NCBI GenBank assembly: GCA_016204335.1
Contig: JACQKU010000014.1
Location: 4,988-68,987, forward strand
Length of the DNA: 64,000 nucleotides
Reading direction: 5' to 3'
Origin: Candidatus Liptonbacteria bacterium
Lineage (GTDB): Bacteria > Patescibacteriota > Minisyncoccia > UBA6257 > 2-01-FULL-56-20
In this document: positions 1-64,000 of the stretch, piece by piece
Position numbering within the stretch: position 1 is the first letter of the stretch
Layout: the number at the start of each line of letters is the position of its first letter
Notes under the pieces: model-generated
The model's input: only the letters and a program-made list of their open reading frames with translations
Told to the model about the DNA's origin: nothing
Databases searched by the model: none
Program-made: the position numbers and the translations under genes

Positions 1-835
1 ATTCCGGTTCGAGCGCCTCGCCGAACGCGACCGCTTTCGCGGCGTTGATGTGGTCGTGCGGGCCGCCCTGCACGCCGGGGAACACCGCGCGGTCGATGTC
101 CTTCGCAAATTTTTCTTTGCACATTATAATCGCGCCGCGCGGCCCGCGGAGCGTTTTGTGCGTTGTGGTGGATACGACGTCGAAATACGGCACGGGACTT
201 TCGAGCTGTTTTCCGGCGATGAGTCCGGCGATATGCGCGATGTCCGCGAACGTAAACGCGCCGATTTTGTCGGCTATTTCCTTGAACCGCTTCCAGTCCA
301 TGCTCCTGCTGTATGCGGAAAAACCGGCGAGAATCATTTTCGGTTTTTCGCGGAGCGCGATTTCTTCCACTTCGTCCATATCGATTATTTCCGTGTCGCG
401 CCGGACCTGATAGGGGACTATCGTATAAAGTTTTCCGGAAAAGTTGAGCGGATGGCCGTGCGAAAGATGCCCGCCCTGGTCAAGAGAAAATCCAAGCACC
501 TTGTCTCCCGGTTGGAGAAGCGCCATGTACACCGCGAGATTCGCGGGACTGCCGGAAAGCGGCTGTACGTTCACGTGTTCCGCGCCGAACAATTTTTTTG
601 CCCGCTCTATCGCAACGGATTCCACTTCGTCGATGACCTCGTTTCCGCCGTAGTATCGTTTGCCCGGATAACCCTCGGAGTATTTATTGGTAAGCACGCT
701 TCCCATCGCTTCGAGCACGGCGGGAGAAACATAGTTTTCGGAAGCAATCAGCTCGAGGCCTTCCTTCTGCCTCTTTTCTTCTTTCTTGATGAGAGGATAA
801 ATTTCCGGGTCGTCCGTTTTGAGGCGGTTGTGCAT
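1..835 (-). CDS. glyA: serine hydroxymethyltransferase, N-terminal ~278 aa (3' end lies beyond window start)
   Basis: Reverse-strand translation reads [84 protein letters not shown], classic SHMT motifs. It is absent from the ORF track because there is no stop inside the window. The listed + ORF 50..880 is its antisense shadow. Confidence 0.85.
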
Positions 836-892
836 GTTCGTATTCGTATTGCCATAATAACATACGATATGATAAAGTGAAGTCCGAATTAT

Positions 893-966
893 GGTGCCTA
901 TAGCTTAGTGGTAAAGCTCCGCTCTGTGGCAGCGGCGATATGGGTTCGATCCCCATTAGGCACCCA
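893..966 (+). tRNA. tRNA-His (anticodon GTG)
   Basis: Cloverleaf GGTGCCTA..CCGCT-CTGTGGC-AGCGG..ATGGG-TTCGATC-CCCAT-TAGGCACC. The 8-bp acceptor stem with extra G-1 pairing C73 is the His identity feature. Anticodon loop is CTGTGGC. Confidence 0.8.
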
Positions 967-1719
967 CAATAACAATCAAGAGCCGCAAAAAACACCGAGG
1001 ATCTCGCGGGTCCTTGAAATTGACTTTTTCTGAGAGTTATGCTTTACTCATTGCAGTTCTTTAACAATAGATTTCTGCGGCAATAAAGAGAAAACAAATT
1101 TCTCAATATCCCAATAACGCAATATCCGTGTATCCGTTTTATTTTTTCTTTATTGTCGCAGAGGTGCGTGGTTTGGTTTAAACAGCCAGCCCCTTGACCG
1201 AAAGTCGAGGGTCGGAAAGGAGATTTACATGAGAGTTCTTCTGCTTCACGCAATTGTCCTCGGGGCAATCGCAGGGCTGTGGAAGTCCTGCGGCCTCGGC
1301 TGGAAGGATTTGGCGGAGCTGTTCGAGGCTCCGCCGCGGAGATACTAGCCGCACCAATCGGAGCCGCGTCGTCGTCGAACGGCGGCGCGGCTCCACAACG
1401 CGAAGCTCCCGCATGCCGTCCAGGCGTGTTCGGGAGCTTCATTCGTTTTATGGGGTTATGTTAATTTTGACAAATCATTTTTTGTGAAATAGAATCATTC
1501 ATACAGAAGGAATTTACCCCGTCCCCGATTTTGCGATTTTATGAAGAGGCGAAGCGCTTCGCCCATCAAGGGGTGTGCTATTCGCACTCGCGCTTCGCTT
1601 TCCCAAAACAAAGTTTTCTCAATTATGGGGCCTCGTTTACAATGGTGCGGCAAAATCGAGGAAGGGTTGTTTGTTTCTTTTGCTTTCAAATATTTAATGT
1701 AATAATGTAGAAACAAACA

Positions 1720-3552
1720 ATGTCCAACTTTTCCAAAAATCTTTTCTGGGCGGTCACGACGCTCATTGTAATTTCCGTTGTTTTTTCCGCCTTATTCAAT
1801 AAATCGGCGAAGCCGGAAGAATTGAGTTTGAACCAACTCGCCGACAAAATGAATGGCGGACAGGTGACCGAGGTAAAGATAAACGGCGAGGATTTGAGCA
1901 TTAAACTTTCCGGCGGCGCGGACGCGGTTTCCAAAAAAGAAGCCGAAGCGAGTTTGAGCGAAACGCTCAAAAATCTCGGCGTCACTTCCGAAGCGTTCCA
2001 AAAAGTGAAATTCACCGTTGAAAACCAGTCGGGATTCCAGTTCTGGGCGGGCATTTTGATTCCGACGATTCTTCCGCTTCTCGTTATCGGACTTATTTTC
2101 TGGTTTATGTTCCGGCAAGCGAAAGGCGGAGTCAATCAGGCGTTCAGCTTCGGGCGTTCCAATATCAAACTTTCCAACTTCGGCAAAGAAAAAGTGATGT
2201 TCAGCGATGTTGCCGGACTCAAAGAAGCAAAAGAGGAATTGGCGGAAGTCGTTGAATTTTTGAAAACTCCGAAAAAATTTCTGGACTTGGGAGCAAAGAT
2301 TCCCCGCGGCGTTTTGCTGATGGGGCCTCCTGGAACCGGAAAAACTTTAATCGCGCGCGCGGTTGCAGGCGAGAGCAATGTGCCGTTCTTTTACATTTCA
2401 GCTTCGGAGTTCGTTGAAATGTTCGTCGGTGTCGGCGCGAGCCGGACGCGCGACGCGTTCATGACCGCGAAAAAAGCCGCGCCGGCGATTCTCTTTATAG
2501 ACGAGATTGACGCGGTGGGCCGACAGCGCGGCGCTGGTCTCGGCGGCGGCAACGACGAACGCGAACAGACGCTCAATCAGATTCTTGTCGAACTCGACGG
2601 GTTTGACCGCGATACTCGCGTAATCGTGCTCGCGGCGACGAACCGGCCGGACATTTTGGACCCCGCGCTTCTCCGGCCGGGCAGGTTCGACAGGCGCGTG
2701 ATTCTCGATTTGCCGGACATCAACGACCGCGAAGAGATTTTGAAAATTCATTCGCGCGGAAAGATGATTGCCACCGGCATTGATTTGAGAAAAGTTGCCG
2801 TACGGACGCCCGGTTTTTCCGGCGCCGACCTCGCCAATTTAATGAACGAAGGCGCGATTCTTGCCGCGAGAGGGAATAAGAAAACCATCGGCCAGGAGGA
2901 CTTTTATGAAGCGGTTGAAAAAATTATTCTTGGTCCCGAACGGAGAAGCCGCGTGATTTCCAAAAGAGAAAAAGAAATAACCGCGTACCACGAAGGGGGA
3001 CACGCGCTCGTTGCGGCGTCGCTTAAGGGTTCCGACCCGGTCCACAAGATTTCAATCATCAGCCGCGGAATGGCGGGCGGCTACACGATGAAATTGCCGA
3101 TTGAAGAACAACGGCTCCGGACAAAAACGCAATTTTTGAACGACATCGCGATGATGATGGGCGGATACGCTTCGGAACAACTGATGTTCGGCGACGTGTC
3201 CACCGGAGCGTCCAACGACCTCAAAGAAGCGTCGGAGCTTACGAGGAAACTGGTGACAAGATACGGCATGAGCGAACTGGGGCCGGTGACTTTCGGCAAA
3301 ACCGAAGAAATGATATTTTTGGGAAGAGAAATCGGAACCGAAAAAAATTATTCGGAAAAAATGGCGGAAAAAATAGACGACGAGGTGAGGAAATTCACCG
3401 AGCGCTCGTATGCTATCGCCCGGAGAATTCTGCAAACCCACAAAAAAGCGCTCCAAAAAATCGCGGAAACCCTGATTGAAAAAGAAACCATCGAAGGAGA
3501 CGAGTTTTACAATTTGCTGAAGCCGTTTAAGATTAAAGCGATAGCGGTATAA
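1720..3552 (+). CDS. ftsH: ATP-dependent zinc metalloprotease FtsH
   Basis: N-terminal TM segment, AAA+ Walker [18 protein letters not shown], zinc motif HEGGHAL, 610 aa. Confidence 0.95.
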
Positions 3553-3588
3553 CAGCTGATTAGCTTACTAGGAGTTAGCTGATTAGGC

Positions 3589-3664
3589 GGGCATGTAGCT
3601 CAACGGTTAGAGCACGAAGCTTATACCTTCGGGGTTCCTGGTTCGAATCCAGGCATGCCCACCA
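3589..3664 (+). tRNA. tRNA-Ile with UAU anticodon (AUA decoder), CCA encoded
   Basis: GGGCATG-TA-GCTC-AACGGTTA-GAGC-A-CGAAG-CTTATAC-CTTCG-GGGTT-CCTGG-TTCGAAT-CCAGG-CATGCCC-ACCA. The 7-nt anticodon loop gives T34 A35 T36. Confidence 0.7.
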
Positions 3665-3682
3665 AAATCTGACTTTCATTTT

Positions 3683-4135
3683 ATGAATATAGAAATAAAA
3701 CAAACAACCGAATCCTCAAAAGCATACGAAATAGCAAAATCTTTGCCGGAATATTTTGATGAAAGCGGATTAAAATCAATTGAGCAAGATACAAAAAATA
3801 ATATGCTTTTTGGGGCATATCGTGATAATGAAATGATAGGTTTTGTTGCATATAAAGAAATTAACAATGAAGCAATAGAAATGTCGTGGCTTGGAGTACT
3901 GCCACAGTATCAAGGAAAAAATTATGGCAAAATCTTGGTTGAAAAAAGTTTGGCTGAACTTTCGCAAAAATATAAAGTGTGCGAAGTTAAAACACTTTCT
4001 AATTCTGATGACTATGAACCGTATAAAAAAACTAGGGCATTTTATAAAAGCTTGGGTTTTATCCCGATAGAAACAATTTCGCCATATCCGGGTTGGGGCA
4101 ATAATCCTTGTCAGATTTTTGTGATGTTTTTATGA
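3683..4135 (+). CDS. GNAT family N-acetyltransferase (AT-rich, likely acquired)
   Basis: Acetyl-CoA binding motif LPQYQGKNYGKILV; 150 aa; GC much lower than flanks. Confidence 0.65.
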   Translation: MNIEIKQTTESSKAYEIAKSLPEYFDESGLKSIEQDTKNNMLFGAYRDNEMIGFVAYKEINNEAIEMSWLGVLPQYQGKNYGKILVEKSLAELSQKYKVCEVKTLSNSDDYEPYKKTRAFYKSLGFIPIETISPYPGWGNNPCQIFVMFL

Positions 4136-4141
4136 ATAAAG

Positions 4142-4591
4142 ATGCAAGTAACAGAATTCCGTTCAAAAGTTAAACCGGATATAACATTGTCAATTGACGG
4201 CAAAAATTTTACCGTCAAAGAAGTAGTCAAGTTCAGATTTGACGACAAAACGTTTTACACAAAATGTTTTTTGAATGACGGCTATGTTTTTGCGGATGAT
4301 TTGGCGGAGAACATATTTGTCTTGGTCAAAGAAACACAAACTCCGTTTCGGGAGCCGTTTTCACAAGTGCTTGATTTTGGCGGAAAGAAATTTAAATTTC
4401 TTTATGCCGCTCACGCAACGGCGGAAGAAATTCAAGGAGAAGCGATTTTTAAAAAAGGGGATTCCGAAACATTTCGGGATTACAAAGCGGAAGACGGTAG
4501 TTATTTAAGTTTGGGAGTAAACGATAAGACCGGCGAGAGAATGGATTTCTACGGCAGGATTGTCAGAAATGACAGTGTTTGGATTGGATAG
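4142..4591 (+). CDS. hypothetical protein (possibly DUF4178-like), AT-rich, 7 bp after the GNAT gene
   Basis: 149-aa ORF with good coding look, no recognisable motif. Confidence 0.45.
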   Translation: MQVTEFRSKVKPDITLSIDGKNFTVKEVVKFRFDDKTFYTKCFLNDGYVFADDLAENIFVLVKETQTPFREPFSQVLDFGGKKFKFLYAAHATAEEIQGEAIFKKGDSETFRDYKAEDGSYLSLGVNDKTGERMDFYGRIVRNDSVWIG

Positions 4592-5021
4592 ATAATCTAT
4601 ATTAATGAAAGGATGTAATTAAAAGATATTTCCGAGCGGAAGTTCCTTTTTTGATTTCTGTTTTTCCATATATGGATAACCTGTTGATATCTTGATAGCC
4701 GAAGCGGAATTTATATAAGTAAATCAACACTTTTCTCCTTTGGAGAAAAGGTTTTTTATTTTTTGACTCATTCACGGAGTGGCGTATTATTGAGTGGAAG
4801 TGGGGAATTGTGGATGAATCTGGGGATAAAGCCCCTTTTCTGTGCATAACCCCATTCGCAACTTTATTTTTGAGAGCCGGCGTAAAATTTCTCCAGCGGA
4901 AATTTTCGCCTGCATCTCGCGCCGATGAGTCGCCAAGGGCGACACCAAGCTCATCGGCGCTCCGATAGCCTCTCAAAAATAAAATTGCTCATTCACTGGT
5001 TTTTGCAAGGCATGGTTAATT

Positions 5022-5107
5022 AGTAAATGGGTTATTTGGCTAACAAGAGAATTCAAAATCAATTAATTTCGTGATTCTGACTTAATTACCAAATTACCCA
5101 TTTACCA
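5022..5107 (+). promoter_or_regulatory. putative MraZ operator/promoter: inverted repeat AGTAAATGGGTTATTTGG / CCAAATTACCCATTTACC plus tandem ATTTGGTAA motifs immediately upstream of mraZ
   Basis: Two 18-nt arms are near-perfect reverse complements and end 8 nt before the mraZ ATG. MraZ family proteins autoregulate by binding repeats upstream of their own gene. Confidence 0.4.
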
Positions 5108-5114
5108 AATAACT

Positions 5115-5546
5115 ATGTTCATCGGCGAATACACGCACAATCTGGATTCCAAAGGTCGGCTGGCGGTTCCGGCGAAGTTCAGGGAAAAACTTTCGTCGGG
5201 CGCCATAATCACGCGTGGACTTGATAACTGTCTTTTCGTGTTCGGCGGCAAAGAATGGGACGCGCTTGCGCAGAAACTCATCGCGCTTCCGTTGAGCCAG
5301 GCGAATTCGCGGGCATTCGTCCGTTTGATGCTTGCCGGCGCAATGGATGTGGAGATAGACGGCCAGGGCAGAATTTTAATTCCCGATTATTTGAGAAAAT
5401 ATGCTTCGCTGAACAAAGAAACCGTAATTGCCGGACTCTACAACCGGATGGAAATTTGGGACAGGAACAACTGGGAGCGCTACAAGCAAAAAACCGAAAG
5501 CGCTTCGGAAGAAATCGTGGAGAAGCTCGGAGAACTCGGTATTTGA
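5115..5546 (+). CDS. mraZ: transcriptional regulator MraZ
   Basis: MFIGEYTHNLDSKGRLAVPAKFR..; two MraZ repeats; 143 aa; first gene of the dcw cluster. Confidence 0.9.
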   Translation: MFIGEYTHNLDSKGRLAVPAKFREKLSSGAIITRGLDNCLFVFGGKEWDALAQKLIALPLSQANSRAFVRLMLAGAMDVEIDGQGRILIPDYLRKYASLNKETVIAGLYNRMEIWDRNNWERYKQKTESASEEIVEKLGELGI

Positions 5547-5639
5547 AATTAAGTAATTAAGTAATTGAGTAATTAGGTTATTAAGCCAAATTTTTTTTCG
5601 AATATCTTATAACTCAATATCCCAATATCTTAATTTCCT

Positions 5640-6593
5640 ATGACTCATATTCCTGTTCTTTTACGCGAAGTCATAAAATTTTTGGAGCCCCGCCCGGGAG
5701 AATTCTTCATAGACGGAACGATTGACGGAGGGGGACACGGCGCAGAAATTTTTGAAAAGGTCGGCCCAGACGGAATGTTGCTAGGCATAGATTGGGACGA
5801 ACGAATGATTGAGATGGCAAAAGGAAAAATTTCTGCGAAATCAAATTTGAAATCTCCCCGCCTGCGCCGAGCCCGCCTGCCGGACGGGCAGGGCTTCGGC
5901 GGGCAGGAAAAATCAAAATTGATTTTGATTCACGGGAATTACGCCGACCTGCCTGAAATCTTGAAGAACGAAAAGTTGCCGAAAGCCGATGGACTCCTGC
6001 TTGACCTTGGATTTTCCTCGGAACAGTTGGAAACATCCGGCAGAGGATTCAGTTTCACGAAAAACGAACCGCTTCTGATGACCTACGATTCATCGCGTGA
6101 GCCGGTTAAAGAAATTATCCGGGACATTAGCGAAGAAATGCTTGCGAAAATAATTTTTGAATTTGGCGGCGAGCGGTTTTCAAGGCGAATCGCAAAGGCA
6201 ATCAAGGAAAGGGGGATGAGAAAACGAATCGAGACAACCGGCGAATTGAGCGAAGCAATACGAAGCGCGGTTCCGGGAAATTACGAACGCGGCCGAATCG
6301 AACCCGCAACGCGAACGTTTCAGGCATTGCGGATTTACGCGAACGACGAATTGGGAAATCTTGGAAGAGTTTTGAAAAAATTGCCCGAGATACTGAAGCA
6401 AGGAGGCCGGGCGGCAATCATAACTTTCCATTCGCTGGAAGACAGAATAGTGAAAAACGGTTTTCGGGAAATGGAGAAGCAAAACATATTGAATATACTC
6501 GCCAAAAAGCCGATAACGCCGTCCGCGGACGAGATAAGAGAAAATCCGCGAAGCCGGTCGGCAAAATTGAGAGCAGCAAAATTAGCTTATTAG
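5640..6593 (+). CDS. rsmH: 16S rRNA (cytosine1402-N4)-methyltransferase RsmH, with an in-frame GC-rich insertion
   Basis: MTHIPVLLREV..FIDGTIDGGGH SAM motif; the segment ~5850-5930 (KSPRLRRARLPDGQGFGGQ) is encoded by nested GC hairpins absent from typical RsmH. Confidence 0.9.
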   Translation: MTHIPVLLREVIKFLEPRPGEFFIDGTIDGGGHGAEIFEKVGPDGMLLGIDWDERMIEMAKGKISAKSNLKSPRLRRARLPDGQGFGGQEKSKLILIHGNYADLPEILKNEKLPKADGLLLDLGFSSEQLETSGRGFSFTKNEPLLMTYDSSREPVKEIIRDISEEMLAKIIFEFGGERFSRRIAKAIKERGMRKRIETTGELSEAIRSAVPGNYERGRIEPATRTFQALRIYANDELGNLGRVLKKLPEILKQGGRAAIITFHSLEDRIVKNGFREMEKQNILNILAKKPITPSADEIRENPRSRSAKLRAAKLAY

Positions 6594-6674
6594 GAAATAG
6601 CTTATTAGCTTTTAGGGATTCAAAAGATAACATGCTAGTAAGCTAATCAGCTAAAAAGCTAATCATCTAAATCT

Positions 6675-6992
6675 ATGACTTTAATACAGCCAAGCCAAAA
6701 AAGTTTTACACACTTGATACTCGTTTTTTTCATTGTTATTCTTGTATCCGGAGCGTTCTCTTTGATTTTTTTGTACAACCGCTCTGTCAATATGGAACAT
6801 TCCATTTCGGCGGCGCAGGTGGAACTTCGGAAAATTCAGACGGCGCGCGCGGAGATTCAGGATAAAATTTTCGGACTATCAAGCGACGCGAATCTCCAAA
6901 AACTTTCCAAAGAACGGAATCTCGTCAAAGATAAAAACCCCCGTTATTTGGAAGTGTCCCAATCCGCAGTCGCGGGACTGGCGATTCGCTGA
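6675..6992 (+). CDS. ftsL: cell division protein FtsL-like (single TM, coiled coil)
   Basis: Position between rsmH and ftsI, N-terminal TM helix, 105 aa. Confidence 0.5.
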   Translation: MTLIQPSQKSFTHLILVFFIVILVSGAFSLIFLYNRSVNMEHSISAAQVELRKIQTARAEIQDKIFGLSSDANLQKLSKERNLVKDKNPRYLEVSQSAVAGLAIR

Positions 6993-7030
6993 CTTTTCCG
7001 TAATCATCAACTCTCGTTTAAAAGCAAGAA

Positions 7031-8671
7031 ATGAACTGGCGATATCCTTTTTTGATTGTCGCGACAACGGGAATGTATCTATTTCTGTTTTTGCATCTGT
7101 ATCAGATTCAATTGGTGGACGGAGGTTATTATCTTGAACGAGCCGAAACGCAGTATTTTGCGTCCGGAATTCTCAAAGCAAAAAGGGGAACGATTTACTT
7201 TCTGGATAAAAACGACAATCGTCTCGCAGTCGCGGTAAATAAAAATTTTCCGGTTATTTACGCCGTGCCGAGCGACATCGAAGATGTTCCGGGAACCGTC
7301 CGGCGTTTGGCGGAGCTTTTTCCGCAAGCGATGCCTGCTCTCGAGAAGGGACTTTCCCGCGAGGAAAGCAGTTATTATCTTCTGCAAAGAAAAGCCGATT
7401 CCGATATGGCGGCGAAAATCGCGAATGAAAAAATAAAAGGCGTATACGTTAATTCCGTTCCGGAGAGATTTTATCAGTTTGGAACGCTCGCCGCGCATCT
7501 TTTGGGTTTTGTGGGAGCGGACAGCGCCGGCGCCGGCGAGAGCGGCCGCTACGGACTCGAAAAATTTTATGATAATACGCTCAGCGGCGTTTCCGGAAAA
7601 ACCGAGAACGGAAAAATAATACAGCCGCGCGACGGAGAGGATTTGGTTCTGACCGTAGATATGAATATTCAAAGAGAGGCGGAACGTATTTTGGGCGCAT
7701 TGGTGAAGGACTATAATGCGAAGGGAGGCACGGTCATCGTCGAAGAGCCGGCGACCGGAAAAATTCTCGCGATGGGCGGCTATCCCAATTTCAATCCCAA
7801 TAATTACAGCCAGGGGAATATCGGCGATTTTTTAAATCCGATGATTCAAAAAATTTACGAACCCGGCTCGGTGTTCAAAGTTATCACGATGGCGGCGGGC
7901 ATTGATTTGGGAAAGATAACGCCGGATACGACCTATATCGACGCCGGCGCGCTGACGATAAACGGGAGAAAAATTTCGAATTACGATTTCCAAACGCGCG
8001 GCGCGTACGGCAAAGCCACAATGACGAATGTAATCGAACATTCCATCAATACCGGCGCGGTCTTTGCGGAAGGGAAAATCGGAAACGAACCGTTCAGAGA
8101 TTATCTTTTGAAATTCGGCTTCCGGCAAAAAACCGGCATTGATTTGCCCGGAGAGGTGAGCGGCGACCTTAAACCGTTGTTCAGCCGCGGAGCGCCGCAG
8201 GTTAATTTCGCCACAGCGTCGTTTGGCCAGGGAGTCGCCGTCACTCCAATTGAACTCATTAGCGCGATTGCCGCGATTGCGAACGGCGGGAAAATGATGC
8301 GACCGTACGTTAACAGCGCGTCTGCGCCGCAAGAAGTCGCGGCGGTCATCAATCCTTCGACAGCCCGGCTTGTGATAGAGATGATGGTTTCCGCCGTTGA
8401 CAAAGCGAATGTCGCGGCGATAAAAGGGTATTCGATAGCCGGTAAAACAGGAACCGCCTATGTGCCAAATTTCAAACACGGCGGTTATACCGACAATGTA
8501 ATCAACACGTATGTCGGATTCGGGCCTGCTGACAATCCTCGTTTCATCGCGCTCATAAAATTGGACGAGCCGGAGAACGCGCCGCTTGCGGGAGTGACGG
8601 TTGTGCCGGCATTCCGCGATTTGGCGCAGTTTATTTTCAATTATTATAATGTTCCGCCGGACAGGTTATGA
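7031..8671 (+). CDS. ftsI: peptidoglycan D,D-transpeptidase (PBP2/FtsI class)
   Basis: N-terminal TM, SxxK (GSVFK), SxN (HSINTG), KTG (KTGTA) motifs. Confidence 0.85.
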   Translation: MNWRYPFLIVATTGMYLFLFLHLYQIQLVDGGYYLERAETQYFASGILKAKRGTIYFLDKNDNRLAVAVNKNFPVIYAVPSDIEDVPGTVRRLAELFPQAMPALEKGLSREESSYYLLQRKADSDMAAKIANEKIKGVYVNSVPERFYQFGTLAAHLLGFVGADSAGAGESGRYGLEKFYDNTLSGVSGKTENGKIIQPRDGEDLVLTVDMNIQREAERILGALVKDYNAKGGTVIVEEPATGKILAMGGYPNFNPNNYSQGNIGDFLNPMIQKIYEPGSVFKVITMAAGIDLGKITPDTTYIDAGALTINGRKISNYDFQTRGAYGKATMTNVIEHSINTGAVFAEGKIGNEPFRDYLLKFGFRQKTGIDLPGEVSGDLKPLFSRGAPQVNFATASFGQGVAVTPIELISAIAAIANGGKMMRPYVNSASAPQEVAAVINPSTARLVIEMMVSAVDKANVAAIKGYSIAGKTGTAYVPNFKHGGYTDNVINTYVGFGPADNPRFIALIKLDEPENAPLAGVTVVPAFRDLAQFIFNYYNVPPDRL

Positions 8672-8805
8672 TAAATAAAAGAAAATAGTTTATGGAAAAT
8701 AGAAATTGGTAATGGAAATAAGAAAATGGAAAATAGTACATATCAAATTTCCAATTTCCAGTTTCTATTACTAATTTCCAATTTCCAGCAACCAATTTCT
8801 AAATT

Positions 8806-10089
8806 ATGAGAACCTTTCTAATCAGTCTCCTCCGGTGGGTTTTAAAAAAAGTTGCACAACTCACTGTGCTACGCTACCGGCCCGGAATAGTCGGCATAAC
8901 CGGAAGCGTGGGCAAGACCTCGACCAAGCTTGCCATTGCGGCTGTTCTGGGACCGAGCCGCCACATAAGATTTTCCAAAAGCAATCTCAACAGCGACCTT
9001 GGATTGCCGATTACGGTTATCGGCGATTTTCGGGAAGAAGAATTGAAACTTGTCAGCCGGGACCAGCCGGCGCATGAAAAAAGGATTCGGAAAGCTTTTT
9101 TTTGGCTCAAGGTCATTTTTGTCGGTTTGTTCCGCCTCATCGTAAAAAAACAGGGCTACCCGGACATTTTGATTCTCGAGTACGGCGCGGACAGGCCCGA
9201 CGACCTGAAAAATCTTCTTGAAATCGCGCGGCCGAATATCAGTGTAATTACGGCTGTCGGCGACGTACCGGTTCATACGGAATTTTTCGGCGGGCCGCAG
9301 GAAGTGGCTCGGGAGAAAGCGCGGCTCATAGAATATCTGCCGTCATCGGGCTTCGCTGTTTTAAATTATGACGACGAAACGGTAATGGCTTTGAAAGAAC
9401 GAACCCGCGGCCATATTGTGACGTTCGGTTTCGGAAAAGGCGCGGAAGTCAGAACAATGAATTTTGAAAACAGAATTGAAAACAATCATCCGGGGGGAAT
9501 TTTTTTCAAATTGGAATACGGAGGCAGTTCGGTGCCGGTGCGGATAGACGGGGTGTTCGGCAAGGTGCAGGGATACGCCGCCGGAGCCGCCGCCGCCGTC
9601 GGTTTGATTTTCGGGCTGAATCTCATTAAGATTGCCGAGGCGTTGAAAGAGTACCGGCCGGCTTCTGGAAGGATGGAACTTTTACAAGGCATCAAGTCCT
9701 GTCTTATAATCGACAGCTCGTATAACGCAAGTCCGCTTTCGATGCATGCGGCGCTTGACCTCTTGAACGATTTGCCGGGAAAAAGAAAAATCGCCGTGCT
9801 CGGCGATATGCTCGAGATCGGAAAATATACGCTCGAGGCGCACGAGCGAGTCGGCAAGCTCGCGGCAGAGTTCGTTGACGCGCTCGTTACGGTGGGCCCT
9901 GCCGCAAAACTCATTGCCGAAGCCGCGAGAAAAAACGGTATCCCAAAAAGGAACATCCACAGTTTTGACACTGTCGATAACGCCGTCGAGCCGGTAGAGA
10001 ATTTAATCAAAAAAGGGGACTTGATTCTTGTGAAGGGCTCGCGCGCGATGGAACTTGAAAAGATTGTGGAGGGAATAAAAGCAGTATAA
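8806..10089 (+). CDS. murF: UDP-N-acetylmuramoyl-tripeptide--D-alanyl-D-alanine ligase
   Basis: Mur ligase P-loop IVGITGSVGKTSTK, DSSYNASP motif, 427 aa, dcw synteny. Confidence 0.85.
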   Translation: MRTFLISLLRWVLKKVAQLTVLRYRPGIVGITGSVGKTSTKLAIAAVLGPSRHIRFSKSNLNSDLGLPITVIGDFREEELKLVSRDQPAHEKRIRKAFFWLKVIFVGLFRLIVKKQGYPDILILEYGADRPDDLKNLLEIARPNISVITAVGDVPVHTEFFGGPQEVAREKARLIEYLPSSGFAVLNYDDETVMALKERTRGHIVTFGFGKGAEVRTMNFENRIENNHPGGIFFKLEYGGSSVPVRIDGVFGKVQGYAAGAAAAVGLIFGLNLIKIAEALKEYRPASGRMELLQGIKSCLIIDSSYNASPLSMHAALDLLNDLPGKRKIAVLGDMLEIGKYTLEAHERVGKLAAEFVDALVTVGPAAKLIAEAARKNGIPKRNIHSFDTVDNAVEPVENLIKKGDLILVKGSRAMELEKIVEGIKAV

Positions 10090-10148
10090 ATCGGTAATTA
10101 AGTAATTAGGTAATTGAGAAATTGACGGGATGGCCCCATCGTCTACCC

Positions 10149-10278
10149 CCACACCTATTTTTGGATAATATGCTCTTATCGTCTAGTCTGGTCTAGGACA
10201 TCACGTTCTCAACGTGAAGACCCGGGTTCAAATCCCGGTGAGAGTACAAATTAAAATGGCAATCCAAAATAGGTGTGG
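10149..10278 (+). repeat. 17-18 bp inverted repeat CCACACCTATTTT(T)GGAT / ATCCAAAATAGGTGTGG enclosing tRNA-Glu
   Basis: Arms at ~10149-10166 and ~10262-10278 are exact reverse complements apart from one extra T. Confidence 0.6.
10172..10246 (+). tRNA. tRNA-Glu (anticodon CTC)
   Basis: GCTCTTA-TC-GTCT-AGTCTGGTC-TAGGAC-A-TCACG-TTCTCAA-CGTGA-AGAC-CCGGG-TTCAAAT-CCCGG-TGAGAGT-A; acceptor stem has two G-U pairs; no CCA. Confidence 0.6.
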
Positions 10279-10295
10279 AGGTCTCGTGGCTAGGA

Positions 10296-10352
10296 CCCAC
10301 GCACCAGAGCAGAGCTCGGTGCGGGGCAAGCACGACGTTCTCAACGTCGGGA
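10296..10352 (+). repeat. repeat A copy 1: ~55-nt multi-hairpin element CGCACCAGAGCAGAGCTCGGTGCGGGGCAAGCACGACGTTCTCAACGTCGG
   Basis: Near-identical second copy at 11528-11584; contains a 10-bp hairpin and a tRNA-like CGACG-TTCTCAA-CGTCG hairpin. Confidence 0.7.
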
Positions 10353-10430
10353 CACGAGTTCTCCGCCTAGGGCGGATCCGCCTCAGGCGGAGATTCTCCT
10401 TGGGGCTACAAAATTAGATTTTTTAAAAAA

Positions 10431-10796
10431 ATGGATCAAGATCATATAGAAAGAAAGAGTTTGGAATATGCTTTCGATGCTGGATTAAAATTTTTTCTCC
10501 ATTGGTCATTATTAGCGGGAGGGACTTTGACGCTTATGATTCCATTTGTTCAAAGCCTTAAGGGCGTAATGGTATATCGTTATTTGTTTATAGCGTCAGA
10601 AATTTGTTTGATTATTTCACTTATTTCCTCGTCGCTGGTTGTTTTTGGGGCCAGCCAAATAAGTTGGAGTAATGCAACTAAGGCAGAAACTAAAGGAATC
10701 GCGAAAATGCAGGGAATAAACTATAAGGTTGCAATCGTAGCGTATATAGCAGGAATTATTTTAGCTTTTTTCTTCATCAACGCTAATTTAACGTAA
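10431..10796 (+). CDS. hypothetical membrane protein (AT-rich)
   Basis: 121-aa ORF with 3 predicted TM helices; low GC. Confidence 0.4.
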   Translation: MDQDHIERKSLEYAFDAGLKFFLHWSLLAGGTLTLMIPFVQSLKGVMVYRYLFIASEICLIISLISSSLVVFGASQISWSNATKAETKGIAKMQGINYKVAIVAYIAGIILAFFFINANLT

Positions 10797-10807
10797 GTTA
10801 ATGTAAG

Positions 10808-10854
10808 ACTCACTCCACCGTCACCGATTTCGCGAGATTGCGCGGGCGGTCGAT
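10808..10854 (+). repeat. repeat B copy 1: duplicated 3' end of glmS (CTCCACCGTCACCGATTTCGCGAGATTGCGCGGGCGGTCGA)
   Basis: About 45 of 47 nt identical to the genuine glmS 3' terminus at 12036-12082. Confidence 0.75.
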
Positions 10855-10861
10855 GTTTTGG

Positions 10862-10889
10862 CTTGACAACGATTATAATCAAATTATAA
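10862..10889 (+). promoter_or_regulatory. sigma70-like promoter TTGACA-16/17-TATAAT upstream of the antitoxin gene
   Basis: TTGACAACGATTATAATCAAATTATAAT ends 8 nt before the antitoxin ATG. Confidence 0.5.
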
Positions 10890-10896
10890 TCCCATT

Positions 10897-11130
10897 ATGA
10901 CTCAAAAAGTATTACAAGTGGGAACTTCCGCGGCTGTCACGATTCCCAAGGAATCTCTAAAAACTTTGGGGTTAAAAGTGGGAGACAGAATCCGCCTTGA
11001 AGTTGACGCCAAGCGTAGGGTAGTTCGGATTGAACCTTTGGCGCCGCAGGTCAACGGAGAACTTTTGGAATGGACCGATGCGTTTATCAAGCGGTATCGG
11101 AACGCACTCGACGCTCTCGCGAAAAAATAA
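10897..11130 (+). CDS. AbrB/MazE (SpoVT-AbrB) family antitoxin
   Basis: VLQVGTSAAVTIPKESLKTLGLKVGDRIRLEV swapped-hairpin motif; 77 aa; stop 4 nt before the doc start. Confidence 0.65.
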   Translation: MTQKVLQVGTSAAVTIPKESLKTLGLKVGDRIRLEVDAKRRVVRIEPLAPQVNGELLEWTDAFIKRYRNALDALAKK

Positions 11131-11134
11131 TCTT

Positions 11135-11521
11135 ATGCGGTATGTGAGCGGAGAAGAGATTTTGGTGTTGCACGCCCGTATTCTTGACGCTACGGGCGGC
11201 GCGCACGGGGTGCGCGACTAGCGCCTTCTTGCTTCATTGCTCGAAAAACCCAAAATGAAATTCGGCGGAAAAGAGTTGTACGCCGGAGTGTTCCGCAAGG
11301 CCGGGGTGTATTTCGAAGCGTTGGCGACGTACCATGTGTTTATCGACGGCAACAAGCGGACGGAGCTCGCGGTTGCGGCACGATTTCTCTTTTTGAACGG
11401 CTATACTCTTGTTTCTACCAACAACCAAGCCGAAAAGTTCATTCTCGGCGTTGCGTTGAAGAAGCATGACGTAAAAGCAATTGCAAAATGGCTGAAACAG
11501 AATTCGGAAAGGTTGGATTAA
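11135..11521 (+). pseudogene. doc: Doc (Fic family) toxin interrupted by an in-frame TAG at 11219-11221
   Basis: MRYVSGEEILVLHARILDATGGAHGVRD-stop-RLLASLLEKPK..HVFIDGNKRT (Fic/Doc motif). N-terminal segment (inside ORF 11030..11221) and C-terminal ORF 11237..11521 are in the same frame. Confidence 0.6.
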
Positions 11522-11527
11522 TCTACC

Positions 11528-11584
11528 CGCGCACCAGAGCAAAGCTCGGTGCGGGGCAAGCACGACGTTCTCAACGTCGGAACA
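11528..11584 (+). repeat. repeat A copy 2
   Basis: CGCACCAGAGCAAAGCTCGGTGCGGGGCAAGCACGACGTTCTCAACGTCGG followed by T-arm-like AGGGGTTTGATTCCCCT. Confidence 0.7.
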
Positions 11585-11736
11585 GGGGTTTGATTCCCCT
11601 TGAGGCTACTGGCTAAAGGGTTCCCTGCCCGCCGAAGCTTTTAGCAAAGGCGGGGATTCCCGTAAGCGCTACAAATATTTAAAACTGAAGAAGCCGCCCG
11701 CCTGCGACTTCAACAGTCCTGCAGGGGACGGCTTGA

Positions 11737-12021
11737 CTACTTCTTTTTGGCCGAGCGCTTCTTCGGCGAGGCGTCCGATGGCGCCGGCGACGGTTTGAGT
11801 GACTCATACCACGGTTCGATGAGCGCCCGGAAGAGCTCTCTTGATCTTTCAGGGCTCAAGTTCCGGACTTTCATCACCACGGAGCGGTTCGAGCCAATCC
11901 ACATCTTGTCCTCCTTCGTCAGGGTGGAAGAGTCGGTCGTTATTGACAGGCGCTTCCGGCTGACAAGGAAGAAGTTGCAAAGAGCTAGTTTGATTAAAGC
12001 TCTAAAGAGAAAAAATATCAA
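11737..12021 (-). CDS. small hypothetical ORF with lysine-rich C-terminus (possibly a remnant)
   Basis: 94-aa ORF ending SPKKRSAKKK; lies inside the repeat-bounded islet; weak support. Confidence 0.2.
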   Translation of the reverse strand: MIFFLFRALIKLALCNFFLVSRKRLSITTDSSTLTKEDKMWIGSNRSVVMKVRNLSPERSRELFRALIEPWYESLKPSPAPSDASPKKRSAKKK

Positions 12022-12035
12022 GCGATCCTATAATA

Positions 12036-12082
12036 ACCTACTCCACCGTCACCGATTTCGCGAGATTGCGCGGGCGGTCGAC
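12036..12082 (+). repeat. repeat B copy 2 = native 3' end of glmS
   Basis: See 10808-10854. Confidence 0.75.
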
Positions 12083-13858
12083 GTTGAGTCCTTTTTGCCG
12101 CGCGAAATAATAGGCGAATAATTGAAGCGGAATCGCCGAAAGAATCGGCGAGAGCATTTCAAGCGTTTTTGGAACGTAGATGACGTCATCGGCGACACCG
12201 CGAACTTCTTCCGAACCCTCGGTCGCGAGCGCGATTATTTTTCCTTTCCGCGCTTTGATTTCCTGCATGTTCGAGAGCATTTTTTCGTAGACGCTGTCGC
12301 GGAGCGCGATTGCCATGGTCGGAAAATTCTCGTCAATCATCGCGAGCGGCCCGTGTTTCATTTCTCCGGCTCCGCATCCTTCCGCGTGGATATAGGAAAT
12401 TTCTTTCAGTTTCAGCGCGCCCTCCAGCGCGATGGGATAATTGTATTTTCTTCCGATGTAGAGAAAATCGCGCGAGTCCGCATATTTTTCCGCGAGCGAT
12501 TGCAAATATTCTTTTTGCCCCAAAATCGCCTCGATTTTTTCCGGCAGTAAAAGCAATTCTTCTGCTATCCGTTTTCCCATTGTGGCGGACATTTGCCTTT
12601 GCCTGCCGAGGAAAAGCGTAATGAGTGAAAGCGCGGTCAGTTGCGATATGAACGCTTTCGTGGACGCGACGCCGATTTCAGGGCCAGCATGGTTGTAAAT
12701 GCCCGCGTCTGTTTCGCGCGCGATGGTCGAGCCGATGGCGTTCACGACGCCGAGCGCGAGCGCGCCCTTCCGTTTTCCTTCGCGGATTGCTTCGAGCGTG
12801 TCGAGCGTTTCGCCCGACTGGGAAATAGCGAGAAGAATCGTATCGCCGTCAATGACCGGTTTTCTGTATCTGAACTCGGACCCTACTTCGACTTCAACGG
12901 GAATGCCGGCGTATTCCTCGAGCATATATTCGCCGACAAGACCGGCATAATACGCCGTGCCGCAGGCGACAATGATAATCCGTTTTACATCGCGCAGTTT
13001 ATCCGCAACCGATTCGAGCCCGCCGAGTTTCGCGAGTCCGTCCTTGACGATTAATCTTCCCCGAATCGTATTTTTCAAAACCTCCGGCGCTTCCATAATT
13101 TCCTTCAGCATAAAATGCTCGTAGCCGCCTTTTTGCGCCTGCGAAATATCCCACTCGATTGTTTCCGGCGTTCCGATTACGCGGTTGTGGTCGAGCGTGT
13201 AGATGTTGTGCGATGAAGGCGTAATGACCGCGATTTCGCCGTCGCGCAGGTAAATCACGTTTTTCGTGTGTCGCAGAATCGGCGACGGGTCGGACGCGAT
13301 GAAATTTTCGTTTTCGCCCAAGCCCAAAACAACCGGAGCGCCCATCCTGCCAGTGATGATTTTTTCCGGTTCTTTGCTGTATGCGATTGCGAGGCCATAT
13401 GTTCCTCGGACTTCGCGAAGCGAGGCAATTACCGCTTTTTCGAAGTCATTTTCCTTTTTCAAATTTTCTTCTATCAAATGGGCAAGAACTTCAGTGTCGG
13501 TGTCGGAAACGAACGTATGTTTTTTCTTGATGAGCTTGTCTTTGATTTCCTTGTAATTTTCTATGATGCCGTTGTGCGCTACCCAGATTTCACCGGCGCA
13601 ATCCGAATGCGGATGGGCGTTTATCTCGGTCGGCTCGCCGTGCGTTGCCCAGCGCAGATGCGCGATTCCGCTTTGCCCTTTAAAGTTTTGCGGAACTTTC
13701 GCTTTTAGATTGCCAACCGCGCCGACTGCCTTGACGGTTCCCGCTTCGGGAATAAAAATACCTGCCGAATCATATCCCCGGTATTCTAGGGAAGTAAGGC
13801 CGTCAAGAAGCACTTCCGCCGCGTTTTTCTTGCCCGTGTAAGCGAATATTCCACACAT
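12038..13858 (-). CDS. glmS: glutamine--fructose-6-phosphate aminotransferase
   Basis: MCGIFAYTGKK.. with N-terminal nucleophile Cys2, two SIS domains, C-terminal ..SVTVE; 606 aa. Confidence 0.95.
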   Translation of the reverse strand: MCGIFAYTGKKNAAEVLLDGLTSLEYRGYDSAGIFIPEAGTVKAVGAVGNLKAKVPQNFKGQSGIAHLRWATHGEPTEINAHPHSDCAGEIWVAHNGIIENYKEIKDKLIKKKHTFVSDTDTEVLAHLIEENLKKENDFEKAVIASLREVRGTYGLAIAYSKEPEKIITGRMGAPVVLGLGENENFIASDPSPILRHTKNVIYLRDGEIAVITPSSHNIYTLDHNRVIGTPETIEWDISQAQKGGYEHFMLKEIMEAPEVLKNTIRGRLIVKDGLAKLGGLESVADKLRDVKRIIIVACGTAYYAGLVGEYMLEEYAGIPVEVEVGSEFRYRKPVIDGDTILLAISQSGETLDTLEAIREGKRKGALALGVVNAIGSTIARETDAGIYNHAGPEIGVASTKAFISQLTALSLITLFLGRQRQMSATMGKRIAEELLLLPEKIEAILGQKEYLQSLAEKYADSRDFLYIGRKYNYPIALEGALKLKEISYIHAEGCGAGEMKHGPLAMIDENFPTMAIALRDSVYEKMLSNMQEIKARKGKIIALATEGSEEVRGVADDVIYVPKTLEMLSPILSAIPLQLFAYYFARQKGLNVDRPRNLAKSVTVE

Positions 13859-14803
13859 AGGTAAAGTATATCAAAGATTGGAGATTGAAACTTATTATAA
13901 AAACTTGAGGGGCGCCGCGCACGTGGCACGGACACCCCTCGTTGCTTCGCTCGCCGCCGCGTCCTAGCGGCGGTGGCGATTTCTGCCGAGCGGCTCGAGG
14001 AGGTCTCTCAGCTCGCCGGCGACGCACTGGACGCGTCGCGGCCGTGAATTCCTCCAAGCCCTCCTTGCGCACCGGCATGCTTCCAACTCCTGCACTACGG
14101 GCGCGCAGAGCATACGACAGACGTCGTCCTCATTGAATTGAACCCGACTTGCTTGAGCTCGTCGGGAGTGAACTCGAGTTTCGCCCAATACGTATACCGT
14201 CCGTGCTCGCGCGGATTCGCCTCTTCGAACCGGTGAGCCATTCTGGGGCTGACTCTGCGCGGGTTAATCACGCGCTGGAGCCCACTACTGTGATGCATAA
14301 GAGCCAAGTACCCGGAAGTCCGCCCTTCTCGAATGACCTGCAGGCGGACTCTTGCGGCCGGAACAGTGGTGCGAGTGATCGAGTTGGTCATGCGGCCCCC
14401 TTGTGGTGGGATTGGTTTATTCAATCCCGGGTTTGAGTTTGCTCCGACGCTCTTACAAAAAACAGAATCCCTATTCCGCCAAAGAGCCCTGCCACAACGG
14501 CGAAAGTTCCGCGGAGCAAGGGTTGCTCCACCACTTCGCCGCCTACGACGCACATCACGAATACCAAAATACAACACAACCCAGCTATTTTCACGGCACT
14601 CTCCTTAGTAGGTTAGAGTTAGAAGCATTTCAGTCATCTCTTCGCCTTGAGACGCAATAACCAAGAAAGTTAGTTTCCAAGTTCTTGCGTATCGAGGAGT
14701 TATATTATTAAAGAGCTGAAAGTAATATAGAACATTTAAGGGTATTTTGTCAATTTTTTTCGCTGCATTATCGCGGGCGCAAAAACCTGTTATAATCTCC
14801 CGA

Positions 14804-15922
14804 ATGAGGTTATACGAATTCGAAGGCAAGCGGCTTTTTGAGAAATACGGCATTCCGGTGCCGAAGAGCGTGTTGCTGGAAAAATCCGGAAAAGTTTCCG
14901 GCATTAAGTTGCCGGTCGTACTTAAAGCCCAGGTTTTGTCCGGTGAACGGAAAAGCGCGGGCGGTATTCTTTTCCCGAAAAATAAATCGGAACTTTCACA
15001 CGGGCTCAAAAAACTTTTCGCGGCGCATATCCGCGGCGAACCCGTTCAAAAAATTTTAGTTGAGGGGCGTATCTCGGCTTCGCGCGAATATTATCTTTCG
15101 TTGAGTTACGACACCGACACGCGCGGTCCGGTTTTGGCTTTTTCTTCCCGCGGCGGCTCGCGCATAGCCATCGCGCTGAAGGCGAATGTCGCGCCGCTCG
15201 ATATTCTTCTCGGCGCAAAACCGTTTTTAATCCGCGAAGCGCTGTCAAAAGGAAAAGTTCCGTCCGAAGATATCAACGGCCTCGCGAAGGTCATTATAAA
15301 TTTATGGAAGCTTTTTGTTTCCGAATACGCGCTCGTCGCCGAAATCAATCCGTTGTTTCGGACTCCGAGCGGAGAATTTATCGCGGGAGACGCGAAAGTC
15401 ATTCTTGACGACGAAAAATTGAACCCCGGCGAGCGGAGATTCATCGAACTCGGCGGCGACATCGCGATTTTGGCGTCCGGCGGCGGCGCGTCGCTTTTGA
15501 ACATTGACGCGCTTCTCCAGTATAAAGGGAAGCCCGCGAATTACACCGAATACTCCGGCAACCCTCCGGCTGACGTGGTAAAAGCGCTAACACAGCGCGT
15601 GCTCGGCAGGCCCGGGCTCAAAGGCGCGTGGGTAATCGGCGGCACCGCGAATTTCACGGACATTTACGAAACACTGAAAGGATTTATCGAAGGACTCCGG
15701 CAGGTAAAACCGAAACCGGCATATCCGATTGTTATCCGGCGCGACGGCCCCAATCAGGAAAAAGCGTTCGCGATGCTCCGCGAAGTAGCCAAAAAAGAGG
15801 GGTACGACTTCCACCTTTTTAATTCGAAAACCTCGATGGCGGAGTCGGCGAAATTGATGGTGAAATATGCGTACCATGATAAAATCAAAATTCAAACTGC
15901 AAATATCAAAATGAAAGAGTAA
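14804..15922 (+). CDS. succinyl-CoA synthetase beta / ATP-citrate lyase small-subunit-like ATP-grasp protein
   Basis: MRLYEFEGKRLFEKYGIPVP (SucC N-terminus), LVAEINPL, GGGASLL. The ORF-track start 14747 is probably an overcall. TATAAT at 14791-14796 precedes the ATG at 14804. Confidence 0.75.
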   Translation: MRLYEFEGKRLFEKYGIPVPKSVLLEKSGKVSGIKLPVVLKAQVLSGERKSAGGILFPKNKSELSHGLKKLFAAHIRGEPVQKILVEGRISASREYYLSLSYDTDTRGPVLAFSSRGGSRIAIALKANVAPLDILLGAKPFLIREALSKGKVPSEDINGLAKVIINLWKLFVSEYALVAEINPLFRTPSGEFIAGDAKVILDDEKLNPGERRFIELGGDIAILASGGGASLLNIDALLQYKGKPANYTEYSGNPPADVVKALTQRVLGRPGLKGAWVIGGTANFTDIYETLKGFIEGLRQVKPKPAYPIVIRRDGPNQEKAFAMLREVAKKEGYDFHLFNSKTSMAESAKLMVKYAYHDKIKIQTANIKMKE

Positions 15923-16001
15923 AATGCAAAAAGCCTTTAACAATTCTTTTTTAATTTCTTCTTTTTCATTTTGCATTTTGAGATTTGATTTTTGAATTTT
16001 C
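15881..16001 (+). repeat. MITE-like long hairpin family 1 (AAAATCAAAATTCAAACTGCAAA..ATGCAAAAA / TTTTTCATTTTGCATTTTGAGATTTGATTTTTGAATTTT), copy 1
   Basis: ~40-bp inverted arms; left arm encodes the last residues and stop of the upstream gene; right arm ends 2 nt before the sucD-like ATG; near-identical copy at 59735-59857. Confidence 0.8.
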
Positions 16002-16002
16002 C

Positions 16003-16914
16003 ATGAGCATTTTAGTCGACAAAAAAACGCGCGTTTTGATTCAGGGCATCACCGGGCATGAGGGCGCGCGGGCGTGCAACGAGATGCTTTCGTACGGGAC
16101 AAAAGTGCTCGCGGGCGTGACGCCGGGAAAAGGCGGACAGAAAATATCCGGCGTGCCTGTGTATGACACTGTGCGTCAGGCGCTCGCAAAACACCGGAGT
16201 ATAAACACCTCGCTCATCGCTGTTCCCGCGGCGGCGGTCAAAGACGCGGCAATGGAAGCGATATTCGCGGGAATTCCGTTAGTGAATATTCTCGCCGAGC
16301 ACGTGCCGACTTTGGATTGCGCGGAGATTGTCGCGCGGGCTCGCGCGAAAGGCACGATACTCGTCGGCCCTTCATCTGTCGGCGTGATTTCTCCAAAAGA
16401 GAAAGTGAAAATCGGAAGCATCGGGAGTTCGCTCGTTCGAAATGTGTTCACGCCCGGTTCGGTCGGCGTTGTTTCAAAAAGCGGAGGAATGACCGCGGAA
16501 ATCGCGGTGACGCTCACGAACGCAGGCATAGGCCAGAGCACGGTGCTCGGCATCGGCGGCGACCAAATTATCGGATTCGATTTCGTGGACGCGCTCAAAT
16601 TGTTTGGGAAGGATCCGGAAACGAAAGCAGTGATACTGTTCGGTGAAGTTGGCGGCACATACGAAGAGCAGGCGGCGGAGTTTATCCGAAAAGAAAAATT
16701 CAAGAAGCCGGTTGTCGCGGTGGTGGCGGGAAAATTTACCGCGCGCCTTCCGCAAGGCACCGTGTTGGGACATGCCGGCGCGATTGTCGCGAAAGGAAAA
16801 GGCGGATACGATTCGAAAGTGCGGGCTTTCAAAAAAGCGGGCGTGCCGGTTGCGGCTACTCTTGATGAAATTCCGTGGTTGCTTCGGCAGCTACTTCGTG
16901 GAAGAATGAAGTAA
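16003..16914 (+). CDS. succinyl-CoA synthetase alpha-like CoA-binding subunit
   Basis: MSILVDKKTRVLIQGITGHEGA, phosphohistidine loop GHAGAIV, 303 aa. Confidence 0.85.
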   Translation: MSILVDKKTRVLIQGITGHEGARACNEMLSYGTKVLAGVTPGKGGQKISGVPVYDTVRQALAKHRSINTSLIAVPAAAVKDAAMEAIFAGIPLVNILAEHVPTLDCAEIVARARAKGTILVGPSSVGVISPKEKVKIGSIGSSLVRNVFTPGSVGVVSKSGGMTAEIAVTLTNAGIGQSTVLGIGGDQIIGFDFVDALKLFGKDPETKAVILFGEVGGTYEEQAAEFIRKEKFKKPVVAVVAGKFTARLPQGTVLGHAGAIVAKGKGGYDSKVRAFKKAGVPVAATLDEIPWLLRQLLRGRMK

Positions 16915-17030
16915 GTCAATGCTACGCGGGAAATCAACGAGAAAAATGTTTTTTTGGGAATCAAGTTATCTTCTCTAATTCGCGCGAATAGGAGAATAAA
17001 AAGAAAAACAAATAAACAACAAATAAACAA

Positions 17031-17756
17031 ATGAAGTGGAAAACGGCGATCAGTACACATAAAAACGGCGAGCTTTATATCCGAGGCGAGGCGTTGACCA
17101 AACTCATCGAAAAGCGCTCTTTTGCCGAGGCGATTTTTCTTGTTTTGAAAGGGACATTTCCGAATAAGCGCGAGAAGGAAATGTTCGACGCGATTCTTGT
17201 GGCTCCGATCGAGCACGGCGTTGAAGCGCCGTCCGCGTTTGTCGCGCGGACAGTCGCTTCCGTCGGCAATCCGATGAATGTCGCGCTAGCGGCTGGATTT
17301 CTCGCGACGGGGGACTGGCACGGCGGCGCAATCGAACAAGCGGCAAAAATGTTTCAGTCGGATAAAACACCGGCGGAGATTGTCTCCGGCGCGCTCGCGA
17401 AAAAAGAGCGCGTTTCCGGATTCGGACACAAAATATATAAAGAAGCCGACCCGCGCGCGGCGGCAATTTTTGCCAAGGCGAAAAAACTGAAATTCTACGG
17501 CAAATATGCCGGCCGCGCGATTGCAATCCAAAAAGAACTTGAAAAACAGTCCGGCAAAAAATTGCCGCTCAACATCGACGCCGCGATTGCCGCGGTAATT
17601 TCGGAGCTCGGATTCGACTGGCGTCTGGGAAAAGCGTTTTTCGCGCTTGGACGCCTACCTGGAATAATCGCGCACGCGCACGAGGAAATGGTGAACGAAA
17701 AGCCATACCGGCGTTTTGAGGAAGGCGATGTGGAGTATGTCGGCAAACCAATATAG
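17031..17756 (+). CDS. citrate synthase-like / citryl-CoA lyase-like protein (short, 241 aa)
   Basis: GFGHKIYKEADPRAA matches the citrate synthase family GHRVYK..DPR signature. Confidence 0.7.
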   Translation: MKWKTAISTHKNGELYIRGEALTKLIEKRSFAEAIFLVLKGTFPNKREKEMFDAILVAPIEHGVEAPSAFVARTVASVGNPMNVALAAGFLATGDWHGGAIEQAAKMFQSDKTPAEIVSGALAKKERVSGFGHKIYKEADPRAAAIFAKAKKLKFYGKYAGRAIAIQKELEKQSGKKLPLNIDAAIAAVISELGFDWRLGKAFFALGRLPGIIAHAHEEMVNEKPYRRFEEGDVEYVGKPI

Positions 17757-17853
17757 TTGTCATTGCGAGCGAAGTGAAGCAATCCAGATTGCCACGTCGC
17801 GGAGTTTATCCTGAGTAACGTCGAAGGACTCCTCGCAATGACGGATTAAAAAA

Positions 17854-18288
17854 ATGATCAAGATTCAGCAATTGAAAAAAGCGGATAAAGCGGCGGTGCG
17901 CGACCTCAATCATCTCTTGAAGCAGTTGCGTAAGAATCCTTCCGAACATAGCGGATCGCTTTTTGATCTTCGAAACATTGTCAGCGATAAAAAGATAGTA
18001 ATGATCGTCGCCCAAAACGGCAGGAACATTGTTGGTATGGCAACGCTCTATATCATCATTATGCTCGGAAAAACTGTTGGAACCGTCGAGGAAGTCGTGG
18101 TAGACAGCGCGTACAGGGGCAAAGGATTAGGGAAAAAGATACTTCAAATGCTTATTCGGGTTGCCCGCAAGAAAAAGGTTAAAAAGTTATATCTCACGAG
18201 CCGACCTTCGCGTGTTGCCGCCAATAAGCTTTACCAAAAACTCGGCTTCAAATTGAAAGAGACGAATCCTTATACGCTCCGGCTTTAA
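17854..18288 (+). CDS. GNAT family N-acetyltransferase
   Basis: VDSAYRGKGLGKKIL acetyl-CoA motif; 144 aa. Confidence 0.7.
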   Translation: MIKIQQLKKADKAAVRDLNHLLKQLRKNPSEHSGSLFDLRNIVSDKKIVMIVAQNGRNIVGMATLYIIIMLGKTVGTVEEVVVDSAYRGKGLGKKILQMLIRVARKKKVKKLYLTSRPSRVAANKLYQKLGFKLKETNPYTLRL

Positions 18289-18330
18289 TTGTTTGAGAGA
18301 CATACGATTTTTTGGTATAGTCAAACTATG

Positions 18331-18478
18331 CCAGGTAGTGAAAATGCGATTTAAGCAACCAAATTTTATATTATGCTATGCTATTATGAGTAAACAAAAT
18401 ATAAGCAAAGGTCATCGTTTCATCACCCAATCACGCAGTTACCATAAATAATGTTGCAATCGCATTTCTACTACCTGG
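18331..18478 (+). repeat. MITE-like element with termini CCAGGTAGTGAAAATGCGATT ... AATCGCATTTCTACTACCTGG
   Basis: 21-bp terminal inverted repeats; same termini type as the element at 26111-26181. Confidence 0.6.
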
Positions 18479-18479
18479 T

Positions 18480-18761
18480 ATGGACGCACTGATATTTTCC
18501 CAGACATTTTTCTATTTGGTGATTTCATTCGCGATACTTGTCCTCGGGATTTTGGCGGCGATTGTCGCGTATCATTTGATCGGTATCACGAAACGGCTGG
18601 AAGAAATTTCCGGCGACATCAGCGACACTTCCCGCGACGCGCGGGAAGGAATCAAAGATTTGCTCGCGGCGTTTTCCCGCATACCGTTCCTTTCGTTTTT
18701 TACGAAAAGGAAATCTAACGAACAGCGCAAAAAAGGTCGTGGGAAGTCAGTGTCAGAGTGA
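18480..18761 (+). CDS. hypothetical small membrane protein
   Basis: 93-aa ORF, N-terminal TM helix. Confidence 0.35.
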   Translation: MDALIFSQTFFYLVISFAILVLGILAAIVAYHLIGITKRLEEISGDISDTSRDAREGIKDLLAAFSRIPFLSFFTKRKSNEQRKKGRGKSVSE

Positions 18762-19104
18762 CAATAACGATGACAATAACACGATGAAAAATAATAAACG
18801 CGGAGGAAAACTTTTGGGAGGAGCGTTGGTGGGCGCGGCGTTGGGAGTCGCGGCTGGTCTTCTGCTCGCTCCGGAATCAGGCAAAAAACTTCGCGGAGAA
18901 GTCAAAAAGAAATCGGCGGAATTTTATGCGCATCTTTCTCCCAAATTGAAGAAAATGAAAAAAGTGGGGGAGAAGGAATACGCTCAGTTTGTGAAAAACG
19001 CGGCGAAGAATTACGGCAAAGCAAAATTTCTCTCAAGCCAACAGCAAAAAGTTCTTGTCGCCGAAGCCCAAAAAACCTGGAAACATTTGCAGAAGCATTT
19101 GTAA
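18739..19104 (+). CDS. YtxH-like (DUF948) protein; likely true start at 18784 (MKNNKRGG)
   Basis: LLGGALVGAALGVAAGLLLAPESGKKLR motif. Confidence 0.5.
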   Translation: MGSQCQSDNNDDNNTMKNNKRGGKLLGGALVGAALGVAAGLLLAPESGKKLRGEVKKKSAEFYAHLSPKLKKMKKVGEKEYAQFVKNAAKNYGKAKFLSSQQQKVLVAEAQKTWKHLQKHL

Positions 19105-19107
19105 GAA

Positions 19108-19896
19108 ATGCAAAAACTCATTGTTGCTAATTGGAAGATGAATCCAATCTCTGCGAAAGAGGCGTTTTCGCTTGCGAAGAAGATTGATGCGGGAATTCCG
19201 AAGAAAAAAAATATCGAAGTTGTTATCGCGCCGCCGTTTCCATACCTTGAATGTATCAAGTATCAAGTATCAAGCATCAAGTTGGGAGCGCAGGATGTAT
19301 TTTGGGAAGACAAGGGAGCATACACGGGCGAAGTGTCGCCGACGATGCTCAAAAATCTCGGCGCAGAGTATGTGATTGTCGGCCACTCGGAGCGGCGCCG
19401 CCTTCTAAATGAAACCGACGAGATGGTTAACAAAAAAGTTCAGGCGTCGATGAAAGCCGGTTTGAAAGTTATTTTGTGCGTCGGCGAACCCAAACGAGCG
19501 ACAAGAGACATGCGACAAGGAATAAAGGAAGCGAAAAGTTTTGTAAAACGACAATTGCAGAGAGATTTAAAAGGAATTTCCAAATCCCATGTCGCTAATC
19601 CCATGTCGCTTATTGTAGCTTACGAGCCGATATGGGCAATCAGCGCAGGCGGCGCCGGAAAACCGGACAAGCCCGAAGACGCCGCCGAAATGATACGATT
19701 TATTAAGCAATTCCTCACTACTCACTACTCATTACTCGCTACTCCTGTCTTGTACGGCGGCTCCGTAAATTCCTCAAACGTCCGGAATTTCCTGCAGTAT
19801 GAAGAAGTGGATGGCGCGCTGGTCGGTAGCGCGAGTTTAAAGCATCAAGAATTTAAAAAGATAATCGCCGCAGTTTCATCGGTTGCGTATTATTAA
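19108..19896 (+). CDS. tpiA: triosephosphate isomerase
   Basis: IVANWKMN, GHSERR, YGGSVN motifs; carries two heptamer tandem-repeat tracts in-frame. Confidence 0.9.
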   Translation: MQKLIVANWKMNPISAKEAFSLAKKIDAGIPKKKNIEVVIAPPFPYLECIKYQVSSIKLGAQDVFWEDKGAYTGEVSPTMLKNLGAEYVIVGHSERRRLLNETDEMVNKKVQASMKAGLKVILCVGEPKRATRDMRQGIKEAKSFVKRQLQRDLKGISKSHVANPMSLIVAYEPIWAISAGGAGKPDKPEDAAEMIRFIKQFLTTHYSLLATPVLYGGSVNSSNVRNFLQYEEVDGALVGSASLKHQEFKKIIAAVSSVAYY

Positions 19897-22141
19897 AAAC
19901 ATGAAGCACAAAACAAAAATAATTTTAGGACTGACAGGATTAGGCATACTTTTCATTTCGCGCTTTGTTTTGGCGGATACGCTTATTAATCAAACCATTC
20001 ACGATACAAGGGCGCACGCAGGCATTCAATTTTCATTCAATAATTATCGTAGCGGACAAACATTCCTTGCTTCTTCCGCTTTTACCGTATCCGATATTCG
20101 ATACTGGATTAAATCCTCAAATGGGAGTGCTCAATCCGCAACATTCAATCTCGCCTTATACGATTTGGGTCTGACAAGCAATCCTTTAACTTCGCCCATC
20201 CTTGTTGCTTCCTCGACGAATACGGCGGTAAACGAAAGCGGTTTTACGGGGTCGGAATACACTTTTACGTTTTCACCTGCTTTTACTCTCACTGCCAATC
20301 ATTATTATTTTGTCGCGCAAGGGAGTTATGGCATCGGTATTAGCGCGGGCGCTTTAACCACTGCGGGTTCGGCAAGCGATGTGATTACCGGCCGGTATTA
20401 CAATAATGTTTCGTTTGGCGATAATTTTACCGGTCTCGATTTGGAAATTAACGATTCGTATTTTGTTATAAACGGAGGAGCTATTCTGCCTTCAATTACC
20501 GGCTTGCAGCAGTCCAAATCCGATGCTACAACCTCTATCGCCGAAGGCAATGCGACGACGGAAGATACGGTGGTATTCGGCGCGATGTTGCAATCGTCAT
20601 CGAGCGACCCATTGCGGCTGGAAGTGGAATATACGGCGAGCGAAACTTTTACGGGCATTGCCAACGCAACGACTACACCCGTTCCTCCCGGCAGTGTTGC
20701 AACCGCAACTGCAACCGGACTTCAGAACGGCAACTATCGGTGGCGCGCAAGGGCGGTGGATACGGCAACGAACGCCGCCTCCGACTGGCAGGAGTTCGGA
20801 ACGGCGGGCAATACGGATTTTGTCGTTAATAACTTAGGACAAAACGCGGCAGAGTTGGCGAAGCAACTTCTGAACTCCTCGTACCTTTTTGGCGGCAAGG
20901 GATGGGATTACGACGCAAATCAATTTATCTCCGCCAGTATGATCAAAAGCGGTTATACGTTTTGGAATCAATCATTGACAATGCCAGGTAAAGATTTCGG
21001 TTTAGGTGTGGATTGTTCTGGTCTTATCATGTGGGCGTTTAACCGGAGTGTCGATGCATTAAAGCCATTTGTGAATAATTTTGTGAAATATGAAGGGGCC
21101 AATGCACAATATATGAGTAATACGATACCAGTTGCTGAATCACAACTTAAGCCCGGAGATGTGATGTTTTTCGATAACGTTGACGCGAATGGTGATCCTG
21201 GCCAAGATGGTCATATCGACCATGTCGAGATGTATGTCGGGAGTAGTACTGGTGGTTTCGATGTGGTTAGCGCAGCTTCCAAAGCTCTCGGAGTTATTGG
21301 GCGATCCAAAGACATCCGAAAGCAACCACAAACTGGTTTTGTTGGTTTCAAGCTGGTCACCTTAGCAGCACCGTATGGCTTTTTGGCAAGCGCTTATTCA
21401 CCAGTTGGTCTTATAGTTAGCGACCCTGATGGATTTACGATTACGCCTATGACGGTTGTATCATCTAACGAAGAATTTCTACGAGAAATTCCTGGAGTGT
21501 TTTACTACTCGGAAATGGAAAAAGGAGCAGATGGCAATTCTATTAAACGTGTATACTCCCCGACGCTCAAAACCGGGGATTATACGATAAAAGTTGTGCC
21601 AGTTCTTGGAACTTCTCTTGTTGCAACATACACGCTCGATGTTACGATTGGCGGACAGACTACTGTTTTGGCAAACAGTGCAACTGTGAGACAGATACCG
21701 TCCCAGGGTTATGGTGTAACAGTGTCGACCAGCAGTAGTATAAGCGTTTTCGTTCCTGCCGCAATCGATATCAGGCCCAACGAAAGCCCGAATAATATTA
21801 ACCTCAATTCTCATGGAATATTGCCTGTTGCAATTTTCGGCTCAGCAACCCTGAACGTTAATAATATAGATTTCGCAACCGTGAGATTGTTGGGAGCCAC
21901 GATAAAATTAAAAGAAAATAAAAAACCCGTCGTAAAATACAAAGATATAAACAAAGACGGCTTTCCTGACGCAATAGTTCGTTTCCCAATCCGGGCGCTC
22001 AACCTTACGCCGTCAAGCACGCAGGCAAGTTTAATTGGCCAACTTGCAAACGGCACCGTAATCAAGGGTTCTGACTCCGTTCGTATTGTTTCCACCAGCG
22101 AACGCGGCGAAGATGAAGATAACGAAGGCAATGACGACTAA
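19883..22141 (+). CDS. large secreted NlpC/P60-family cell-wall hydrolase
   Basis: Signal/TM N-terminus; NlpC/P60 catalytic region GVDCSGLIMWAF...DGHIDHVEMYVG; acidic C-terminus; 752 aa. Confidence 0.7.
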   Translation: MRIIKNMKHKTKIILGLTGLGILFISRFVLADTLINQTIHDTRAHAGIQFSFNNYRSGQTFLASSAFTVSDIRYWIKSSNGSAQSATFNLALYDLGLTSNPLTSPILVASSTNTAVNESGFTGSEYTFTFSPAFTLTANHYYFVAQGSYGIGISAGALTTAGSASDVITGRYYNNVSFGDNFTGLDLEINDSYFVINGGAILPSITGLQQSKSDATTSIAEGNATTEDTVVFGAMLQSSSSDPLRLEVEYTASETFTGIANATTTPVPPGSVATATATGLQNGNYRWRARAVDTATNAASDWQEFGTAGNTDFVVNNLGQNAAELAKQLLNSSYLFGGKGWDYDANQFISASMIKSGYTFWNQSLTMPGKDFGLGVDCSGLIMWAFNRSVDALKPFVNNFVKYEGANAQYMSNTIPVAESQLKPGDVMFFDNVDANGDPGQDGHIDHVEMYVGSSTGGFDVVSAASKALGVIGRSKDIRKQPQTGFVGFKLVTLAAPYGFLASAYSPVGLIVSDPDGFTITPMTVVSSNEEFLREIPGVFYYSEMEKGADGNSIKRVYSPTLKTGDYTIKVVPVLGTSLVATYTLDVTIGGQTTVLANSATVRQIPSQGYGVTVSTSSSISVFVPAAIDIRPNESPNNINLNSHGILPVAIFGSATLNVNNIDFATVRLLGATIKLKENKKPVVKYKDINKDGFPDAIVRFPIRALNLTPSSTQASLIGQLANGTVIKGSDSVRIVSTSERGEDEDNEGNDD

Positions 22142-22739
22142 CGGCAAAAAACTATTTCTCGCCATAACCGCTCTTCTTATTGTTTGTATTTCCGTTGTCG
22201 TGCTCTGGATACTCGTTGGGCAAAAACTTCAGAAACCGGTTCTGCAATCGCAATCTCTTCTACCTGCCGCAACGAGCTCCTCCTTGCCATCTGCGCCTAC
22301 ACTTCCTGTCGCCCCCTTAGTTTCACTCGTCAAAGCAAGCAGTACCGCGGGAACAAAAACTTACAGAAACACAGAATACGGATTTGAGTTTCAGTATCCG
22401 GAAAGTTGGAAGTTTGAGGAGAATAAGGTTTATAGTCCATTCAGTAAGTTTAATCTCATTGGATCACCAGTAGAGGGCATATACATATCCGATCCAATAG
22501 TCATAAATGTTGTTACGCCTGATTTTGCAGAACGACAGTTTTCCGATTTGAAAGGTACTGGTTTGACAACAAATATCGCTGGAGTTGTCGGGGAAAGATA
22601 TAACTATACATTTGAAGGAACAGAAGAAAGCGATATCATTTTACCTTTTGCGTCATATAAAATGATTCTTGGTGTAAAAAAACCATACGAGGACATTTTC
22701 AACCAAATCCTCGCTTCATTCAAGTTTCTTCGGAATTAG
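22113..22739 (+). CDS. hypothetical membrane-anchored protein
   Basis: ORF-track start 22086 overlaps the upstream gene; Met at 22113 precedes a TM helix. Confidence 0.4.
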   Translation: MKITKAMTTNGKKLFLAITALLIVCISVVVLWILVGQKLQKPVLQSQSLLPAATSSSLPSAPTLPVAPLVSLVKASSTAGTKTYRNTEYGFEFQYPESWKFEENKVYSPFSKFNLIGSPVEGIYISDPIVINVVTPDFAERQFSDLKGTGLTTNIAGVVGERYNYTFEGTEESDIILPFASYKMILGVKKPYEDIFNQILASFKFLRN

Positions 22740-22844
22740 GAGCGTTTATGATAGAATAAAAACGGGCGATGAAGCCCGAAAGGCCGAAGAGTTCGTGAAA
22801 ATCATTTGCAGCGTTAATAATTAAAAAATTAATAAAATAAAAAA

Positions 22845-23603
22845 ATGGATAACATATCTTACAAAAACTATTTCTGGATTCTGCTTGACGTTCTTGTTGC
22901 AGGAATTATCGTGAATCTCGTTTTTTTCGTGATGCCTGCAATCAGGCAGTACGGAAATTCATTGCCGCCAGTGCGGACAATCACGGTTTCAGCGGAAGGC
23001 AAAACGACTGTTTCGCCCGATGTCGCCGAGGTTTCGTTCTCGGTCGTGTCCCGGGGAAAAAATCCCGAAGATTTGACATCGGAGAACAACGCAAAAATAT
23101 CTGCAGTCATCCAAAATCTTAAGGCGCAGGGAATCGATGCGAAAGACATTAAAACCACGGGTTACAATCTTTCGCCGAATTACGCTTACGACAGAAATAC
23201 CGGAAGGAGTTATATCGACGGCTACGCGTTCAACCAGACGGTGCTTGTCAAAATTCGCGACCTTTCCAAAACGGCGAAAGTGGTCGGCGGAGTGACTCCG
23301 CTCGGCGTGAATCAGATAGGAGGGATTTCTTTTGTCGTTGACGACCAGGAAAAATTCCTCGCGGAAGCCAGGACTGACGCATTCAAAAAAGCTCAAGCCA
23401 AAGCGAATGGAATGGCTTCGGAAAACGGAGCGAAGATCGGAAAAGTTCTGAATATTTCCGAAAATCAAAATCCGCCTATTTTTTACGCGCGTGAAAGCGC
23501 GGCTATGGGCGGCGTAATGGCGGATTCCGCGCCGGTTCCGGCGATTGAGCCGGGGACTCAGGAAATTAAAGTACAGGTTTCGGTTACCTATGAGCTTCGG
23601 TAA
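22845..23603 (+). CDS. SIMPL/DUF541 domain protein
   Basis: TM anchor then SIMPL-like segments (ITVSAEG.., NQIGGISF..). Confidence 0.6.
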   Translation: MDNISYKNYFWILLDVLVAGIIVNLVFFVMPAIRQYGNSLPPVRTITVSAEGKTTVSPDVAEVSFSVVSRGKNPEDLTSENNAKISAVIQNLKAQGIDAKDIKTTGYNLSPNYAYDRNTGRSYIDGYAFNQTVLVKIRDLSKTAKVVGGVTPLGVNQIGGISFVVDDQEKFLAEARTDAFKKAQAKANGMASENGAKIGKVLNISENQNPPIFYARESAAMGGVMADSAPVPAIEPGTQEIKVQVSVTYELR

Positions 23604-23623
23604 TAGGATTAAATTCTCAAACG

Positions 23624-24271
23624 ATGACTAAGAAGGACTTTATTTTGTCCGTGGCGATAGGAACCGCGGTGGGCTTTTTGGTCCAACCCGTGATTTCGAA
23701 TTTCTCGGAAGAGATTGTTAACGCGACCGGCGCTTCGCTTATTGCGATGCGTTTCGTTGCGTTCTTCCTCTTTTTATTTGGCGCGCCGGCGGCGCTCTTC
23801 ATAGCGGCGTATATAGGGCGTTCGGTCAGGATTGTTTATCAGTTCGCCAAATTCGTCTCTGTCGGAACGCTGAACAGCATGATTGACCTCGGAGTGCTGA
23901 ATCTCGAAACATTCTTATGGGGCGTCCTGCCCGGGCCGACAACTTTCGCGGTGTTTAAGGGTATTTCATTTCTTGCCTCCACAACGAACAGTTTTTTTTG
24001 GAACAAGTACTGGACGTTCGAGGCGAGCGCGAAACCCCGGGCGGACGAGGTGACTAAATTTTACGTCGTGGCGATTCTGGGAGGATTCCTGAATATCGCC
24101 GTTGCCACGGCGGTTCGAACCGTCGGCGGAAACGTTATTCCTTCCCAAAACGTTCTAGTGAACATTGTCGCGCCTTTCTCGGGAATTTTCACCGTTTTTT
24201 TGTGGAACTTCCTCGGGTATAAATATATTGTTTTTAAAACCAAGTCCGAAGCCACGCCGCTTGACAGATAA
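23624..24271 (+). CDS. GtrA-like family membrane protein
   Basis: Four TM segments, FAKFVSVGTLNSMIDLGVLN GtrA-type motif. Confidence 0.55.
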   Translation: MTKKDFILSVAIGTAVGFLVQPVISNFSEEIVNATGASLIAMRFVAFFLFLFGAPAALFIAAYIGRSVRIVYQFAKFVSVGTLNSMIDLGVLNLETFLWGVLPGPTTFAVFKGISFLASTTNSFFWNKYWTFEASAKPRADEVTKFYVVAILGGFLNIAVATAVRTVGGNVIPSQNVLVNIVAPFSGIFTVFLWNFLGYKYIVFKTKSEATPLDR

Positions 24272-24452
24272 ATAAAAGTGTGCTATCTTGTATCCAGAAT
24301 TTTGACAGTTGAATTTCTGCGGCAACAAAGAGGATTTTCTGAATTTTCTTTATTGCTGCGGAAACATTACGGCAAAAGATTCCCTAAAGTTTCGCTTCAA
24401 GGCGAAACACCCGACTTTCTGAAAGGAAGCGGGTAGGAAAAGGAGGATCGGA

Positions 24453-24599
24453 ATGAATTGGGCGATTGCGCTTCTTTCTCTGGTCGGGATGGCGTGCCTC
24501 GCGCATGCCATGCCGGCGCATCCCTTGAACGCTGGTATCGGATTCACCCTTTACGCCGGTACCCTCGGTCTGGGCATGTGGGGCGTCGCGACCAGCTGA
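24453..24599 (+). CDS. small hydrophobic ORF (48 aa) with strong AGGAGG RBS
   Basis: AGGAGGATCGGAATG..; MNWAIALLSLVGMACLAHAMPA..; below ORF-track size cutoff. Confidence 0.3.
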   Translation: MNWAIALLSLVGMACLAHAMPAHPLNAGIGFTLYAGTLGLGMWGVATS

Positions 24600-26060
24600 C
24601 CTCCTCTGCTCACAATCTTCCCGCCGTTCCAGTCCAGGCCCCCACACGCCGCACAGGCGTTCGTCGGGGGTCTCGTTCATTTTTGAGACTTTTCGAAGTG
24701 AGAATACGTATATGGAAGTTTTTTCCCGCTTCTACCCAACGCGGAGATTTTCGTTTTGAAAGCAGCTCTCGGAGGCAACAAAAGCTTGGTGTCCGAAGGA
24801 CTTTTGTTGCTGAGAGGAAGACGAAAAACACCGCTGGAGTGTTTTTACGGCGGTGCTTTCAAAACGAAAACCGGAGCACCTGCACAAGTTCAGATACATA
24901 TGAGACTTTTCGAACGGTCGAAAAGTCATGCGAATCCATAGCAAAATAGCTCATACCCGAGGGTTTGTCTCAACCTACAACGAGGCGCTACGCTTGCGGG
25001 ATATGATTACCCGTAAAGCAGAGGAACGCGCCCGCATCCTCGCGTTCTGGCAGAAGCACGGGGATGCCGCAGCCAAAGAGGCGTTCACCATTTCTCGTCC
25101 CACCTTGTTTCGATGGCAGAACAATCTCCATGCCGGAAGCGGCAAGCTCGAGGCATTGAATCCGGGAAGCACCGCGCCGAAGAACAGACGGAAACGGACG
25201 ATCCCTGAATCAGTCAAAGACCTCATTCTCACGGAACGTTCACGCGAGCGCATAGGCAAAGAGAAACTTGCCTTGCTTCTCAAGGAAGACGGCATCGCAA
25301 CGCTCTCGCCGTCAACGGTCGGCAGGATGCTCGATGATATGAAGCGCGCCGGCAAACTTCCGAACCCGCGCAAACTCTCTTTCTCGGGAAAGACCGGACG
25401 GCTCAACGAGCGAATAGCCCCGCAATACAAGAAGAAACTGCGGAGCAATGGCCATGAGGGAGCTCTCGTGAAAGCCGATACCGTGGTGAGATTCACGAAC
25501 GGCATCAAGCGGTATATTCTGACCGCGATTGATCAAGAAACGAAGTTTGCTTTCGCGTATGGCTACCCCTCGCATGGCTCGCAGCATGCCGCTGAGTTTA
25601 TGCAGACCTTCAAAGACGTGGCGCCAATTTCTCTGACTCATGTGCAGACGGATAACGGAAGCGAATTTGCAAATCATTTTGAGTCCTATCTGACCACAGA
25701 AGGCATTATCCATTTCCATATTTATCCCCGTTCTCCCCAGATGAATGCGGAGATCGAACGATTCAACCGGACCTTGTCCGAAGCCTTTATCTCGAAGAAC
25801 AGACATTTGTTGGCATACGACCTTCCCGCATTCAATCGAGAACTTATGGATTGGTTACTGTGGTACAACACGCGCAGGCCGCACTGGTCGATTGGCTTGA
25901 TTTCTCCGTTGAGGTATATTGTGAATCAACTACCCGCCGAAGAGTCTCATATGTTGTGGACGAGTACAGCACCTTGACTTTTAGTTGCAAGCCATGCTAT
26001 ACTCTCTTCGAATGAGTGTGAATATGCCTTAACGATGATATCGACTAAGGTATGTCGCAT
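24600..26060 (+). mobile_element. probable IS element carrying the transposase; ends not resolved
   Basis: Transposase ORF preceded by a 330-bp structured non-coding tract with GAGACTTTTCGAA direct repeats; no clean terminal inverted repeats found by eye. Confidence 0.35.
24928..25977 (+). CDS. IS481-like family DDE transposase (HTH + rve integrase core)
   Basis: N-terminal HTH (ISRPTLFRWQ), DDE core with DNGSEF, C-terminal YNTRRPHWSIGLISP; alternative start at 25003. Confidence 0.8.
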   Translation: MRIHSKIAHTRGFVSTYNEALRLRDMITRKAEERARILAFWQKHGDAAAKEAFTISRPTLFRWQNNLHAGSGKLEALNPGSTAPKNRRKRTIPESVKDLILTERSRERIGKEKLALLLKEDGIATLSPSTVGRMLDDMKRAGKLPNPRKLSFSGKTGRLNERIAPQYKKKLRSNGHEGALVKADTVVRFTNGIKRYILTAIDQETKFAFAYGYPSHGSQHAAEFMQTFKDVAPISLTHVQTDNGSEFANHFESYLTTEGIIHFHIYPRSPQMNAEIERFNRTLSEAFISKNRHLLAYDLPAFNRELMDWLLWYNTRRPHWSIGLISPLRYIVNQLPAEESHMLWTSTAP

Positions 26061-26078
26061 CCGCTTTGTTTAGCCGTC

Positions 26079-26110
26079 CCGCCCGCAAGGGTTGGGCGGT
26101 TTTGTTTTTG
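26079..26110 (+). terminator. Rho-independent terminator CCGCCC-loop-GGGCGG-TTTTGTTTTT
   Basis: GC stem followed by T-run after the transposase. Confidence 0.55.
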
Positions 26111-26181
26111 CCAGGCAGTGAAAGTTCGGCTTTTGAATACGGATGCCGCCTATGGCGACTGGCCGAACTTCTACTGCCTGG
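26111..26181 (+). repeat. short MITE-like element with termini CCAGGCAGTGAAAGTTCGGC ... GCCGAACTTCTACTGCCTGG
   Basis: 20-bp terminal inverted repeats; same termini type as 18331-18478. Confidence 0.6.
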
Positions 26182-26370
26182 TTTGAATACTGAAACTTAA
26201 TTAAGTAATATATATTCGGAGCGGCCGGAGAGCACTCATTCTTCAAACAAAGCAATGGAGGTCACCTCGGCCGCTCCATCAGAGCTTCAACCGTCAATTA
26301 TCATGTGTCAGGTCCAATTTTGTTTCATAGATATTTTCTTGACACCTGATACCTGACCCATGACACTTTT

Positions 26371-27321
26371 ATGTTTAAAGAAAACATTCCGCTTGCCGGG
26401 CATACAGGTTATAAAATCGGCGGACCCGCGCGTTATTTTTTTGAAGCGCGCAATCTTGATGAATTGGAGAGCGCCGTCCGGGAAGCCCGTAAAAAAAATC
26501 TTTCGATATTCGTTTTGGGCGGCGGCACGAATCTTTTGGTTTCGGATGAAGGATTCGACGGCTTGGCGCTGAAGCCGGATTTTCATTTCCTGGAACAAGA
26601 CGGCAACGAAGTGAATGTCGGCGCCGGCATCCCAATTGCCGAATTACTTAATTACTTAATTACTCATTCTCTGACTGGTCTTGAATGGGCGGGCGGTTTG
26701 CCGGGAACCGTTGGCGGAGCGGTTCGCGGGAATGCGGGAGCGTTCGGCGGAGAAACAAAAGACCTTATAAAAAGCGTCCGGAGTTTTGATATCGAGAAAT
26801 TAAAAGAAGTTGAACGCGAGGCGCCGGCGTGTGACTTCGGCTATCGTTCAAGCGTTTTTAAAAAGAAAGGAGGAACGGAGATTATTATGTCCGCGGTATT
26901 TGCTCTGAAAAAAGGCGATACGGAAACCGTCCGAAAATCAATTCACGAAAAAATAAATTATCGTCGGGAAAGGCATCCGTTGGAGTATCCCAATATCGGA
27001 AGTATTTTTAAAAACGTCCCCTTAACGCGGATAAGCGCGGATAGTATAAGCCTAAATTTGCCTGGCAGTACGCGTAAATCAGCGGCCATACCGGTGAAGA
27101 CAGACCCTGTGCCCGTGGTGCCGGCGGCGTATCTGATTTCCGAGGCCGGGTTGAAGGGTGTCAGCTTCGGCGGGGCGATGGTTTCTCCCAAGCATCCCAA
27201 TTTCATCGTAAACGTGCTTGAAGCGAAGGCATCAGACGTGAAAACGTTAATTGAGCTCGTGAAAAACGAAGTCCACGGAAAATTCGGAATAATTTTGGAG
27301 GAAGAAGTGCAGAGAATCTGA
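26371..27321 (+). CDS. murB: UDP-N-acetylenolpyruvoylglucosamine reductase
   Basis: FAD-binding N-terminus GYKIGGPARYF, GGGTNLL; an AATTACTTAATTACTTAATTACTC 8-mer repeat is embedded in the coding sequence (~26640). Confidence 0.85.
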   Translation: MFKENIPLAGHTGYKIGGPARYFFEARNLDELESAVREARKKNLSIFVLGGGTNLLVSDEGFDGLALKPDFHFLEQDGNEVNVGAGIPIAELLNYLITHSLTGLEWAGGLPGTVGGAVRGNAGAFGGETKDLIKSVRSFDIEKLKEVEREAPACDFGYRSSVFKKKGGTEIIMSAVFALKKGDTETVRKSIHEKINYRRERHPLEYPNIGSIFKNVPLTRISADSISLNLPGSTRKSAAIPVKTDPVPVVPAAYLISEAGLKGVSFGGAMVSPKHPNFIVNVLEAKASDVKTLIELVKNEVHGKFGIILEEEVQRI

Positions 27322-27609
27322 TTTTCCGGCAAACGCGGGACTTTTTCTTTCGGGAAGTTCTTAGAGATCTCATAAGAGCGGGGAATTTTTTTGTCGGAGG
27401 GCTGTCGGAACTCCGACGTGCTTGGTTTTTTACCGCTATGCCGCGGCATAGTGCCATGAGACATCGGAGCGATCGGCAATAAAAAATTTCTCTGCCTGCC
27501 GCCTGTCTGCCGGCAGGCAGGGCATGCAGGCGCCGGAGAAATTTTATCGCGGTTCCCGAAAGGAAAATATCCGGAGCAAAAGTTATGCACAGTTTTTCTA
27601 AAAATCGCA

Positions 27610-27868
27610 AAATCTATTTGCTATAATTTCCAGCAAGGGAGAAATAAAAATGAAATTCTTATTTCGACCGAACAAAGATTTGAAATTTTAACGAGGTTTC
27701 GATTAGGCACGTTGGTCTTTTAAAAATTTTAAACTAAGACCGATAAAGGTCGGTAGCCCAACTAACATTTACTTTTTAAAATGGCAAAGAAAAAAGCGAA
27801 GAAAGGAGGAAAAAAGAGATAGAATTTGTTCTCTTCCCGCTCCGGCATATGCCGGAGCGGGTTTTTTT
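27610..27868 (+). ncRNA. candidate small RNA: -10-like TTGCTATAAT, two tiny K-rich ORFs, ending at a strong terminator
   Basis: Promoter-like TATAAT ~27620; hairpins GGTCTT..AAGACC and GACCGATAAAGGTCGG; terminator CCCGCTCCGGC-ATAT-GCCGGAGCGGG-TTTTTTT at 27836-27868. Confidence 0.3.
27836..27868 (+). terminator. strong Rho-independent terminator
   Basis: 11-bp GC stem, ATAT loop, 7 T. Confidence 0.7.
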
Positions 27869-27910
27869 ATTGCATTGGCAAATGATAGAAATTGTATTAT
27901 GCTGTTCAAT

Positions 27911-28246
27911 ATGCGAATTATCATTGAAGACGCGGGGCTTGAGGTGACGCCCGCCCTTAAGGCCTATATTTACGAGAAGCTCGGGGCGCTGGAGAAATTC
28001 GAGAAAAATAGAGAGGCGGAAATTTTCCTCGAGGTCTCACGGACGACCAAGCATCATCATAAAGGGATGGTATTCAGGGCGGAAGCGAATTTGAAAATCG
28101 GCGGGACAATGTTGCGGGCGGAAGCGAACGGAGAAGACATAAGAACGGCCATTGACGAAGTCAAAGACGAATTGAAAAGGGAAATTTCTCATTTCAAAGG
28201 AAAGGCGGCGGCAATGGCGCGGAGGAGCGGCCGCCGGGTAAAATGA
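27911..28246 (+). CDS. hpf: ribosome hibernation promoting factor (short HPF/RaiA)
   Basis: MRIIIEDAGLEVTPALKAYIYEKLGALEKF; followed by hairpin GAAATGTTG-CAGAGC-CAACATTTC. Confidence 0.8.
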   Translation: MRIIIEDAGLEVTPALKAYIYEKLGALEKFEKNREAEIFLEVSRTTKHHHKGMVFRAEANLKIGGTMLRAEANGEDIRTAIDEVKDELKREISHFKGKAAAMARRSGRRVK

Positions 28247-28372
28247 GAAATGTTGCAGAGCCAACATTTCTCTGTTTGGTTCGCTCGCCCGCAATGAAAA
28301 ATTATTCTCATTGCGTTGCTCGCTGCCAAATATGAAAAATGTCGCTCTCGCGGATAACAAAATTTTATCGCA

Positions 28373-31144
28373 ATGTCAATTTTAAAAACGATTTTCGGCG
28401 ATTCAAACGACCGATATATAAAATCTCTCAAGCCGGCAATCGATGAGATAAACGACCTTGAAGAAAAATTCAAGGAATTTTCCGATTCGGAACTGCGCGC
28501 TTTAACCGATGGATTCAAAAATCGCCTGAAAGAAGGCGAGACGCTTGACGACATATTGGTCGAGGCGTTTGCCGCGGTTCGGGAGGTTGCGAAGCGGACG
28601 CTTAGCCAGCGCCCGTTCGACGTTCAGTTAATGGGGGGCATTGTTCTTCATCGCGGCGCGGTTGCGGAAATGGTGACCGGCGAAGGAAAGACGCTCGCCG
28701 CCGTGGCGCCGGCGTATCTCAACGCGCTTGCCGGCGAAGGAGCGCATATCGTGACCGTGAATGAATATCTCGCACGTCGCGACGCCGTATGGATGGGCCA
28801 GATTTACCGCGCGCTCGGTTTGAGCGTTGCTTGTCTGGTGCCGAACGCCGCGTTCGCGTACGACCCTTCCTATACGCAGATTAACGCGGATGCAGACGCA
28901 GATAAACGCGGATATATCAGCGAAAATCAGCGTGAAAATTTGCGAGAATCCGCGCTGTTGGATCGAGAACGCGATTCAACGGGAGGTTTTTTGATACAAC
29001 AGGAATTTTTGCGGCCCGTTTCGAGGCGCGAAGCGTATTTGTCGGACATTGTCTACGGCACAAACCATGAATTCGGATTCGATTATCTTCGCGACAATCT
29101 CGCGTACTCGTTCGAAGACCAAGTCCAAAGCGCGCAGATTAACGCAGATATTGAAATTCACGCGGATCAACGCAGATATAATATCAGCGAAAATCCGCGT
29201 CTCGATCAGCGAAAATCCGCGCACTATTACGCCATCATCGACGAGGTTGACAGCATTCTTATCGATGAGGCAAGGACGCCGCTCATTATTTCCGCTCCGG
29301 ACGCGGAATCGAGCGAGTTCTATAAAACATTTTCAAGAATTGTGGAACGTCTCCAGCCGGAAGAGGACTACAAAGTCGATGAAAAATTCAGAACTGTGAG
29401 CATTAACGATTCCGGAATAGAAAAAGTGGAAAAAATAATCGGCATTCAGAATTTGTACGCTCCGGAAAATCTTCGCTTGGTTCATTTTCTCGAAGAGTGT
29501 CTGAAAGCGAAAACGCTTTTCCGGCGCGACAAGGACTATGTCGTGAAAAACGGAGAAGTGATTATCGTCGACGAGTTTACCGGCAGGATGTTGCAGGGAC
29601 GGAGATACAACGCCGGACTTCATCAGGCGATTGAGGCGAAAGAAGGCGTGTTCGTGAAAGAAGAATCGAGAACATACGCGAAAATTTCGATTCAGAATTA
29701 TTTCAGGATTTATAAAAAAATCGCGGGCATGACCGGCACCGCGCAAACGTCCGCCGAAGAGTTTCACAAAGTGTATAACCTTGAAGTCGTGAGCATTCCG
29801 ACGAACCGGAAGCTTGTTCGGGAGCAGCTGCCGGATGTGATTTATAAAACAGCGGGTGCGAAATGGGACGCGGTTGTGAAAGAAATCGAGGCGTTGCACC
29901 GGCGCGGCCAGCCGGTTTTGGTAGGCACAACTTCGATTGAAAAAAACGAGCGCGTGTCCGAAAAACTCCATCGCGCGGGAATACCTCACGAGGTTTTGAA
30001 CGCGAAGAATAACGAACACGAAGGCGCGATTATCGCGCAAGCGGGCCGGCCGAACGCCGTGACAGTCGCGACGAATATGGCGGGGCGCGGCGTTGACATT
30101 ATTTTGGGCGGGAATCCGCCTTCGCCCGGCGAAGCGGAGAAAATACGGGGATTGGGCGGATTGCATGTCATCGGCACCGAGCGGCATGAAGCGCGCCGGA
30201 TTGACAATCAGTTGCGAGGGAGGGCAGGCAGGCAAGGCGACCCGGGTTCGGCGCAATTTTTTCTGTCGCTTGAAGACGATTTGCTCCGGATTTTCGGCGG
30301 TGACAGAATTAAAAATATGATGGAGACATTCAACCTGCCGGAAGACCAGCCGATTCAGGCGAGTTTTCTTTCGAAAGTAATCGGCCAGGCGCAGGCGAAA
30401 GTGGAAGGATTCAATTTCGATTTGCGGAAACGGCTTCTCGAGTACGACGACGTGTTGAACAAACAGCGAACATCGATTTACAAGCGCAGGCAGGAAATTC
30501 TTGAAAGTATGAATCGCGAGGACGTGGTAAAATTCATTTTCGACGCATCAAGCGAGTATCTCAATGTCCTTGCGAGCGTAGCGAAGCAATCTCCGGAGAT
30601 CGCCGCGGCCGAAGGCCTCGCGATGACGAGGAAGGCTTTCGAGGAAGCGGGAATTGTGGACAAGAATCATCCCTACCCCGAAGACGATTCGCAGGAAAAT
30701 CTGATTGAATTGCTCCACGCGCGGAGCGGAGAAGCCGCGGCCGACCCGTTTTCGAGAAACCGGCTTTTAAGCATTCTCGACCTTCTCTGGATGAACCAGT
30801 TGGACGATTTGGAGGCATTGAGCGAGTCAGTGGGGCTTCGCGCGTACGGCCAAAAAGACCCGATTGTCGAATACCGGCACGAAGCCCGCCGTCTTTTCAA
30901 GGATTTCTGGAACAATTTCAACGGGTGGGTGTTTATGAACATTTTTAAATTAGCGACAAGCGACAAGCGACAAGCGACAAGTTCGCAAATTTCAACTCCT
31001 CCTGTATTGCATGTCGCTAATAGCCATGTCGCAAAAGTTGGCCGCAACGATCCCTGCCCGTGCGGAGCGGTGAACCCGGCAACTGACCAGATATACAAAT
31101 ATAAGAAATGCGGTTTAATCAATGCGTCATATCATAAAAAATAG
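28373..31144 (+). CDS. secA: preprotein translocase ATPase SecA with in-frame repeat insertions
   Basis: DEAD motor (MGGIVLHRGAVAEMVTGEGKT, DEVDSILIDEARTPLIIS), C-terminal zinc motif CPCGA. Two extra segments (~28860-28990 and ~29130-29230) come from related hairpin-forming DNA repeats. A (GCGACAA)x4 tract sits at 30953-30981. Confidence 0.95.
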   Translation: MSILKTIFGDSNDRYIKSLKPAIDEINDLEEKFKEFSDSELRALTDGFKNRLKEGETLDDILVEAFAAVREVAKRTLSQRPFDVQLMGGIVLHRGAVAEMVTGEGKTLAAVAPAYLNALAGEGAHIVTVNEYLARRDAVWMGQIYRALGLSVACLVPNAAFAYDPSYTQINADADADKRGYISENQRENLRESALLDRERDSTGGFLIQQEFLRPVSRREAYLSDIVYGTNHEFGFDYLRDNLAYSFEDQVQSAQINADIEIHADQRRYNISENPRLDQRKSAHYYAIIDEVDSILIDEARTPLIISAPDAESSEFYKTFSRIVERLQPEEDYKVDEKFRTVSINDSGIEKVEKIIGIQNLYAPENLRLVHFLEECLKAKTLFRRDKDYVVKNGEVIIVDEFTGRMLQGRRYNAGLHQAIEAKEGVFVKEESRTYAKISIQNYFRIYKKIAGMTGTAQTSAEEFHKVYNLEVVSIPTNRKLVREQLPDVIYKTAGAKWDAVVKEIEALHRRGQPVLVGTTSIEKNERVSEKLHRAGIPHEVLNAKNNEHEGAIIAQAGRPNAVTVATNMAGRGVDIILGGNPPSPGEAEKIRGLGGLHVIGTERHEARRIDNQLRGRAGRQGDPGSAQFFLSLEDDLLRIFGGDRIKNMMETFNLPEDQPIQASFLSKVIGQAQAKVEGFNFDLRKRLLEYDDVLNKQRTSIYKRRQEILESMNREDVVKFIFDASSEYLNVLASVAKQSPEIAAAEGLAMTRKAFEEAGIVDKNHPYPEDDSQENLIELLHARSGEAAADPFSRNRLLSILDLLWMNQLDDLEALSESVGLRAYGQKDPIVEYRHEARRLFKDFWNNFNGWVFMNIFKLATSDKRQATSSQISTPPVLHVANSHVAKVGRNDPCPCGAVNPATDQIYKYKKCGLINASYHKK

Positions 31145-31295
31145 AGCGAAGTCCGCCGTAGTTTTAACGAAGGAGGACGGAGCGAAAAAAGAGAGCGGAC
31201 AGCCGGTTAAGTACAAACACTGCCATGGGAAAAATCTTTGATATGCTAAAGAACGGAAGCGGAGCCCTGAGCGTAGTCGAAGGGCGGAAGCGGGA

Positions 31296-31321
31296 GGAAA
31301 TATAAGAAGTGCCATGGGAAA
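31296..31321 (+). repeat. 26-bp direct repeat GAAATATAAGAAGTGCCATGGGAAAT flanking the GNAT gene (copy 1)
   Basis: Second copy GAAATATAAGAAGTGTCACGGAAAAT at 31766-31791. Confidence 0.6.
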
Positions 31322-31775
31322 TAGAGATATGGTAATCAGATCGGCAACCAAGAGCGATTTCGATGCGTTATACAAATTGGGAGCAGAAACCCCTGAATTT
31401 AGAGTCAGTCGAAGCGGAGCGTGGATGGATCCGGATGAATTCATGTCCGCGATCGAAAATCCGTCAGGCACTTTTCTTTTGGCCGAATCCGAAGGAGGGG
31501 CGGCTGGATTCATTTACGCGAACCGACAAGATCCAGAACGGGGACCTAAAACAAAGGCAGCATGTCTTGTATATCTTGTAGTCAGACCGGAACATAGAAA
31601 ACAAAAAATCGGGCAGCAGTTGTGGGACGCGTGCCTCGGCGATTTGAAAAAACACATAGTAACCTATGTGTACGGATGGGCGAATGCGGAAAGCGACGGC
31701 AGTATGGTCGGTTTCTTGAAGAAAAACGGTTTTTCCGAAGGACATAAATACGCATGGATGGATAAAGAAATATAA
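31314..31775 (+). CDS. GNAT family N-acetyltransferase
   Basis: VVRPEHRKQKIGQQLW acetyl-CoA motif; 153 aa. Confidence 0.7.
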   Translation: MGNRDMVIRSATKSDFDALYKLGAETPEFRVSRSGAWMDPDEFMSAIENPSGTFLLAESEGGAAGFIYANRQDPERGPKTKAACLVYLVVRPEHRKQKIGQQLWDACLGDLKKHIVTYVYGWANAESDGSMVGFLKKNGFSEGHKYAWMDKEI

Positions 31776-31801
31776 GAAGTGTCACGGAAAATAAAAACTC
31801 T

Positions 31802-32776
31802 ATGAAACTCCTCATCGCGACATATCCGGTGCGCGCTTCCCATCCGCATTTTTTCAAGCCGGCTCATTTGAAGCAGATAAAGAGCATAACCAAAAACAAA
31901 GTGGAAGTGCGCGCAACGGCGGATAAGAAAAAAGCTGAACTGTATGCCAGAGACGCGGACATTATTGCCGGACATCCCGGCGATATCCCGCGACTTGTCG
32001 GCATAAGAAATATCAAGTGGGTGCAATCGTTTTCCGCCGGAGTTGATAAACTGCTTACGCCGGAAGTGATACGGTCGCCGATTGTCGTTACCAATGTTTC
32101 CGGCATTCACGCGACGCCGATTGCGGAACATGTCATCGGTTTTATGCTCACGTTCACGCGCAGATTCCGCGAAACGTGGCTGAATCAGACAAAACACATC
32201 TGGAAGCCGGACCAAACGGTTACCGAATTGAGGGGCAAAACGGTTCTAATCGCTGGACTGGGGAATATCGGCGGGGAAGTCGCGCGGCTTTCGCATTGCT
32301 TTGGGGCGCGTGTGATTGCGGTTTCTCGAAATGCACGAGCAAAACCCCTGTATGTCGACCTTCTCAAAACCGAAAAATATCTGGATTCTTTGCTTCCCGA
32401 AGCGGATTTTGTATGCATTTGCCTTCCGCACACCAAAGATACTCATCATCTTTTTGATATGAGTAAATTCAAACATATGAAGCGAACCGCCATCCTCATC
32501 AATATCGGTAGAGGCGGAATTATAAATGAAAAAGAGCTTGTCGCGGCGTTGAAGAAAAAGATTATCGGAGGCGCGGCGCTCGACGTGACGGAAGAAGAAC
32601 CGCTGTCCCCACGAAGCCCGTTGTGGGATATGGAAAACGTAATCATAACCCCGCATCATTCCGGCATGTCCGAAAAATATATGGACCGCGCGATTGCTCT
32701 TTTTTGCGGCAATCTCAAAAATTTCCTTGCCGGAAAGCCGCTTAAGAACATAGTGAATAAAAAATTGGGATACTAA
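31802..32776 (+). CDS. D-isomer specific 2-hydroxyacid dehydrogenase (PGDH/glyoxylate reductase-like)
   Basis: NAD fold GLGNIGGEVARL, catalytic region RGGIINEKELVAALKKKIIGGAALDV, HH near C-terminus. Confidence 0.8.
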   Translation: MKLLIATYPVRASHPHFFKPAHLKQIKSITKNKVEVRATADKKKAELYARDADIIAGHPGDIPRLVGIRNIKWVQSFSAGVDKLLTPEVIRSPIVVTNVSGIHATPIAEHVIGFMLTFTRRFRETWLNQTKHIWKPDQTVTELRGKTVLIAGLGNIGGEVARLSHCFGARVIAVSRNARAKPLYVDLLKTEKYLDSLLPEADFVCICLPHTKDTHHLFDMSKFKHMKRTAILINIGRGGIINEKELVAALKKKIIGGAALDVTEEEPLSPRSPLWDMENVIITPHHSGMSEKYMDRAIALFCGNLKNFLAGKPLKNIVNKKLGY

Positions 32777-32778
32777 TG

Positions 32779-32863
32779 GCTACGAAATACGAAAAAGTAC
32801 GAATATACGAAATTGAAACAAACAAGATTTTCGTATATTCGTAAGAAATTCGTATTTCGTAGC
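32779..32863 (+). repeat. MITE-like hairpin family 2 (GCTACGAAATACGAA..TACGAATATACGAAA / TTTCGTATATTCGTA..TTCGTATTTCGTAGC)
   Basis: ~34-bp inverted arms; related copies at 37790-37852 and 63246-63332. Confidence 0.75.
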
Positions 32864-32877
32864 TGGGCGAAGCGACT

Positions 32878-33705
32878 ATGAAACTAATCTGCTTAAACAT
32901 CTGGGGCGGGAAATTGTTCGAGCCGTTGGTTGAATTCATCAAGCGTTCCGCGGAAACCGCCGATATTTTTTGTTTTCAGGAAGTGTTTCAAACCCCAGGC
33001 GAACCGCTTTATGGCGAGCTTGCCAGCCCTGAGTTTATCGAAGGGACCGAGCCCAAGCCGCTTCCGAGCGGGGGACATGCCGATATGTTCGCGGTGTTCG
33101 AGAAAATTCTCCCTGATTTTCGGGGGTACTTTGCAAAAAATGAGGAAGGATGGGATTTTCACCAGCCAGTTTCGTTTCCCATTGCGCTCGGCCAGGCATC
33201 GTTCGTCAGAAATGCGTTGACGGTTCGCGCGCACCGGCAAATTTCCGTCTATGAAACGGCAAGCGGAAAAGTCGAAGAAAAATGGGAACGGCCCCGTGGT
33301 ATGCAATACCTTGAAATTGACGACGGCAAAGATATGCCACTCCGCATTTTTAACTTGCACGGTCTTCTTGACTCCGGACACAAACGAGATACGGAGAAAC
33401 GGCTCGCTCATTTCGAGCTCGCGCGGAAATATGTGGACGAAGCCGTGAGCCGAACTATTTTGTGCGGCGACTTTAACGCGTACCCCGATACGCGGAGCGT
33501 TGGGATGTTTGAGGAGAAAATGCGGAATCTTTTAAAAGAATACGGAATGCCGCGGACGCGGAACAGCAACTATGCCGATATGGAAAAGTACTCTGATTAT
33601 TGGGGAGACCATATTTTCGCAACTCCCGATATAAAAGTGAATAACTTCGCGGTTCTTGAAGATATTGTTTCCGACCATATGGCGCTGATGGTTGAGTTTT
33701 CCTGA
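32878..33705 (+). CDS. endonuclease/exonuclease/phosphatase (EEP) family protein
   Basis: MKLICLNIWGG..IFCFQEV N-terminal EEP signature; C-terminal SDH. Confidence 0.65.
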   Translation: MKLICLNIWGGKLFEPLVEFIKRSAETADIFCFQEVFQTPGEPLYGELASPEFIEGTEPKPLPSGGHADMFAVFEKILPDFRGYFAKNEEGWDFHQPVSFPIALGQASFVRNALTVRAHRQISVYETASGKVEEKWERPRGMQYLEIDDGKDMPLRIFNLHGLLDSGHKRDTEKRLAHFELARKYVDEAVSRTILCGDFNAYPDTRSVGMFEEKMRNLLKEYGMPRTRNSNYADMEKYSDYWGDHIFATPDIKVNNFAVLEDIVSDHMALMVEFS

Positions 33706-33849
33706 GCAAAACTAAAATCTCCATAAAAATACTTCACCCTCGACACGATGTGCCGAGGGTTTGGGGCTTGCCCGGCTCCGATGGAGCAGGGCGGTTGGCG
33801 GTGGGCGAGGTTGCATAGGGTTTTCTCCTTTCTGTTGCGGTGGTTGGGT

Positions 33850-34143
33850 CTATCCTCCCAACCCCATCCGCATTTCGTGTAGGATTTGTCTGAGGGCTCG
33901 GAAGAATCCCGCAACCCTCTGGCAGATGTTATAGAAGTCCCATGGAATTCGCTCAGGCATCGGCTCGCGCCGTAGCCAGGCCAGCGTTGATTCCAGCTCG
34001 CCATTGGCGTTGACTCTGACAGGTTGCAAGCGCCCACACTCTGGGCACCCGATTTCCTTCCCCTCTCTCTTTTCCTCCCCCGAGAAATCATCCGCGAGGG
34101 AATTCGAGATGGGTTTATTGCACGTTTTGTTTTCGCAGTTCAC
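33850..34143 (-). CDS. small zinc-ribbon protein (paralog 1)
   Basis: CENKTC..CPECG; similar to the adjacent ORF. Confidence 0.4.
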   Translation of the reverse strand: MNCENKTCNKPISNSLADDFSGEEKREGKEIGCPECGRLQPVRVNANGELESTLAWLRREPMPERIPWDFYNICQRVAGFFRALRQILHEMRMGLGG

Positions 34144-34156
34144 ATTCCCTCCTTTA

Positions 34157-34384
34157 TCAAAGAAGTTCGAGAAGACTGTGAATGTTTTCCGGTGAAATCC
34201 GCGCTACTTCCACGGGGATGATATCCCCATTCGCGGTTGCCAACAGGAATGATCCACAGCGTTGGCATTGGAAGTACTTCTCTCCCGCTTGCTTCGCCAC
34301 AGGAAAAGACGCGGGGTCTATTTCCTGCAGGAATTGGGTTTCACAATCCGGGCACTCGAGCGGTTCCACGTCCTCGGATGTCAT
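34157..34384 (-). CDS. small zinc-ribbon protein (paralog 2), start at MTSEDV with GGAGGTG RBS
   Basis: CPDC..CQRCG; ORF-track N-terminal extension to 34519 looks non-coding. Confidence 0.4.
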   Translation of the reverse strand: MTSEDVEPLECPDCETQFLQEIDPASFPVAKQAGEKYFQCQRCGSFLLATANGDIIPVEVARISPENIHSLLELL

Positions 34385-34680
34385 CGGACACCTCCTTTTT
34401 TCAGCTTGGACCTTCTTATTCTCCTCCAGATTACCTTCTCTTCTTTTTCTTCTCTGTGCCTCAGTATCAAGCGCCGAACCCTTTGCGGAGGCATCCGGTA
34501 TCCTGCCATTTCGCTTCACCTCGCTTTCCGCTGTTATTTGATGTTATGTTGTACCACGAGCCATTCTATCTTTTGATACTTGTTAGCTCGGTCTGGGTTC
34601 TTAATAACAAAATTCATCGGCTTTGTCAAAAAAATAAAGGCGCTGTTCGATAACCCGGAAAAAGCGGAAGAATGAGTAAG

Positions 34681-34700
34681 CACTATGCCATGGCATAGTG
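34681..34700 (+). repeat. 20-bp perfect palindrome CACTATGCCATGGCATAGTG
   Basis: Member of the YTATGC..GCATAR palindrome family. Confidence 0.7.
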
Positions 34701-34796
34701 CCATGGCTTCCTTTAAAACAGTAGTTCCCGAACATCGGCAAAATAATAAGGGGTATTCTTTTAAAACAAAAAATCTATTAAAATGAAAGCAGAACG

Positions 34797-35438
34797 ATGA
34801 AGAAACTTTCTAAAAAAGAGTTTGAAAAACGAAGAAAAAAAGCGCTCGCTATAATCAAGGCGCTGAAAAAGCTTTTTCCGAATCCCAGAATCGCGCTGAA
34901 ATATCGGAATCCGTGGGAACTTTTTGTGTCCGTGGTGCTGTCGGCGCAGTGCACGGACAAGCAGGTGAACAAAGTCACCGCGCCGCTTTTCAGGAAGTAC
35001 AGAACATTGGGCGATTACGCGAAAGTCGGCGTCAAAGAGTTTCAAAAAGACATAAAGTCCACCGGGTTTTACCGCAACAAAGCGAAAAATATTCTGGCCG
35101 CGGCGAAAATGCTTAAACAAAAATTCCGCGGCAAAATCCCGCGCACTATGGAAGAGATGCTGACTTTGCCCGGCATCGGCAGAAAATCGGCGAACGTGAT
35201 TCTGGGCAATGTCTACGGCGTGGTTGAAGGAATTGCGGTTGACACCCATGTCCGCCGGCTTTCGAAAAAACTCGGGTTGACCGACCACGACGACCCGGCG
35301 AAAATCGAACGCGACCTTATGAAGCTGATTCCGCGGAAAGAATGGTTTCCAATTACGTATCGCCTTATCGATTACGGAAGAAAATATTGCGCGGCGCGAC
35401 CTCACGCTCATGAAAACTGCCCGTTATCGAGAATCTAA
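34797..35438 (+). CDS. nth: endonuclease III-like DNA glycosylase (HhH-GPD)
   Basis: LSAQCTDKQVN, HhH LPGIGRKSANVI, VDTHVRR; only two C-terminal Cys, so possibly no Fe-S cluster. Confidence 0.8.
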   Translation: MKKLSKKEFEKRRKKALAIIKALKKLFPNPRIALKYRNPWELFVSVVLSAQCTDKQVNKVTAPLFRKYRTLGDYAKVGVKEFQKDIKSTGFYRNKAKNILAAAKMLKQKFRGKIPRTMEEMLTLPGIGRKSANVILGNVYGVVEGIAVDTHVRRLSKKLGLTDHDDPAKIERDLMKLIPRKEWFPITYRLIDYGRKYCAARPHAHENCPLSRI

Positions 35439-36213
35439 CCCTCCTTCGCCTGTTGAGCTTCGGAAGGGTTCTTCTTCTCTTCTGCTTCGCGACAAATCGC
35501 GAAGTAATAAAGTGAGAAGAAGAAAAGTCGCGGTGTTCGACATTGACGGAACGATTTTCCGTTCGAGCTTGCTTATTGAACTTCTCGAAGCGCTGATTCT
35601 TGAAGGTGTGTTTCGGGCGAACGTCCGAAAGACATATGCCCGCCAATACTCCCGTTGGCACGACAGGAAAGACAGCTACGAGAAATATATCGACGCGGTT
35701 GTCAGAGCGTTCGATTCTCATATCAAAGGAGTGCGGGAAAAAGATTTCGCGCCCGTCGCCGACCGCGTCATCTCGTTTCATCGAAACAGGGTATATCGTT
35801 ATACGAGGGACTTGCTCAAAGAATTGAAGAAAAAGGACTACTATCTTCTTGCGATTTCACATTCGCCGATGTACGTCGTGGGACGTTTCGGCAAACGGCT
35901 CGGTTTCAACAAGGTCTACGGCCGGCTTCTCGAACTCGGCGCGGATAAGCGTTTTACCGGCAAGGGAATTTACGAGGATTTGATTTTTGACAAGGCGAAA
36001 GTTCTGAAGCGTGCCGTTGAAAAAGAACATTTGACGCTTCGGGACTCCGTCGGCGTCGGCGACACAGAATCGGATATTCCGTTTTTAAAAATCGTGGAAA
36101 AGCCGATTTGCTTCAATCCGAACGCCGAGCTTTATAAAGCGGCGAAAAGAAACAAATGGCGCGTCGTGGTCGAGCGAAAAGACATGATTTACAAAATGAC
36201 AAACAACCGTTAA
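35410..36213 (+). CDS. HAD superfamily phosphatase (phosphoserine phosphatase-like)
   Basis: Motif I VAVFDIDGTIF; start uncertain (overlaps nth by 29 nt). Confidence 0.65.
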   Translation: MKTARYRESNPPSPVELRKGSSSLLLRDKSRSNKVRRRKVAVFDIDGTIFRSSLLIELLEALILEGVFRANVRKTYARQYSRWHDRKDSYEKYIDAVVRAFDSHIKGVREKDFAPVADRVISFHRNRVYRYTRDLLKELKKKDYYLLAISHSPMYVVGRFGKRLGFNKVYGRLLELGADKRFTGKGIYEDLIFDKAKVLKRAVEKEHLTLRDSVGVGDTESDIPFLKIVEKPICFNPNAELYKAAKRNKWRVVVERKDMIYKMTNNR

Positions 36214-36216
36214 TCA

Positions 36217-36807
36217 ATGACAAAAGTATTTTTCAACTTCAATTCTGAAGTTGTGAAGATTTTAAAAAGAGGCGGCGCCGGCGTTATGCCTACCGATACA
36301 ATCTACGGAATCGTCGGTTCGGCGATGTCGCGGAAAACGGTTGCCCGGATTTACCGGCTTCGAAAGCGCCGGCCTGACAAGCCGATGATTATTTTGATAA
36401 ATTCGTTCAGCGTTTTGAAAATTTTCGGCATCGTGCCGGACGCACAGACAAAAAAGCTTTTGAAAAGATTCTGGCCCGGCAAAGTGAGCGTAATCTTAAG
36501 AGTCAAGAGTCATGAGTCAAAAATCAAGTTAAAATATCTTCATCGTGGGACGAATTCGCTTGCATTTCGTTTGCCTAAACCCTATTGGCTAAGAAAACTA
36601 TTGGCTAAGACGGGTCCGCTTGTCGCCCCGAGCGCGAATCTTGAAGGAAAAACTCCCGCTACGACGATAAAAGAGGCGCAAAAATATTTCGGCGCTAAAG
36701 CCGATTTTTACGTTGATGCGGGCAAGCTCATCGGCGTTCCATCCGCGATTGTCGCGTTCCGAAGCGGCAAAGCCCTTTTTTTACGGAAAGGCGCAAATGG
36801 AAAATAG
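36217..36807 (+). CDS. tsaC: L-threonylcarbamoyladenylate synthase TsaC/YrdC
   Basis: GGAGVMPTDTIYGI YrdC motif; 196 aa; contains (GAGTCAA)-type heptamer tract at ~36497-36527. Confidence 0.8.
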   Translation: MTKVFFNFNSEVVKILKRGGAGVMPTDTIYGIVGSAMSRKTVARIYRLRKRRPDKPMIILINSFSVLKIFGIVPDAQTKKLLKRFWPGKVSVILRVKSHESKIKLKYLHRGTNSLAFRLPKPYWLRKLLAKTGPLVAPSANLEGKTPATTIKEAQKYFGAKADFYVDAGKLIGVPSAIVAFRSGKALFLRKGANGK

Positions 36808-36861
36808 CGCGTGGTCAATTCAAGAAATTTGGTATACAATAGAAATTGACTTAACAAAAAA

Positions 36862-37137
36862 ATGCCCGAAGAAGACATCGGCAAAATCAAAAAAGAGGAA
36901 CCTCGGTTGCGACGCGAAGTAAAAGAACGGTCGCTTGTATATATTGTGGCGGCGTTCAGTTTGGTCGCGAGTTTGGCGTGGAACGAGGCGATAAAATCGC
37001 TCATAGATTATTTCTTTCCGCTTGGCGCGAATACGCTATTCGCCAAGTTTTTATACGCCGCAACGATTACTTTGTTCGTGGTTTCCATTACGATTTATCT
37101 TGAGCGGCTGTTGAGAAAAGAAACGGAAAAAGATTGA
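36862..37137 (+). CDS. hypothetical small membrane protein
   Basis: 91 aa, two TM helices. Confidence 0.35.
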   Translation: MPEEDIGKIKKEEPRLRREVKERSLVYIVAAFSLVASLAWNEAIKSLIDYFFPLGANTLFAKFLYAATITLFVVSITIYLERLLRKETEKD

Positions 37138-37772
37138 CTATGAAAGGAATTAAAATCCACGACATCAGCAGGCCCATCGGCAGAGGCGAGGCGGTTTATC
37201 CGGGCAACGAGGCGCCCGCGCTGAAAAGAATAAAAGTTTTTTCGAAAGACAAATCCAATCTTTTTTCTTTGAGTTTGGGGCTTCACACGGCGAGCCATCT
37301 TGACGCGCCGCTTCATTATATTAGGAACGGCAAGACGGCGGATAAACTCTCGCTTGAAAAATGCGTTGGCTGGTGCCGCGTCGTAAACTTTGAAAATATC
37401 AAACGAGAAATAGGGGAAACTGAAATTAAAAGAGTCAAGCCCAAAGCGGAAGAAATCATTCTTTTCAAAACCAAAAACTCGAAACTGTCGGCATCCAAAC
37501 GATTCAATAAAAATTTCGTTTATTTGAATGAGTCAGGAGCGCGGTTTTTAGTGAAGTCGAGAATAAAAGCAGTGGGCATTGACGGGCCGTCTATAAGAAA
37601 ATTCCGCCTGAAACCGGACACCGTGCATCCAATTCTTCTCAAAGCCGGAATCGGAGTTTATGAGGGGTTGTATTTTCGCGATGTGAAGCCGGGTCGGTAC
37701 TTTTTCATCGGCTTGCCGCTCAAAATCAAAGACGCCGAGGCGTCGCCGGTTCGGGCGATTTTGATAAAATAA
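37134..37772 (+). CDS. cyclase family protein (kynurenine formamidase-like)
   Basis: HTASHLDAPLHY matches cyclase family HxGTHxDAPxH. Confidence 0.65.
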   Translation: MTMKGIKIHDISRPIGRGEAVYPGNEAPALKRIKVFSKDKSNLFSLSLGLHTASHLDAPLHYIRNGKTADKLSLEKCVGWCRVVNFENIKREIGETEIKRVKPKAEEIILFKTKNSKLSASKRFNKNFVYLNESGARFLVKSRIKAVGIDGPSIRKFRLKPDTVHPILLKAGIGVYEGLYFRDVKPGRYFFIGLPLKIKDAEASPVRAILIK

Positions 37773-37858
37773 ATTGAGTAATCACTGATTATACAAATCC
37801 GCGCAAATATACGAAAATTTGTATATTACTTATTATTCGTATATTCGCGAATGCTCTT

Positions 37859-38983
37859 ATGAACGGCACTGACTTCAAATCAAAAAATCCCACGATACTC
37901 GTTATTTTCGGAGCCACGGGGGATTTGACGAGCCGGAAGCTCATGCCGGCGCTTTTTCATCTTTACCGGAAGAAACTTTTACCGCCGCTGTTTCAGGTTG
38001 TTGGGTTTTCGCGGCAGGATTTGTCCGACGCGGAGTTCCAATCGAGAGTGAAAAAAACGATTGGCCGAAGCAAAAAAAATGGCGCCACGGTGGAAGTCGT
38101 CGAATCGTTTTCCAAACTTTTCATATACTCGAAAGGATTTTTCGAAAAAAAGAAGGGATACAAAGATTTGGCTGAACTGCTCGGATACCGCGATAACGAA
38201 TGGAGGACTTGCGCGAACAAACTTTTTTATCTCGCGGTGCCGCCGCAATATTACAAGGGCATTCTGAAAAATCTGACTGCTTCCGGACTGACCGAACCGT
38301 GCAGTCCCGAAGAGGGATGGACGCGGGTAATTGTCGAAAAACCGTTCGGCAGAAATCTCAAAACCGCAGAAGAGCTCGACGCCCTTTTGGGCAAACTCTT
38401 TAAAGAAGAGCAGATTTACCGCATCGACCATTATCTCGGCAAGGAAACGGTTCAAAACATTCTCGCGTTCAGGTTTTCGAATTATTTTCTCGAGCCGGCG
38501 TGGGATAAACATTCTATCGAGGATATCAGAATTCGCCTGTGGGAAACCGGCGGCGTCGAGGGCCGCGGCGGTTTTTACGATACGGCAGGGGCGCTTCGCG
38601 ACGTGGGGCAGAATCATTTACTTCAGCTTTTGGCGCTTTTCACCATGGAAAATCCGGGCAAGTTTGACGCCGAGTCAATCCGCCGCAGGCGCGCCGAGAC
38701 GCTCAACTGTCTTAAGATTTTTACGAAAAAAGACGTGGAGCGTTTTGCGGTCCGGGCGCAATATGAAGGATACAGGAATGAGAAAGACGTAAAATCAGAT
38801 TCAAATACGGAAACATATTTCCGGATTACCGCTTTTTTGGACACGCCGCGTTTTGAAGGAGTACCGCTATATCTTGAAAGCGGGAAGATGATGCCTGAAT
38901 CGAAAGCCGAAGTTGTCGTCACGTTCAAGCATCCGTTGCCGTGTCTGTGTCCCGTCGAGGGACAAGGGACAAGGGACAAGTAA
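37859..38983 (+). pseudogene. zwf: glucose-6-phosphate dehydrogenase, N-terminal 374 aa, truncated by frameshift in a (GGGACAA)x3 tract
   Basis: ILVIFGATGDLTSRKLMPALFHLY NADP motif; reading frame ends inside the heptamer tract 38958-38980; C-terminal G6PD homology continues in another frame (38941 ORF). Confidence 0.75.
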
Positions 38984-40347
38984 AACATTACAAGAATATC
39001 CTCCGGTATCAGATTCAGCCGAGAGAACGCATTACCACGTCATTCTGGGTTAAGCGGCCGGGCGCGGAGATGATAATGGAGGAAAAAGATTTTTCGTTCG
39101 ATTACAAAGGCGCGTTTTCAAAAGAACTCTTCGTTGACGCATACGAGCGGCTCTTGCTTGATGCCATTTCAGGCAATCAAACGCTTTTTGTAAGCACCGA
39201 AGAAATCGCGGCAAGCTGGAAATTTATCGACCCGATTTCAAGAGCGTGGAAGAAAAATTCCGCATCACTTCTTTCGTACGCAAAAAAAACACTCCCCATT
39301 TCCGAAGAACTGGATGGTTCGGGCTTGTCCCGAAAAGAAATCGGTTTGATAGGTCTTGGAAAAATGGGGAAAAATATGGCGCTCCGGCTCTTGGAAAAAA
39401 GATGGAATGTGATTGCGTACGATGTAAGCCCGGAAGCACGCCAGGAAATTATCTTGAAAGGCGGGGTTGCCACAAATAGTATTCCTGAACTGGTTGGACA
39501 GTTGGAATTACCCCGAACAATTTGGTTAATGGTACCTGCGGGCAAAATTCTCGACGAAGTAATTTTCGGCACTTCGGCAAAGCTCAGTGCCGACCCTGAG
39601 CAGCGTCGAAGGGTCGGTTCGAACGGCCTCGCCGCGCTTCTTGCAAAAGGCGACATGATAATAGACGGCGGCAATTCGCTTTACGAGGATTCAATCAGGC
39701 GCGCGAAAAAGTTGAAAAAATTCGGCATCAGTTTTCTCGACGCCGGTGTCTCGGGAGGTCCCGGAGGGGCGAGGAACGGCGCGTGCCTGATGGTGGGCGG
39801 AGAGAAATCGGCGTACGACAAGCGCGAAGATTTATTCCGCGACCTCGCGGTTTCGGACGGATATGAGTATGTCGGAAAAGCGGGAGCCGGCCATTTCGTG
39901 AAAATGATTCATAACGGCATCGAGTACGGAATGATGCAGGCGATTGCGGAAGGCTTCGATGTGCTTCGCACCGCGGACTTACGCGGACTGAACCCTTCGA
40001 CACGGCTCAGGGCAAGCGCGGACAAACGCGGAAAATTGAAATATAAATTTAACCTCAAGAAAATAGCCGGCATTTATAATCGTGGGAGCGTGATTGAATC
40101 GCGGCTCGTCGGCTGGCTCAAGAACGCGTTTGAGGAATACGGCGAAAACCTCGAAAGAATTTCGGGCTCTGTCGGCCATACCGGAGAAGGGGAATGGACG
40201 GTCAAAACCGCGAAAAAACTCGGCGTGCCCGCCAAGGTAATCGAAGACGCGTTCAAATTCCGCGTGCAGTCCGCGAAAAAACCGAGTTATGTTGGAAAAA
40301 TTCTCTCGGCATTGCGAAATCAGTTCGGAGGACATAAGGCAAAGTAA
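38941..40347 (+). CDS. gnd: G6PD C-terminal segment fused in-frame to 6-phosphogluconate dehydrogenase (short Gnd type)
   Basis: ILRYQIQPRE..FVDAYERLLLDAISGNQTLFV (G6PD C-terminus) runs without a stop into IGLIGLGKMGKNMALRL Rossmann start of 6PGDH and GAGHFVKMIHNGIEYG. Confidence 0.75.
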   Translation: MSVSRRGTRDKGQVKHYKNILRYQIQPRERITTSFWVKRPGAEMIMEEKDFSFDYKGAFSKELFVDAYERLLLDAISGNQTLFVSTEEIAASWKFIDPISRAWKKNSASLLSYAKKTLPISEELDGSGLSRKEIGLIGLGKMGKNMALRLLEKRWNVIAYDVSPEARQEIILKGGVATNSIPELVGQLELPRTIWLMVPAGKILDEVIFGTSAKLSADPEQRRRVGSNGLAALLAKGDMIIDGGNSLYEDSIRRAKKLKKFGISFLDAGVSGGPGGARNGACLMVGGEKSAYDKREDLFRDLAVSDGYEYVGKAGAGHFVKMIHNGIEYGMMQAIAEGFDVLRTADLRGLNPSTRLRASADKRGKLKYKFNLKKIAGIYNRGSVIESRLVGWLKNAFEEYGENLERISGSVGHTGEGEWTVKTAKKLGVPAKVIEDAFKFRVQSAKKPSYVGKILSALRNQFGGHKAK

Positions 40348-40398
40348 ATTCAAAAATCAAATATCAAAATGCAAAATGACAATGCAAAATTAAAAAAT
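40346..40398 (+). repeat. MITE family 1 left-arm-only copy (AAATTCAAAAATCAAATATCAAAATGCAAAATGACAATGCAAAATTAAAAAATG)
   Basis: Overlaps and supplies the N-terminal codons of ORF 40369. Confidence 0.6.
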
Positions 40399-40914
40399 GA
40401 TTTTCTAGAAAACGTAATCGCGACCAACTCTATCTTTGCGGCTTTTGGAAGAGCTAATATTTATTCACCTATTGCGAATAAAAAAGATAAAGAAAAACTC
40501 AAACACTTTATAAAAGCGAGATTAAAGAAATACTTGGACGAATATGATGGTGGAAATATCTCTGAAAAAGAACATATCTCGAATATTCAGAAGTTGGCAG
40601 ATGAGACATCCACATATTTTAGAGATATTTTGTTAGATGGTAGACTTCGTATAGGCACAGCACAAAAACTTTTAAATCTCTATCTTAAATATATCTGGGT
40701 TTTGGGCTGGATGAAAAAACCTCCACCCCATTGTCCTTTCGATTCGAGAGTAATTGGAAAATTAGGGAAGAATGTATCTATCAAATGTAAAAAATTTACA
40801 GAAACAGATGATGAAAACTGTTATTATGAATGGGTAAATGCTGTGCGAAATATCGCTGGAGAAAAAATCGCAGAATGGGAATTGCGCTTTTTTAATGAAA
40901 CGAACAGAGTTTAA
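40369..40914 (+). CDS. hypothetical protein, AT-rich (GC ~33%)
   Basis: 181-aa ORF, no recognisable motif; strongly deviant composition. Confidence 0.45.
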   Translation: MQNDNAKLKNDFLENVIATNSIFAAFGRANIYSPIANKKDKEKLKHFIKARLKKYLDEYDGGNISEKEHISNIQKLADETSTYFRDILLDGRLRIGTAQKLLNLYLKYIWVLGWMKKPPPHCPFDSRVIGKLGKNVSIKCKKFTETDDENCYYEWVNAVRNIAGEKIAEWELRFFNETNRV

Positions 40915-40926
40915 TAATTAGAAGCC

Positions 40927-41631
40927 ATGAAAACCAAAGAAGGATTGTGGAAATTGAGTCCGAGCGGGTTGTACGGCTTTGAAGAATGCCGGACGTGTTT
41001 TTGGCTCGAGCACCATCATACAAGAGCTCCCGGCCTCCCGTTTGTTCTGAACATGGCGATGGACAGCGTTTTGAAATCGCGCTACGACGCTTATCGGGAG
41101 AAGGAAGAATTGCCGCCGGAAATTCAATCGCTCGGAAACGAAGGAATAACTCTTTTTCGCGACATTGAAACGCTGAATAAGTGGCGCGGCAGTACGATGC
41201 ACCTTCGAGTAGTAAACGAAAAAGTCGGATATGAAATCGGAGGGAAACTCGACGAGGTTCTTATCGAAAAAAACGGTCGTCTCATACCGACCGATTTCAA
41301 ATCGTCCGGCTACGCCCCGAAAGAAGACAAACAGAAATATTACGTGTCCCAGCTTACTGCATACGCGTTTATGTTTCAGAAGCACGAATTGAATCCGTCC
41401 GACCGCGCGATTCTCCTCCATTATTTCCTGAAAGACCCGAGAAATCCGTCTCTGCAGGTGGAATTCATAAGCCATATCGACCCCGTCCGGCTGGATTTGC
41501 CGGGATTCGAGAATAAACTTGAAGACATCGTCGGTTTATTGAACGGTCCGTACCCCGGAGACAATCTCGCGTGCGAAAAATGTTTATATTACGCGGGGCG
41601 GAATGAAAAGAGCAATCCCGATAATCGCTAA
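40927..41631 (+). CDS. PD-(D/E)xK nuclease, Cas4/RecB-like with four Cys
   Basis: CRTC near N-terminus, GKLDEV..IPTDFKSS (D..DxK), QLTAY (QxxxY), C-terminal CEKC. Confidence 0.55.
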   Translation: MKTKEGLWKLSPSGLYGFEECRTCFWLEHHHTRAPGLPFVLNMAMDSVLKSRYDAYREKEELPPEIQSLGNEGITLFRDIETLNKWRGSTMHLRVVNEKVGYEIGGKLDEVLIEKNGRLIPTDFKSSGYAPKEDKQKYYVSQLTAYAFMFQKHELNPSDRAILLHYFLKDPRNPSLQVEFISHIDPVRLDLPGFENKLEDIVGLLNGPYPGDNLACEKCLYYAGRNEKSNPDNR

Positions 41632-41665
41632 TGACTAATAACTTATGACTAATCACTAATTAATA

Positions 41666-42061
41666 ATGCCGATTCTCAAAAAACCAAAGATTTTTCATTG
41701 GACCAGCCATAGCCGGGCAAAAATGCGTTTTTACGGATTGTCGGAAGCGCGATTGAGGCGCGTAATTCGTTCGCCACATCGGATTGAAGAGGGAATCGCG
41801 CCGGACACGGTCGCGATGATGCAGTCGGCCGGCAGCGCGAAGCATCCTTATGAAATCTGGCTGATGATTCAAGAGACGTGGATAAACGCAGACCTCACGC
41901 GGAATAACGCGGAAAAAAGAACACGTCAGCGTAAGTCAGCGTTAAGTCCGCGTAAGTCAGCGGTTATAAAAGTCATCAGCGCGTGGCGGTATCCGGGCAA
42001 AACAAAGCCGGGACAATCCCTGCCCGCGGAGATTTTGAGAGAAATGAGAAATTTTTTGTAG
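41666..42061 (+). CDS. DUF4258-like protein with 10-11-nt tandem repeat insertion
   Basis: HSRAKMRFYGLSEARLRRVI N-terminal motif; GTAAGTCAGCG-type repeats at ~41925-41960 encode RQRKSALSPRKSAV. Confidence 0.4.
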   Translation: MPILKKPKIFHWTSHSRAKMRFYGLSEARLRRVIRSPHRIEEGIAPDTVAMMQSAGSAKHPYEIWLMIQETWINADLTRNNAEKRTRQRKSALSPRKSAVIKVISAWRYPGKTKPGQSLPAEILREMRNFL

Positions 42062-42200
42062 TGCGCAATCGGAAGCGCGCGTTGGAGATGTTAAAATACA
42101 GTTTTGCTGCACGAAAACCGGTGCTGTGACGCGTCACATCGCCATTATTCAAAAATGAGCGATTGTGATACAATGGCAGTAAGTCGAAAATAGGTTCATT

Positions 42201-42794
42201 TTGTTGGCAGGTTGTATGAATAAGATTGGTATAATTGTTCTTGGAATCGTTGTGACAACAGCGGCGATTGTTGCGTTTCCCTTTTTCTCAAAAAAAGCAG
42301 CGGCTCCGGAGAGCAAAAATGTCGAACCGACTAAAACTATAAAAAATGCGATTATGACAATTACCAGCCCGAGTTTCCGGGAAAACGGTTCCATTCCGAA
42401 AAAATTCACTTGTCAGGGAGAGAATATCAATCCCGAACTGCGGTTCGGCGGCGCGCCAGAAGAAGCAAAAAGTCTTGCGCTTATTATGCATGACCCGGAC
42501 GCTCCAATGCCCGGCGGTTTTACGCATTGGGTCATGTGGAACATCGAACCTCTTACAACCGCGATAAAAGAAAATAGCGCGCCGCCGGGCGCGAGCGAGG
42601 GAAAAAACGGCGCCGGCAAAACGGGCTATATCGGTCCGTGTCCGCCCTCGGGAACGCATCGTTATTTTTTCAAATTATACGCTTTGGATGCCGTTCTTAA
42701 TCTGCCCGCCGGCGCCGACAAAAATTCACTGGAAGCGGAAATCAACAAGCATCTTTTGGCGGAGGCCGAAATAATCGGTTTATATCAGAGGTAA
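42201..42794 (+). CDS. YbhB/YbcL (PEBP) family protein
   Basis: DPDAP..HWVMWNI..GYIGPCPP..HRYFFKLYALD. Confidence 0.8.
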   Translation: MLAGCMNKIGIIVLGIVVTTAAIVAFPFFSKKAAAPESKNVEPTKTIKNAIMTITSPSFRENGSIPKKFTCQGENINPELRFGGAPEEAKSLALIMHDPDAPMPGGFTHWVMWNIEPLTTAIKENSAPPGASEGKNGAGKTGYIGPCPPSGTHRYFFKLYALDAVLNLPAGADKNSLEAEINKHLLAEAEIIGLYQR

Positions 42795-43071
42795 AAACGG
42801 AAGGTTTTCTTTAGGGTGTTTTTTCCGGCAAGCAAGGACTTTTCTGCGCGAGAAGCTTTAGGGAAATTTTCCAACAGCGAGCAAAAGTTATCCACAGGTC
42901 CTGTTTTTGCGATATGCTACAATAAAGCCAGTTAGAATATCATAGTGCGTATGGTATAGTTATGGCGTATGGCGTGTCGTGTATAGTAAAGGTCAAATTA
43001 AAACTTTAATAACACAGTAACAAAAGTCGAAAAACCGTAACACAAATAATAAAATAATAAAATAATAAAAA

Positions 43072-44280
43072 ATGAATAAAAACACCAGCGCGTTTTCGAG
43101 AAAAATCGCAAAGTTTATCACTTCTTTTACCTCCATCGCCATCGTTTCCGGCGTTTCGGTCGCGGTTGCCGCGATTACTTTCAGCAACACCAGCATCACG
43201 GGCGATTCGTCGTTCAACAATATTGTCGTGGGAACAAGCACGGCTTCCAGTAATCTTCTCTTTATCGCAACCACGAGTCCGATATTCGCCGTCAGTTCCA
43301 CGGGCAATGTCGGCATTGGGATTGCCAACCCTGGTACGTCTCTTGAAGTAGCCGGCGTGGTATCATCAACCCAATTGAGAACGCCGAGTTCGACGATTTC
43401 TGCTCTTACATTCACCAACGCCTCGGGGACTTCACTTACCGCCTCGACGTATCTTCAAAGCGCGGCGGGCTTTATCACAAACGTTTCAAGCACGCGACTT
43501 GATGTCACGACAGGCGGAACCATCGCGAACGTATCGTCAACCAACATCAGCGCGTCTGGATTCGGAACATTTCCCACGCTCAATTTCACCAACGCTTCGG
43601 GCACGAACCTCACCGCTTCCGGATATTTGCAAGTAGCGAGTGTGTCTGGAGACACTACTCGAGCAACTGGCGCAACCGGTTCCTTTCAGACTATTGCCGG
43701 TGATCTAACCTACCAAGGCGCCGCTGGTGGCACTAGCTCATATCACGCTGGTGTCATGGGCAACTTTTTAGGTGATACACTTACCAATGCCAATGCTACC
43801 GTTCACGCTGGCACAATTGGTAAATACTCTGTTACTACTAGCGACGCTTTGGTTGGTCCCAAAGCCGGTCTAGTCGGTGAAGCAGAAACCAGCGTTGCAA
43901 ATTCAGCCGTCATGGCTGTTCTTGGCGGCGATAGTGGTACAGTTACACCGGGTGCAGCATACGGAGTTCGCTATCTGAACTCCACAGCAGCTTCCAAGTT
44001 CGGTTTCGGTCTTGATTTGTTCAGTGCCGCCGTGGGAAGTTATAAGGCCGTTGATTATGGCACGGCTGATATCCGTTTAAGTAGCGGTGTGCGCATTTAT
44101 ACCGGTAGTGCCGCGACGCGCGCGGCTGTCCGGACTCAAGTCGGCGATACGGCTCCGGTGGGGTCGTTATATGTAGGAAGTTCTTCGGTTGCCACCACAA
44201 AACCAAATCTCTATGTCAAGGTTTTGAACGGTCCTGGCGACACGGACTGGGAAAGAGTTGTTACTGCGGCTTCTGATTAA
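43072..44280 (+). CDS. secreted Ser/Thr-rich repeat protein (fiber/adhesin-like)
   Basis: Signal anchor, internal repeats FTNASGTxLTASxYLQ. Confidence 0.5.
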   Translation: MNKNTSAFSRKIAKFITSFTSIAIVSGVSVAVAAITFSNTSITGDSSFNNIVVGTSTASSNLLFIATTSPIFAVSSTGNVGIGIANPGTSLEVAGVVSSTQLRTPSSTISALTFTNASGTSLTASTYLQSAAGFITNVSSTRLDVTTGGTIANVSSTNISASGFGTFPTLNFTNASGTNLTASGYLQVASVSGDTTRATGATGSFQTIAGDLTYQGAAGGTSSYHAGVMGNFLGDTLTNANATVHAGTIGKYSVTTSDALVGPKAGLVGEAETSVANSAVMAVLGGDSGTVTPGAAYGVRYLNSTAASKFGFGLDLFSAAVGSYKAVDYGTADIRLSSGVRIYTGSAATRAAVRTQVGDTAPVGSLYVGSSSVATTKPNLYVKVLNGPGDTDWERVVTAASD

Positions 44281-44329
44281 AATTAAGATGAAGATTCCTT
44301 CGTATAACCAATTACGGGGGTAGTAAACC

Positions 44330-45241
44330 ATGAATGAAATGAATAAAAATGGGTTTTTTCTTCGACTTCGAATCAAGTTACTGTTTGTTTGTTTCGCGGC
44401 AGGTATAGGATTTCTTCTGCCAATCGGAGCATCTGCCGCTCCGATTACCTACAATTCCGATTTTACCGTTTCGCTTACTTCGCCGGCGATTAACTTGACA
44501 ATAGCATCGGGTTCTCTCGCGGATTCTGTTACGGTCAATGCCGGAAGCGTTGAAGTAGCTCTCTCGCAGACCACCGGAGGAAATTTTACCGTCACATCGG
44601 CATCACGTGGTTTAACGGCTGGCACGACTGGTAGCGGAGTTGGCGGGACGGTCGCATTAACCTGCAGTTCTTCCCAAGTGCAGACTCTTGCTATAAATCA
44701 GTACGCGAGTTCTGAAACATATACCATTACCCCGACCGCGTCTCTCTGTACAGCTCCTGCGGTCGCAAGCACTAGCACTACATCTGGCGGCGGAAGCGGC
44801 GGTGGCGGTGGGGGTGGAGGTGGAGGTGGGGGTGGCTCTGGATTTTCGGCGCCGGTTTCAACTCCCACAGTTCCGACAGCTCCCGTAACCGTCGGTTCTT
44901 TGCAGGAACAGCTGAATGCTCTGCTTGTGAAGTTGTACGCCTTGCAGAAGCAGGCGAGAGAGCAAGGCGGCGCTTCGGTGGGCGCGAGTCCTTCTTCATT
45001 TGCGTTTACGCGAAATTTGCGCGCAGGTTCGCGCGGAGAGGATGTGCGCCAACTCCAGATTTTTTTGAATAATAACGGATTCCCCGTCGCGGCATCCGGT
45101 CCGGGGTCTGCTGGACAGGAGACCGCTTTCTTCGGGAATGCCACGCGCGCGGCGCTTGCCAGGTATCAGGCAAGCATTGGACTTCCTTCGACAGGTTTCT
45201 TCGGACCGCTCACGCGGGCGAAGATAGGCGGAAGTGAATAA
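44330..45241 (+). CDS. secreted protein with Gly-rich linker and C-terminal peptidoglycan-binding (PG_binding_1-like) domain
   Basis: GGGSGGGGGGGGGGGGG linker; RNLRAGSRGEDVRQLQIFLNNNGF..LARYQASIGLPSTGFFGPLT. Confidence 0.6.
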   Translation: MNEMNKNGFFLRLRIKLLFVCFAAGIGFLLPIGASAAPITYNSDFTVSLTSPAINLTIASGSLADSVTVNAGSVEVALSQTTGGNFTVTSASRGLTAGTTGSGVGGTVALTCSSSQVQTLAINQYASSETYTITPTASLCTAPAVASTSTTSGGGSGGGGGGGGGGGGGSGFSAPVSTPTVPTAPVTVGSLQEQLNALLVKLYALQKQAREQGGASVGASPSSFAFTRNLRAGSRGEDVRQLQIFLNNNGFPVAASGPGSAGQETAFFGNATRAALARYQASIGLPSTGFFGPLTRAKIGGSE

Positions 45242-45572
45242 AAATCTGCCTTCCATCGCTCTTCGGCTGGGTTTGGCGTTCGTACTGTCGTACGCCGCCG
45301 TTTCGAGTTTGCTTGAGCCGCAAAATTGGGTCGGCTATTTCCCGCGTTTCCTTTTTTCAATTCTGCCGGAGCGGTTTTTACTGCCGGGATTTTCCATTGC
45401 CCAAATCATTCTGGCGGTTTGGCTTTTGTCGGGACGGCGTTTGAAATGGGCTTCTTTGGTTTCGGCGGGGATGATGGCGGGAATCACTCTATTCAATCTC
45501 AATTTGTTCGAAGTGACGTTTAGGGACGTCGGTTTGTTTTTTATGGCGGTTGCGCTCTGGTTTCTGGCGTAA
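45234..45572 (+). CDS. DoxX-like small membrane protein
   Basis: 3-4 TM helices, LRLGLAFVLSYAAVSSL. Confidence 0.4.
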   Translation: MNKNLPSIALRLGLAFVLSYAAVSSLLEPQNWVGYFPRFLFSILPERFLLPGFSIAQIILAVWLLSGRRLKWASLVSAGMMAGITLFNLNLFEVTFRDVGLFFMAVALWFLA

Positions 45573-45590
45573 GTCAATCTTAAAATGGTC

Positions 45591-45619
45591 GGTTGACAAA
45601 AATTTCAAACTCACTTATA
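45591..45619 (+). promoter_or_regulatory. strong sigma70-like promoter TTGACA-17-TATAGT
   Basis: TTGACAAAAATTTCAAACTCACTTATAGT; a second TTGACA lies at ~45684. Confidence 0.45.
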
Positions 45620-45784
45620 GTGAGAACGTTTTACGGCTTGACCGAGCGAATGAGAATTGTTGCTCGGCCAGGCCGGAAAAAGTCGGCCTTGGTTGACAAC
45701 CACATATCAAGAGAGGGGAGGGGATAAAAAAGTGGCGTGGAAGAAGTAGGTGGAGTGAACGCTTTTTTCCGAAAGAGGGGGTTT

Positions 45785-46294
45785 ATGCCATTCGAACTGG
45801 AACCCGACCTGCGGCTTTTCCCGGTGATTTCCGCGCTGGAAAAGGAGAGCAACGCGTACGCTCTCCTGGAGCAGGTCCGGAAAGGAGAGCGTAGAAAGTT
45901 CTCCAACTGGGCCTATGATGGGAAGGGATGTCATGTCAGCGAAGGGAGGATTGAAATCGGTTCGGGAATCGCCGTGCCGATGACTCTCAAGTTTGGGACC
46001 GCGGAGGGACTTCTCCTCCATCCTGTCGCCCAGACTCCCCGATTCTTCCCCTTGAAGTTGAAGCGAGGAGATGGAGCCTGGATCCTCGAGGTAGGAAGCG
46101 ACTTGAGTGAGCTCGCGATTTTCCATGCCGCAACGCAAATCGTCGCGCATGCGGCATACCGAGGATTTCCGGATCCTCGGACACTCACAGCTTCCTATAT
46201 CAGGCAGCAGAGGCGGGGAGGGGTGGCTCCGCAACGGCAAAAGGAACCCGGCAGGAGCTGGGCGGATCATTTCGTGAAGAATCCAGGCTTCTAA
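45785..46294 (+). CDS. hypothetical protein in a GC-rich (~58%) island
   Basis: GAGGGGG RBS then MPFELEPDL..; protein-like composition; the overlapping 216-aa minus-strand ORF looks like a GC artefact. Confidence 0.35.
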   Translation: MPFELEPDLRLFPVISALEKESNAYALLEQVRKGERRKFSNWAYDGKGCHVSEGRIEIGSGIAVPMTLKFGTAEGLLLHPVAQTPRFFPLKLKRGDGAWILEVGSDLSELAIFHAATQIVAHAAYRGFPDPRTLTASYIRQQRRGGVAPQRQKEPGRSWADHFVKNPGF

Positions 46295-46538
46295 CCCATC
46301 CCAGTAATCGGGAACCGTAGCGCGACAAGGGCAAGTCGCGCAAGGACCGGTTCTCAAGAGGGGTCGTAGCAGGAAAGAGTTAGTTCAACTCAATCCAGCC
46401 GCGACCCTTGTTGTATTTTTAGGGAGTTTTATTTTTTTAAGTATCGAACATCGCGGTCGATTTTTTGTTTCATGGCGGGATAGTATAGTAATGATAGCAA
46501 TAATGACTGCGAGGGCAGAGTATTGTATTATCAAAAGT

Positions 46539-47573
46539 ATGAAATTATCCATCGGAATCGTCGGTTTGCCTAACGTCGGCAAGTCCACGCTTTTTAAAAT
46601 TCTCACCAGGCAGGAGGTGCATATCGCGAATTATCCATTCGCGACCATTGACCCGAACGTGGGCGTCGTTGAGGTTCCGGACGAACGGCTCGAAAAACTT
46701 TCCACGATGTCGAAGTCGAAAAAGATTATTCCGGCAGTCGTGGAGTTTTACGATATCGCTGGACTGGTAAAAGGCGCGAATACGGGCGAAGGGCTTGGCA
46801 ATCAGTTCCTCGCGCACATCCGTGAAACGCAGGCGATAGTTGTCGTTATCAGATTATTCGGCAATTCGGAAATCGTGCATGTCGAGGGAACGGTTGACGC
46901 GGCGCGCGATTTGGAAATCATCAATACCGAACTTATTTTGAGAGATTTGGAAACAGTGGAAAAGTGCATTCCAAAAGCCGAGTCGGAAGCTCGAACCGGA
47001 AGTAAAGAAGCGGCGCAATTTTTATCCGTTTTGCGCGAAGCAAAATCGGCGCTTGAAAAAGGCGACCTTTTGTCATTAGAAAAACATTCTCATATTCTGC
47101 AGAATGTTGGAATGTCGGGACTAAGTTTATTAACCGCAAAAAAGCAACTCTATCTTTTGAATGGAACAGAGGAAGACGCAAACGAGGCGCTAATAGGAAA
47201 AATAAAATCGCTCGGCGCGGATTATCTCGCTATGGACCTTGCTTCGGCGACCGAGATATCCGGCCTCATCAAAAAGTCATACGAAATTCTCGACCTCATC
47301 AGTTTTCTGACCACCGGCGAGGACGAGACGCGCGCGTGGACAATCAAAAAGGGAACGAAAGCCCCCGAAGCGGCCGGCGTGATTCATACGGATTTCGAGA
47401 AAAAATTCATCCGCGCGGAAGTTGTTAACTGGCAAAAATTACTCGAAGCCGCCCATTCGGCAGGCTCAGGGCAAGGTGGCTGGGTTCAGGCAAAGCAGAA
47501 AGGGTTAATCCGGCTGGAAGGGAAAGATTATGTAGTCCAGGACGGGGACGTAGTGGTAATCAGGCACGGGTGA
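46539..47573 (+). CDS. ychF: ribosome-binding ATPase YchF
   Basis: MKLSIGIVGLPNVGKSTLF, TGS C-terminus ..GKDYVVQDGDVVVIRHG; contains a degenerate copy of the arsR-flanking palindrome at ~47085-47115. Confidence 0.9.
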   Translation: MKLSIGIVGLPNVGKSTLFKILTRQEVHIANYPFATIDPNVGVVEVPDERLEKLSTMSKSKKIIPAVVEFYDIAGLVKGANTGEGLGNQFLAHIRETQAIVVVIRLFGNSEIVHVEGTVDAARDLEIINTELILRDLETVEKCIPKAESEARTGSKEAAQFLSVLREAKSALEKGDLLSLEKHSHILQNVGMSGLSLLTAKKQLYLLNGTEEDANEALIGKIKSLGADYLAMDLASATEISGLIKKSYEILDLISFLTTGEDETRAWTIKKGTKAPEAAGVIHTDFEKKFIRAEVVNWQKLLEAAHSAGSGQGGWVQAKQKGLIRLEGKDYVVQDGDVVVIRHG

Positions 47574-47701
47574 TTTTAACTATTCCTTAACCTACGACCT
47601 CTTCTCCGGCGCGCTTCCAACGTTTCATCATCCGCAAACTCTATCTCGCCGCCGGTGTGAAGGCCGCGGTCGAGGCGGATTATAAATGGTAGAATTGAAA
47701 A

Positions 47702-48457
47702 ATGGCCCGTATGGATTCAGGTAGGGGGATAGTGTTGGTTGGCGTACTTAAAAGAAAACGCGACCTCACGATTCTCCTGCGTGAGCGCTGGTATCGTATT
47801 CCTCGCGCATGGTTTCCGAAAAGGAAATTTCAATATCTCGCGTTTTATCAACCTGCTTTGTTCGGCCGGCAAGGGAAGCGGATTCAGTATTATGCGCGCG
47901 TGATGCGTTGCGAGACACATAAGCGGCGCGGATTGTTGCCGCGCGAATCCGTGCATCCGAACGCCGACGCGGAGTATGCGCAGATCCATGTCGCCGATAT
48001 CAAAAAACTGCCAAAAGCGATTATAAATCGTCGGCCGGGACAGCCACGACGCGTGTCTTTCGGCTTCACCACGTTCACGTGTTTGAAAACGGCGAGAAAT
48101 ATTTTGGAATTATACCGCGTCGCGCCGACCGAGGAGATGATGGGAAAGGCGCTTGTGGAATCCGGCATTCGGGCGATTCCGCAGCACTATGTTTCGAGCG
48201 GCTTGAAGCGAAGGAAAAAACTATATTGTCTTGATTTTGCGATATTGTGCAAATGGGGCGCGATCGCGATCGAGTGCGACAATCGAAAAGCTCATGTCGG
48301 GGCGCGACAGCGCGCAAAGGACGGGACGAAAGACGCTTTTTTGCGCCGGCGCGGCTGGACCGTGGTCCGGCTTAAGGAAGAAGAAATCGTGCTTCGCCTC
48401 GAGGATTGCATTACTCACATACGTAAAACAATCCAAGCCCTCGGCGGCCAATCCTAA
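47702..48457 (+). CDS. DUF559 (Vsr-like PD-(D/E)xK) domain protein with unknown N-terminal domain
   Basis: C-terminal LDFAILCKWGAIAIECDNRKAH..RRRGWTVVRL. Confidence 0.5.
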   Translation: MARMDSGRGIVLVGVLKRKRDLTILLRERWYRIPRAWFPKRKFQYLAFYQPALFGRQGKRIQYYARVMRCETHKRRGLLPRESVHPNADAEYAQIHVADIKKLPKAIINRRPGQPRRVSFGFTTFTCLKTARNILELYRVAPTEEMMGKALVESGIRAIPQHYVSSGLKRRKKLYCLDFAILCKWGAIAIECDNRKAHVGARQRAKDGTKDAFLRRRGWTVVRLKEEEIVLRLEDCITHIRKTIQALGGQS

Positions 48458-48499
48458 TTACAACATTCTGATATTCTGCAGAATATTAGAATGTTGTAA
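48456..48499 (+). promoter_or_regulatory. palindromic operator-like site TTACAACATTCTGATATTCTGCAGAATATTAGAATGTTGTAA upstream of arsR
   Basis: Near-perfect 36-44-bp palindrome; second copy at 48789-48824 overlapping the arsR stop. Confidence 0.5.
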
Positions 48500-48532
48500 T
48501 GTGATATACTTACTTACGATACAATCGATACA

Positions 48533-48799
48533 ATGAAAACCTCAAAGCAACTTGAACGGTATTTTAAGGGTGCGGCCAATCATTGGCGTATTTCCGTTTT
48601 GTTTCTTATTGAGAAAAACGAAGGAATTACTGTTCAGGGAATTACTTCAGCACTCGGCGGAAATTTCAAAACTATCTCCCAACATACGCGAGCATTGGTG
48701 CAGGCTGGCCTTTTGAATAAAAAGTATCGCGGCCAGGAAGTTATGCATTCGCTCTCTCCTTATGGAAAATCATTCGTCCGTTTCATGAAAACATTCTAA
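48533..48799 (+). CDS. ArsR/SmtB family winged-helix transcriptional regulator
   Basis: ISVLFLIEKNEGITVQGITSALGGNFKTISQHTRALVQAGLL. Confidence 0.6.
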   Translation: MKTSKQLERYFKGAANHWRISVLFLIEKNEGITVQGITSALGGNFKTISQHTRALVQAGLLNKKYRGQEVMHSLSPYGKSFVRFMKTF

Positions 48800-48824
48800 T
48801 ATTCTGCAGAATATCAGAATGTTT
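48789..48824 (+). promoter_or_regulatory. second copy of palindrome AAACATTCTAATATTCTGCAGAATATCAGAATGTTT
   Basis: See 48456-48499. Confidence 0.5.
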
Positions 48825-48856
48825 TATGTAAAGTGGCTTTTAGTTTAAGGATTTTT

Positions 48857-49537
48857 CTAATTCCGCTTCTCAAGCGCGGCGCCTAAAGTGTCGTCGTCGG
48901 CGAATTCAATTTCGCCTCCAGTGGGGAGGCCGCGGCCGAGACGAGTAATTTTTTTCGCGAGCGGTTTCAGTTCCTTTTCGACAAGCGAAGAATTAAAATC
49001 GCCGTGACTTGTAGGATTGAATCCCAAGATGATTTCTTCCGCCTGCCCTGAGCCCGGTTGAAGGGCTTGCCCTGCTACGGCACCTGTCGAATGAGTCGTA
49101 TCCGGCGTATTTGACGTGTGTGTCGAATTTTTCGAATTGGCGATGAAATTTTTAAGATTTTGCAACCGGAGTTTTTGTCGGTCATCAAGAATGCCGGTTT
49201 TGGAAATCGCGCCCATAATGAAATACCGGCCGTTGAACCGAGACGTATTTTCAATTGAAAGGAGGTCGGTTTCTTTTTCGACAATCATTATTATGTCCTG
49301 CCTGCGCGCCGGGCTCCGGCAAATGTCGCAGAGCGTGTCCGGATTCTGGTGAATGAAGAAACACCGCTCGCATATTTTTATTTTTTTAAGTTCGTCGATG
49401 TTTTGCGAGAGGTTTTGGATGTTGTTCGAGCCAAGGCCAATGAGATAAAAAACAAGCCGGATAGCTTGTCTCGGTCCGATGGAAGGCAGTTCTGCAAGCG
49501 CGTCAACGAGCGCGCGGATGGAATCTGGCAGTTTCAT
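48857..49537 (-). CDS. recR: recombination protein RecR (with ~40-aa low-complexity insertion)
   Basis: HhH N-terminus, C4 zinc finger CERC..CDIC, Toprim; insert NSTHTSNTPDTTHSTGAVAG.. Confidence 0.85.
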   Translation of the reverse strand: MKLPDSIRALVDALAELPSIGPRQAIRLVFYLIGLGSNNIQNLSQNIDELKKIKICERCFFIHQNPDTLCDICRSPARRQDIIMIVEKETDLLSIENTSRFNGRYFIMGAISKTGILDDRQKLRLQNLKNFIANSKNSTHTSNTPDTTHSTGAVAGQALQPGSGQAEEIILGFNPTSHGDFNSSLVEKELKPLAKKITRLGRGLPTGGEIEFADDDTLGAALEKRN

Positions 49538-50919
49538 TATAAAACATTTTCGCCGACTTCGGCGTTTTCTTCATTATACCGCGTTTCCATATTGCGGAAT
49601 GTCACGCGTTCCTGGTCGAACTTAAGTTTCACGGTGCCGAGCGGGCCGTTCCGGTGCTTTGCGACGAGAATTTCGGCGACATTTTGTTCTTCGGGCGGCA
49701 AGTCCGCGCGGTCGCGGTCTTTCCGATAAATGAAAAGCACGATGTCCGCGTCCTGCTCGATACTTCCGCTTTCGCGAAGGTCGGACAGCCGAGGGGTTTT
49801 GTTGTCGCGCTGTTCGACTCCGCGCGAGAGCTGGGAAACGGCGAGAATCGGAATGTTCAGTTCCCGCGCGAGCGCTTTCAACCCGCGCGAAATTTCGGTG
49901 ATTTGCTGGACCATATTTTCGGAATTGGTTCGCGGCGCGATAAGCTGGAGGTAGTCGACGACAAGAAGACTTAAGCCCTGTTCCATCTGCAATCGCCGCG
50001 CCATCGAGCGCATCTGCAGAATGTTCGGCGAGGGCGTGTCGTCGATGAAGATGTTCGCCTGGGACAGGCGGTCGAGCGATGCCTGAATCATCTGGAATTC
50101 GAGGTCGTCGCTGATTCGCCCCGTGCGGAGTTTCCAGAGCGGAACCTGCGATTCGGCGGCGATAAACCGGTCGATAACTTGCTCGCGCGACATTTCGATG
50201 GAAAATATGCCGACCGGAAGATTGGTTTTTAGCGCGGCATTCCGGACTATATCGAGGACAAACGTGGTTTTTCCGAGCGACGGCCGCGCCCCGACTATGA
50301 TTAAATCGGAGGATTGCAATCCGGAAAGAAGATTGTCCAGACTTGTGAAGCCGGTCGGTATGCCGCGAAGCGCGCCCTTGCCCTCGTGCAATTTTTCGAT
50401 GCGTTCGTACGCGGATTTGAGTTCGTCGCGCAATGGGACGAAGTTCTTTGGCGATGATTTTTGGGAAATCGCGCTGATTTTTTGTTCGATGTCGTCGAGA
50501 ATATCCTCGACTTCTTTGGTCGGCTCGAACGCGCTTTCGGTAATCTGGGCGGACGCTTCAATGAGGTCGCGAAGGATTTTTTTCCCTCGGACGATGTCCG
50601 TGTAATGGTCTATATGCGACGCAGTGGTCACCTGGTTCGTCAATTCCGCGAGATACGAAGAACCGCCGACATCGGCGAGCAATTCTTTTTCTTTGAGCCG
50701 GTTGGTCAGGGTCAGAATGTCGATGGGCTGGCGTTTGTCGTAGAGTTCAACGATTGTTTCGTATATTTTTTCGTGCGCGGGCGCGTAAAAATCCTTCGGC
50801 GTCAGTCGGTCTGCGACTTTGAAAATCGCGTTTTTGTCGATGAGGACGGAACCGAGCACCGACTGCTCGGCTTCAAGATTCTGCGGCGGGAGTTTTATAT
50901 TTGATTTTTTGGGAGGCAT
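49537..50919 (-). CDS. dnaB: replicative DNA helicase DnaB
   Basis: LPPQNLEAEQSVLGSVL, Walker A GARPSLGKTTF, 460 aa. Confidence 0.9.
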   Translation of the reverse strand: MPPKKSNIKLPPQNLEAEQSVLGSVLIDKNAIFKVADRLTPKDFYAPAHEKIYETIVELYDKRQPIDILTLTNRLKEKELLADVGGSSYLAELTNQVTTASHIDHYTDIVRGKKILRDLIEASAQITESAFEPTKEVEDILDDIEQKISAISQKSSPKNFVPLRDELKSAYERIEKLHEGKGALRGIPTGFTSLDNLLSGLQSSDLIIVGARPSLGKTTFVLDIVRNAALKTNLPVGIFSIEMSREQVIDRFIAAESQVPLWKLRTGRISDDLEFQMIQASLDRLSQANIFIDDTPSPNILQMRSMARRLQMEQGLSLLVVDYLQLIAPRTNSENMVQQITEISRGLKALARELNIPILAVSQLSRGVEQRDNKTPRLSDLRESGSIEQDADIVLFIYRKDRDRADLPPEEQNVAEILVAKHRNGPLGTVKLKFDQERVTFRNMETRYNEENAEVGENVL

Positions 50920-52347
50920 TTATTTTTTCGGTTTTATTATCGGGCCTTCTGGCGACTCTTCAATTTTAACTACACTTTCAACTTTAACCGTATCTTCAAC
51001 TATGAATCCTAAAGCATCTATTTCTTTTCTCAACTCATCTGCCTTAACAAACTGTTTAGAACCTCTGTATTTCTCCCGTTCATCGGCCAATTCCTTCACA
51101 TTCGGGGGAATTTCAGCTTCTTTCTCGGGCGTTAGGAATTTAATTCCGAGCGTATCGGCCATTTTATCTGCAAGTGGCTCAACGCCCTTATAGCCAACTA
51201 ACATATAAAAAACACCAAGAGAACCAGCCGTATTTAAATTATCATTCAAGTCTTCTCGAAAGGCGTCTTCATAATTTGTGTCAGAAACATATTGAAAAGG
51301 CTCATTGAATCTGTAATTGCTTAAACTCTCCAATCCCGATTTAGCCGCCTTGAGAGCGGTCATCGTGAAATTCATCTGCTTGCGGTAATTGGTGAGGAGC
51401 GTAAGGTACCGAAACGCCATTCCCGCGTCCGGCATCTCTTTCTCCAAATCTTTCAGCGTATAAAAATTCCCTTCGCTCTTTGCCATTTTTTTGCCGTCCA
51501 CCAATAGGTGTTCATTGTGTGACCAATGATTCACGAACGGTTTGTAAATCGGCTGGCTTTGGGCTATTTCGTTGGTGTGGTGCGGGAAAATAAGGTCGAC
51601 GCCGCCGGTGTGAATATCCGTCGGAGCGCCGCCGAAAGCGACTTTGTTAATGACGGAACATTCTATGTGCCAGCCCGGCCGGCCGTTGCCGAGTTCTTCG
51701 TCTTCCCAGAAAATATTTCCGTCCGACTCGTCCTGTTTTTTCCAAAGCGCGAAATCGCTCAGGTCTTCTTTTTTGTATTCGTCGACTTTCACGCGGGCGC
51801 CGACTTCCTTGCCTTCCAAAAAATCGGGGCCAACCAATCCGCCATAATCGCCGAATTTTTTCTGGTATGTTTCGATACTGAAATAAACGCCGTCGCCGGT
51901 TTTATACGCGTAGCCGAGTTTAATCAGTTTCTTTATAAAATCTTTTATTTCTTCGATTTTGTCGGATACGCGTATAAAAGTTATATTTTCTGAATCGGTC
52001 GGTATATTTACCGCTTCCAAATCTTTTTTAAATTCTTCAAAATATTTATCAGTATATTCACGGAGTTCTTTTGGCGTAGCTTTACTGCCATATTGTTCCA
52101 CGGAGCGCTTGATGGTTTTGTCGTCGACATCGGTTATGTTCATCACCCATCTTACTTTATAGCCGTTATATTGAAGGGCGCGCCGGAGGACATCGGCGAA
52201 AATATAACTCCGGAGATTGCCGATATGCGCGGTGTCGTAAACGGTGGGACCGCACGTATATAGATTCACGGAATTTCCGCCAGAAGGTTTAAACTCCTCA
52301 ATTTCCCGCGATAATGTGTTAAAAAGCCGAATAGACATAAGGTTCAT
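50920..52347 (-). CDS. cysS: cysteine--tRNA ligase
   Basis: HIGN (TAHIGNLRSY) and KMAKS motifs. Confidence 0.9.
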   Translation of the reverse strand: MNLMSIRLFNTLSREIEEFKPSGGNSVNLYTCGPTVYDTAHIGNLRSYIFADVLRRALQYNGYKVRWVMNITDVDDKTIKRSVEQYGSKATPKELREYTDKYFEEFKKDLEAVNIPTDSENITFIRVSDKIEEIKDFIKKLIKLGYAYKTGDGVYFSIETYQKKFGDYGGLVGPDFLEGKEVGARVKVDEYKKEDLSDFALWKKQDESDGNIFWEDEELGNGRPGWHIECSVINKVAFGGAPTDIHTGGVDLIFPHHTNEIAQSQPIYKPFVNHWSHNEHLLVDGKKMAKSEGNFYTLKDLEKEMPDAGMAFRYLTLLTNYRKQMNFTMTALKAAKSGLESLSNYRFNEPFQYVSDTNYEDAFREDLNDNLNTAGSLGVFYMLVGYKGVEPLADKMADTLGIKFLTPEKEAEIPPNVKELADEREKYRGSKQFVKADELRKEIDALGFIVEDTVKVESVVKIEESPEGPIIKPKK

Positions 52348-52457
52348 TATAGCGAAAATCGTTCTTCATTGAAAGAATGGAAATGGAATTGAGGATGATA
52401 AAAATTACTGCGGGACCTATGCATTGCGCATAAGTCCCGCGTCTACGGAATCGGCCA

Positions 52458-52769
52458 TCAACGGGCGCGCGCTACAGCCTCGTCCCGCCCGCCGCTGATG
52501 TCGATGAGATGCTCGACGGCCGTGATTGTTATTCGGCCGTCCCTCGAGTTTCCCGTGTGAGCCGCCCCCATTACGGCGGCAATGGCCCGGTTTACATCTC
52601 CGTCAGGGACGGTGATGTCTACCTGAACCATTGGGACATCCAAGTGCCAGTTCCAGCCCGCGATGTGGCGGACCTCACGCACCGTCACGCCGGAGAAACC
52701 CGCCACAGAGAGCGCTTCCAATACCTCGTTTAACTTACGTTGCTTGATTATCGCCTCTACATTCTTCAT
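52458..52769 (-). CDS. P-II-like family protein (GlnB-like fold)
   Basis: MKNVEAIIKQRKLNEVLEALSVAGFSGVTVREV pattern parallels GlnB; 103 aa. Confidence 0.45.
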   Translation of the reverse strand: MKNVEAIIKQRKLNEVLEALSVAGFSGVTVREVRHIAGWNWHLDVPMVQVDITVPDGDVNRAIAAVMGAAHTGNSRDGRITITAVEHLIDISGGRDEAVARAR

Positions 52770-52919
52770 CCTGTCCTCCTTGATGGGTTAACAGCATGCC
52801 ATCCATATTAAATTTTCGGCGAGAATACCTAACTCATTTGATATCACAAGTTTCCGGCGATGTCAAAAAAATCTGGCGGTCAATAGCATAAGTTTTCAGT
52901 TTGAATAAATTATCACGCG

Positions 52920-52949
52920 CCGGCCGCTATGCTATAGCATAGCGGCCGG
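52920..52949 (+). repeat. 30-bp perfect palindrome CCGGCCGCTATGCTATAGCATAGCGGCCGG
   Basis: Core GCTATGCTATAGCATAGC shared with 53044-53079 and 57643-57666. Confidence 0.8.
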
Positions 52950-53043
52950 AAATGTCGGAGCGAGAGGCAGGTTTCATAGATTTTTTCAGCAACGGAAACC
53001 GGTGTCTTTTTTGGAGAAGCTTTCGCAAGTCCAACCGGCTTGG

Positions 53044-53079
53044 CCTTCTGCCGCTATGCTATAGCATAGCGGCAGAAGG
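53044..53079 (+). repeat. 36-bp perfect palindrome CCTTCTGCCGCTATGCTATAGCATAGCGGCAGAAGG
   Basis: Same core, 125 bp from the previous copy. Confidence 0.8.
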
Positions 53080-53127
53080 CATTTTACTGCCAGTAATACT
53101 TATACAAACGGGGACCTCACGCGAAGT

Positions 53128-54048
53128 TCAGAGCCACCGTTTGCTCTTGAAAAAAATAAACATCGCGATGATAACGCCCGCCATAATGCCGAGCACAATC
53201 CAGAATCCGCCGGGATGGTTAACGAATGGAACGCCGTCCGCCCTGACGCTGAAAATTCCCGCTATCAGCATCAGTGGAAACGTTGAAAACGCCAGGATTG
53301 TAAACGTTTTCATAATCTCATTCGTTTTGACGTTCATAAGCTGATTATTGGTTGCTTCGAAATCGGCGACCGCTTCGCGGTACGAATCGAGCCGGTTGAG
53401 CAGTTTCAGATATTCGCCGAGCAAATCTGCAAGATACGCGCGACTCTGCGGCCCCCAGAAATTGACGCCGTTTTCAAGAAGCGAGTTGAAGAGATGCTGC
53501 TGAGGCCTCACAATCAGCTGGTATTCCGAGAGGTCGCGCTTGAGATAAGAAATTTTTTTCAGCAATTCTTTCTCTTTGTCGTTGAAAAGCTCGTTTGCGA
53601 CCGATTCCGTTTTTTCTTCGATATGATTGAGCTCGCGCTGATTGAAATTGATGAGGTGGCCTAAAAAATCGCGGGTCAGCTTCAAAGTGTTGTCCAACGT
53701 GTTTTTTTTGAATTCTTCGTCTTTGAGCGATTGTTTGAAATCGGAATATGCTTCGATGTCGTCATAGCGAACCGTAATGACTTCGTTTTTCGTTATCAAA
53801 AAATCGATTTCCGCCCGGCGCGAGACCTTTTCCTCGGAATCGTAGACCGGGGAATAATATACGAGATAAAGATATTCGCCGAATGATTCGACTTTCGCGC
53901 GGGCGGAGGATTCTTTCAGTTCTTCCATGATAATCGGATGGAAATTGAAATTTTCTTTCAGCCACGCAATGTCTTCGTCTTGCGGCCGGAAAATATCAAT
54001 CCACCGGACTTTTCCCTGCACAATATCCATTAGGATAATTATAAACAT
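53128..54048 (-). CDS. CorA-like divalent cation transporter (non-canonical GMN loop)
   Basis: Two C-terminal TM helices; IAGIFSVR where CorA normally has YGMNF. Confidence 0.65.
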   Translation of the reverse strand: MFIIILMDIVQGKVRWIDIFRPQDEDIAWLKENFNFHPIIMEELKESSARAKVESFGEYLYLVYYSPVYDSEEKVSRRAEIDFLITKNEVITVRYDDIEAYSDFKQSLKDEEFKKNTLDNTLKLTRDFLGHLINFNQRELNHIEEKTESVANELFNDKEKELLKKISYLKRDLSEYQLIVRPQQHLFNSLLENGVNFWGPQSRAYLADLLGEYLKLLNRLDSYREAVADFEATNNQLMNVKTNEIMKTFTILAFSTFPLMLIAGIFSVRADGVPFVNHPGGFWIVLGIMAGVIIAMFIFFKSKRWL

Positions 54049-54174
54049 ATCTCATTTTTTATTCCAGTAGCCGTCTTCTCTGCGGAGGAGATTTTCGGTT
54101 CGAGAGGGGCCGCCTAATCTTATCCAATGCGGAGCCCTTGCATTCCCGTTAATCTATCCTGTATAATTCCTGCC

Positions 54175-55269
54175 ATGCTTACGGACGATAAAAACGGCGT
54201 TTTGAGTTCGGTTCTGCTGCAAACTTTGAAAAGCGAACTTTCCGGAGTTCGTCTCCGCGAAGGCGAAGTTGTGGAAGCCGAGCTTTTGAGAAAAACGCCC
54301 CGGGCGATTTTTTTCGACATCGGAAAATTCGGCACGGGGATTCTCTATGGAGCCGAATTGCTGAACGCGAGGGAGATGACCAAAAAGCTGAATCCCGGCG
54401 AGCGCATACCGGCAAGAATCGAAAATATGGAAGGCGAAGGGGGATACGTCGAGCTTTCGCTGGCGGAAGCGGGGAAACAGCGGCTGTGGCAGCAGGTTCA
54501 GGAGCTTCAGGATGCCGGCGAAATTTTGAAAGTGAAAATAGGCGGAGCGAATGCCGGCGGTCTGATGACGGACCTCGCCGGACTCAAAGCGTTCCTGCCG
54601 GTTTCACAGCTTTCCGCGGAGCATTACCCGAAGGGAACGGAAGGCGACCCGCAGAAAAATCTTGAGGCGCTGAAAAAATTCGTCGGGCAGGAATTGAATG
54701 TCAAAATCATAGCGGTCAATCCGCGCGCGAATAAGCTCATAATTTCGGAGCGCGAGACGGTTGGGACGAATATCAAAGAACTTCTTGCCGCATACCAGGT
54801 CGGCCAGACCGTCGGCGGCGTGGTGTCGGGAATCGCCGATTTCGGAATTTTCGTCCGTTTCGTCGACAATCCGCAGATTGAGGGACTTGTGCATATTTCG
54901 GAGATAGATTACCGGCTGATAGAAAATCCGAAGGAAATCGTGAACCTCGACGAAGCCATACAAGTGAAGATTATTGATATCCGGGAAGGCCGGGTTTTTC
55001 TTTCAATGAAAGCGCTGAAAACGGACCCGTGGGAGAAAATTGCGGAACGGTATCATGCCGGACAGGAAATCATCGGCGCTGTCTATAAATTCAATCCGTT
55101 CGGCGCGGTCATCGATGTCGAAGGCGGAGTTCAGGGGTTGATTCACGTTTCCGAATTCGGCAGTATCGAGGAAATGAAAAAAACGCTTATCCTTAAGGAA
55201 TCCCATTCGTTTGTCATTGACTCGCTGAAGCCGGAAGAGCGGCGGATGATTTTGAAGTTGAAACGGTAG
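54175..55269 (+). CDS. rpsA: S1 RNA-binding domain protein (short ribosomal protein S1 homolog)
   Basis: Four S1 repeats; start at MLTDDKNG preferred over ORF-track 54127. Confidence 0.7.
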   Translation: MLTDDKNGVLSSVLLQTLKSELSGVRLREGEVVEAELLRKTPRAIFFDIGKFGTGILYGAELLNAREMTKKLNPGERIPARIENMEGEGGYVELSLAEAGKQRLWQQVQELQDAGEILKVKIGGANAGGLMTDLAGLKAFLPVSQLSAEHYPKGTEGDPQKNLEALKKFVGQELNVKIIAVNPRANKLIISERETVGTNIKELLAAYQVGQTVGGVVSGIADFGIFVRFVDNPQIEGLVHISEIDYRLIENPKEIVNLDEAIQVKIIDIREGRVFLSMKALKTDPWEKIAERYHAGQEIIGAVYKFNPFGAVIDVEGGVQGLIHVSEFGSIEEMKKTLILKESHSFVIDSLKPEERRMILKLKR

Positions 55270-55308
55270 ATTTCACTTTTTTTGTCAGATAATTTATTCT
55301 TAGCTTGC

Positions 55309-55328
55309 GCCGGACTAGCTCATTGGTA
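55309..55328 (+). repeat. 20-nt duplicate of the tRNA-Phe 5' end (GCCGGACTAGCTCATTGGTA)
   Basis: Identical to 55626-55645. Confidence 0.75.
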
Positions 55329-55389
55329 CCTGCCTGCCGGCAGGCAGGGAGCGCAATCCTGGAATAGAAAATGGGTTCCTATCTTGTGC

Positions 55390-55635
55390 ATGGAATATTT
55401 TGTTTATATAATTCGAAGCGGTAAGGATAACAGTAATTACACTGGTTTGACTGCGAATTTAGAACGAAGAGTTGCTGAACATAACAAAAGTGATACGAAA
55501 ACCACTCGTTCTAAAAAGCCATGGAGGTTAATATACTTTGAAAAGTACTCATCACGGATTGAAGCAAGAAAACGAGAAAAATATTTAAAAAGCGGCACTG
55601 GACGTGAACTAAGGAAACAACTACTGCCGGACTAG
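55390..55635 (+). CDS. GIY-YIG nuclease family protein (homing-endonuclease-like), AT-rich
   Basis: YFVYIIRSGKDNSNYTGLTANLERRVAEHN GIY-YIG motif; stop TAG lies inside the tRNA-Phe 5' end. Confidence 0.65.
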   Translation: MEYFVYIIRSGKDNSNYTGLTANLERRVAEHNKSDTKTTRSKKPWRLIYFEKYSSRIEARKREKYLKSGTGRELRKQLLPD

Positions 55636-55697
55636 CTCATTGGTAGAGCGCTACCCTGAAGAGGTAGGCGTACCCAGTTCGATTCTGGGGTCCGGCA
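55626..55697 (+). tRNA. tRNA-Phe (anticodon GAA)
   Basis: GCCGGAC-TA-GCTC-ATTGGTA-GAGC-G-CTACC-CTGAAGA-GGTAG-GCGT-ACCCAG-TTCGATT-CTGGG-GTCCGGC-A. Confidence 0.8.
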
Positions 55698-55975
55698 CAT
55701 ATTAGATTTTGTTCGCGCAATGCGCGCTACAAAATCTTCCCTGCCTGCCGGTAGGCGGGTATCCCGCCGCCGGCGGGACTGGGAAAATTTTTTCTGCTCA
55801 CTGGTGGAGCGAAAAGAATTTTCCTGCTTCCGAAACTGTGCAAAACTTATTTTGCTTTTTAGCGAAATAAATTTATTATTCGTATAATACTTCAGTATTG
55901 ATTTTTTTAGGCGATTCAGAATTGATTGTCCCTTTGGGGGAATAAAAGTTTCTCCGAGTTTCTCCAAACCGGGCA

Positions 55976-56239
55976 ATGAAGCCCAAAGAAAGGAAGGAGT
56001 ACCTTGACATGAAAAAGGGAATCCGAGAGTGGGAGTGTCCCGAGAAGTGCGGAAAACCCAGTAGCAACTGTAAGCATTACAACCTCCAATGGATGAATCA
56101 AGTTGACCCATTCCAATATTGTGGGGGTTGTGGGGTCAAGAGGCGAGCTTCAAGTCTTAAGAGAAGAAGCGACGGCAAAGATGTCTGCTCAGTGTGCTTT
56201 CGGGGAGGTCTGCTCTATCCGAGAAGAACGAGACCGTAG
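55976..56239 (+). CDS. hypothetical cysteine-rich small protein
   Basis: CPEKCG, CKHY, CGGCG, CSVC clusters; 87 aa. Confidence 0.3.
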   Translation: MKPKERKEYLDMKKGIREWECPEKCGKPSSNCKHYNLQWMNQVDPFQYCGGCGVKRRASSLKRRSDGKDVCSVCFRGGLLYPRRTRP

Positions 56240-56347
56240 TCCACGCCGCCATGGGAAACCATGAGCGGTGTGTGTATTTTAAAAGGGTATTTAACCGAAA
56301 CTTCGCGGACTAAAATCTTTTTGATAATTTGTGATACAATTTAATCG

Positions 56348-57355
56348 ATGAAACGAAAAAATGTCGTGACAATCGGCGGTGGCACGGGAAATTTTACGGT
56401 CCTGACGGCTCTAAAAAAATATCCGTTCAATTTGAACGCAATAGTGTCTATGGCGGACGACGGAGGCTCGAATGCAATGCTTCGCGACGAACTTGGCGTG
56501 CTCCCGCCGAGCGACATCTCGCAGTGCCTTGTGGCGCTTTCCGCTTCCGAAAAATGGATGCGGGAACTTATGAATTTCAAATTTCCGGGCGGCAGATTGC
56601 GCGGCCATCGCGTCGGCAATCTTTTTCTTTCTGCCCTTGAAATAATGAGCGGCAGTTTTGACGCGGCCGTGGAAAGGGTTTCGGAAATTCTCCGCATTGA
56701 AGGAAGGGTTATTCCCGTCACGCTCGAAAAAGTAAGATTGGCGGCGTATCTGAAAAACGGAACAATAATTCGCGGAGAGGACGGGATGGACGAAAAAATA
56801 TACGCCGCCGGCGCCGCCAATCTTAAAAAAATTTCTTTCCAGTCAAGAGCCCGGGCGAATCCGAAGGCGCTCCAAGCCATTCGGCATGCTGATTTTATCG
56901 TGATAGGCCCGGGGGACGTGTACACGAGCCTCGTACCGAATTTTCTTGTTTCCGGAATTCCGGACGCGATACGAAAAAGCCGGGCGAAGAAAATCTACAT
57001 CTGCAACCTGATGTCTAAAGCGGGACGCGCGGAAAAACTCGGCGTCGCCGATTTTGTGAACACGGTCGAATCGTATCTCGGCGCAAAATTTGATTACGTT
57101 GTTTACAATAACAGTCGGCCGCCGCCATCCTTGCTTGAAAAATATACTCGCAAAGGTGAGTCGTTGGTGAGATGGCATGGCGTTTCCGATTCTGACGCAT
57201 ATGGCAAGCGTTACATCGGCAGCGACCTCATAAACAGAACCGCTCCAAAACAGATTAAAGGAGACCTTTTGCAAAAGAGCAGGAGCTTAATCCGCCACGA
57301 CCCTTTGTGGCTCGGAAAACTGCTCGCGCGAGTTATTTCCTCCGGCCGAGAATGA
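56348..57355 (+). CDS. yvcK: gluconeogenesis factor / YvcK (UPF0052, CofD-like) family protein
   Basis: VVTIGGGTGNFTVLTAL, LPPSDISQCL. Confidence 0.8.
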   Translation: MKRKNVVTIGGGTGNFTVLTALKKYPFNLNAIVSMADDGGSNAMLRDELGVLPPSDISQCLVALSASEKWMRELMNFKFPGGRLRGHRVGNLFLSALEIMSGSFDAAVERVSEILRIEGRVIPVTLEKVRLAAYLKNGTIIRGEDGMDEKIYAAGAANLKKISFQSRARANPKALQAIRHADFIVIGPGDVYTSLVPNFLVSGIPDAIRKSRAKKIYICNLMSKAGRAEKLGVADFVNTVESYLGAKFDYVVYNNSRPPPSLLEKYTRKGESLVRWHGVSDSDAYGKRYIGSDLINRTAPKQIKGDLLQKSRSLIRHDPLWLGKLLARVISSGRE

Positions 57356-57397
57356 TCCCCACACTAAACGAGCACTGAGATTTTCACAAAAAGCTTT

Positions 57398-58156
57398 ATG
57401 AGAGCAAGTTTCAAATCCTTAAGCACGCGGTATAAATTTTCAAATCAACGTTATGGTGCTCGTTATAGTGTGGGGATAGATGAGGTGGGGCGGGGGGCTT
57501 TGGCCGGCCCGGTGACCGTTGCCGTGGCATGCATCCCGGACGATTTGCGTATCGAGAATCAGGGCTGGGGAAATTTGAAGGATTCAAAAAAACTTTCTCC
57601 GGCGCAAAGAAAGAAATGGTTTGCTTATTTCAGAAACCAGCCCGCGCTATGCTATAGCATAGCGCGCGTGTACCCGCGAGGCGTAGAGCGGTTGAATATT
57701 TCAAACGCCGCGAACCGAGCGGCTACGAAAGCGTGTAATAGGTTATTAAGGAAACGGGAAATTAAGAAATTCAGGATTTTTTTGGACGGCGGGCTTTATC
57801 TTGAAGATAAGAGCGAAAAAGTGCGAATACTTATGCGAAAGGGCGCGAAAAACTTTCGCAAAGATTCGCGTGTAAATTCGCGACATTTCGCTTCTACAAT
57901 TATCAAGGGCGACGAGAAAATCACCGCCATTGCAATCGCTTCCATCATCGCGAAAGTCGACAGGGACGGATATATGGAGCGGCTGTCGAAAAAACATCCA
58001 CGATACGGTTTCGAGATTCACAAGGGCTATGGGACAAAGAAACATTTTAGCGCGATCCGCCGGTACGGCCCCAGCAAAGCGCACAGGTTGACGTTTCTCT
58101 TAGATTTTCTTGAAAATCGTAAGCGGAAGCGAGACGATTTTTCTAGAAAATCTTAG
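57398..58156 (+). CDS. rnhB: ribonuclease HII
   Basis: GIDEVGRGALAGPV; contains perfect palindrome CGCGCTATGCTATAGCATAGCGCG at 57643-57666 within the coding sequence. Confidence 0.85.
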   Translation: MRASFKSLSTRYKFSNQRYGARYSVGIDEVGRGALAGPVTVAVACIPDDLRIENQGWGNLKDSKKLSPAQRKKWFAYFRNQPALCYSIARVYPRGVERLNISNAANRAATKACNRLLRKREIKKFRIFLDGGLYLEDKSEKVRILMRKGAKNFRKDSRVNSRHFASTIIKGDEKITAIAIASIIAKVDRDGYMERLSKKHPRYGFEIHKGYGTKKHFSAIRRYGPSKAHRLTFLLDFLENRKRKRDDFSRKS

Positions 58157-58298
58157 ACCCCGCCTCTTCTTTTATGTTGTTGGCTCTAGACTTGCATTGT
58201 CCGCTAAATTCTGTAAAATGGAATTATTAAATTAAAGCTCAGAAGAGGCGGGGTGCTCAATTTTGCAACCAATCGCTTCGCTCTTGGGCAAAATTGGC

Positions 58299-58448
58299 AT
58301 GGGAGGCGTACCAGTAAAACATCATAGCAAGGGAAAAGTCGGCAGGCGGAGGTCGCATATGGCTTTGAAAAAAGAGCGGGTTTTTGTTTGCAAGAACTGC
58401 GGCGGGCCGAAACTGCCGCACCGGATTTGCGGGCAGTGCAGGAAGTAA
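58299..58448 (+). CDS. rpmF: 50S ribosomal protein L32
   Basis: GGVPVKHHSKGKVGRRRSH..CKNCGGPKLPHRICGQC; ORF-track start 58263 uses a non-ATG start; coordinates may be off by 1. Confidence 0.7.
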   Translation: MGGVPVKHHSKGKVGRRRSHMALKKERVFVCKNCGGPKLPHRICGQCRK

Positions 58449-58598
58449 ATTCAAAAATCAAATATCAAAGTGCAAAATGAAAGCGTAAAATGAAAAAAGA
58501 ATTCAAGCACATTCTTTTTTCCGCCCGAGGCGGATCCGCCTTCGGCGGAGAATTTTGATTCGTCATTTTGATTTTTGACTTTTGCATTTTGTATTTTA
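58447..58598 (+). repeat. MITE family 1 degenerate copy with double CCGCC/GGCGG hairpin loop
   Basis: AAATTCAAAAATCAAATATCAAAGTGCAAAATGAAAGCG.. / ..TTTTGATTTTTGACTTTTGCATTTTGTATTTT; loop TCCGCCCGAGGCGGATCCGCCTTCGGCGGAG resembles 10362-10395. Confidence 0.6.
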
Positions 58599-58601
58599 TA
58601 T

Positions 58602-59030
58602 ATGTCTACCCGACACTTGGTAAGAAGCGTACTTTTGCAAACATTGTACGAATGGGATTTTTACGACAGAAAAAAGGATTTGACCGAGATTCTCGAGCGA
58701 AATCTCAATGAATTCGCGCCGGGCATCGACGAGCCGGAATTTGCCTGGCGGATTTTAAAAGGCCTAGCCGAGCATCTTTCGGAAATTGACGCGATTTTAG
58801 AGAAAGCCGCGCCCGAATGGCCGCTTAAAAAAATCGCGATGATAGACAGAAATATTCTGCGAATCGGACTTTATGAGCTTTTATACGCGGACCCGAACGA
58901 AGTTCCGGTGAAAGTCGCGATTAACGAAGCCGTGGAAATAGCCAAAAATTACGGCGGTCCCAACTCGGTCAAATTCATAAACGGCGTGCTCGGGACAGTG
59001 TATCGCCAAACGCACGGTAAACAGAAATAA
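58602..59030 (+). CDS. nusB: transcription antitermination factor NusB
   Basis: [20 protein letters not shown]. Confidence 0.85.
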
Positions 59031-59036
59031 TTAATT

Positions 59037-59735
59037 ATGAATAACGAAGCAGGCAATCTTGAAAATCTCGAAACCGTCATCGGCTTCAATTTCAAAAATA
59101 AAGATTTTCTCAAAGAGGCGCTGACGCACCGGTCGTATTTGAACGAAAATCCCGGCTGGCCGTTTTCCCACAACGAGCGTCTGGAATATCTCGGCGACGC
59201 GGTGCTTGAGCTTGTGGTGAGCGAAGCGCTTTTCAAAAAATTTCCCAAAGCGCCCGAGGGGCAGATGACAGTGCTTCGCGCCGCGCTCGTGAATTACCAA
59301 ATGCTCGGCAGCGTTGCCGCGGCTCTCCGCCTTGACGATTTTATTTTTATGTCGCGGGGGGAGCGCGCTGACACCTCAAAAGCGCGGGAAGTGATTCTCG
59401 CGAACGCCATTGAGTCGCTCATCGGCGCGATTTATCTTGATGCCGGACTTGAAGCCGTAGAGGGGTTTGTCGAACGATTTATTTTCACGCGTCTTCCGGA
59501 AATCCTCGAAACCAAAAGCTATAAGGACTCCAAAAGCGAACTTCAGGAAATAATCCAGGAAAAACTGAAAATAACGCCGACCTACGGAGTTCTTGGAGAA
59601 AGCGGGCCGGCGCACCAGCGGACATTCCGCATAGGGGTTTATTTCGGGAATGAATTGATTGCCGAAGGCGCGGGCGCTTCTAAGCAGGAAGCCGAAGTCG
59701 AAGCGGCGAAAAAAGCGCTGGAGAAGCGTAAATAA
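59037..59735 (+). CDS. rnc: ribonuclease III
   Basis: HRSYLNENPGWPFSHNERLEYLGDAVLELVVSEALF signature and C-terminal dsRBD. Confidence 0.9.
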   Translation: MNNEAGNLENLETVIGFNFKNKDFLKEALTHRSYLNENPGWPFSHNERLEYLGDAVLELVVSEALFKKFPKAPEGQMTVLRAALVNYQMLGSVAAALRLDDFIFMSRGERADTSKAREVILANAIESLIGAIYLDAGLEAVEGFVERFIFTRLPEILETKSYKDSKSELQEIIQEKLKITPTYGVLGESGPAHQRTFRIGVYFGNELIAEGAGASKQEAEVEAAKKALEKRK

Positions 59736-59857
59736 AATCAAAATTCAAACTGCAAACATCAAAATGAAAATGTAAAATGCAAAAAACCCTTAAAAATTCT
59801 TTTTTAATTTTTTCTTTTTCATTTTGCATTTTGAGATTTGATTTTTGAATTTTCCAT
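59735..59857 (+). repeat. MITE family 1 copy 4 (near-identical to 15881-16001)
   Basis: AAAATCAAAATTCAAACTGCAAACATCAAAATGAAAATGTAAAATGCAAAAAA .. TTTTTCATTTTGCATTTTGAGATTTGATTTTTGAATTTT, ending 2 nt before the smc ATG. Confidence 0.8.
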
Positions 59858-59858
59858 C

Positions 59859-62048
59859 ATGCCCAATCTTCTTAAACGCCTCGAACTAAACGGGTTCAAA
59901 TCGTTCGCGCAAAAGACAGTTCTCGAATTTCCGACCGGCATCACGGCGATTGTCGGTCCCAACGGTTCGGGAAAATCTAACGTCATAGACGCGATTCGCT
60001 GGCTGTTGGGCGAGCGCGAAGCGAAAAATTTGCGCGGCGCAAAAGCGGAGGACCTGATTTTCGCGGGCACTCCGAAAAAGGCGCGGCTTGGCCAGGCGCA
60101 CGCATCGCTTCATTTCGAAAACGAGAAGAATTTTTTTCCGCTTGAGTTCGCCGAAATTTCCGTTTCCCGGCAGGTTGACCGCGACGGCTCGAATAAGTTT
60201 TTTTTGAATAAGGCGGAAATCCGGCTCAAGGACCTGATAGATTTTTTCGCGAAAGTCAGGCTGGGAACAAAGGGTTTGGTGGTTATAACGCAGGGCAACA
60301 GCGACATTTTTGTCCAGGCCTCTCCAGCCGGAAGGCGCGAAATGCTCGAGGAAATGCTCGGCTTACGCGAATATCAGCTGAAAAAAAATTCATCCGAACG
60401 CCGCCTGAAAAACACGGAAATCAATCTTGAGAAAGTTGACGCCTTGATAAAGGAAATTCTGCCGCATCTTCGTTCGCTCAAACGGCAGACGGGCCGGTGG
60501 GAAAAACGGGAGGCGCTTGCGGACGAACTTCATAATCTTGAAAATCAATTTTTCGGGCATCAATGGCGGGAGCTTGGAGATAAGATTTCCGGAATTGAAA
60601 AAGAGATTGGCGTCCATCGGGAAGAGTTGAAAATTTTTGAAAAAGAAAAAGACGCCGCGGATGAATATCTCAAAAAAGTCGAGGCGAGCAGGCCGGCGGA
60701 ACGCGAGGAAATGGCGGGCATCAAGAAAGAACTGAACGAGGTTCTTGAAAAAAGAAGCCAATTTCAGAAAGAACTCGGCCGTTTGGAAGCCCGGCTCGAA
60801 ATATACCAGAAAAAGCCGGGCGATGTTTCGGTTCCGGCGACGAAACTCGTCGAATTTATAGAAAAGGCGAGAACGAGACTCGAAAAAACCCTTGACGCGG
60901 AAATCGAATCACTGCGCGATGTTATACGCGAACTTATGCGTGAAATCGACGTTCTTTTTTCCGCCGGAGAAAAAGAGGATATGGCACTGCCGCAGGACCT
61001 TAAATCGGGCCTCGCGGAACTCGAGAAAAATTTGGCGGGTTTGGACGGGGAAATTTCGGCGCTCCGGCTGAAAGAGGAAACGCTCGGAAAAAACCAGGAG
61101 GACTTTTATCGCTTGTTCAAAAAAGCCGCGGCTGGAATCGAGGCGGCGAAAGACAAAATCGAGAAATGGGAAAATAAGAATCAGGAGCGGCTTTTTGAAA
61201 AGGAACGTCTGGAACTCCGTTTATCGGAGTTGAAGCGCCAGATAGAACAAGCGGGCCGGAAGCCGGAAGAGTTTAATAAGGTTATGCATTCGGAGATTCC
61301 GCAATCGGAATCGTTTTCCTCGTTTGAGAAACGGATTTTTAAGTTGCGCGGCGACTTGGCGGGCATCGGCGAAGTTGACGAAGCGCTTCTTAAAGAAGCG
61401 AGGGAAACCGAAGAACGGCACAATTTTCTCGAACGGCAGTTCGAGGATTTGGGAAAAGCAAAAAACGACCTTAGGCAGTTGATAGAAGAATTAAGCGATA
61501 AAATAAGGAACGAGTTTATGGAAGCTCTAGGAAAAATTAACGAAGAGTTCGACACGTTTTTTCGGCTGATGTTCGACGGAGGCCGCGCGAAACTCAAGAT
61601 AGTGGGTCAAGGGTCAAGTATCAAGGGTCAAGTAAAGGCGAAAGGCGCCGAAGAAAATAAAGAGTCGAATGTTGCGGCGGAAGAAGAGGCGGAGAAAGAA
61701 GAAAAAGAAGTAGAGGAGGGAATAGAAATAAGCGTGAATTTGCCGCGAAAAAAAATACATTCTCTGGAAACGCTTTCCGGCGGCGAGAGGAGTTTGGTCG
61801 GCATCGCGGCATTGTTCGCCCTGATTTCGGTCAGCCCGCCGCCGTTTCTGGTTCTTGACGAAGTGGACGCCGCGCTCGATTCCCGAAATTCCCGGCGGTT
61901 CGGCGAGATGCTCAAAGAATTTTCGAAAAAAACCCAGTTTATCGTCGTCACGCACAACCGCGCCGTAATGGAAACGGCAAACGTGTTATACGGAGTGACG
62001 CTCAACGAAGACGGCACTTCAAAAATTTTGTCGTTGAAATTGGAATAA
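59859..62048 (+). CDS. smc: chromosome segregation SMC-like ATPase (short, ~729 aa)
   Basis: Walker A GPNGSGKSN, long coiled coil, signature LSGGERSL, Walker B FLVLDEVDAALD; rnc-smc synteny; (GGGTCAA)-type heptamer tract at 61605-61633. Confidence 0.75.
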   Translation: MPNLLKRLELNGFKSFAQKTVLEFPTGITAIVGPNGSGKSNVIDAIRWLLGEREAKNLRGAKAEDLIFAGTPKKARLGQAHASLHFENEKNFFPLEFAEISVSRQVDRDGSNKFFLNKAEIRLKDLIDFFAKVRLGTKGLVVITQGNSDIFVQASPAGRREMLEEMLGLREYQLKKNSSERRLKNTEINLEKVDALIKEILPHLRSLKRQTGRWEKREALADELHNLENQFFGHQWRELGDKISGIEKEIGVHREELKIFEKEKDAADEYLKKVEASRPAEREEMAGIKKELNEVLEKRSQFQKELGRLEARLEIYQKKPGDVSVPATKLVEFIEKARTRLEKTLDAEIESLRDVIRELMREIDVLFSAGEKEDMALPQDLKSGLAELEKNLAGLDGEISALRLKEETLGKNQEDFYRLFKKAAAGIEAAKDKIEKWENKNQERLFEKERLELRLSELKRQIEQAGRKPEEFNKVMHSEIPQSESFSSFEKRIFKLRGDLAGIGEVDEALLKEARETEERHNFLERQFEDLGKAKNDLRQLIEELSDKIRNEFMEALGKINEEFDTFFRLMFDGGRAKLKIVGQGSSIKGQVKAKGAEENKESNVAAEEEAEKEEKEVEEGIEISVNLPRKKIHSLETLSGGERSLVGIAALFALISVSPPPFLVLDEVDAALDSRNSRRFGEMLKEFSKKTQFIVVTHNRAVMETANVLYGVTLNEDGTSKILSLKLE

Positions 62049-62060
62049 TCTTTAAAAACG

Positions 62061-62104
62061 AAAAAACGCCGGACATCACTTGTTGACGAAGGCGTTTCTT
62101 TGTT
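62061..62104. terminator. bidirectional terminator-like hairpin AACGCC..GGCGTT flanked by A-run and T-run
   Basis: AAAAAACGCC-20 nt-GGCGTTTCTTTGTT; on the minus strand it is followed by TTTTTTCGTTTTT. Confidence 0.4.
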
Positions 62105-62714
62105 ACTCGTTAAGTTGTCAAAGAGCGAAACCGATGGGCGGGCGGAGAGTCAGCAGGACTCCCCGCCCGGAATCCTTTCGTTTCCCTTTGTAAGGGATAC
62201 GCTAGGTTTCTGCATTCGCCAGGGAGTTCGTCCACTGCCGATTGCGCCCACCATTGCAAATTCAGGCGGGCAAGAAAAGAGGGTTTTTCTTTTCTTACCC
62301 GGACGGCCTATGCGCCCGATGCGCAAGGTCCTCTGCGACCTCCGGAGGCTGGAGGCGCACCCAAAGTTTTCTGAATAAAGGATAGTACGACTCCGGCCAT
62401 TTGACAAGTTTTGAATGTCTGCTACACTTTAGAAGATTCCAAAGACCATAGGTGCCAAAGGGATAAACTTGCCCGCCGTAGTCCGCCATAGGTGGACGAA
62501 GGATGGGTCCTATGCAGGAGATTTCATTCGGATGGGCGCTTTCGTGATGCGCTATTCGGGCGAAACGCCTGCTTTGGAGAGCGGGTTTTTTATTTATAAG
62601 TATCAGCATAAATCCGCAAAAATCAGCATGAATCAGCGTGGAAAGCGCGCAACGATTTCTAGGTTTGGACCGCTGATAGATGCCGATTTCAGCTGATTAA
62701 TACCGATAAACTTC

Positions 62715-63245
62715 ATGAAAACCAAAGCGCAAAAAGAAAAAGAACTCGAAAAAGGCAGAGAGCTTTTGGCTCAAAGCGCCATCTTGATTTTCACGAATTT
62801 TTCGAATGTCGCTTCGGCGAACATCAATAAACTGCGCCAGCAGCTCAAAAGTTCGGATTCGCGCTATTTAGTGATTAAAAAGCGGCTTCTCAATATTCTT
62901 TTCAAAGAGAGGGGGATTGAGTTTGACGCGAGAAAATTGGATTCGCAGATAGGCACGATTTTTTCAAAGCAGAATCTTGAACAAGTAAGCGGGCCGGTGT
63001 TCAGTTTTTTTAACGGCATCGGCGGAGACACGAAAGCCGGCCGCGATGAAAGCGTAAAGAAAATCCTCGGCGCCTACGACTTGAAAGCAAAAACGGCAAT
63101 CGAAGCGAAACAGGTGCTCTTTATCGGACAACTGCCGCCGAGAGAAGTTCTTCTGGCGCAGCTGCTCGGAATGATTTCTGCTCCGATACGTTCGTTTCTT
63201 TATGTTTTAAGCGAGAAGTCAAAACAAATGGTCGAAACCAAGTAG
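62715..63245 (+). CDS. rplJ: 50S ribosomal protein L10
   Basis: MKTKAQKEKELEKGRELL.. L10 family; followed by rplL. Confidence 0.85.
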   Translation: MKTKAQKEKELEKGRELLAQSAILIFTNFSNVASANINKLRQQLKSSDSRYLVIKKRLLNILFKERGIEFDARKLDSQIGTIFSKQNLEQVSGPVFSFFNGIGGDTKAGRDESVKKILGAYDLKAKTAIEAKQVLFIGQLPPREVLLAQLLGMISAPIRSFLYVLSEKSKQMVETK

Positions 63246-63332
63246 CGCTACGAAATACGAATTTATTGCGAATATACGAAACACGAATGGGAAGTAAAAT
63301 TCGTATATTCGCACAGTTTCGTAATTCGCAGA
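63246..63332 (+). repeat. MITE family 2 copy (GCTACGAAATACGAATTTATTGCGAATATACGAAA .. AATTCGTATATTCGCACAGTTTCGTAATTCGCAG)
   Basis: Between rplJ and rplL. Confidence 0.6.
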
Positions 63333-63339
63333 GATTATC

Positions 63340-63705
63340 ATGGATAAACACCAGGATTTAATTTCAAAAATAGAATCGTTGACCGCGCTCGAACTCGCGG
63401 AACTGGTAAGGGCGCTTGAAGAAAAATTCGGCATTTCCGCCGCGGCGCCGATGGCTGCCGCGGGAGGCGCGGGCGCCGCAGGAGCCGAAGAAAAAACAAG
63501 TTTTAACGTGCTCCTGAAGTCGGCCGGCGAACAGAAAATAAATGTCATCAAGGTAATCAGAGAAGCGACCGGCCTCGGATTGAAGGAATCGAAAGATGTC
63601 GCTGACGGCGCGCCGAAAGTCGTCAAAGAAGGATTGAAGAAAGAAGACGCGGACGAACTAAAGAAGAAACTCGAAGCGGCCGGAGCAGTTGCTGAAATTC
63701 AGTAA
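63340..63705 (+). CDS. rplL: 50S ribosomal protein L7/L12
   Basis: [18 protein letters not shown], Ala/Gly hinge, C-terminal KEAKDLV-like domain. Confidence 0.9.
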
Positions 63706-63726
63706 TTTGATAAATAAGTAATTGCA

Positions 63727-63766
63727 TGAAAAAAACAGCGCCGTGCTATAGCACGGCGCTGTTTTT
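63727..63766. terminator. bidirectional Rho-independent terminator AAAAACAGCGCCGTGC-TATA-GCACGGCGCTGTTTTT
   Basis: 11-bp GC stem, 4-nt loop, A5 upstream and T5 downstream. Confidence 0.75.
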
Positions 63767-64000
63767 GCGCGGTAAGAAATTTGCAAAATGGAGGTCTTCC
63801 AAAACATACTTATAAACTGGAGTATATAAGTATGTTTTTTATTGCGTGTTATGACATGTCATATCAAATTGGAATGATTTTATAATTCACATATATTATT
63901 TCCCCATAAGCCCTTCTTTCATATTGTTTATAGTCGGCTTTCTTGATATATTGTAATGGATTCGACGAGCTCGCCACAAGAACGATTTTGCGCGATTAGC

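Follow-up and report, generated by a model that had tools for sequence, protein, structure and literature searches.

The tRNA-Glu/glmS islet of a Parcubacteria-group genome, best read as a patchwork of insertions anchored on gene termini

How could two pairs of direct repeats come to lie interleaved, in the order A1-B1-A2-B2, within a spacer of 1.9 kb? This question is raised by a metagenome-assembled genome of an uncultured Parcubacteria-group (CPR) bacterium, in which a variable islet separates two convergent conserved genes, tRNA-Glu(CTC) and glmS (Table 1). We analysed it within a 64-kb stretch of DNA, hereafter the window, and against comparison loci or contigs (L-numbers). A sequence-only reading had seen here a decaying integrative element; this reading is partly supported, and the observation itself is confirmed. 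Our best reading is that the islet is a patchwork of successive insertions anchored on tRNA-Glu and glmS, each leaving a displaced copy of a gene terminus.

Table 1. Features of the islet and its neighbours (window coordinates)
Feature	Position	Strand	Basis or detail
murF, left conserved neighbour	8806-10089	+	Pfam Mur_ligase_M and Mur_ligase_C; syntenic with L082 6809-8095
Outer tRNA-Glu nt 1-14 (acceptor 5′ strand, D-stem 5′ strand)	10132-10145	+	GGCCCCATCGTCTA
D-loop insert, inverted-repeat-bounded, with complete tRNA-Glu(CTC)	10146-10285	+	Arms 10145-10161 and 10266-10282 (inverted repeat I1)
Inner tRNA-Glu(CTC)	10172-10247	+	ARAGORN; Rfam tRNA 61.1 bits
Outer tRNA-Glu nt 15-25 (rest of D arm)	10286-10296	+	GTGGCTAGGAC, matching L082 GTGGCCTAGGAC
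35-nt hairpin insert at tRNA positions 25/26, start of pair A copy 1	10297-10331	+	Predicted fold
Outer tRNA-Glu nt 26-56	10332-10361	+	Anticodon arm (loop TTCTCAA), variable region, T-stem 5′ strand, T-loop TTC
30-nt palindrome in T-loop, between C56 and G57	10362-10391		TCCGCCnnnGGCGGATCCGCCnnnGGCGGA; inverted repeat I2
Outer tRNA-Glu nt 57-73 (T-loop 3′ part, T-stem 3′ strand, acceptor 3′ strand, discriminator)	10392-10408	+	ATTCTCCTTGGGGCTA versus L082 ATTCCCCTTGGGGCTA
121-aa membrane-like ORF, variable cargo	10431-10796	+	Weak DUF5823 match, E = 0.012
B1, displaced copy of glmS 3′ terminus	10810-10857	-	NIDRPRNLAKSVTVE plus stop TGA; L086 equivalent at 328-389
Promoter of toxin-antitoxin operon	10863-10890	+	TTGACA-16-TATAAT, 12/12 consensus matches
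Antitoxin, 77 aa, MazE/AbrB-fold, intact	10897-11130	+	Pfam MazE_antitoxin PF04014, E = 1.4e-8
doc toxin gene, 128 codons	11135-11521	+	Pfam Fic/DOC PF02661, E = 1.8e-12; motif HVFIDGNKRT
CTAC, first four bases of glmS terminus (stop codon + 1), at doc/A2 junction	11523-11526		Comparison with L082 (TAA-C-CTAC-TCC)
A2: hairpin copy 2 (11527-11561) and tRNA-Glu nt 26-73, T arm uninterrupted	11527-11608	+	Repeat families D1, D2
Flank f, native sequence downstream of tRNA-Glu	11609-11680	+	Matches L082 ATTCCCGTAAGCGGTAC, ~8346-8366
Terminator-like hairpin and T-run, ending glmS/small-ORF transcript	11690-11711	-	
55-aa orphan ORF, downstream of glmS, same strand	11737-11904	-	GGAGGA ribosome-binding site
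glmS, including B2, the genuine 3′ terminus (12038-12085)	12038-13858	-	Pfam SIS and GATase domains

Both repeat pairs are real. Pair A (10295-10360 and 11525-11590) covers 66 nt at 92% identity with a spacing of 1230, and pair B (10812-10857 and 12040-12085) covers 46 nt, 45 of them identical, with a spacing of 1228; each occurs in exactly two copies in the window, and 100 shuffles gave no match. Pair B is indeed, as first proposed, a duplicated glmS 3′ end and a genuine insertion footprint, B1 retaining its TGA stop on the minus strand (10810-10812). Pair A, which had been described as a multi-hairpin element, stands as a repeat but not as an independent element: it represents the 3′ two-thirds of a gene for tRNA-Glu(CTC), in which a 35-nt hairpin is inserted. 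Allowing for a 30-nt indel, the similarity reaches as far as a tRNA-like 3′ end (10295-10409 against 11525-11609). Two independent simple integrations cannot give rise to the interleaved order.

The toxin-antitoxin module next to B1 had been correctly recognised as an AbrB-type antitoxin with Doc. Its promoter, which overlaps an inverted GATTATAAT/ATTATAATC motif, is conserved in L082, L086 and L088, and the antitoxin is 78-92% identical to those of L082-L087. Intact Doc homologues show 75-83% identity to the toxin, which is interrupted here by an in-frame TAG at codon 29 (11219-11221); the NCBI annotation holds an 88-aa C-terminal piece only (P0012). In relatives, codon 29 encodes Leu, Ala, Met, Ile or Thr, and in L085 it is TTG, one transversion from TAG. 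Since glmS and many other genes of this genome end in TAG, which is thus an ordinary stop here, the doc TAG, as assembled, reads as a true premature stop under code 11. The neutralised toxin of the earlier reading is thus upheld, and a type II antitoxin-Doc module with a predicted inactive toxin is supported.

How old is this cassette? L082 and L113 show, in order, murF, tRNA-Glu, variable ORFs, MazE, an intact Doc and, directly next to the latter, glmS; in L085, too, an intact doc abuts glmS. L086 has a 62-nt copy of the glmS end followed by promoter, MazE, intact Doc and glmS, the same B1-cassette-B2 layout as here. The cassette shares 78-81% nucleotide identity with these genus-level relatives, and the flanking core genes share 73-84% (murF and PBP 73-74%; glmS 79-84%). 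Because it occupies the same position in relatives with an identity like that of core genes, the cassette is old here and no recent cargo. The cassette is absent from all 80 family-level glmS loci fetched and present in genus-level relatives. Of the decaying integrative element, the inactivated toxin and the insertion footprint stand, but a single recent repeat-bounded integration does not. The glmS gene itself is 77% identical to the best Parcubacteria glmS. The 121-aa ORF is AT-rich (GC 0.28-0.40) and has a homologue in none of the fetched loci; relatives carry other genes at its position.

In a first step, which the comparison shows, a minimal promoter-antitoxin-doc cassette entered the glmS 3′ end, so that B1, a duplicate of the final 15-20 glmS codons, came to lie beyond it. 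Five further Parcubacteria-group loci (L011, L012, L014, L039 and L050) have a spare glmS terminus downstream of glmS; their cargo measures from 36 nt to 3.5 kb and includes a CDPS fusion (L012) as well as bAvd, reverse transcriptase, MNT and HepT (L050). Doc cassettes at other sites lie between direct repeats with a spacing of 689-1046 nt, leaving room for the two toxin-antitoxin genes only. These repeats duplicate the 5′ ends of ychF (L130, L132), dnaG (L101) and gatC (L102), and other termini in L088, L092 and L121. A flanking-repeat score of at least 38 was reached in 6 of 33 real windows versus 1 of 150 shifted-window controls. Across ten loci, spare and genuine termini differ at 65 positions, 52 of them third codon positions (51 synonymous and 6 non-synonymous codon changes), a set in which the distant-locus glmS copies, found by peptide pattern, are biased towards synonymous-only differences; in the nucleotide-detected subset, 21 of 30 differences fall at third positions. 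As the differences are almost only synonymous, both copies appear to have evolved apart in separate lineages, each as a functional gene end.

In this genome, B1 is almost identical (45/46) to the resident glmS end, and the B1 of L086 likewise tracks the L086 glmS end. As the cassette looks old, this requires gene conversion or repeated excision and re-integration, and the latter, if responsible, would favour a site-specific system. Such a system is a possible, though rather unlikely, alternative: one or two small non-autonomous elements, with att sites in the glmS 3′ end and the 3′ part of tRNA-Glu, would each bring along a copy of the target end and be moved by a tyrosine or serine recombinase encoded elsewhere or by a helper. 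Excision and re-integration cycles would explain the B1 similarity in two genomes despite an old cassette, and coding-conserved spare copies are expected of element-borne target ends. The footprints are canonical for both targets (to the left the complete tRNA, to the right its partial 3′ copy followed by the native flank; partial glmS end distal, complete glmS proximal), and the cassette has tight edges, with 0-8 nt between the repeat and the -35 box and with the doc stop abutting the target. However, the cognate recombinase that the sequence-only reading had called for was found neither in the islet, nor in comparable islets of other genomes, nor among the window ORFs tested, where a DDE (rve) transposase, at a distance of 13 kb, is the sole mobility gene. 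Moreover, many unrelated targets (glmS, ychF, dnaG, gatC and others) harbour cassettes of this one family, the length of the glmS duplication ranges between loci from 7 to 20 or more codons, and the interleaved order goes beyond two simple integrations, one element having to carry the other's target end.

To return to successive insertions, the 511 nt between doc and glmS are best read as another version of the spacer from tRNA-Glu to glmS, with CTAC as the microhomology at the join. CTAC is present on both sides of 11527-12037, its second copy lying at 12038-12041. Neither the 5′ acceptor strand nor the D arm is present in A2, which at 26.8 bits stays under the Rfam tRNA threshold of 29; positions 11579-11609 are 93.5% identical to the L082 tRNA 3′ end, and the flank after A2 matches that after the L082 tRNA-Glu. 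This flank ends in an older degenerate remnant of a tRNA 3′ end, GATTCCCGTAAGCGCTAC. The segment 11690-12037 provides glmS with its own terminator and the small ORF, for which neither a Pfam hit nor a homologue was found. The anatomy suggests, as a second step, that a whole spacer (tRNA 3′ two-thirds, native flank, 55-aa ORF and glmS terminator) was joined between the doc stop and the glmS stop through only 2-4 shared bases (AC/CTAC), leaving two alternative spacers in tandem. Inserting this second version between doc and glmS yields the order A1-B1-A2-B2. One detail counts against this account: the left edge of A2 coincides with that of the hairpin insert, which is suspicious for the end of a defined element.

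The same structure is exactly what an assembly chimera would give, with the alternative spacers of two co-existing strains (the toxin-antitoxin cassette versus flank f and the small ORF) strung in tandem. The metagenomic origin of the window would allow it; moreover, the islet interior is covered by one assembly, an independent contig across it was not found, and second-assembly support is limited to the murF/tRNA 5′ junction. We nonetheless consider a chimera quite unlikely. Indeed, no more than 2-4 bases are shared at the doc/A2 junction, the repeats (46 nt, and 66 nt with mismatches) are shorter than usual final k-mers, so that junction-spanning reads were presumably needed, and the left junction between the tRNA 5′ fragment and the inverted-repeat module (10145/10146) is reproduced in a separate Logan assembly (contig L081).

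The third step concerns the resident tRNA-Glu(CTC) gene, the orthologue of tRNA-Glu in the syntenic L082, which is split by three clean small inserts: one in the D-loop, one at position 25/26 and one in the T-loop. The L082 gene can be traced through the four outer segments of Table 1, the first being identical to its start at the syntenic position. Deleting all three inserts restores a 73-nt tRNA-Glu(CTC) called by ARAGORN, 80% identical to that of L082, and keeping any single one abolishes the call. As initially noted, a tRNA-Glu lies inside a 17-bp inverted repeat: the arms of the D-loop insert are 17 nt long and 94% complementary, and the predicted fold closes them around the cloverleaf. 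For this insert, GTCTA/GTCTC may be an imperfect target duplication of 4-5 nt. The inner tRNA is the only canonical tRNA-Glu in the window and shows only 67-70% identity to any related tRNA-Glu. The 35-nt hairpin has its sole copies in A1 and A2. The T-loop palindrome, whose removal restores the loop TTCGATT, has further copies at 58521-58548 of the window, in L057 (16094-16121) and in L038 (9927-9954). The resident gene is most likely a pseudogene whose work is done by the inner tRNA-Glu(CTC).

It is very unlikely that the outer tRNA is still functional, its inserts being intron-like or tolerated extra arms that are excised or accommodated, and the inner tRNA being set free by the inverted-repeat stem as a processing stalk. 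Its four stems remain pairable after three precise deletions, the changes between its anticodon stem and the L082 one are compensated, the whole region of 291 nt folds into a single large cloverleaf (z = -8.2), and the hairpin persists in both A1 and A2, its two differences falling in bulge and loop. Yet these inserts fall short of the size of group I introns, the class to which the tRNA introns known from Patescibacteria belong, with a location in the anticodon loop (PMC13011429), and they gave no Rfam intron hits. Inspection of the T-loop palindrome fold revealed no bulge-helix-bulge geometry, and this insert belongs to a dispersed intergenic palindrome family. Finally, the T stem has a C-C mismatch and an intact tRNA-Glu with the same anticodon lies inside the gene.

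Altogether, we lean towards successive insertions anchored on gene termini, with a cassette at the glmS end, a second spacer joined to it and the resident tRNA split, by illegitimate recombination or an integrase in trans as the best reading of the route. DNA from a related lineage may have recombined through a conserved gene on one side and by illegitimate joining on the other, a pattern that is that of homology-facilitated illegitimate recombination; a recombinase acting in trans could leave the same footprint. Repeat-flanked insertions would easily be lost by recombination between the repeats, which toxin-antitoxin addiction would resist, and a TTG-to-TAG type change in doc would have removed this protection here.

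The near-equal repeat spacings, with unrelated intervening sequences, also count against this explanation. They are what an in situ tandem duplication of a ~1.23-kb unit with a diverged interior would predict, but this origin is scarcely credible: the A-to-B stretches of the two units are unrelated (global alignment score at the shuffle mean; 24-28% identity in register; GC 0.38 versus 0.53), and B1 is followed by the toxin-antitoxin cassette and B2 by the body of glmS.

The tRNA-Glu gene that lies beside murF in the relative L082 (GGCCCCATCGTCTAGTGGCCTAGGACATCGCCCTCTCATGGCGGGAACAGGGGTTCGATTCCCCTTGGGGCTACA) is also carried by the window, in pieces. This outer tRNA-Glu gene is split by three inserts of 30-140 nt, located in the D-loop, at position 25/26 and in the T-loop (see the table). 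Exact in silico removal of the three inserts restores a 73-nt tRNA-Glu(CTC) that is called by ARAGORN with standard cloverleaf arms, and retaining any single insert is enough to lose the call. Identity between the restored gene and the L082 tRNA is 80%, and their acceptor stems are the same. The intact inner tRNA-Glu(CTC), which sits within the D-loop insert, shares only 67-70% identity with that of any relative. Most likely, the three inserts mark an outer gene that is dead, its role having been taken over by the tRNA that lies in one of them.

This organisation changes the meaning of the first pair of repeats. The sequence-only reading had taken pair A for a free structured element; comparison with L082 and the ARAGORN call on the spliced gene show instead that A1 and A2 are pieces of the tRNA-Glu gene. 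A2 is made of the hairpin, the anticodon arm, an uninterrupted T arm and the 3′ strand of the acceptor stem, without the 5′ part of the tRNA, and scores 26.8 bits against the Rfam tRNA model. Since the flank that follows it, ending in ATTCCCGTAAGCGCTAC, matches the sequence downstream of the L082 tRNA-Glu, A2 and this flank represent native tRNA-Glu downstream sequence. The 35-nt hairpin was considered as a dispersed element and discarded, since no copy was found beyond A1 and A2. The palindrome in the T-loop, by contrast, is one member of a small dispersed family. This 30-nt double palindrome (CCGCCnnnGGCGGATCCGCCnnnGGCGG), which also recurs between genes in several Parcubacteria, could be a small element of a mobile or terminator-like kind.

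Archaea possess multi-intron or split tRNAs. In Patescibacteria, the tRNA interruptions known so far are introns of group I that occupy the anticodon loop (PMC13011429). As in these disrupted tRNA genes, the outer gene has several interruptions and its exons still form a perfect cloverleaf. It differs from them by the position of its inserts (D-loop, 25/26 and T-loop), by their small size and by the replacement tRNA nested within it; a group I signature was not detected, nor was a bulge-helix-bulge in the insert of the T-loop. A group I intron was rejected on the size of the inserts, on their location outside the anticodon loop and on the Rfam search of the islet, which at E up to 10 returned tRNA matches only and no intron. 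Rfam found four tRNAs only in the whole window, and nothing new in the L082 flank and four Doc loci.

The D-loop insert (~135-140 nt) is bounded by 16-17-nt terminal inverted repeats that match at 15/16 to 16/17 positions. Its flanks, GTCTA and GTCTC, agree at 4/5 bases, which is a possible imperfect target duplication of 4-5 nt and could also be due to chance. Such a layout would be compatible with a MITE-like cassette whose passenger is a tRNA. Like MITEs and mobile insertion cassettes, it combines terminal inverted repeats, a possible target duplication and a passenger gene with no transposase. It departs from MITEs in that passenger and target are both tRNA genes, with one and the same anticodon, in that no matching transposase ends were found, and in its copy number. 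It is present once in the window, and among 142 fetched loci it was only detected in L081, a Logan contig that is probably from the same organism since its murF is identical.

The elements proposed by the sequence-only reading, namely the two repeat pairs, the tRNA-Glu in inverted arms, the antitoxin, the Doc gene with its TAG and the promoter, are all present in the window. Pair A shares 66 nt at 92% identity and extends further, to the tRNA 3′ end, and pair B shares 46 nt, of which 45 are identical (98%); each occurs twice in the window and never in shuffles. As in integrative elements, both are direct repeats derived from the terminus of a target gene and found at both ends. Two independent simple integrations would yield nested or separate pairs and not the alternation of A and B that is seen. 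An in situ tandem duplication is ruled out by the A-to-B stretches of the two units, which are unrelated in sequence; for the same reason, we leave their near-equal spacing (1230 and 1228) as an unexplained coincidence.

The junction between doc and A2 offers another explanation. In the window, the doc stop is followed by T, CTAC and the A2 hairpin, and in L082 by C, CTAC and TCC; CTAC is the glmS stop codon with one further base, read on the complementary strand. The 511-nt segment that starts at A2 has CTAC on both sides and, from its contents, would form a coherent tRNA-Glu-to-glmS spacer, such as a strain lacking the cassette would have. The window would thus carry two alternative spacers in tandem, and a single junction joining them through 2-4 bases of microhomology would account for the alternation of A and B. 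The bases shared at this junction are only AC (CTAC). The segment is absent from all four genus-level relatives, and its 55-aa ORF has no homologue found and no Pfam family. An exact 32-nt pattern of pair A had 0 matches in metagenome contigs, and an anticodon-arm pattern 0 matches in 80 loci. Exact-protein look-ups of glmS, the antitoxin, the NCBI protein P0012, the membrane ORF and the Doc C-terminal ORF returned no independent contig of the islet, and that of murF a sole match, a 1.4-kb contig; the islet is known from one assembly, with the murF/tRNA junction alone reproduced in a separate one.

Features of the islet, of the rest of the window and of the compared loci (positions without a locus handle refer to the window; L handles denote loci of relatives or other genomes)
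Feature	Position	Description
tRNA-Ile	3589-3664	anticodon TAT, uncommon among bacteria
Outer tRNA-Glu, first 14 bases	10132-10145	directly after murF
D-loop insert	after base 14	140 nt; inverted arms and annotated inner tRNA-Glu
Inner tRNA-Glu(CTC)	10172-10247	between 17-nt inverted arms
Outer tRNA-Glu, rest of D arm	10286-10296	GTGGCTAGGAC
Insert at 25/26, then anticodon arm	after 10296	35-nt hairpin; arm with perfect pairing
Outer tRNA-Glu, T arm		loop TTC/GATT split by 30-nt palindrome
Outer tRNA-Glu, 3′ end		CCTTGGGGCTACA
Pair A	10295-10360 and 11525-11590	A1 and A2
Pair B	10812-10857 and 12040-12085	B1 (displaced glmS terminus) and B2 (genuine glmS 3′ end)
First spacer	10297-11526	membrane ORF, B1, toxin-antitoxin cassette
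Promoter	10863-10890	perfect TTGACA-16-TATAAT (12/12), overlaps inverted repeat
Promoter to antitoxin start	10863-10899	ATG 6 nt after -10 box, no Shine-Dalgarno
Antitoxin	10897-11130	77 aa, MazE/AbrB-fold (MazE_antitoxin)
doc	11135-11521	PF02661, E = 1.8e-12
In-frame TAG	11219-11221	doc codon 29
Second spacer	11527-12041
511-nt segment	11527-12037	A2, native flank, terminator-like hairpin on glmS strand, 55-aa orphan ORF with good ribosome-binding site
Upstream of glmS	13859-14746	~890 nt
rve-type (DDE) transposase	24928-25977	with HTH_32 domain
T-loop palindrome family	58521-58548; L057 16094-16121; L038 9927-9954
Structured element	L082 8198-8324	127 nt, directly after tRNA-Glu
Cargo between glmS-end copies	L012 3814-5226	sole gene, cyclodipeptide synthase fused to family-3 solute-binding domain
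Cargo at glmS	L050 11830-15386	bAvd-like protein, reverse transcriptase, MNT/HepT pair
Third glmS-end copy	L050 15827-15853	degenerate
Internal glmS C-terminal-region fragments	L042 13263-13415; L035 15737-15868	not the very end; 1.3-3.9 kb downstream of glmS
Cassettes between 5′ fragment of ychF and full gene	L132 1089-1981; L130 5658-6437	Phd-type antitoxin; repeat is first 16-34 codons of ychF
Cassette between 5′ fragment of dnaG and full gene	L101 3685-4770	MazE-like antitoxin; repeat is start of dnaG
Cassette between 5′ fragment of gatC and full gene	L102 3004-3847	MazE-like antitoxin; repeat is start of gatC
Repeat at cassette	L121	end of convergent gene

The cassette itself is compact, the antitoxin gene stopping 4 nt before doc. 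The Doc protein carries HVFIDGNKRT, in agreement with the HxFx(D/N)(A/G)NKR motif; 402 homologues were found, the closest at 75-83% identity, and its C-terminal fragment is identical to P0012, encoded on an 87-kb contig of a 'Candidatus Liptonbacteria' MAG. The frame of doc is interrupted by a TAG where the relatives have a sense codon. Because glmS, like many more genes of the window, also terminates with TAG, it is to be read as a real stop, which supports the proposal that the toxin is inactivated. Recoding of TAG was dismissed, as it closes many ordinary genes and no suppressor tRNA is present in the window. In L085, a relative, codon 29 is TTG, so that one T-to-A change suffices to create the stop. 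The antitoxin frame is intact and 92% identical to that of L085. Apart from this nonsense mutation, the pair is a typical representative of the Doc family. The position of the antitoxin ATG, just past the -10 box and without a Shine-Dalgarno sequence, suggests a leaderless transcript, and this layout is kept in three other loci (L082, L086 and L088). As in Phd/Doc modules such as Doc of phage P1, a small antitoxin gene lies directly 5′ of a Doc gene of ~128 codons, with the Fic/DOC domain, the motif and a strong promoter over an inverted repeat. The putative toxin-antitoxin module of the window differs by its MazE/AbrB-fold antitoxin, which is not Phd, and by its toxin cut at codon 29.

Against the glmS of GTDB species representatives, all of them Parcubacteria/Patescibacteria, that of the window reaches 77% identity at best. 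A closer, syntenic relative at the genus level, L082 (equivalent to L083, L084 and L113), was reached through its intact Doc homologue. Its gene order is mraZ, rsmH, a PBP gene, murF and tRNA-Glu(CTC), then two ORFs unrelated to those of the window, MazE, an intact Doc and glmS. Two bases separate the stops of doc and glmS there, and the doc of L085 likewise abuts glmS. In L086, another relative, a methyltransferase gene lies upstream and is followed by a 62-nt glmS-end copy, the promoter, MazE, intact Doc and glmS. As regards an empty site, 80 more distant, family-level glmS loci lack the cassette, and all four genus-level relatives have it at the same site. At the nucleotide level, the cassette is 78-81% identical to those of relatives, as compared with 73-84% for murF, PBP and glmS. 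Since the cassette is as conserved as its flanking genes, the cassette and the B1 scar predate these species. Directly after the tRNA-Glu of L082 lies an element with an 18-bp closing stem, which has a strong predicted fold (z = -5.2) and no Rfam family, and is itself followed by an older, degenerate remnant of a tRNA 3′ end.

Duplicated gene termini are not restricted to this islet. A peptide search recovered a second co-oriented glmS C-terminus with its stop downstream of glmS in L011, L014 and L039 (63-98 bp away), in L012 (1.49 kb) and in L050 (3.5 kb). The glmS-end copies with synonymous divergence were missed by nucleotide self-search and recovered with peptides. The cargo of L012 has an unusual architecture, and the bAvd-like protein and reverse transcriptase of L050 resemble a diversity-generating retroelement. 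At Doc-homologue loci, taken from metagenome contigs or from Logan and NCBI assemblies, the cassette flanks were aligned by nucleotide. Strong direct repeats 689-1046 nt apart were found around the cassettes of L086, L087/L088, L092, L101, L102, L120/L121, L130 and L132; a score of 38 or more was reached by 6/33 real windows, against 1/150 control windows shifted along the same loci. In several of these, the antitoxin-Doc cassette has on one side a short 5′ piece of a gene and on the other the complete gene (see the table). The stop of doc and the start codon of ychF overlap in L132 and L130, so that ychF is probably transcribed from the cassette.

The spare and genuine termini of ten loci differ by 65 bases, 52 of them at third codon positions (p about 1e-14), with 51 synonymous and 6 non-synonymous codon changes; for the distant glmS examples, the peptide search biases towards synonymous differences, and in the nucleotide-detected subset 21/30 differences are at third positions. 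This pattern indicates that each copy accumulated its changes while serving as a functional gene end, in a separate lineage. Either the insertion carried in a foreign allele of the terminus, or it pushed one aside. In the window, B1 and B2 differ by one base and are uninformative as to the origin of the allele.

How were these cassettes inserted? The number of target genes, the variable length of the duplicated ends (7 to 20 or more codons for glmS) and the microhomology junction point to homology-facilitated illegitimate recombination anchored in gene termini, which we regard as the somewhat better-founded explanation. An incoming fragment would pair within a conserved gene and its other end would join illegitimately, so that the resident terminus would survive as a stub. 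A recombinase acting in trans is the main alternative, to which we give a real but minor chance. It is favoured by B1, which tracks the resident glmS end in the window (45/46) and in L086 despite the age of the cassette; such tracking can only come from gene conversion or from excision followed by re-integration, which keeps this alternative live. Against it, no tyrosine or serine recombinase was found among the islet ORFs, the other window ORFs tested or the comparable islets of L012, L050 and L086. The distances between repeats leave room for the two toxin-antitoxin genes only. A Tn7 or CAST element can be discarded, none of their genes or sites being present at the islet, as can an integron gene cassette, the flanking repeats being gene termini and not attC-like imperfect palindromes, with no integrase found. 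A single mobility gene was seen in the window, encoding an rve-type (DDE) transposase.

tRNA genes and gene 3′ ends are known integration hot spots, with attTn7 at glmS; Tn7 itself lands ~25 bp beyond the glmS stop, duplicates 5 bp there and has both tns genes and Tn7 ends. In the islet, as for Tn7 and Tn7-like elements, the insertion hot spot is marked by the conserved glmS 3′ end, but the duplication covers 15 glmS codons and the islet has neither tns genes nor ends. Integrative islands that restore their target gene, such as SGI1 at the trmE 3′ end (PMC8409611), and their integrase-less derivatives, mobilised in trans, are also bounded by terminus-derived direct repeats, with an intact target and a distal partial copy. 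Here, by contrast, there is no integrase, the cargo can be down to one operon (~0.7 kb) or tens of bases, the targets are many and include gene 5′ ends, and the duplicated length varies. The orphaned 3′-end and immunity-gene arrays of Rhs, CDI and T6SS loci, for which homology-facilitated illegitimate recombination was proposed (PMC5361080), also have incoming DNA anchored in a conserved gene, an old terminus displaced and not replaced, displaced pieces from other lineages, and events that stack beside the anchor gene. Our loci differ in that the anchors are housekeeping genes (glmS, tRNA-Glu, ychF, dnaG and gatC) and the displaced pieces measure 4-102 nt, and in CPR bacteria the mechanism is a proposal.

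What was first described is an ordinary finding, a toxin-antitoxin islet in decay at a hot spot of a familiar type, moderately interesting and largely explicable; the parts worth following are the wider footprint and the tRNA within a tRNA. Gene gain and loss are little understood in the very small genomes of CPR bacteria. If general, the terminus footprint would represent a simple cassette exchange between lineages and explain why toxin-antitoxin pairs gather at such sites. Addiction may also be the reason why repeat-flanked inserts, which are easily deleted, often carry toxin-antitoxin genes. Put together, and rather improbable as a whole, CPR genomes might gain small cassettes, notably Doc pairs, without a recombinase: the cassette would ride on the foreign end of a housekeeping gene (glmS, tRNA, ychF, dnaG or gatC) and displace the resident terminus, and addiction would guard the insert. 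At this locus, small palindromic or inverted-repeat-bounded elements would also enter tRNA loops cleanly, one of them delivering a replacement tRNA into the gene that it breaks. For annotation, caution is needed, as a functional tRNA can nest in a broken tRNA gene of the same anticodon and tRNA gene fragments can resemble free structured repeats. Finally, the stretch upstream of glmS holds no convincing ORF and no Rfam match (no glmS ribozyme), and the window also encodes a tRNA-Ile with an uncommon anticodon.

Follow-up and report, generated by a model that had tools for sequence, protein, structure and literature searches.

What lies between glmS and a divergently oriented ccsA-like gene on an 87-kb contig of a Candidatus Liptonbacteria MAG (Parcubacteria, CPR)? 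The spacer is the largest apparent gap between long open reading frames within the window, which here means the whole stretch of 64,000 nucleotides analysed and whose positions are used as coordinates throughout. A first, sequence-only reading described about 890 bp of GC-rich, non-coding DNA upstream of glmS and proposed an unexplained structured element. The gap exists, and it spans 945 bp (13859-14803) because the ccsA-like gene starts at ATG 14804 and not at the upstream TTG 14747. Downstream of the ccsA-like gene are genes for a CoA-ligase alpha subunit and a citryl-CoA lyase. The PGAP annotation places no features in the tract, and the products of the two flanking genes are numbered consecutively, so the public record has no CDS between them. 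Exact protein look-ups returned no record as called genes for glmS or for the two small open reading frames discussed below, ORF57 and ORF98.

We suggest, as a fairly probable reading, that the tract is a small unannotated minus-strand operon with its own promoter and terminator, and that it serves glmS neither as a leader nor as a ribozyme. Transcription would begin at a sigma70-like promoter located back to back with the promoter of the ccsA-like gene. A 120-nt hairpin leader would be transcribed first, followed by the coding sequence of a 57-aa membrane protein with two helices. Third in the unit would be a GC-rich orphan gene, now 98 aa long and probably of 140 codons before a 5-bp duplication shifted its frame. 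A strong intrinsic terminator would end transcription before glmS, which would then start, leaderless, from its own extended -10 promoter. The whole unit would sit at a junction made in this lineage by an inversion of glmS relative to the ccsA operon. We infer the minus-strand transcription itself from these signals, and the two products might form a membrane-associated accessory pair. The features on which this account is built are collected in Table 1.

Table 1. Positions of the genes, candidate genes and predicted signals in and around the glmS/ccsA-like spacer.
Feature	Position	Strand	Details
glmS	13858 to 12038	minus	606 aa; product MBI4086073.1
glmS promoter (probable), extended -10 box TGATATACT	13865..13873	minus	6 nt before ATG
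Intrinsic terminator (predicted)	13940-13895	minus	14-pair GC-rich hairpin (13940-13907), then AAGUUUUUAUAAUAAG
Hairpin CCGCCGC/GCGGCGG	13953-13973		named in the sequence-only reading; found
Continuation frame, C-terminal 56 codons of the putative 140-codon gene	13964..14132	minus	TAG 13966-13964
Hairpin GCGACGC/GCGTCGC	14019-14039		named in the sequence-only reading; found
TTCAA/TTCAA 5-nt tandem duplication	14133-14142	minus	with one copy removed, ORF98 runs on into the downstream frame
ORF98, GC-rich basic ORFan	14391-14095	minus	ATG 14391; AAGGGGG + 4 nt upstream
Hairpin AGTCCGCC/GGCGGACT	14317-14350		named in the sequence-only reading; found
ORF57, 57 aa, two hydrophobic helices	14594-14421	minus	GTG start; AAGGAG at 6-nt spacing
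5' leader (putative), ~120 nt	14595..14717	minus	long imperfect hairpin ~14645-14697
Sigma70-like promoter (predicted)	14753-14724	minus	TTGACA, 18-nt spacer, TATATT; 11/12 consensus matches
ccsA-like promoter (predicted), extended -10 box TGTTATAAT	14788..14796	plus	7 nt before ATG 14804
ccsA-like gene (succinyl/citryl-CoA-synthetase beta-like)	ATG 14804	plus	372 aa; product MBI4086074.1

Comparative sequence evidence leads us to conclude that ORF57 is a genuine gene overlooked by annotation. It is taken as a gene because it has a counterpart in the related contig L163 and because its conservation follows the codon-position pattern of a translated gene. The counterpart is intact, encodes 55 aa and is a called gene (P0007), with an ATG in the same alignment column. 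The two proteins share 21 of 53 residues (40%), and, measured against shuffles that preserve composition, their alignment reaches z 7.5 (global) and 9.3 (local). Nucleotide identity is 0.54-0.57, 0.68-0.72 and 0.43-0.45 at codon positions 1, 2 and 3 (2>1>3), the indels of 6 nt and 3 nt preserve the frame, and both hydrophobic helices, which in ORF57 exceed a hydropathy of 2 at residues 1-19 and 31-47, are retained in the 55-aa protein. Alignment of the antisense frame gives z 6.5, but its conservation follows the pattern 1>2>3, and within the window that frame lacks a start codon. The GC content of ORF57 by codon position (0.60/0.41/0.53) resembles that of host genes, and its host-trained codon score of -0.003 falls between those of shadow ORFs and real genes. 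The cluster of the 55-aa protein has one member, and a search of 5.8 billion clusters found no homologue beyond the L163 lineage. No family was matched in Pfam, NCBIfam, PHROGs, PADLOC or the PDB. ORF57 resembles the unannotated small membrane proteins encoded by hydrophobic sORFs of 50-60 aa in its size and two helices, its own SD-like site, its omission by PGAP and its conservation in close relatives only, and differs from them in matching no known family in these databases. The earlier view that the spacer holds only artefact-looking ORFs is wrong for ORF57, which is conserved as coding sequence in L163.

The signals upstream of ORF57 are shared with the same group of relatives. From the predicted promoter, which is back to back with the extended -10 box of the ccsA-like gene, minus-strand transcription would start near 14717. 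L082, L163 and L164 have an identical -35 box and a -10 box of TATGTT at a 17-nt spacing. The putative leader folds at -30.8 kcal/mol (z -2.3), and between the two lineages compared its long hairpin is kept with two compensatory pairs despite a 10-nt insertion in the loop. Within the leader, ACUCU could pair with the SD-like AAGGAGAG, although this hairpin, at about -6 kcal/mol, is weak and falls short of significance.

The closest glmS among 185,579 species genomes is 77% identical, and the regions upstream of glmS in such relatives measure 22-413 bp, show no similarity to the tract and often follow other genes. In several more distant Parcubacteria (L026, L088, L094, L098 and L105) the two genes share a strand, with glmS 12-53 bp upstream of ccsA; the divergent layout and the spacer are therefore lineage-specific. 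The ccsA side tells a different story in three short contigs, L082, L163 and L164, where ccsA is 88-90% identical and the ccsA-proximal part of the tract is conserved, best of all at 14730-14803. L163 reaches 490 nt upstream of ccsA. L082 matches the tract at 74% identity by blastn and 84% by column identity, and it was the sole match when 80 glmS loci and 80 ccsA loci were searched with blastn, tblastn and nhmmer.

Between ORF57 and the terminator lies the core of the tract, to which the description as GC-rich properly applies. Positions 13900-14400 have 63% GC and rank first among 1270 windows of 500 bp, and the trinucleotide distance of the core ranks 12th of 1270. The window and the genome have 48% GC, with AT-rich spacers elsewhere, and the ccsA-proximal part from about 14500 to 14800 has 42% GC, so the spacer is GC-rich in part and not, as had been claimed, throughout. 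ORF98 begins 29 nt after ORF57 and is followed, up to the terminator, by about 155 nt of very GC-rich sequence. Its codon-position GC is 0.556/0.515/0.687, and the continuation frame, which contains the hairpins at 14019-14039 and 13953-13973, has 0.68/0.53/0.76 on the minus strand. Joined by removal of one duplicated copy, the two give an ORF of 140 codons with GC1/2/3 of 0.63/0.50/0.72 (chi2 13.7, p 0.001), which ends in a TAG stop with 23 nt left up to the terminator stem. The codon phase with the highest GC switches near 14130 from coordinate mod 3 = 1 to mod 3 = 2, at the duplication, and the order GC3>GC1>GC2 occurs in both halves solely in minus-strand frames. A 5-nt tandem duplication within the 94-nt overlap zone arises in 5.6% of shuffles. 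The duplication is not an assembly error, as it occurs in the window and again in the Logan contig L162, an independent assembly that matches 14119-15987 at 100% identity and has a gene called at ORF98.

These patterns suggest that ORF98 probably retains 84 N-terminal codons from an older gene of 140 codons, followed by 14 codons read out of frame, and that the core is probably an orphan gene of foreign-looking composition that is now disrupted. The TTCAA duplication would be the event that disrupted the frame, the gene may have been acquired horizontally, and ORF98 might still be translated. L163 conserves an ATG at the ORF98 position with AGGAGG 4 nt upstream, and the frame stays open there for 22 codons up to the contig end, with 6 of 15 aligned residues identical. 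The core shares with frameshifted ORFans or remnants of horizontal transfer a non-host GC content and codon-position profile, SD-type starts in a gene set largely free of SD motifs and a 140-codon frame split by a 5-bp duplication; there is no intact homologue for the ancestral frame. Coding of the core on the plus strand was rejected, as it needs stop read-through and a frameshift and comes without start signals; the antisense plus frame of the continuation segment contains a stop. Once ORF57, the core and the signals are assigned, the non-coding remainder comes to pieces of 209, 29 and 105 nt, which are ordinary sizes. The notion of 0.9 kb of non-coding DNA is thus hard to maintain, with ORF57 conserved, the core periodic with a phase switch and the start of ORF98 kept together with its SD-like motif.

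Several results speak against coding in the core. The joined 140-aa ORF and the concatenated six-frame open segments of at least 30 aa, except ORF98, found no match among 5.8 billion clusters. Searching ORF98 with phmmer against 1.84 billion representatives gave one match, P0001 (E 2.6e-5), which was rejected as an artefact because this 1044-aa protein has 8 tandem repeats whose weak per-repeat scores sum up. No candidate ORF belongs to a family in Pfam, NCBIfam, PHROGs or PADLOC; SpoIIIAC (E 0.38) and phrog_6780 (E 0.046) were set aside as hydrophobic noise, and PDB sequence searches gave chance or TM-helix matches only. AF2 modelling was uninformative, with a pLDDT of 53.5 for ORF98 and 42.7 for the joined ORF, and Foldseek found no match in the PDB (E<=0.001). 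The host-trained codon score of ORF98 (-0.017) is borderline, between shadow ORFs and real genes. The ORF length lies within chance, as 72% of dinucleotide shuffles of the tract contain an ORF of at least 98 codons and 11.5% one of at least 160. A frameshift-corrected protein homologue, which would have refuted the sequence-only proposal by its own terms, was found in none of the six frames, and the evidence for coding is therefore internal and comparative only.

The same observations could be read as decay without a gene. The core, apart from ORF57 and the terminator, might be non-functional debris, either a scar of the glmS inversion or decaying DNA that was acquired horizontally and was never genic in this host. 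The lineage-specific spacer fits this idea, as do the position of glmS directly upstream of ccsA in distant relatives and the dissimilar gaps in closer ones. The atypical composition of the core, the frameshift and the missing homologues point the same way, and decay is seen nearby in other accessory genes around glmS, such as a split Doc toxin, and in an insertion scar in L095. Against debris, at least the beginning of the core, ATG and SD-like motif included, is retained in a lineage where ccsA is only 88-90% identical, and neutral DNA should lose GC over time in an AT-biased genome. The periodicity is still clear, and the position of the terminator falls exactly behind the joined ORF. We therefore regard debris as unlikely, though not negligible.

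Could the core instead be an RNA? In that case about 13900-14400 would be a lineage-specific structured ncRNA, forming the 3' portion of the ORF57 transcript or an RNA of its own, and the ORFs would have arisen by chance in GC-rich sequence. The GC content of the core, the highest in a genome that has 48% GC and AT-rich spacers, is compatible with this, and the three GC hairpins pointed out earlier are all present among several of 7-8 bp in the core. Also compatible are ORF lengths within chance, the absence of any six-frame homologue, low AF2 confidence and a MAFFT nucleotide alignment to L163 with a 2-nt gap that would break the ORF98 frame. The 536-nt core folds with z -2.3 to -3.2 against dinucleotide shuffles, on both strands alike. 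Among 18 control folds elsewhere in the window, two had z <= -3.1 and a third -3.10, with one at -5.3, and some of these controls lie inside ordinary genes and match or exceed the core. Because the controls span +1.9 to -5.3, the excess structure of the core is real but modest and not exceptional. Known families offer no anchor either. A cmscan of 13500-15100 on both strands with 4227 Rfam families found no glmS ribozyme at E<=10, and the only three matches at that threshold (speF, psaA and IS009) are all chance. RNase P, tmRNA, group I/II introns, OLE, ROOL, GOLLD, HEARO and 6S gave no match to the tract at E<=10, ARAGORN found no tRNA or tmRNA in it, and Rfam gathering thresholds returned 4 tRNAs and nothing else across the entire 64-kb window. 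The scan for large structured RNAs that had been recommended for this region matched no family in the tract. An RNA gene would also not be expected to show three-base GC periodicity with a phase switch (p 0.001) or an ATG with an SD-like motif conserved in L163. An ncRNA is improbable on this evidence, and coding or formerly coding DNA is favoured over an unexplained non-coding element. The GC richness and the hairpins most likely derive from the orphan gene, with its foreign-looking composition, and from the terminator.

A further reading, which we consider quite improbable, takes the transcript as a module of dual function or of a type I toxin-like kind, particular to this Liptonbacteria lineage. 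Its structured leader would restrain the small membrane peptide, and its GC-rich tail of about 500 nt would be a new structured CPR ncRNA and not an orphan gene. Type I toxin-antitoxin systems (Hok/Sok, Fst, TxpA) share with the tract a hydrophobic peptide of less than 60 aa, a long leader with a stable hairpin and possibly a weak hairpin over the SD-like site. They differ in that the peptide here has two helices and not one, a second ORF stands in the operon and there is no sequence similarity. No antisense RNA gene was found, a promoter scan detected no antisense promoter, and neither small product matched defence, phage, plasmid or toxin families. By analogy, a type I toxin-like reading of ORF57 and its leader is possible, and the folds behind it are weak.

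At the glmS end, the hairpin followed by TTTTTAT that had been noticed on the minus strand is present, with UUUUUAU after the stem. The centroid hairpin reaches -27.5 kcal/mol, AAGUUUUUAU comes directly after the stem and the U-run occupies 13903-13899. The signal resembles intrinsic terminators in its GC-rich 14-pair hairpin with a direct U-run 23 nt past a stop codon, and differs from them in a short run of 5 U, the AAG before it and an overlap with a TATAAT-like hexamer. A simple scanner did not pick it up. Termination is predicted to be one-directional, with no T-run after the hairpin on the plus strand. Of the two explanations first offered, a terminated upstream minus-strand transcript is the better reading of the hairpin and U-tract, with the upstream promoter conserved in relatives.

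The other, an attenuator, would make the tract a long regulatory leader of glmS in which read-through of the hairpin and U-tract controls expression. The glmS gene is riboswitch-controlled in Firmicutes through the glmS ribozyme (Rfam RF00234), which counts in favour of this idea, as does the terminator, which precedes the glmS ATG by 36 nt on the same strand. The likeness to the ribozyme is one of position only, upstream of glmS and on the same strand. The earlier judgement that this is not a glmS ribozyme was borne out, with no RF00234 match at E<=10, and the tract differs further in being absent from relatives and separated from glmS by the terminator and a promoter. The terminator and the ATG are separated by an extended -10 box, a feature shared with other genes here that appear to be leaderless, and the tract holds a conserved protein gene, ORF57. 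The short and unrelated glmS upstream regions of relatives, often preceded by other genes, make an attenuator unlikely. Taken together, a regulatory leader is very improbable. The ribosome-binding site once assigned to glmS was not found, there being no Shine-Dalgarno site before the gene. The extended -10 box 6 nt before the ATG implies that the glmS mRNA is probably leaderless.

A Tn7-like/attTn7 insertion is dismissed, since the tract borders glmS at its 5' side and not downstream of its 3' end, no ORF has a Pfam match, no repeats or paralogues of the tract occur elsewhere in the window, and the sole terminal inverted repeat (13 nt, flanking 14077-14628) is partly deleted in L082 and no more than chance would give (about 0.3 expected). 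A phage or plasmid origin finds no similarity in blastn in distant mode (50,697 phage and 72,556 plasmid records), back-translated IMG/VR scans or PHROGs. An exact 26-mer search of JGI metagenomes also gave no match.

The small minus-strand operon that we favour is most likely a fairly ordinary find of unannotated small genes and a terminator. The largest annotated intergenic gap of a Liptonbacteria MAG contains at least one real gene for a small membrane protein, and probably a second, disrupted orphan gene hidden in the same glmS/ccsA-like gap. A false lead is removed in that no new ribozyme or riboswitch precedes glmS. If the core were an RNA after all, it would be a new CPR-specific ncRNA; for now, DNA that codes or once coded for protein is the better-supported reading. 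The tract also marks a putative lineage-specific inversion of glmS beside the citryl-CoA synthetase/lyase operon.

The locus further points to an expression pattern of the host. No SD motif was found in 42 of the 47 window genes, and a TANNNT motif ends 5-9 nt before the ATG in 10 of 47, with 5 and 1 at control offsets. This suggests that leaderless mRNAs are widespread in the host, with many genes lacking an SD and having a -10 box placed 5-9 nt ahead of the ATG. Both neighbours of the tract would be included, as the divergent plus-strand promoter of the ccsA-like operon is apparently leaderless as well. The few leadered host genes, ORF57 and ORF98 among them, appear to carry SD-like motifs. 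A leadered gene with its ATG at 24454 carries the SD motif AAAAGGAGG, and the SD-like motifs before ORF57 and ORF98 therefore fit leadered, translated genes.

The linkage of glmS with the ccs genes itself recurs across loci, something one would not expect of a CPR lineage. Among more distant Parcubacteria (loci L026, L088, L094, L098 and L105), the genes for ccsA, ccsB and citryl-CoA lyase lie 12-53 bp downstream of glmS on the same strand. Unlike in these loci, glmS in the window is inverted relative to the ccsA/ccsB/citryl-CoA lyase operon (12038-17756 for glmS and operon together). In two further loci, L095 and L096, glmS and ccsA are separated by a 517-bp insertion (5484-6000), which contains a small hydrophobic ORF and terminates in a duplicate of the glmS C-terminus (…ARNLAKSVTVE). 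The insertion resembles a scar left when an element integrates next to the 3' end of glmS, as happens at attTn7.

The region just downstream of glmS in the window carries a decayed toxin-antitoxin module, and the 474 bp adjoining the downstream end of the gene (~57% GC) hold no recognizable gene. A Pfam search with the 94-aa and 124-aa ORFs of this piece returned no match. The piece may be further unannotated or decayed sequence at the opposite end of the inverted glmS segment.

Features in the window near glmS, at the back-to-back promoters and in the strongly folding stretch
Feature	Position	Content
Toxin-antitoxin module	10897-11521	MazE/AbrB-type antitoxin (PF04014) first, then Doc/Fic toxin
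Doc/Fic toxin	11030-11221 and 11237-11521	Broken into two ORFs
Piece adjoining glmS	11564-12037	
Back-to-back promoter block	14730-14803	TCGCTGCATTATCGCGGGCGCAAAAA between the two promoters
Strongly folding stretch	24272-24986	Promoter-like CTTGACA…; 180-nt leader with hairpins; AAAAGGAGG upstream of signal-peptide gene at 24454

The spacer between glmS and the ccsA-like gene coincides with assembly breaks. Four independent assemblies of the same organism or close relatives all end within it, at ~14553 (L082 and L164), ~14330 (L163) and 14119 (L162). One break lies 14 nt from the 5-bp duplication TTCAA TTCAA (14133-14142). The breaks may stem from poor read coverage where the DNA is GC-rich, or from heterogeneity between strains. 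Within the spacer, the related lineage shows its highest conservation in the promoter block, which could hold an operator for the ccsA operon.

Elsewhere in the window, the strongly folding stretch (536 nt) showed the largest folding excess of all controls (z -5.3, plus strand), and Rfam gave no match within it. Across the 47 long ORFs of the whole window, an SD-like motif of any kind accompanies only five genes, and a TANNNT box ends 5-9 nt upstream of the ATG in ten (e.g., at 47702, 56348 and 54127). Together, these start signals suggest that leaderless mRNAs are common in the source organism.

Follow-up and report, generated by a model that had tools for sequence, protein, structure and literature searches.

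Intervening sequences (IVSs) in bacterial rRNA genes have been known since 1990, and RNase III cleavage has been demonstrated for those of Salmonella, Leptospira, and Coxiella. The Coxiella IVS has a stem of terminal inverted repeats, an S23p open reading frame (ORF) in the loop and tandem heptamers in front of the ATG, and it is excised by RNase III (PMC4990558). The origin and mobility of IVSs and the role of the S23p gene are unexplained, and an old view holds that they are a "remnant of a transposition event" (PMC4990558). For bacteria of the candidate phyla radiation (CPR), Tsurumaki et al. 2024 report rRNA genes with short, uncharacterized insertions lacking an ORF and with 23S_rRNA_IVP ORFs (PMC11270868). 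RNase III also cuts the paired terminal repeats of the Correia elements (PMC10969869).

Here, we analyzed a 64-kb stretch of a Candidatus Liptonbacteria genome (the window), for which an earlier note had proposed four A/T-rich hairpin copies. All four were present where proposed and belong to one repeat family, family 1 (Table 1). A 34-nt core (AAATTCAAAAATCAAATMTCAAARTGCAAAATGA) occurred four times in the window with at most one mismatch, compared to no matches in 100 dinucleotide-preserving shuffles (expected number 0). Copies 1 and 2, said to be about 95% identical, matched at 119 of 126 positions (94.4%; 15879-16004 versus 59732-59857), and the left arms of copies 3 and 4 were 87% identical (40342-40402 versus 58443-58503). 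In copies 1 and 2, which by the element's own orientation are antisense to their flanking genes, it is the right arm that is well conserved. Copy 4 had been called degenerate but is not, with 33 of the 34 core positions conserved.

Table 1. Features of family 1 and its surroundings in the window
Feature	Position	Strand	Remarks
Copy 1, ORF-less hairpin	15880-16002	-	Between sucC-like and sucD-like genes; conserved 5' core 15966-15999 (-)
Element-encoded C-terminal tail of the sucC-like protein (predicted)	15881-15922	+	KIKIQTANIKMKE plus stop
Copy 3, solo 5' arm	40346-40407	+	Begins within the stop codon of a 6PGD-like gene
Copy 3 cargo gene, ORF 40369	40369-40914	+	181-aa all-alpha protein family
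Copy 4, hairpin	58447-58598	+	Between rpmF (L32) and nusB; sense to host genes
Copy 4 parts	core 58447-58480; 3' arm about 58552-58598	+	
Nested GC-rich double palindrome	58520-58552	.	TCCGCCCGAGGCGGATCCGCCTTCGGCGGAGAA; 33 nt, in the loop of copy 4
rnc	59037-59735	+	RNase III gene with dsRNA-binding domain; context only (putative hairpin-cutting enzyme)
Copy 2, ORF-less hairpin	59734-59857	-	Between rnc (RNase III) and smc; conserved 5' core 59819-59852 (-)
Core sites	15966-15999; 40346-40379; 58447-58480; 59819-59852	-; +; +; -	34-nt core

Minimum free energy (MFE) folding gave hairpins of 110 to 150 nt for copies 1, 2, and 4 (-30.7, -27.5, and -47 kcal/mol, respectively), with z about -4.4 (-4.42, -4.36, and -4.56 in the same order); the solo arm of copy 3 gave no fold (z -0.11). 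As in the definition of an IVS, the window hairpins have complementary termini and a long stem-loop. Their arms, 46 to 58 nt long, are inverted repeats as had been claimed but not exact reverse complements, with a complementarity of only 72 to 76%. The stems are broken at intervals of roughly 7 nt, with uninterrupted pairing in copy 1 reaching about 13 bp at most, and the order of the heptamers is not the same in the two arms. The window and its relatives are also rich in spacer hairpins made of differing words of 7 to 8 nt. Among 13 hairpins built from A/T words, the sense strand did not fold better than the antisense strand (5 versus 8, p=0.89), and there is thus no G-U signature of RNA-level selection.

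Long hairpins right after stop codons, with a U-rich 3' arm in the sense transcripts of copies 1 and 2, could be intrinsic terminators or attenuators that stop or modulate transcription between neighboring genes, as the earlier note had suggested. However, the A-U-rich arms lack a GC stem with a separate U tract, and a terminator consensus scan of the arms returned nothing above shuffles. The only match in the region (58535-58549) lies in the nested GC palindrome of copy 4, which does fit the consensus. Furthermore, element copies are seen in both orientations, a close relative lacks the element between sucC and sucD, and the identical element type is found inside 23S and 16S rRNA genes and between co-expressed partner genes (sucC/sucD in the window, carA/carB in L010, and rpsG/fusA in L004). 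Because efficient termination would be harmful at both kinds of site, we consider a terminator or attenuator role very unlikely.

Copy 1 lies at the end of the sucC-like ORF (14747/14804-15922), which has ATP-grasp_2 and Citrate_bind domains. The suggestion that it supplies the last codons and stop of this gene agreed with the sequence (about 13 codons, stop at 15920-15922). A comparison of C-termini showed that the sucC-like protein ends in ...AYHDKIKIQTANIKMKE before the stop, while its closest homologues end in ...AYKKK or ...AYRKR. Since a syntenic relative (L012/L013) carries no element between sucC and sucD, copy 1 is an insertion. It appears to have replaced the C-terminus of the sucC-like protein, the translated tail being an annotation-level prediction. 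CCATGA is present on both flanks of copy 1; at copy 2, CCAT is part of the repeat, and the empty site of L012 has diverged too much to fix the element ends.

Copy 2 directly adjoins the stop codon of rnc (59733-59735) and is followed by the ATG of smc at 59859. Two independent Logan assemblies reproduced nusB-rnc with the element at 99.8 to 100% identity, which rules out an assembly artifact; both of them end within its right arm. The opening bases of copy 4 are shared with the stop codon of rpmF (58446-58448), and nusB begins with an ATG at 58602. The palindrome nested in copy 4 was found again, inverted, at 10359-10391 and is a second small element, unrelated to family 1. Nucleotide identity to related genomes is 77 to 90% in the genes, but the rpmF-nusB and rnc-smc spacers share no homology with theirs. 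In L014, L015, and L017, homology ends at the rpmF stop codon and restarts exactly at the nusB start, and the rnc-smc junction in relatives holds unrelated hairpins or nothing (it is empty in L069 and L070).

These two junctions could be read as domesticated operon punctuation, with hairpins kept for RNase III processing or stability, uncoupling of cistrons, and possibly feedback on rnc. Copy 2 is immediately 3' of the RNase III gene, and each of five related genomes has an A/T-word hairpin at rnc-smc, four of them also at rpmF-nusB, with unrelated sequences. Yet in more distant relatives the rnc-smc spacers are 8 nt and 41 nt, copy 1 and several further hairpins are missing at orthologous junctions, and folding shows no strand asymmetry. 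The presence of hairpins rather follows hairpin-rich lineages, as expected of permissive sites with fast turnover, and we therefore judge such punctuation to be unlikely.

Copy 3 has no detectable 3' arm downstream, and its arm and the right one of copy 2 show 85% complementarity. A left arm at 40346-40398 had been said to supply the start of ORF 40369. Indeed, the ATG at 40369 and the first 9 to 10 codons lie in the arm, giving the arm-encoded N-terminus MQNDNAKLK, and the closest homologues have this arm-derived N-terminus of 9 to 10 codons in common with ORF 40369. The broader claim that the elements remodel gene ends thus held at both places, i.e., the apparently replaced sucC-like C-terminus and the arm-encoded start of ORF 40369. 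The NCBI record annotates an identical 181-aa protein for this ORF. Its family had no match in Pfam, NCBIfam, or PADLOC, and its structure weakly resembles that of helix-hairpin-helix DNA glycosylases. In other genomes (L065 and L067), a gene of this family is enclosed by both family-1 arms. Between ORF 40369 and L065, a pair that came from protein homology and not from a core match, identity was 66% across the gene and 87% within the arm, so that in this pair the arm is better conserved than the cargo.

Family 1 is not private to this genome but is spread across phyla; the earlier note had missed this spread as well as the probable identity of the family as an rRNA IVS element. An exact 30-mer of the core was found in nine GTDB reference genomes from six lineages (Saccharibacteria, Zambryskibacteria, Portnoybacteria, CPR2, Paceibacterota, and one Omnitrophota with 56% GC) and in 46 metagenome contigs; a search of viral contigs gave no matches. 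At least 11 of these copies are within 23S or 16S rRNA genes. Cores lie inside LSU matches in L005, L052, L022, L031, L032, L049, L039, and L021, L042 and L030 share 23S flanks, L025 is within an rRNA operon, and L053 lies in an SSU match. No rRNA was detected in the window (Rfam), where the copies are flanked by protein genes and so are not inside an rRNA helix. Intergenic copies folded less well than rRNA copies in a comparison of 21 family members (about -0.29 versus -0.47 kcal/mol per nt), and may simply be decaying.

The full-length form has the order arm-gene-arm, with inverted arms of about 40 to 55 nt made of CAAAATN heptamers. The gene is usually a PF05635 "23S rRNA intervening sequence protein", a four-helix-bundle protein that we take to be a relative of Avd; no catalytic activity is known for four-helix-bundle proteins. 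Its ATG and first 10 or so codons (MQND/E...) lie within the 5' arm. The PF05635/TIGR02436 ORFs in L003, L007, and L040 begin at the ATG of the core, and the inverse arm follows their stop codon. Other cargo is found between the same arms, namely a SET-domain gene (L025) and glyoxalase genes (L051 and L030). The apparent conservation of the core over the 55 scanned loci is inflated, since these were recruited by an exact core match. Compared to L003/L007, copies 1 and 2 are 82 to 84% identical over 72 nt (the core and 39 coding nt), followed by the 3' arm. They have kept the first 13 codons (MQNEKEEIKKELL) of the PF05635-type gene, which makes them internal-deletion derivatives; this remnant gives a weak HMM match, and no intact PF05635-like gene was found in the window.

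Could the palindromes instead have arisen locally rather than by transposition, through heptamer slippage and template switching (inverted duplication), so that the similarity between copies is convergence of low-complexity A-rich words? The many spacer hairpins of different words in the window and its relatives would fit such an origin, as would the different heptamer order of the arms and the rsmH-ftsL spacer, where the window has a full hairpin and a relative only right-arm-like words (GCTAATCA). For family 1, however, a 30-nt exact match over six lineages, including an Omnitrophota genome of 56% GC, cannot be convergent, copies share the first 13 codons of one specific gene, and copies 1 and 2 have 94% identity over 126 nt although their loci are unrelated. 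For this family, such an origin is scarcely credible and is refuted by the cross-lineage 30-mer and the shared codons; the other hairpin families may have arisen in this way.

The window copies are insertions. There are four of them here and none at the examined loci of related genomes (about 68 kb of four genomes; L012+L015, L014, and L017), and they occupy sites with few bases between stop and start codons; in other genomes, insertions are in rRNA helices. Family 1 has terminal inverted repeats, multiple copies, and presence/absence polymorphism, as MITE-like elements do. The earlier suggestion of mobile MITEs stands insofar as the inverted repeats are dispersed in multiple copies and polymorphic in their insertion (a syntenic relative has an empty sucC-sucD site), but full-length relatives encode a PF05635/TIGR02436 protein and no transposase, and there is no consistent target-site duplication. 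An ordinary MITE would be the non-autonomous derivative of an unseen insertion sequence, with a transposase recognizing AAATTCAAAAATC termini; this would also fit the recent near-identical copies and the patchy cross-phylum distribution. At the 55 loci, however, no ORF between the arms had a transposase domain (the types were PF05635, SET, glyoxalase, and the 181-aa family), and no RAYT (Y1 transposase) was seen among the flanked genes at the examined loci. In addition, rRNA copies continue the host helix by complementary rather than duplicated flanks (CTC/GAG in L005), and viral contigs had no matches. We find an ordinary MITE improbable.

The reading that we favor, and hold to be fairly probable, is that family 1 consists of selfish, CPR-wide, IVS-type palindromic elements tolerated in operon spacers, with RNase III as the presumed cutting enzyme. 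The complete form would be two inverted arms around a small gene, usually S23p / 23S_rRNA_IVP. Copies 1 and 2 would be deletion derivatives that keep the 5' core, 13 codons, and 3' arm, copy 4 a form consisting of a hairpin alone whose loop holds another small palindrome, and copy 3 a 5' arm still joined to a different cargo gene. On transcription of the operon or pre-rRNA, the arms would pair as a long A-U duplex, which RNase III (59037-59735) would cut by analogy with the IVSs of Salmonella, Leptospira, and Coxiella. Cutting would make the insertion tolerable in rRNA, and in operons would only split polycistronic mRNAs. The A/U-rich 3' arm could then serve as an ordinary leader of the downstream gene in a genome without Shine-Dalgarno (SD) motifs; an SD-like motif was found in only 2 of 60 genes. 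At copy 1, ribosomes ending sucC may melt the 5' strand of the transcribed hairpin and expose the sucD start. For some copies, the order could be reversed, with hairpins first and cargo inserted in the loop later. In our view, the copies are selfish passengers and not host regulators.

A bolder possibility, which we raise tentatively and regard as rather doubtful, is a cross-phylum mobile "hairpin cassette" in CPR and at least one Omnitrophota. Interchangeable small genes would sit between heptamer-repeat arms that provide both the start codon and the MQND... leader for translation without SD motifs, and the cassette would have colonized rRNA helices and operon spacers, with RNase III excision making insertion nearly silent. 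If so, this would be a class of mobile elements apart from introns and transposase-driven MITEs, with the arm core as recognition site and the four-helix-bundle protein as candidate mobility or maintenance factor. Returning to the favored reading of selfish IVS-type elements, one IVS family is found both within rRNA genes and dispersed between protein-coding genes, with presence/absence polymorphism, lineage-specific amplification, ORF-less deletion derivatives, and cargo swaps. With filled sites, empty sites, and a conserved 34-nt core in hand, the question of IVS mobility becomes testable. For annotation, the elements matter in that they change where genes of CPR genomes begin (MQND... leaders) and end (K/N/Q-rich tails) and are points at which assemblies break. 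The results also point to a possible role of RNase III in shaping operon transcripts where genomes lack SD-based initiation.

Compared to known systems, family 1 resembles the S23p-type 23S IVSs of Leptospira, Coxiella burnetii, Brucella, and Xanthomonas (PMC4990558) in its inverted-repeat stem with a PF05635 ORF in the loop, in variable-number tandem heptamers just before the ATG (CAAAATN in family 1 versus GACAGAT in Coxiella), and in a sporadic, horizontal-looking distribution. Unlike these IVSs, the window copies are in protein-operon spacers and not in rRNA, have lost the ORF (copies 1, 2, and 4) or carry another gene (copy 3), and add coding sequence to neighboring genes. The insertions of Tsurumaki et al. 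2024 (PMC11270868) share organisms and rRNA context with L005, L021, L022, and L039; the part of that paper considered here is concerned with rRNA genes, with no description of the hairpin family, non-rRNA copies, or alternative cargo. For the hairpin-only operon copies, the best functional analogue would be the Correia (nemis) elements of Neisseria, MITEs that are likewise intergenic inverted repeats of about 100 to 150 bp co-transcribed with their neighbors (PMC10969869). They differ in that their sequence is unrelated, that they make a TA duplication, and that they are regarded as derived from transposons, whereas the parent of family 1 has no transposase and no clear duplication. Rickettsia palindromic elements likewise join palindromic repeats to host protein-coding sequence, but they insert in-frame within genes, whereas family 1 is at gene boundaries and contributes only a C-terminal tail or N-terminal leader. 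Finally, REPINs (REP doublets) and RAYTs (PMC3116915) are also extragenic hairpins of about 100 nt with a single associated gene flanked by the repeats; there, the gene is a Y1 (HUH) transposase and the REPs are GC-rich, while the gene of family 1 encodes a four-helix-bundle protein.

All four hairpins described in the earlier note were found at their positions in the window, which comes from a Candidatus Liptonbacteria MAG (table), and the near-identity reported for two of them (~95%) held, with 15879-16004 and 59732-59857 being 94.4% identical over 126 nt. The left arms at 40342-40402 and 58443-58503 shared 87% identity. The best-conserved module was a 34-nt core of the 5' arm (AAATTCAAAAATCAAATMTCAAARTGCAAAATGA), which occurred four times in the window with at most one mismatch, and no match to it appeared in 100 shuffles. 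Folding gave long, imperfectly paired hairpins for copies 1, 2, and 4 (-27 to -47 kcal/mol, z ~-4.4), and copy 3 was one arm alone. The arms were built of tandem heptamers (CAAAATN / NATTTTG), and since the heptamer order was unlike between the two sides, pairing reached only 72-76%; the right arm was only partly complementary to the left, not its full reverse complement as the earlier note had it. Copy 2 was recovered in independent Logan assemblies, which break inside it, and is therefore not an assembly artefact; a look-up with the rnc protein of the window returned matching contigs of only ~1.1-1.3 kb, ending in repeats. Sliding-window folding judged by energy alone favoured GC-rich coding regions for the most part and was replaced by inverted-repeat and spacer-by-spacer analysis. 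No Rfam family was found for the family-1 hairpin; the sub-threshold matches were plant miRNA precursors only and were set aside as generic long A/U hairpins.

Positions of family-1 copies and of other hairpins and repeats in the window
Feature	Position	Core start (strand)	Flanking genes or context
Family 1, copy 1	15880-16002 (-)	15999 (-)	sucC-like gene (ATP-grasp_2 + Citrate_bind) / sucD-like gene
Family 1, copy 2	59734-59857 (-)	59852 (-)	rnc / SMC-like gene
Family 1, copy 3	40346-40407 (+)	40346 (+)	6PGD-like gene / ORF 40369
Family 1, copy 4	58447-58598 (+)	58447 (+)	rpmF / nusB
A/T word hairpin	4977-5114
A/T word hairpin	5547-5639
A/T word hairpin	6594-6674
A/T word hairpin	8672-8805
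A/T word hairpin	32777-32877
A/T word hairpin	37773-37858
A/T word hairpin	48458-48500
A/T word hairpin	48785-48826
A/T word hairpin	62610-62714
Conserved-sequence hairpin	5011-5117		upstream of mraZ
97-nt hairpin	17757-17853		citrate-synthase-like gene / acetyltransferase gene
24-nt palindrome family	52923-52946
24-nt palindrome family	53050-53073
24-nt palindrome family	57643-57666
24-nt palindrome family	~27430
24-nt palindrome family	~34680
66-nt repeat	region 10295-10410		adjoining tRNA-Glu(CUC)
66-nt repeat	region 11525-11615		adjoining tRNA-Glu(CUC)
46-nt repeat	10812-10857 / 12040-12085		near the tRNA-Glu(CUC) repeats
33-nt double palindrome	58520-58552		loop of copy 4
33-nt double palindrome, inverted	10359-10391		inside tRNA-like repeat

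In a search of one genome per GTDB species, an exact 30-nt core was present in nine genomes (four Saccharibacteria, Zambryskibacteria, Portnoybacteria, CPR2, Paceibacterota, and an Omnitrophota contig of 56% GC), and a scan of JGI metagenomes added 46 further contigs. Scanning viral contigs for the core gave 0 matches, which leaves a phage vector without evidence. The loci oriented by the core (L numbers, from other genomes or metagenome contigs) took three forms. The majority were hairpins only, their inverse arm following 40-130 nt downstream; in some, as in copy 4, the loop enclosed other small palindromes rich in GC; and several were arranged as arm-gene-arm. At L003, L007 (6567-6935), and L040, the enclosed ORF of 122-123 aa started at the ATG inside the core, was followed by the inverse arm after its stop codon, and belonged to PF05635, '23S rRNA-intervening sequence protein' / TIGR02436, the four-helix-bundle protein (S23p) of rRNA intervening sequences (IVSs). 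Family-1 arms also bracketed a SET-domain gene (L025), glyoxalase-family genes (L051, L030), and, at loci found by protein homology (L065, L067), the 181-aa family of ORF 40369. On the reverse strand of L003 (~1760-2200), a Saccharibacteria contig, a second four-helix-bundle gene, its ATG again inside the repeat, had arms of a different heptamer (AATGTCA / TATTTGA). The arm-gene-arm design is thus general and the word lineage-specific, and other word families may be arms of other IVS lineages.

When reverse-complemented, copies 1 and 2 aligned with L003 and L007 across the core and the first 39 coding nt (82-84% over 72 nt), after which the alignment jumped ~330 nt to the 3' arm. The remnant peptides were MQNEKEKIKKEFL in copy 2 and MQNEKEEIKKELL in copy 1, compared to MQNEKEKFKKDFI in L003. 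A four-helix-bundle HMM made from L003, L007, and L040 matched the copy 2 remnant weakly (E=0.023), and this search of the window found no intact four-helix-bundle gene, only the 13-codon remnant. Judged by these alignments, copies 1 and 2 derive from an S23p-bearing element by internal deletion, and both lie antisense to their host genes.

Copies 3 and 4 belong to a subtype (MQNDN.K.K) that occurs with other cargo or none. The proposal that the copy 3 arm supplies the start of ORF 40369, which matches NCBI protein HY433_02575 at 100% identity, was borne out at the level of gene prediction: its predicted N terminus is MQNDNAKLK, and the closest homologues (51-59% identity) likewise open with MQNDN/S.K. 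Distant ones have different starts, a few residues ahead of a conserved FLxNE. Both arms were present around the homologue in L065, for which the arm was 87% and the gene 66% identical in nucleotides (a pair obtained through protein homology, not the core); no right arm of copy 3 was found up to 900 nt downstream. The next gene (40927-41631) encodes a PD-(D/E)XK nuclease whose Cas4-like matches in PADLOC are weak (E ~1e-5); neither a CRISPR array nor further cas genes were noticed near it. Nested in the loop of copy 4 was a GC-rich double palindrome (TCCGCC-CGA-GGCGGA / TCCGCC-TTCG-GGCGGA) that recurred inverted in the window; nested GC-rich palindromes were common in hairpin loops elsewhere (L009, L011, L019, L045, L068), as if such loops act as landing sites for them.

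The core lay inside Rfam LSU matches at L005, L052, L022, L031, L032, L049, L039, and L021; L042 shared the 23S flanks of L005, and L030 those of L025; L053 was an SSU match. In L005, the A/T hairpin sat between complementary flanks (CTC/GAG), as if lengthening a 23S helix. The rRNA operons holding the elements of L025 and L039 also hold group I introns (Rfam RF00028), so one CPR rRNA gene can hold several kinds of insertion.

Most of the window shows synteny with the JGI contig Ga0209515_10000125 (L012, L015), the sucC-like and rnc proteins being 86% identical. The sucC-sucD junction of this contig reads TAA-CTAAAA-ATG, and this empty site indicates that copy 1 is an insertion. The suggested remodelling of gene ends was recovered when C termini were compared with those of relatives: the sucC-like protein, whose nearest named homologues are from Colwellbacteria and other Patescibacteria, ends in ...AYHDKIKIQTANIKMKE*, compared to ...AYKKK* or ...AYRKR* in its closest homologues, and its predicted element-encoded tail is DKIKIQTANIKMKE. 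Seven homologues (P0006, P0012, P0018, P0023, P0025, P0026, and P0039) had K/N/Q/R-rich C-terminal extensions of 10-25 residues after the conserved ...AY (e.g., KKTQSANRKVQNI, GKQRNPNNKIQNPNQTQNPKPKTF), which may be read-through into A-rich spacer hairpins. At rpmF-nusB, the genes were 77-90% identical in nucleotides to L014, L015, and L017, and homology ended at the rpmF stop and resumed exactly at the nusB ATG. Both there and at rnc-smc, each relative carried a hairpin of different words, and the rnc-smc junctions of L069 (8 nt) and L070 (41 nt) had no hairpin. With up to 7 mismatches allowed, no core was found in L012, L014, L015, and L017 (~68 kb), whereas the 64-kb window holds four with no more than 1 mismatch. 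These junction comparisons and core counts argue for gain or amplification of family 1 in the window lineage, at least when set against the examined loci, and for a turnover of spacer hairpins that far outpaces gene divergence. The idea of mobile MITEs was thus supported as regards insertion but not mechanism: neither a transposase nor a reproducible target-site duplication was found, CCATGA at copy 1 not being repeated elsewhere. The favoured sites were boundaries between stop and start codons and the tips of hairpins or helices. Integron attC sites were rejected by inspection alone, which showed neither an R''/R' core motif in the termini nor a gene for an integron integrase adjoining the copies.

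Family 1 is one among many A/T-rich word-repeat hairpins in the spacers of the window. These are made of repeated 7-8-nt words that differ per site, and orthologous junctions in relatives had hairpins of unrelated words or none. The hairpins at rsmH-ftsL and PBP-murF were absent from L012, where rsmH-ftsL had right-arm-like words only, which hints at local inverted duplication. Unlike other spacer hairpins, the one upstream of mraZ (GGTTAATTAGTAAATGGGTTATTTGG...CCAAATTACCCATTTACC) was kept in sequence in L012 (~1610-1710) and may serve the mraZ operon as a regulatory region. The GC-richer 97-nt hairpin (TTGTCATTGCGAGCGAAGTGAAGCAATCC...) was missing from the 41-nt L012 spacer and is thus another insertion-type element. 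A further repeated family consisted of perfect 24-nt GC-rich palindromes (GCCGCTATGCTATAGCATAGCGGC) and variants around TATGC...GCATA. The two 66-nt repeats, 92% identical, carry the anticodon arm sequence of tRNA-Glu(CUC); 11538-11608 scored 26.8 bits as a tRNA, compared to an Rfam cut-off of 29, and the other copy has the GC-rich double palindrome at the T-arm position. Both may be tRNA-Glu copies that have degenerated or been disrupted. The 46-nt repeat was 98% identical.

A role as terminators or attenuators, put forward in the earlier note, is unlikely, because family-1 elements sit inside rRNA genes, separate partner genes (sucC/sucD in the window, carA/carB in L010, and rpsG/fusA in L004), occur in both orientations, and have no GC stem with a U tract. 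In the arms, scans with promoter and terminator consensus sequences gave nothing above shuffles. By analogy with experimentally studied IVSs and Correia elements, we infer that the insertions are passively tolerated through RNA processing. Correia elements in mRNAs are cut by RNase III (PMC10969869). The family-1 arms would pair in the transcript, RNase III (59037-59735) would cut the duplex, and the freed A/U-rich 3' arm would make a normal-looking leader, given that an SD-like motif within 20 nt upstream was found for only 2 of 60 long ORFs. With leaders also short and A/U-rich, the genome appears to start translation without SD pairing. A ribosome that reached the stop codon at 15920-15922 within copy 1 would open the 5' strand of that hairpin over its full length. 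Passive tolerance is tempered by a G-U strand-asymmetry test for RNA-level selection, which gave no sense/antisense folding difference (n=13, p=0.89), and by the weaker pairing of intergenic copies (~-0.29 kcal/mol per nt) compared to rRNA copies (~-0.47), which fits relaxed constraint outside rRNA.

In the Coxiella IVS, terminal inverted repeats form a stem with the S23p ORF in the loop, excision is by RNase III, and tandem heptamers of variable number precede the ATG (PMC4990558). Family 1 shares this architecture, and by sequence and architecture it is a member of the S23p-type IVS elements. Short insertions lacking an ORF, and 23S_rRNA_IVP ORFs, have been reported from rRNA genes of CPR bacteria (PMC11270868). 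The available portion of PMC11270868 treats rRNA genes only, and the words 'hairpin', 'inverted repeat', and 'four helix' are absent from it. A literature search of incomplete coverage returned no account of hairpins of the IVS family scattered between protein-coding genes, of ORF-less IVS derivatives at sites other than rRNA, or of a single set of IVS arms exchanging its cargo. With the copies in the window, the long-standing question of where IVSs come from and how they move can be tested directly. These copies lie outside rRNA, although a position inside it defines an IVS, and behave like palindromic repeats of the Correia and Rickettsia palindromic element types.
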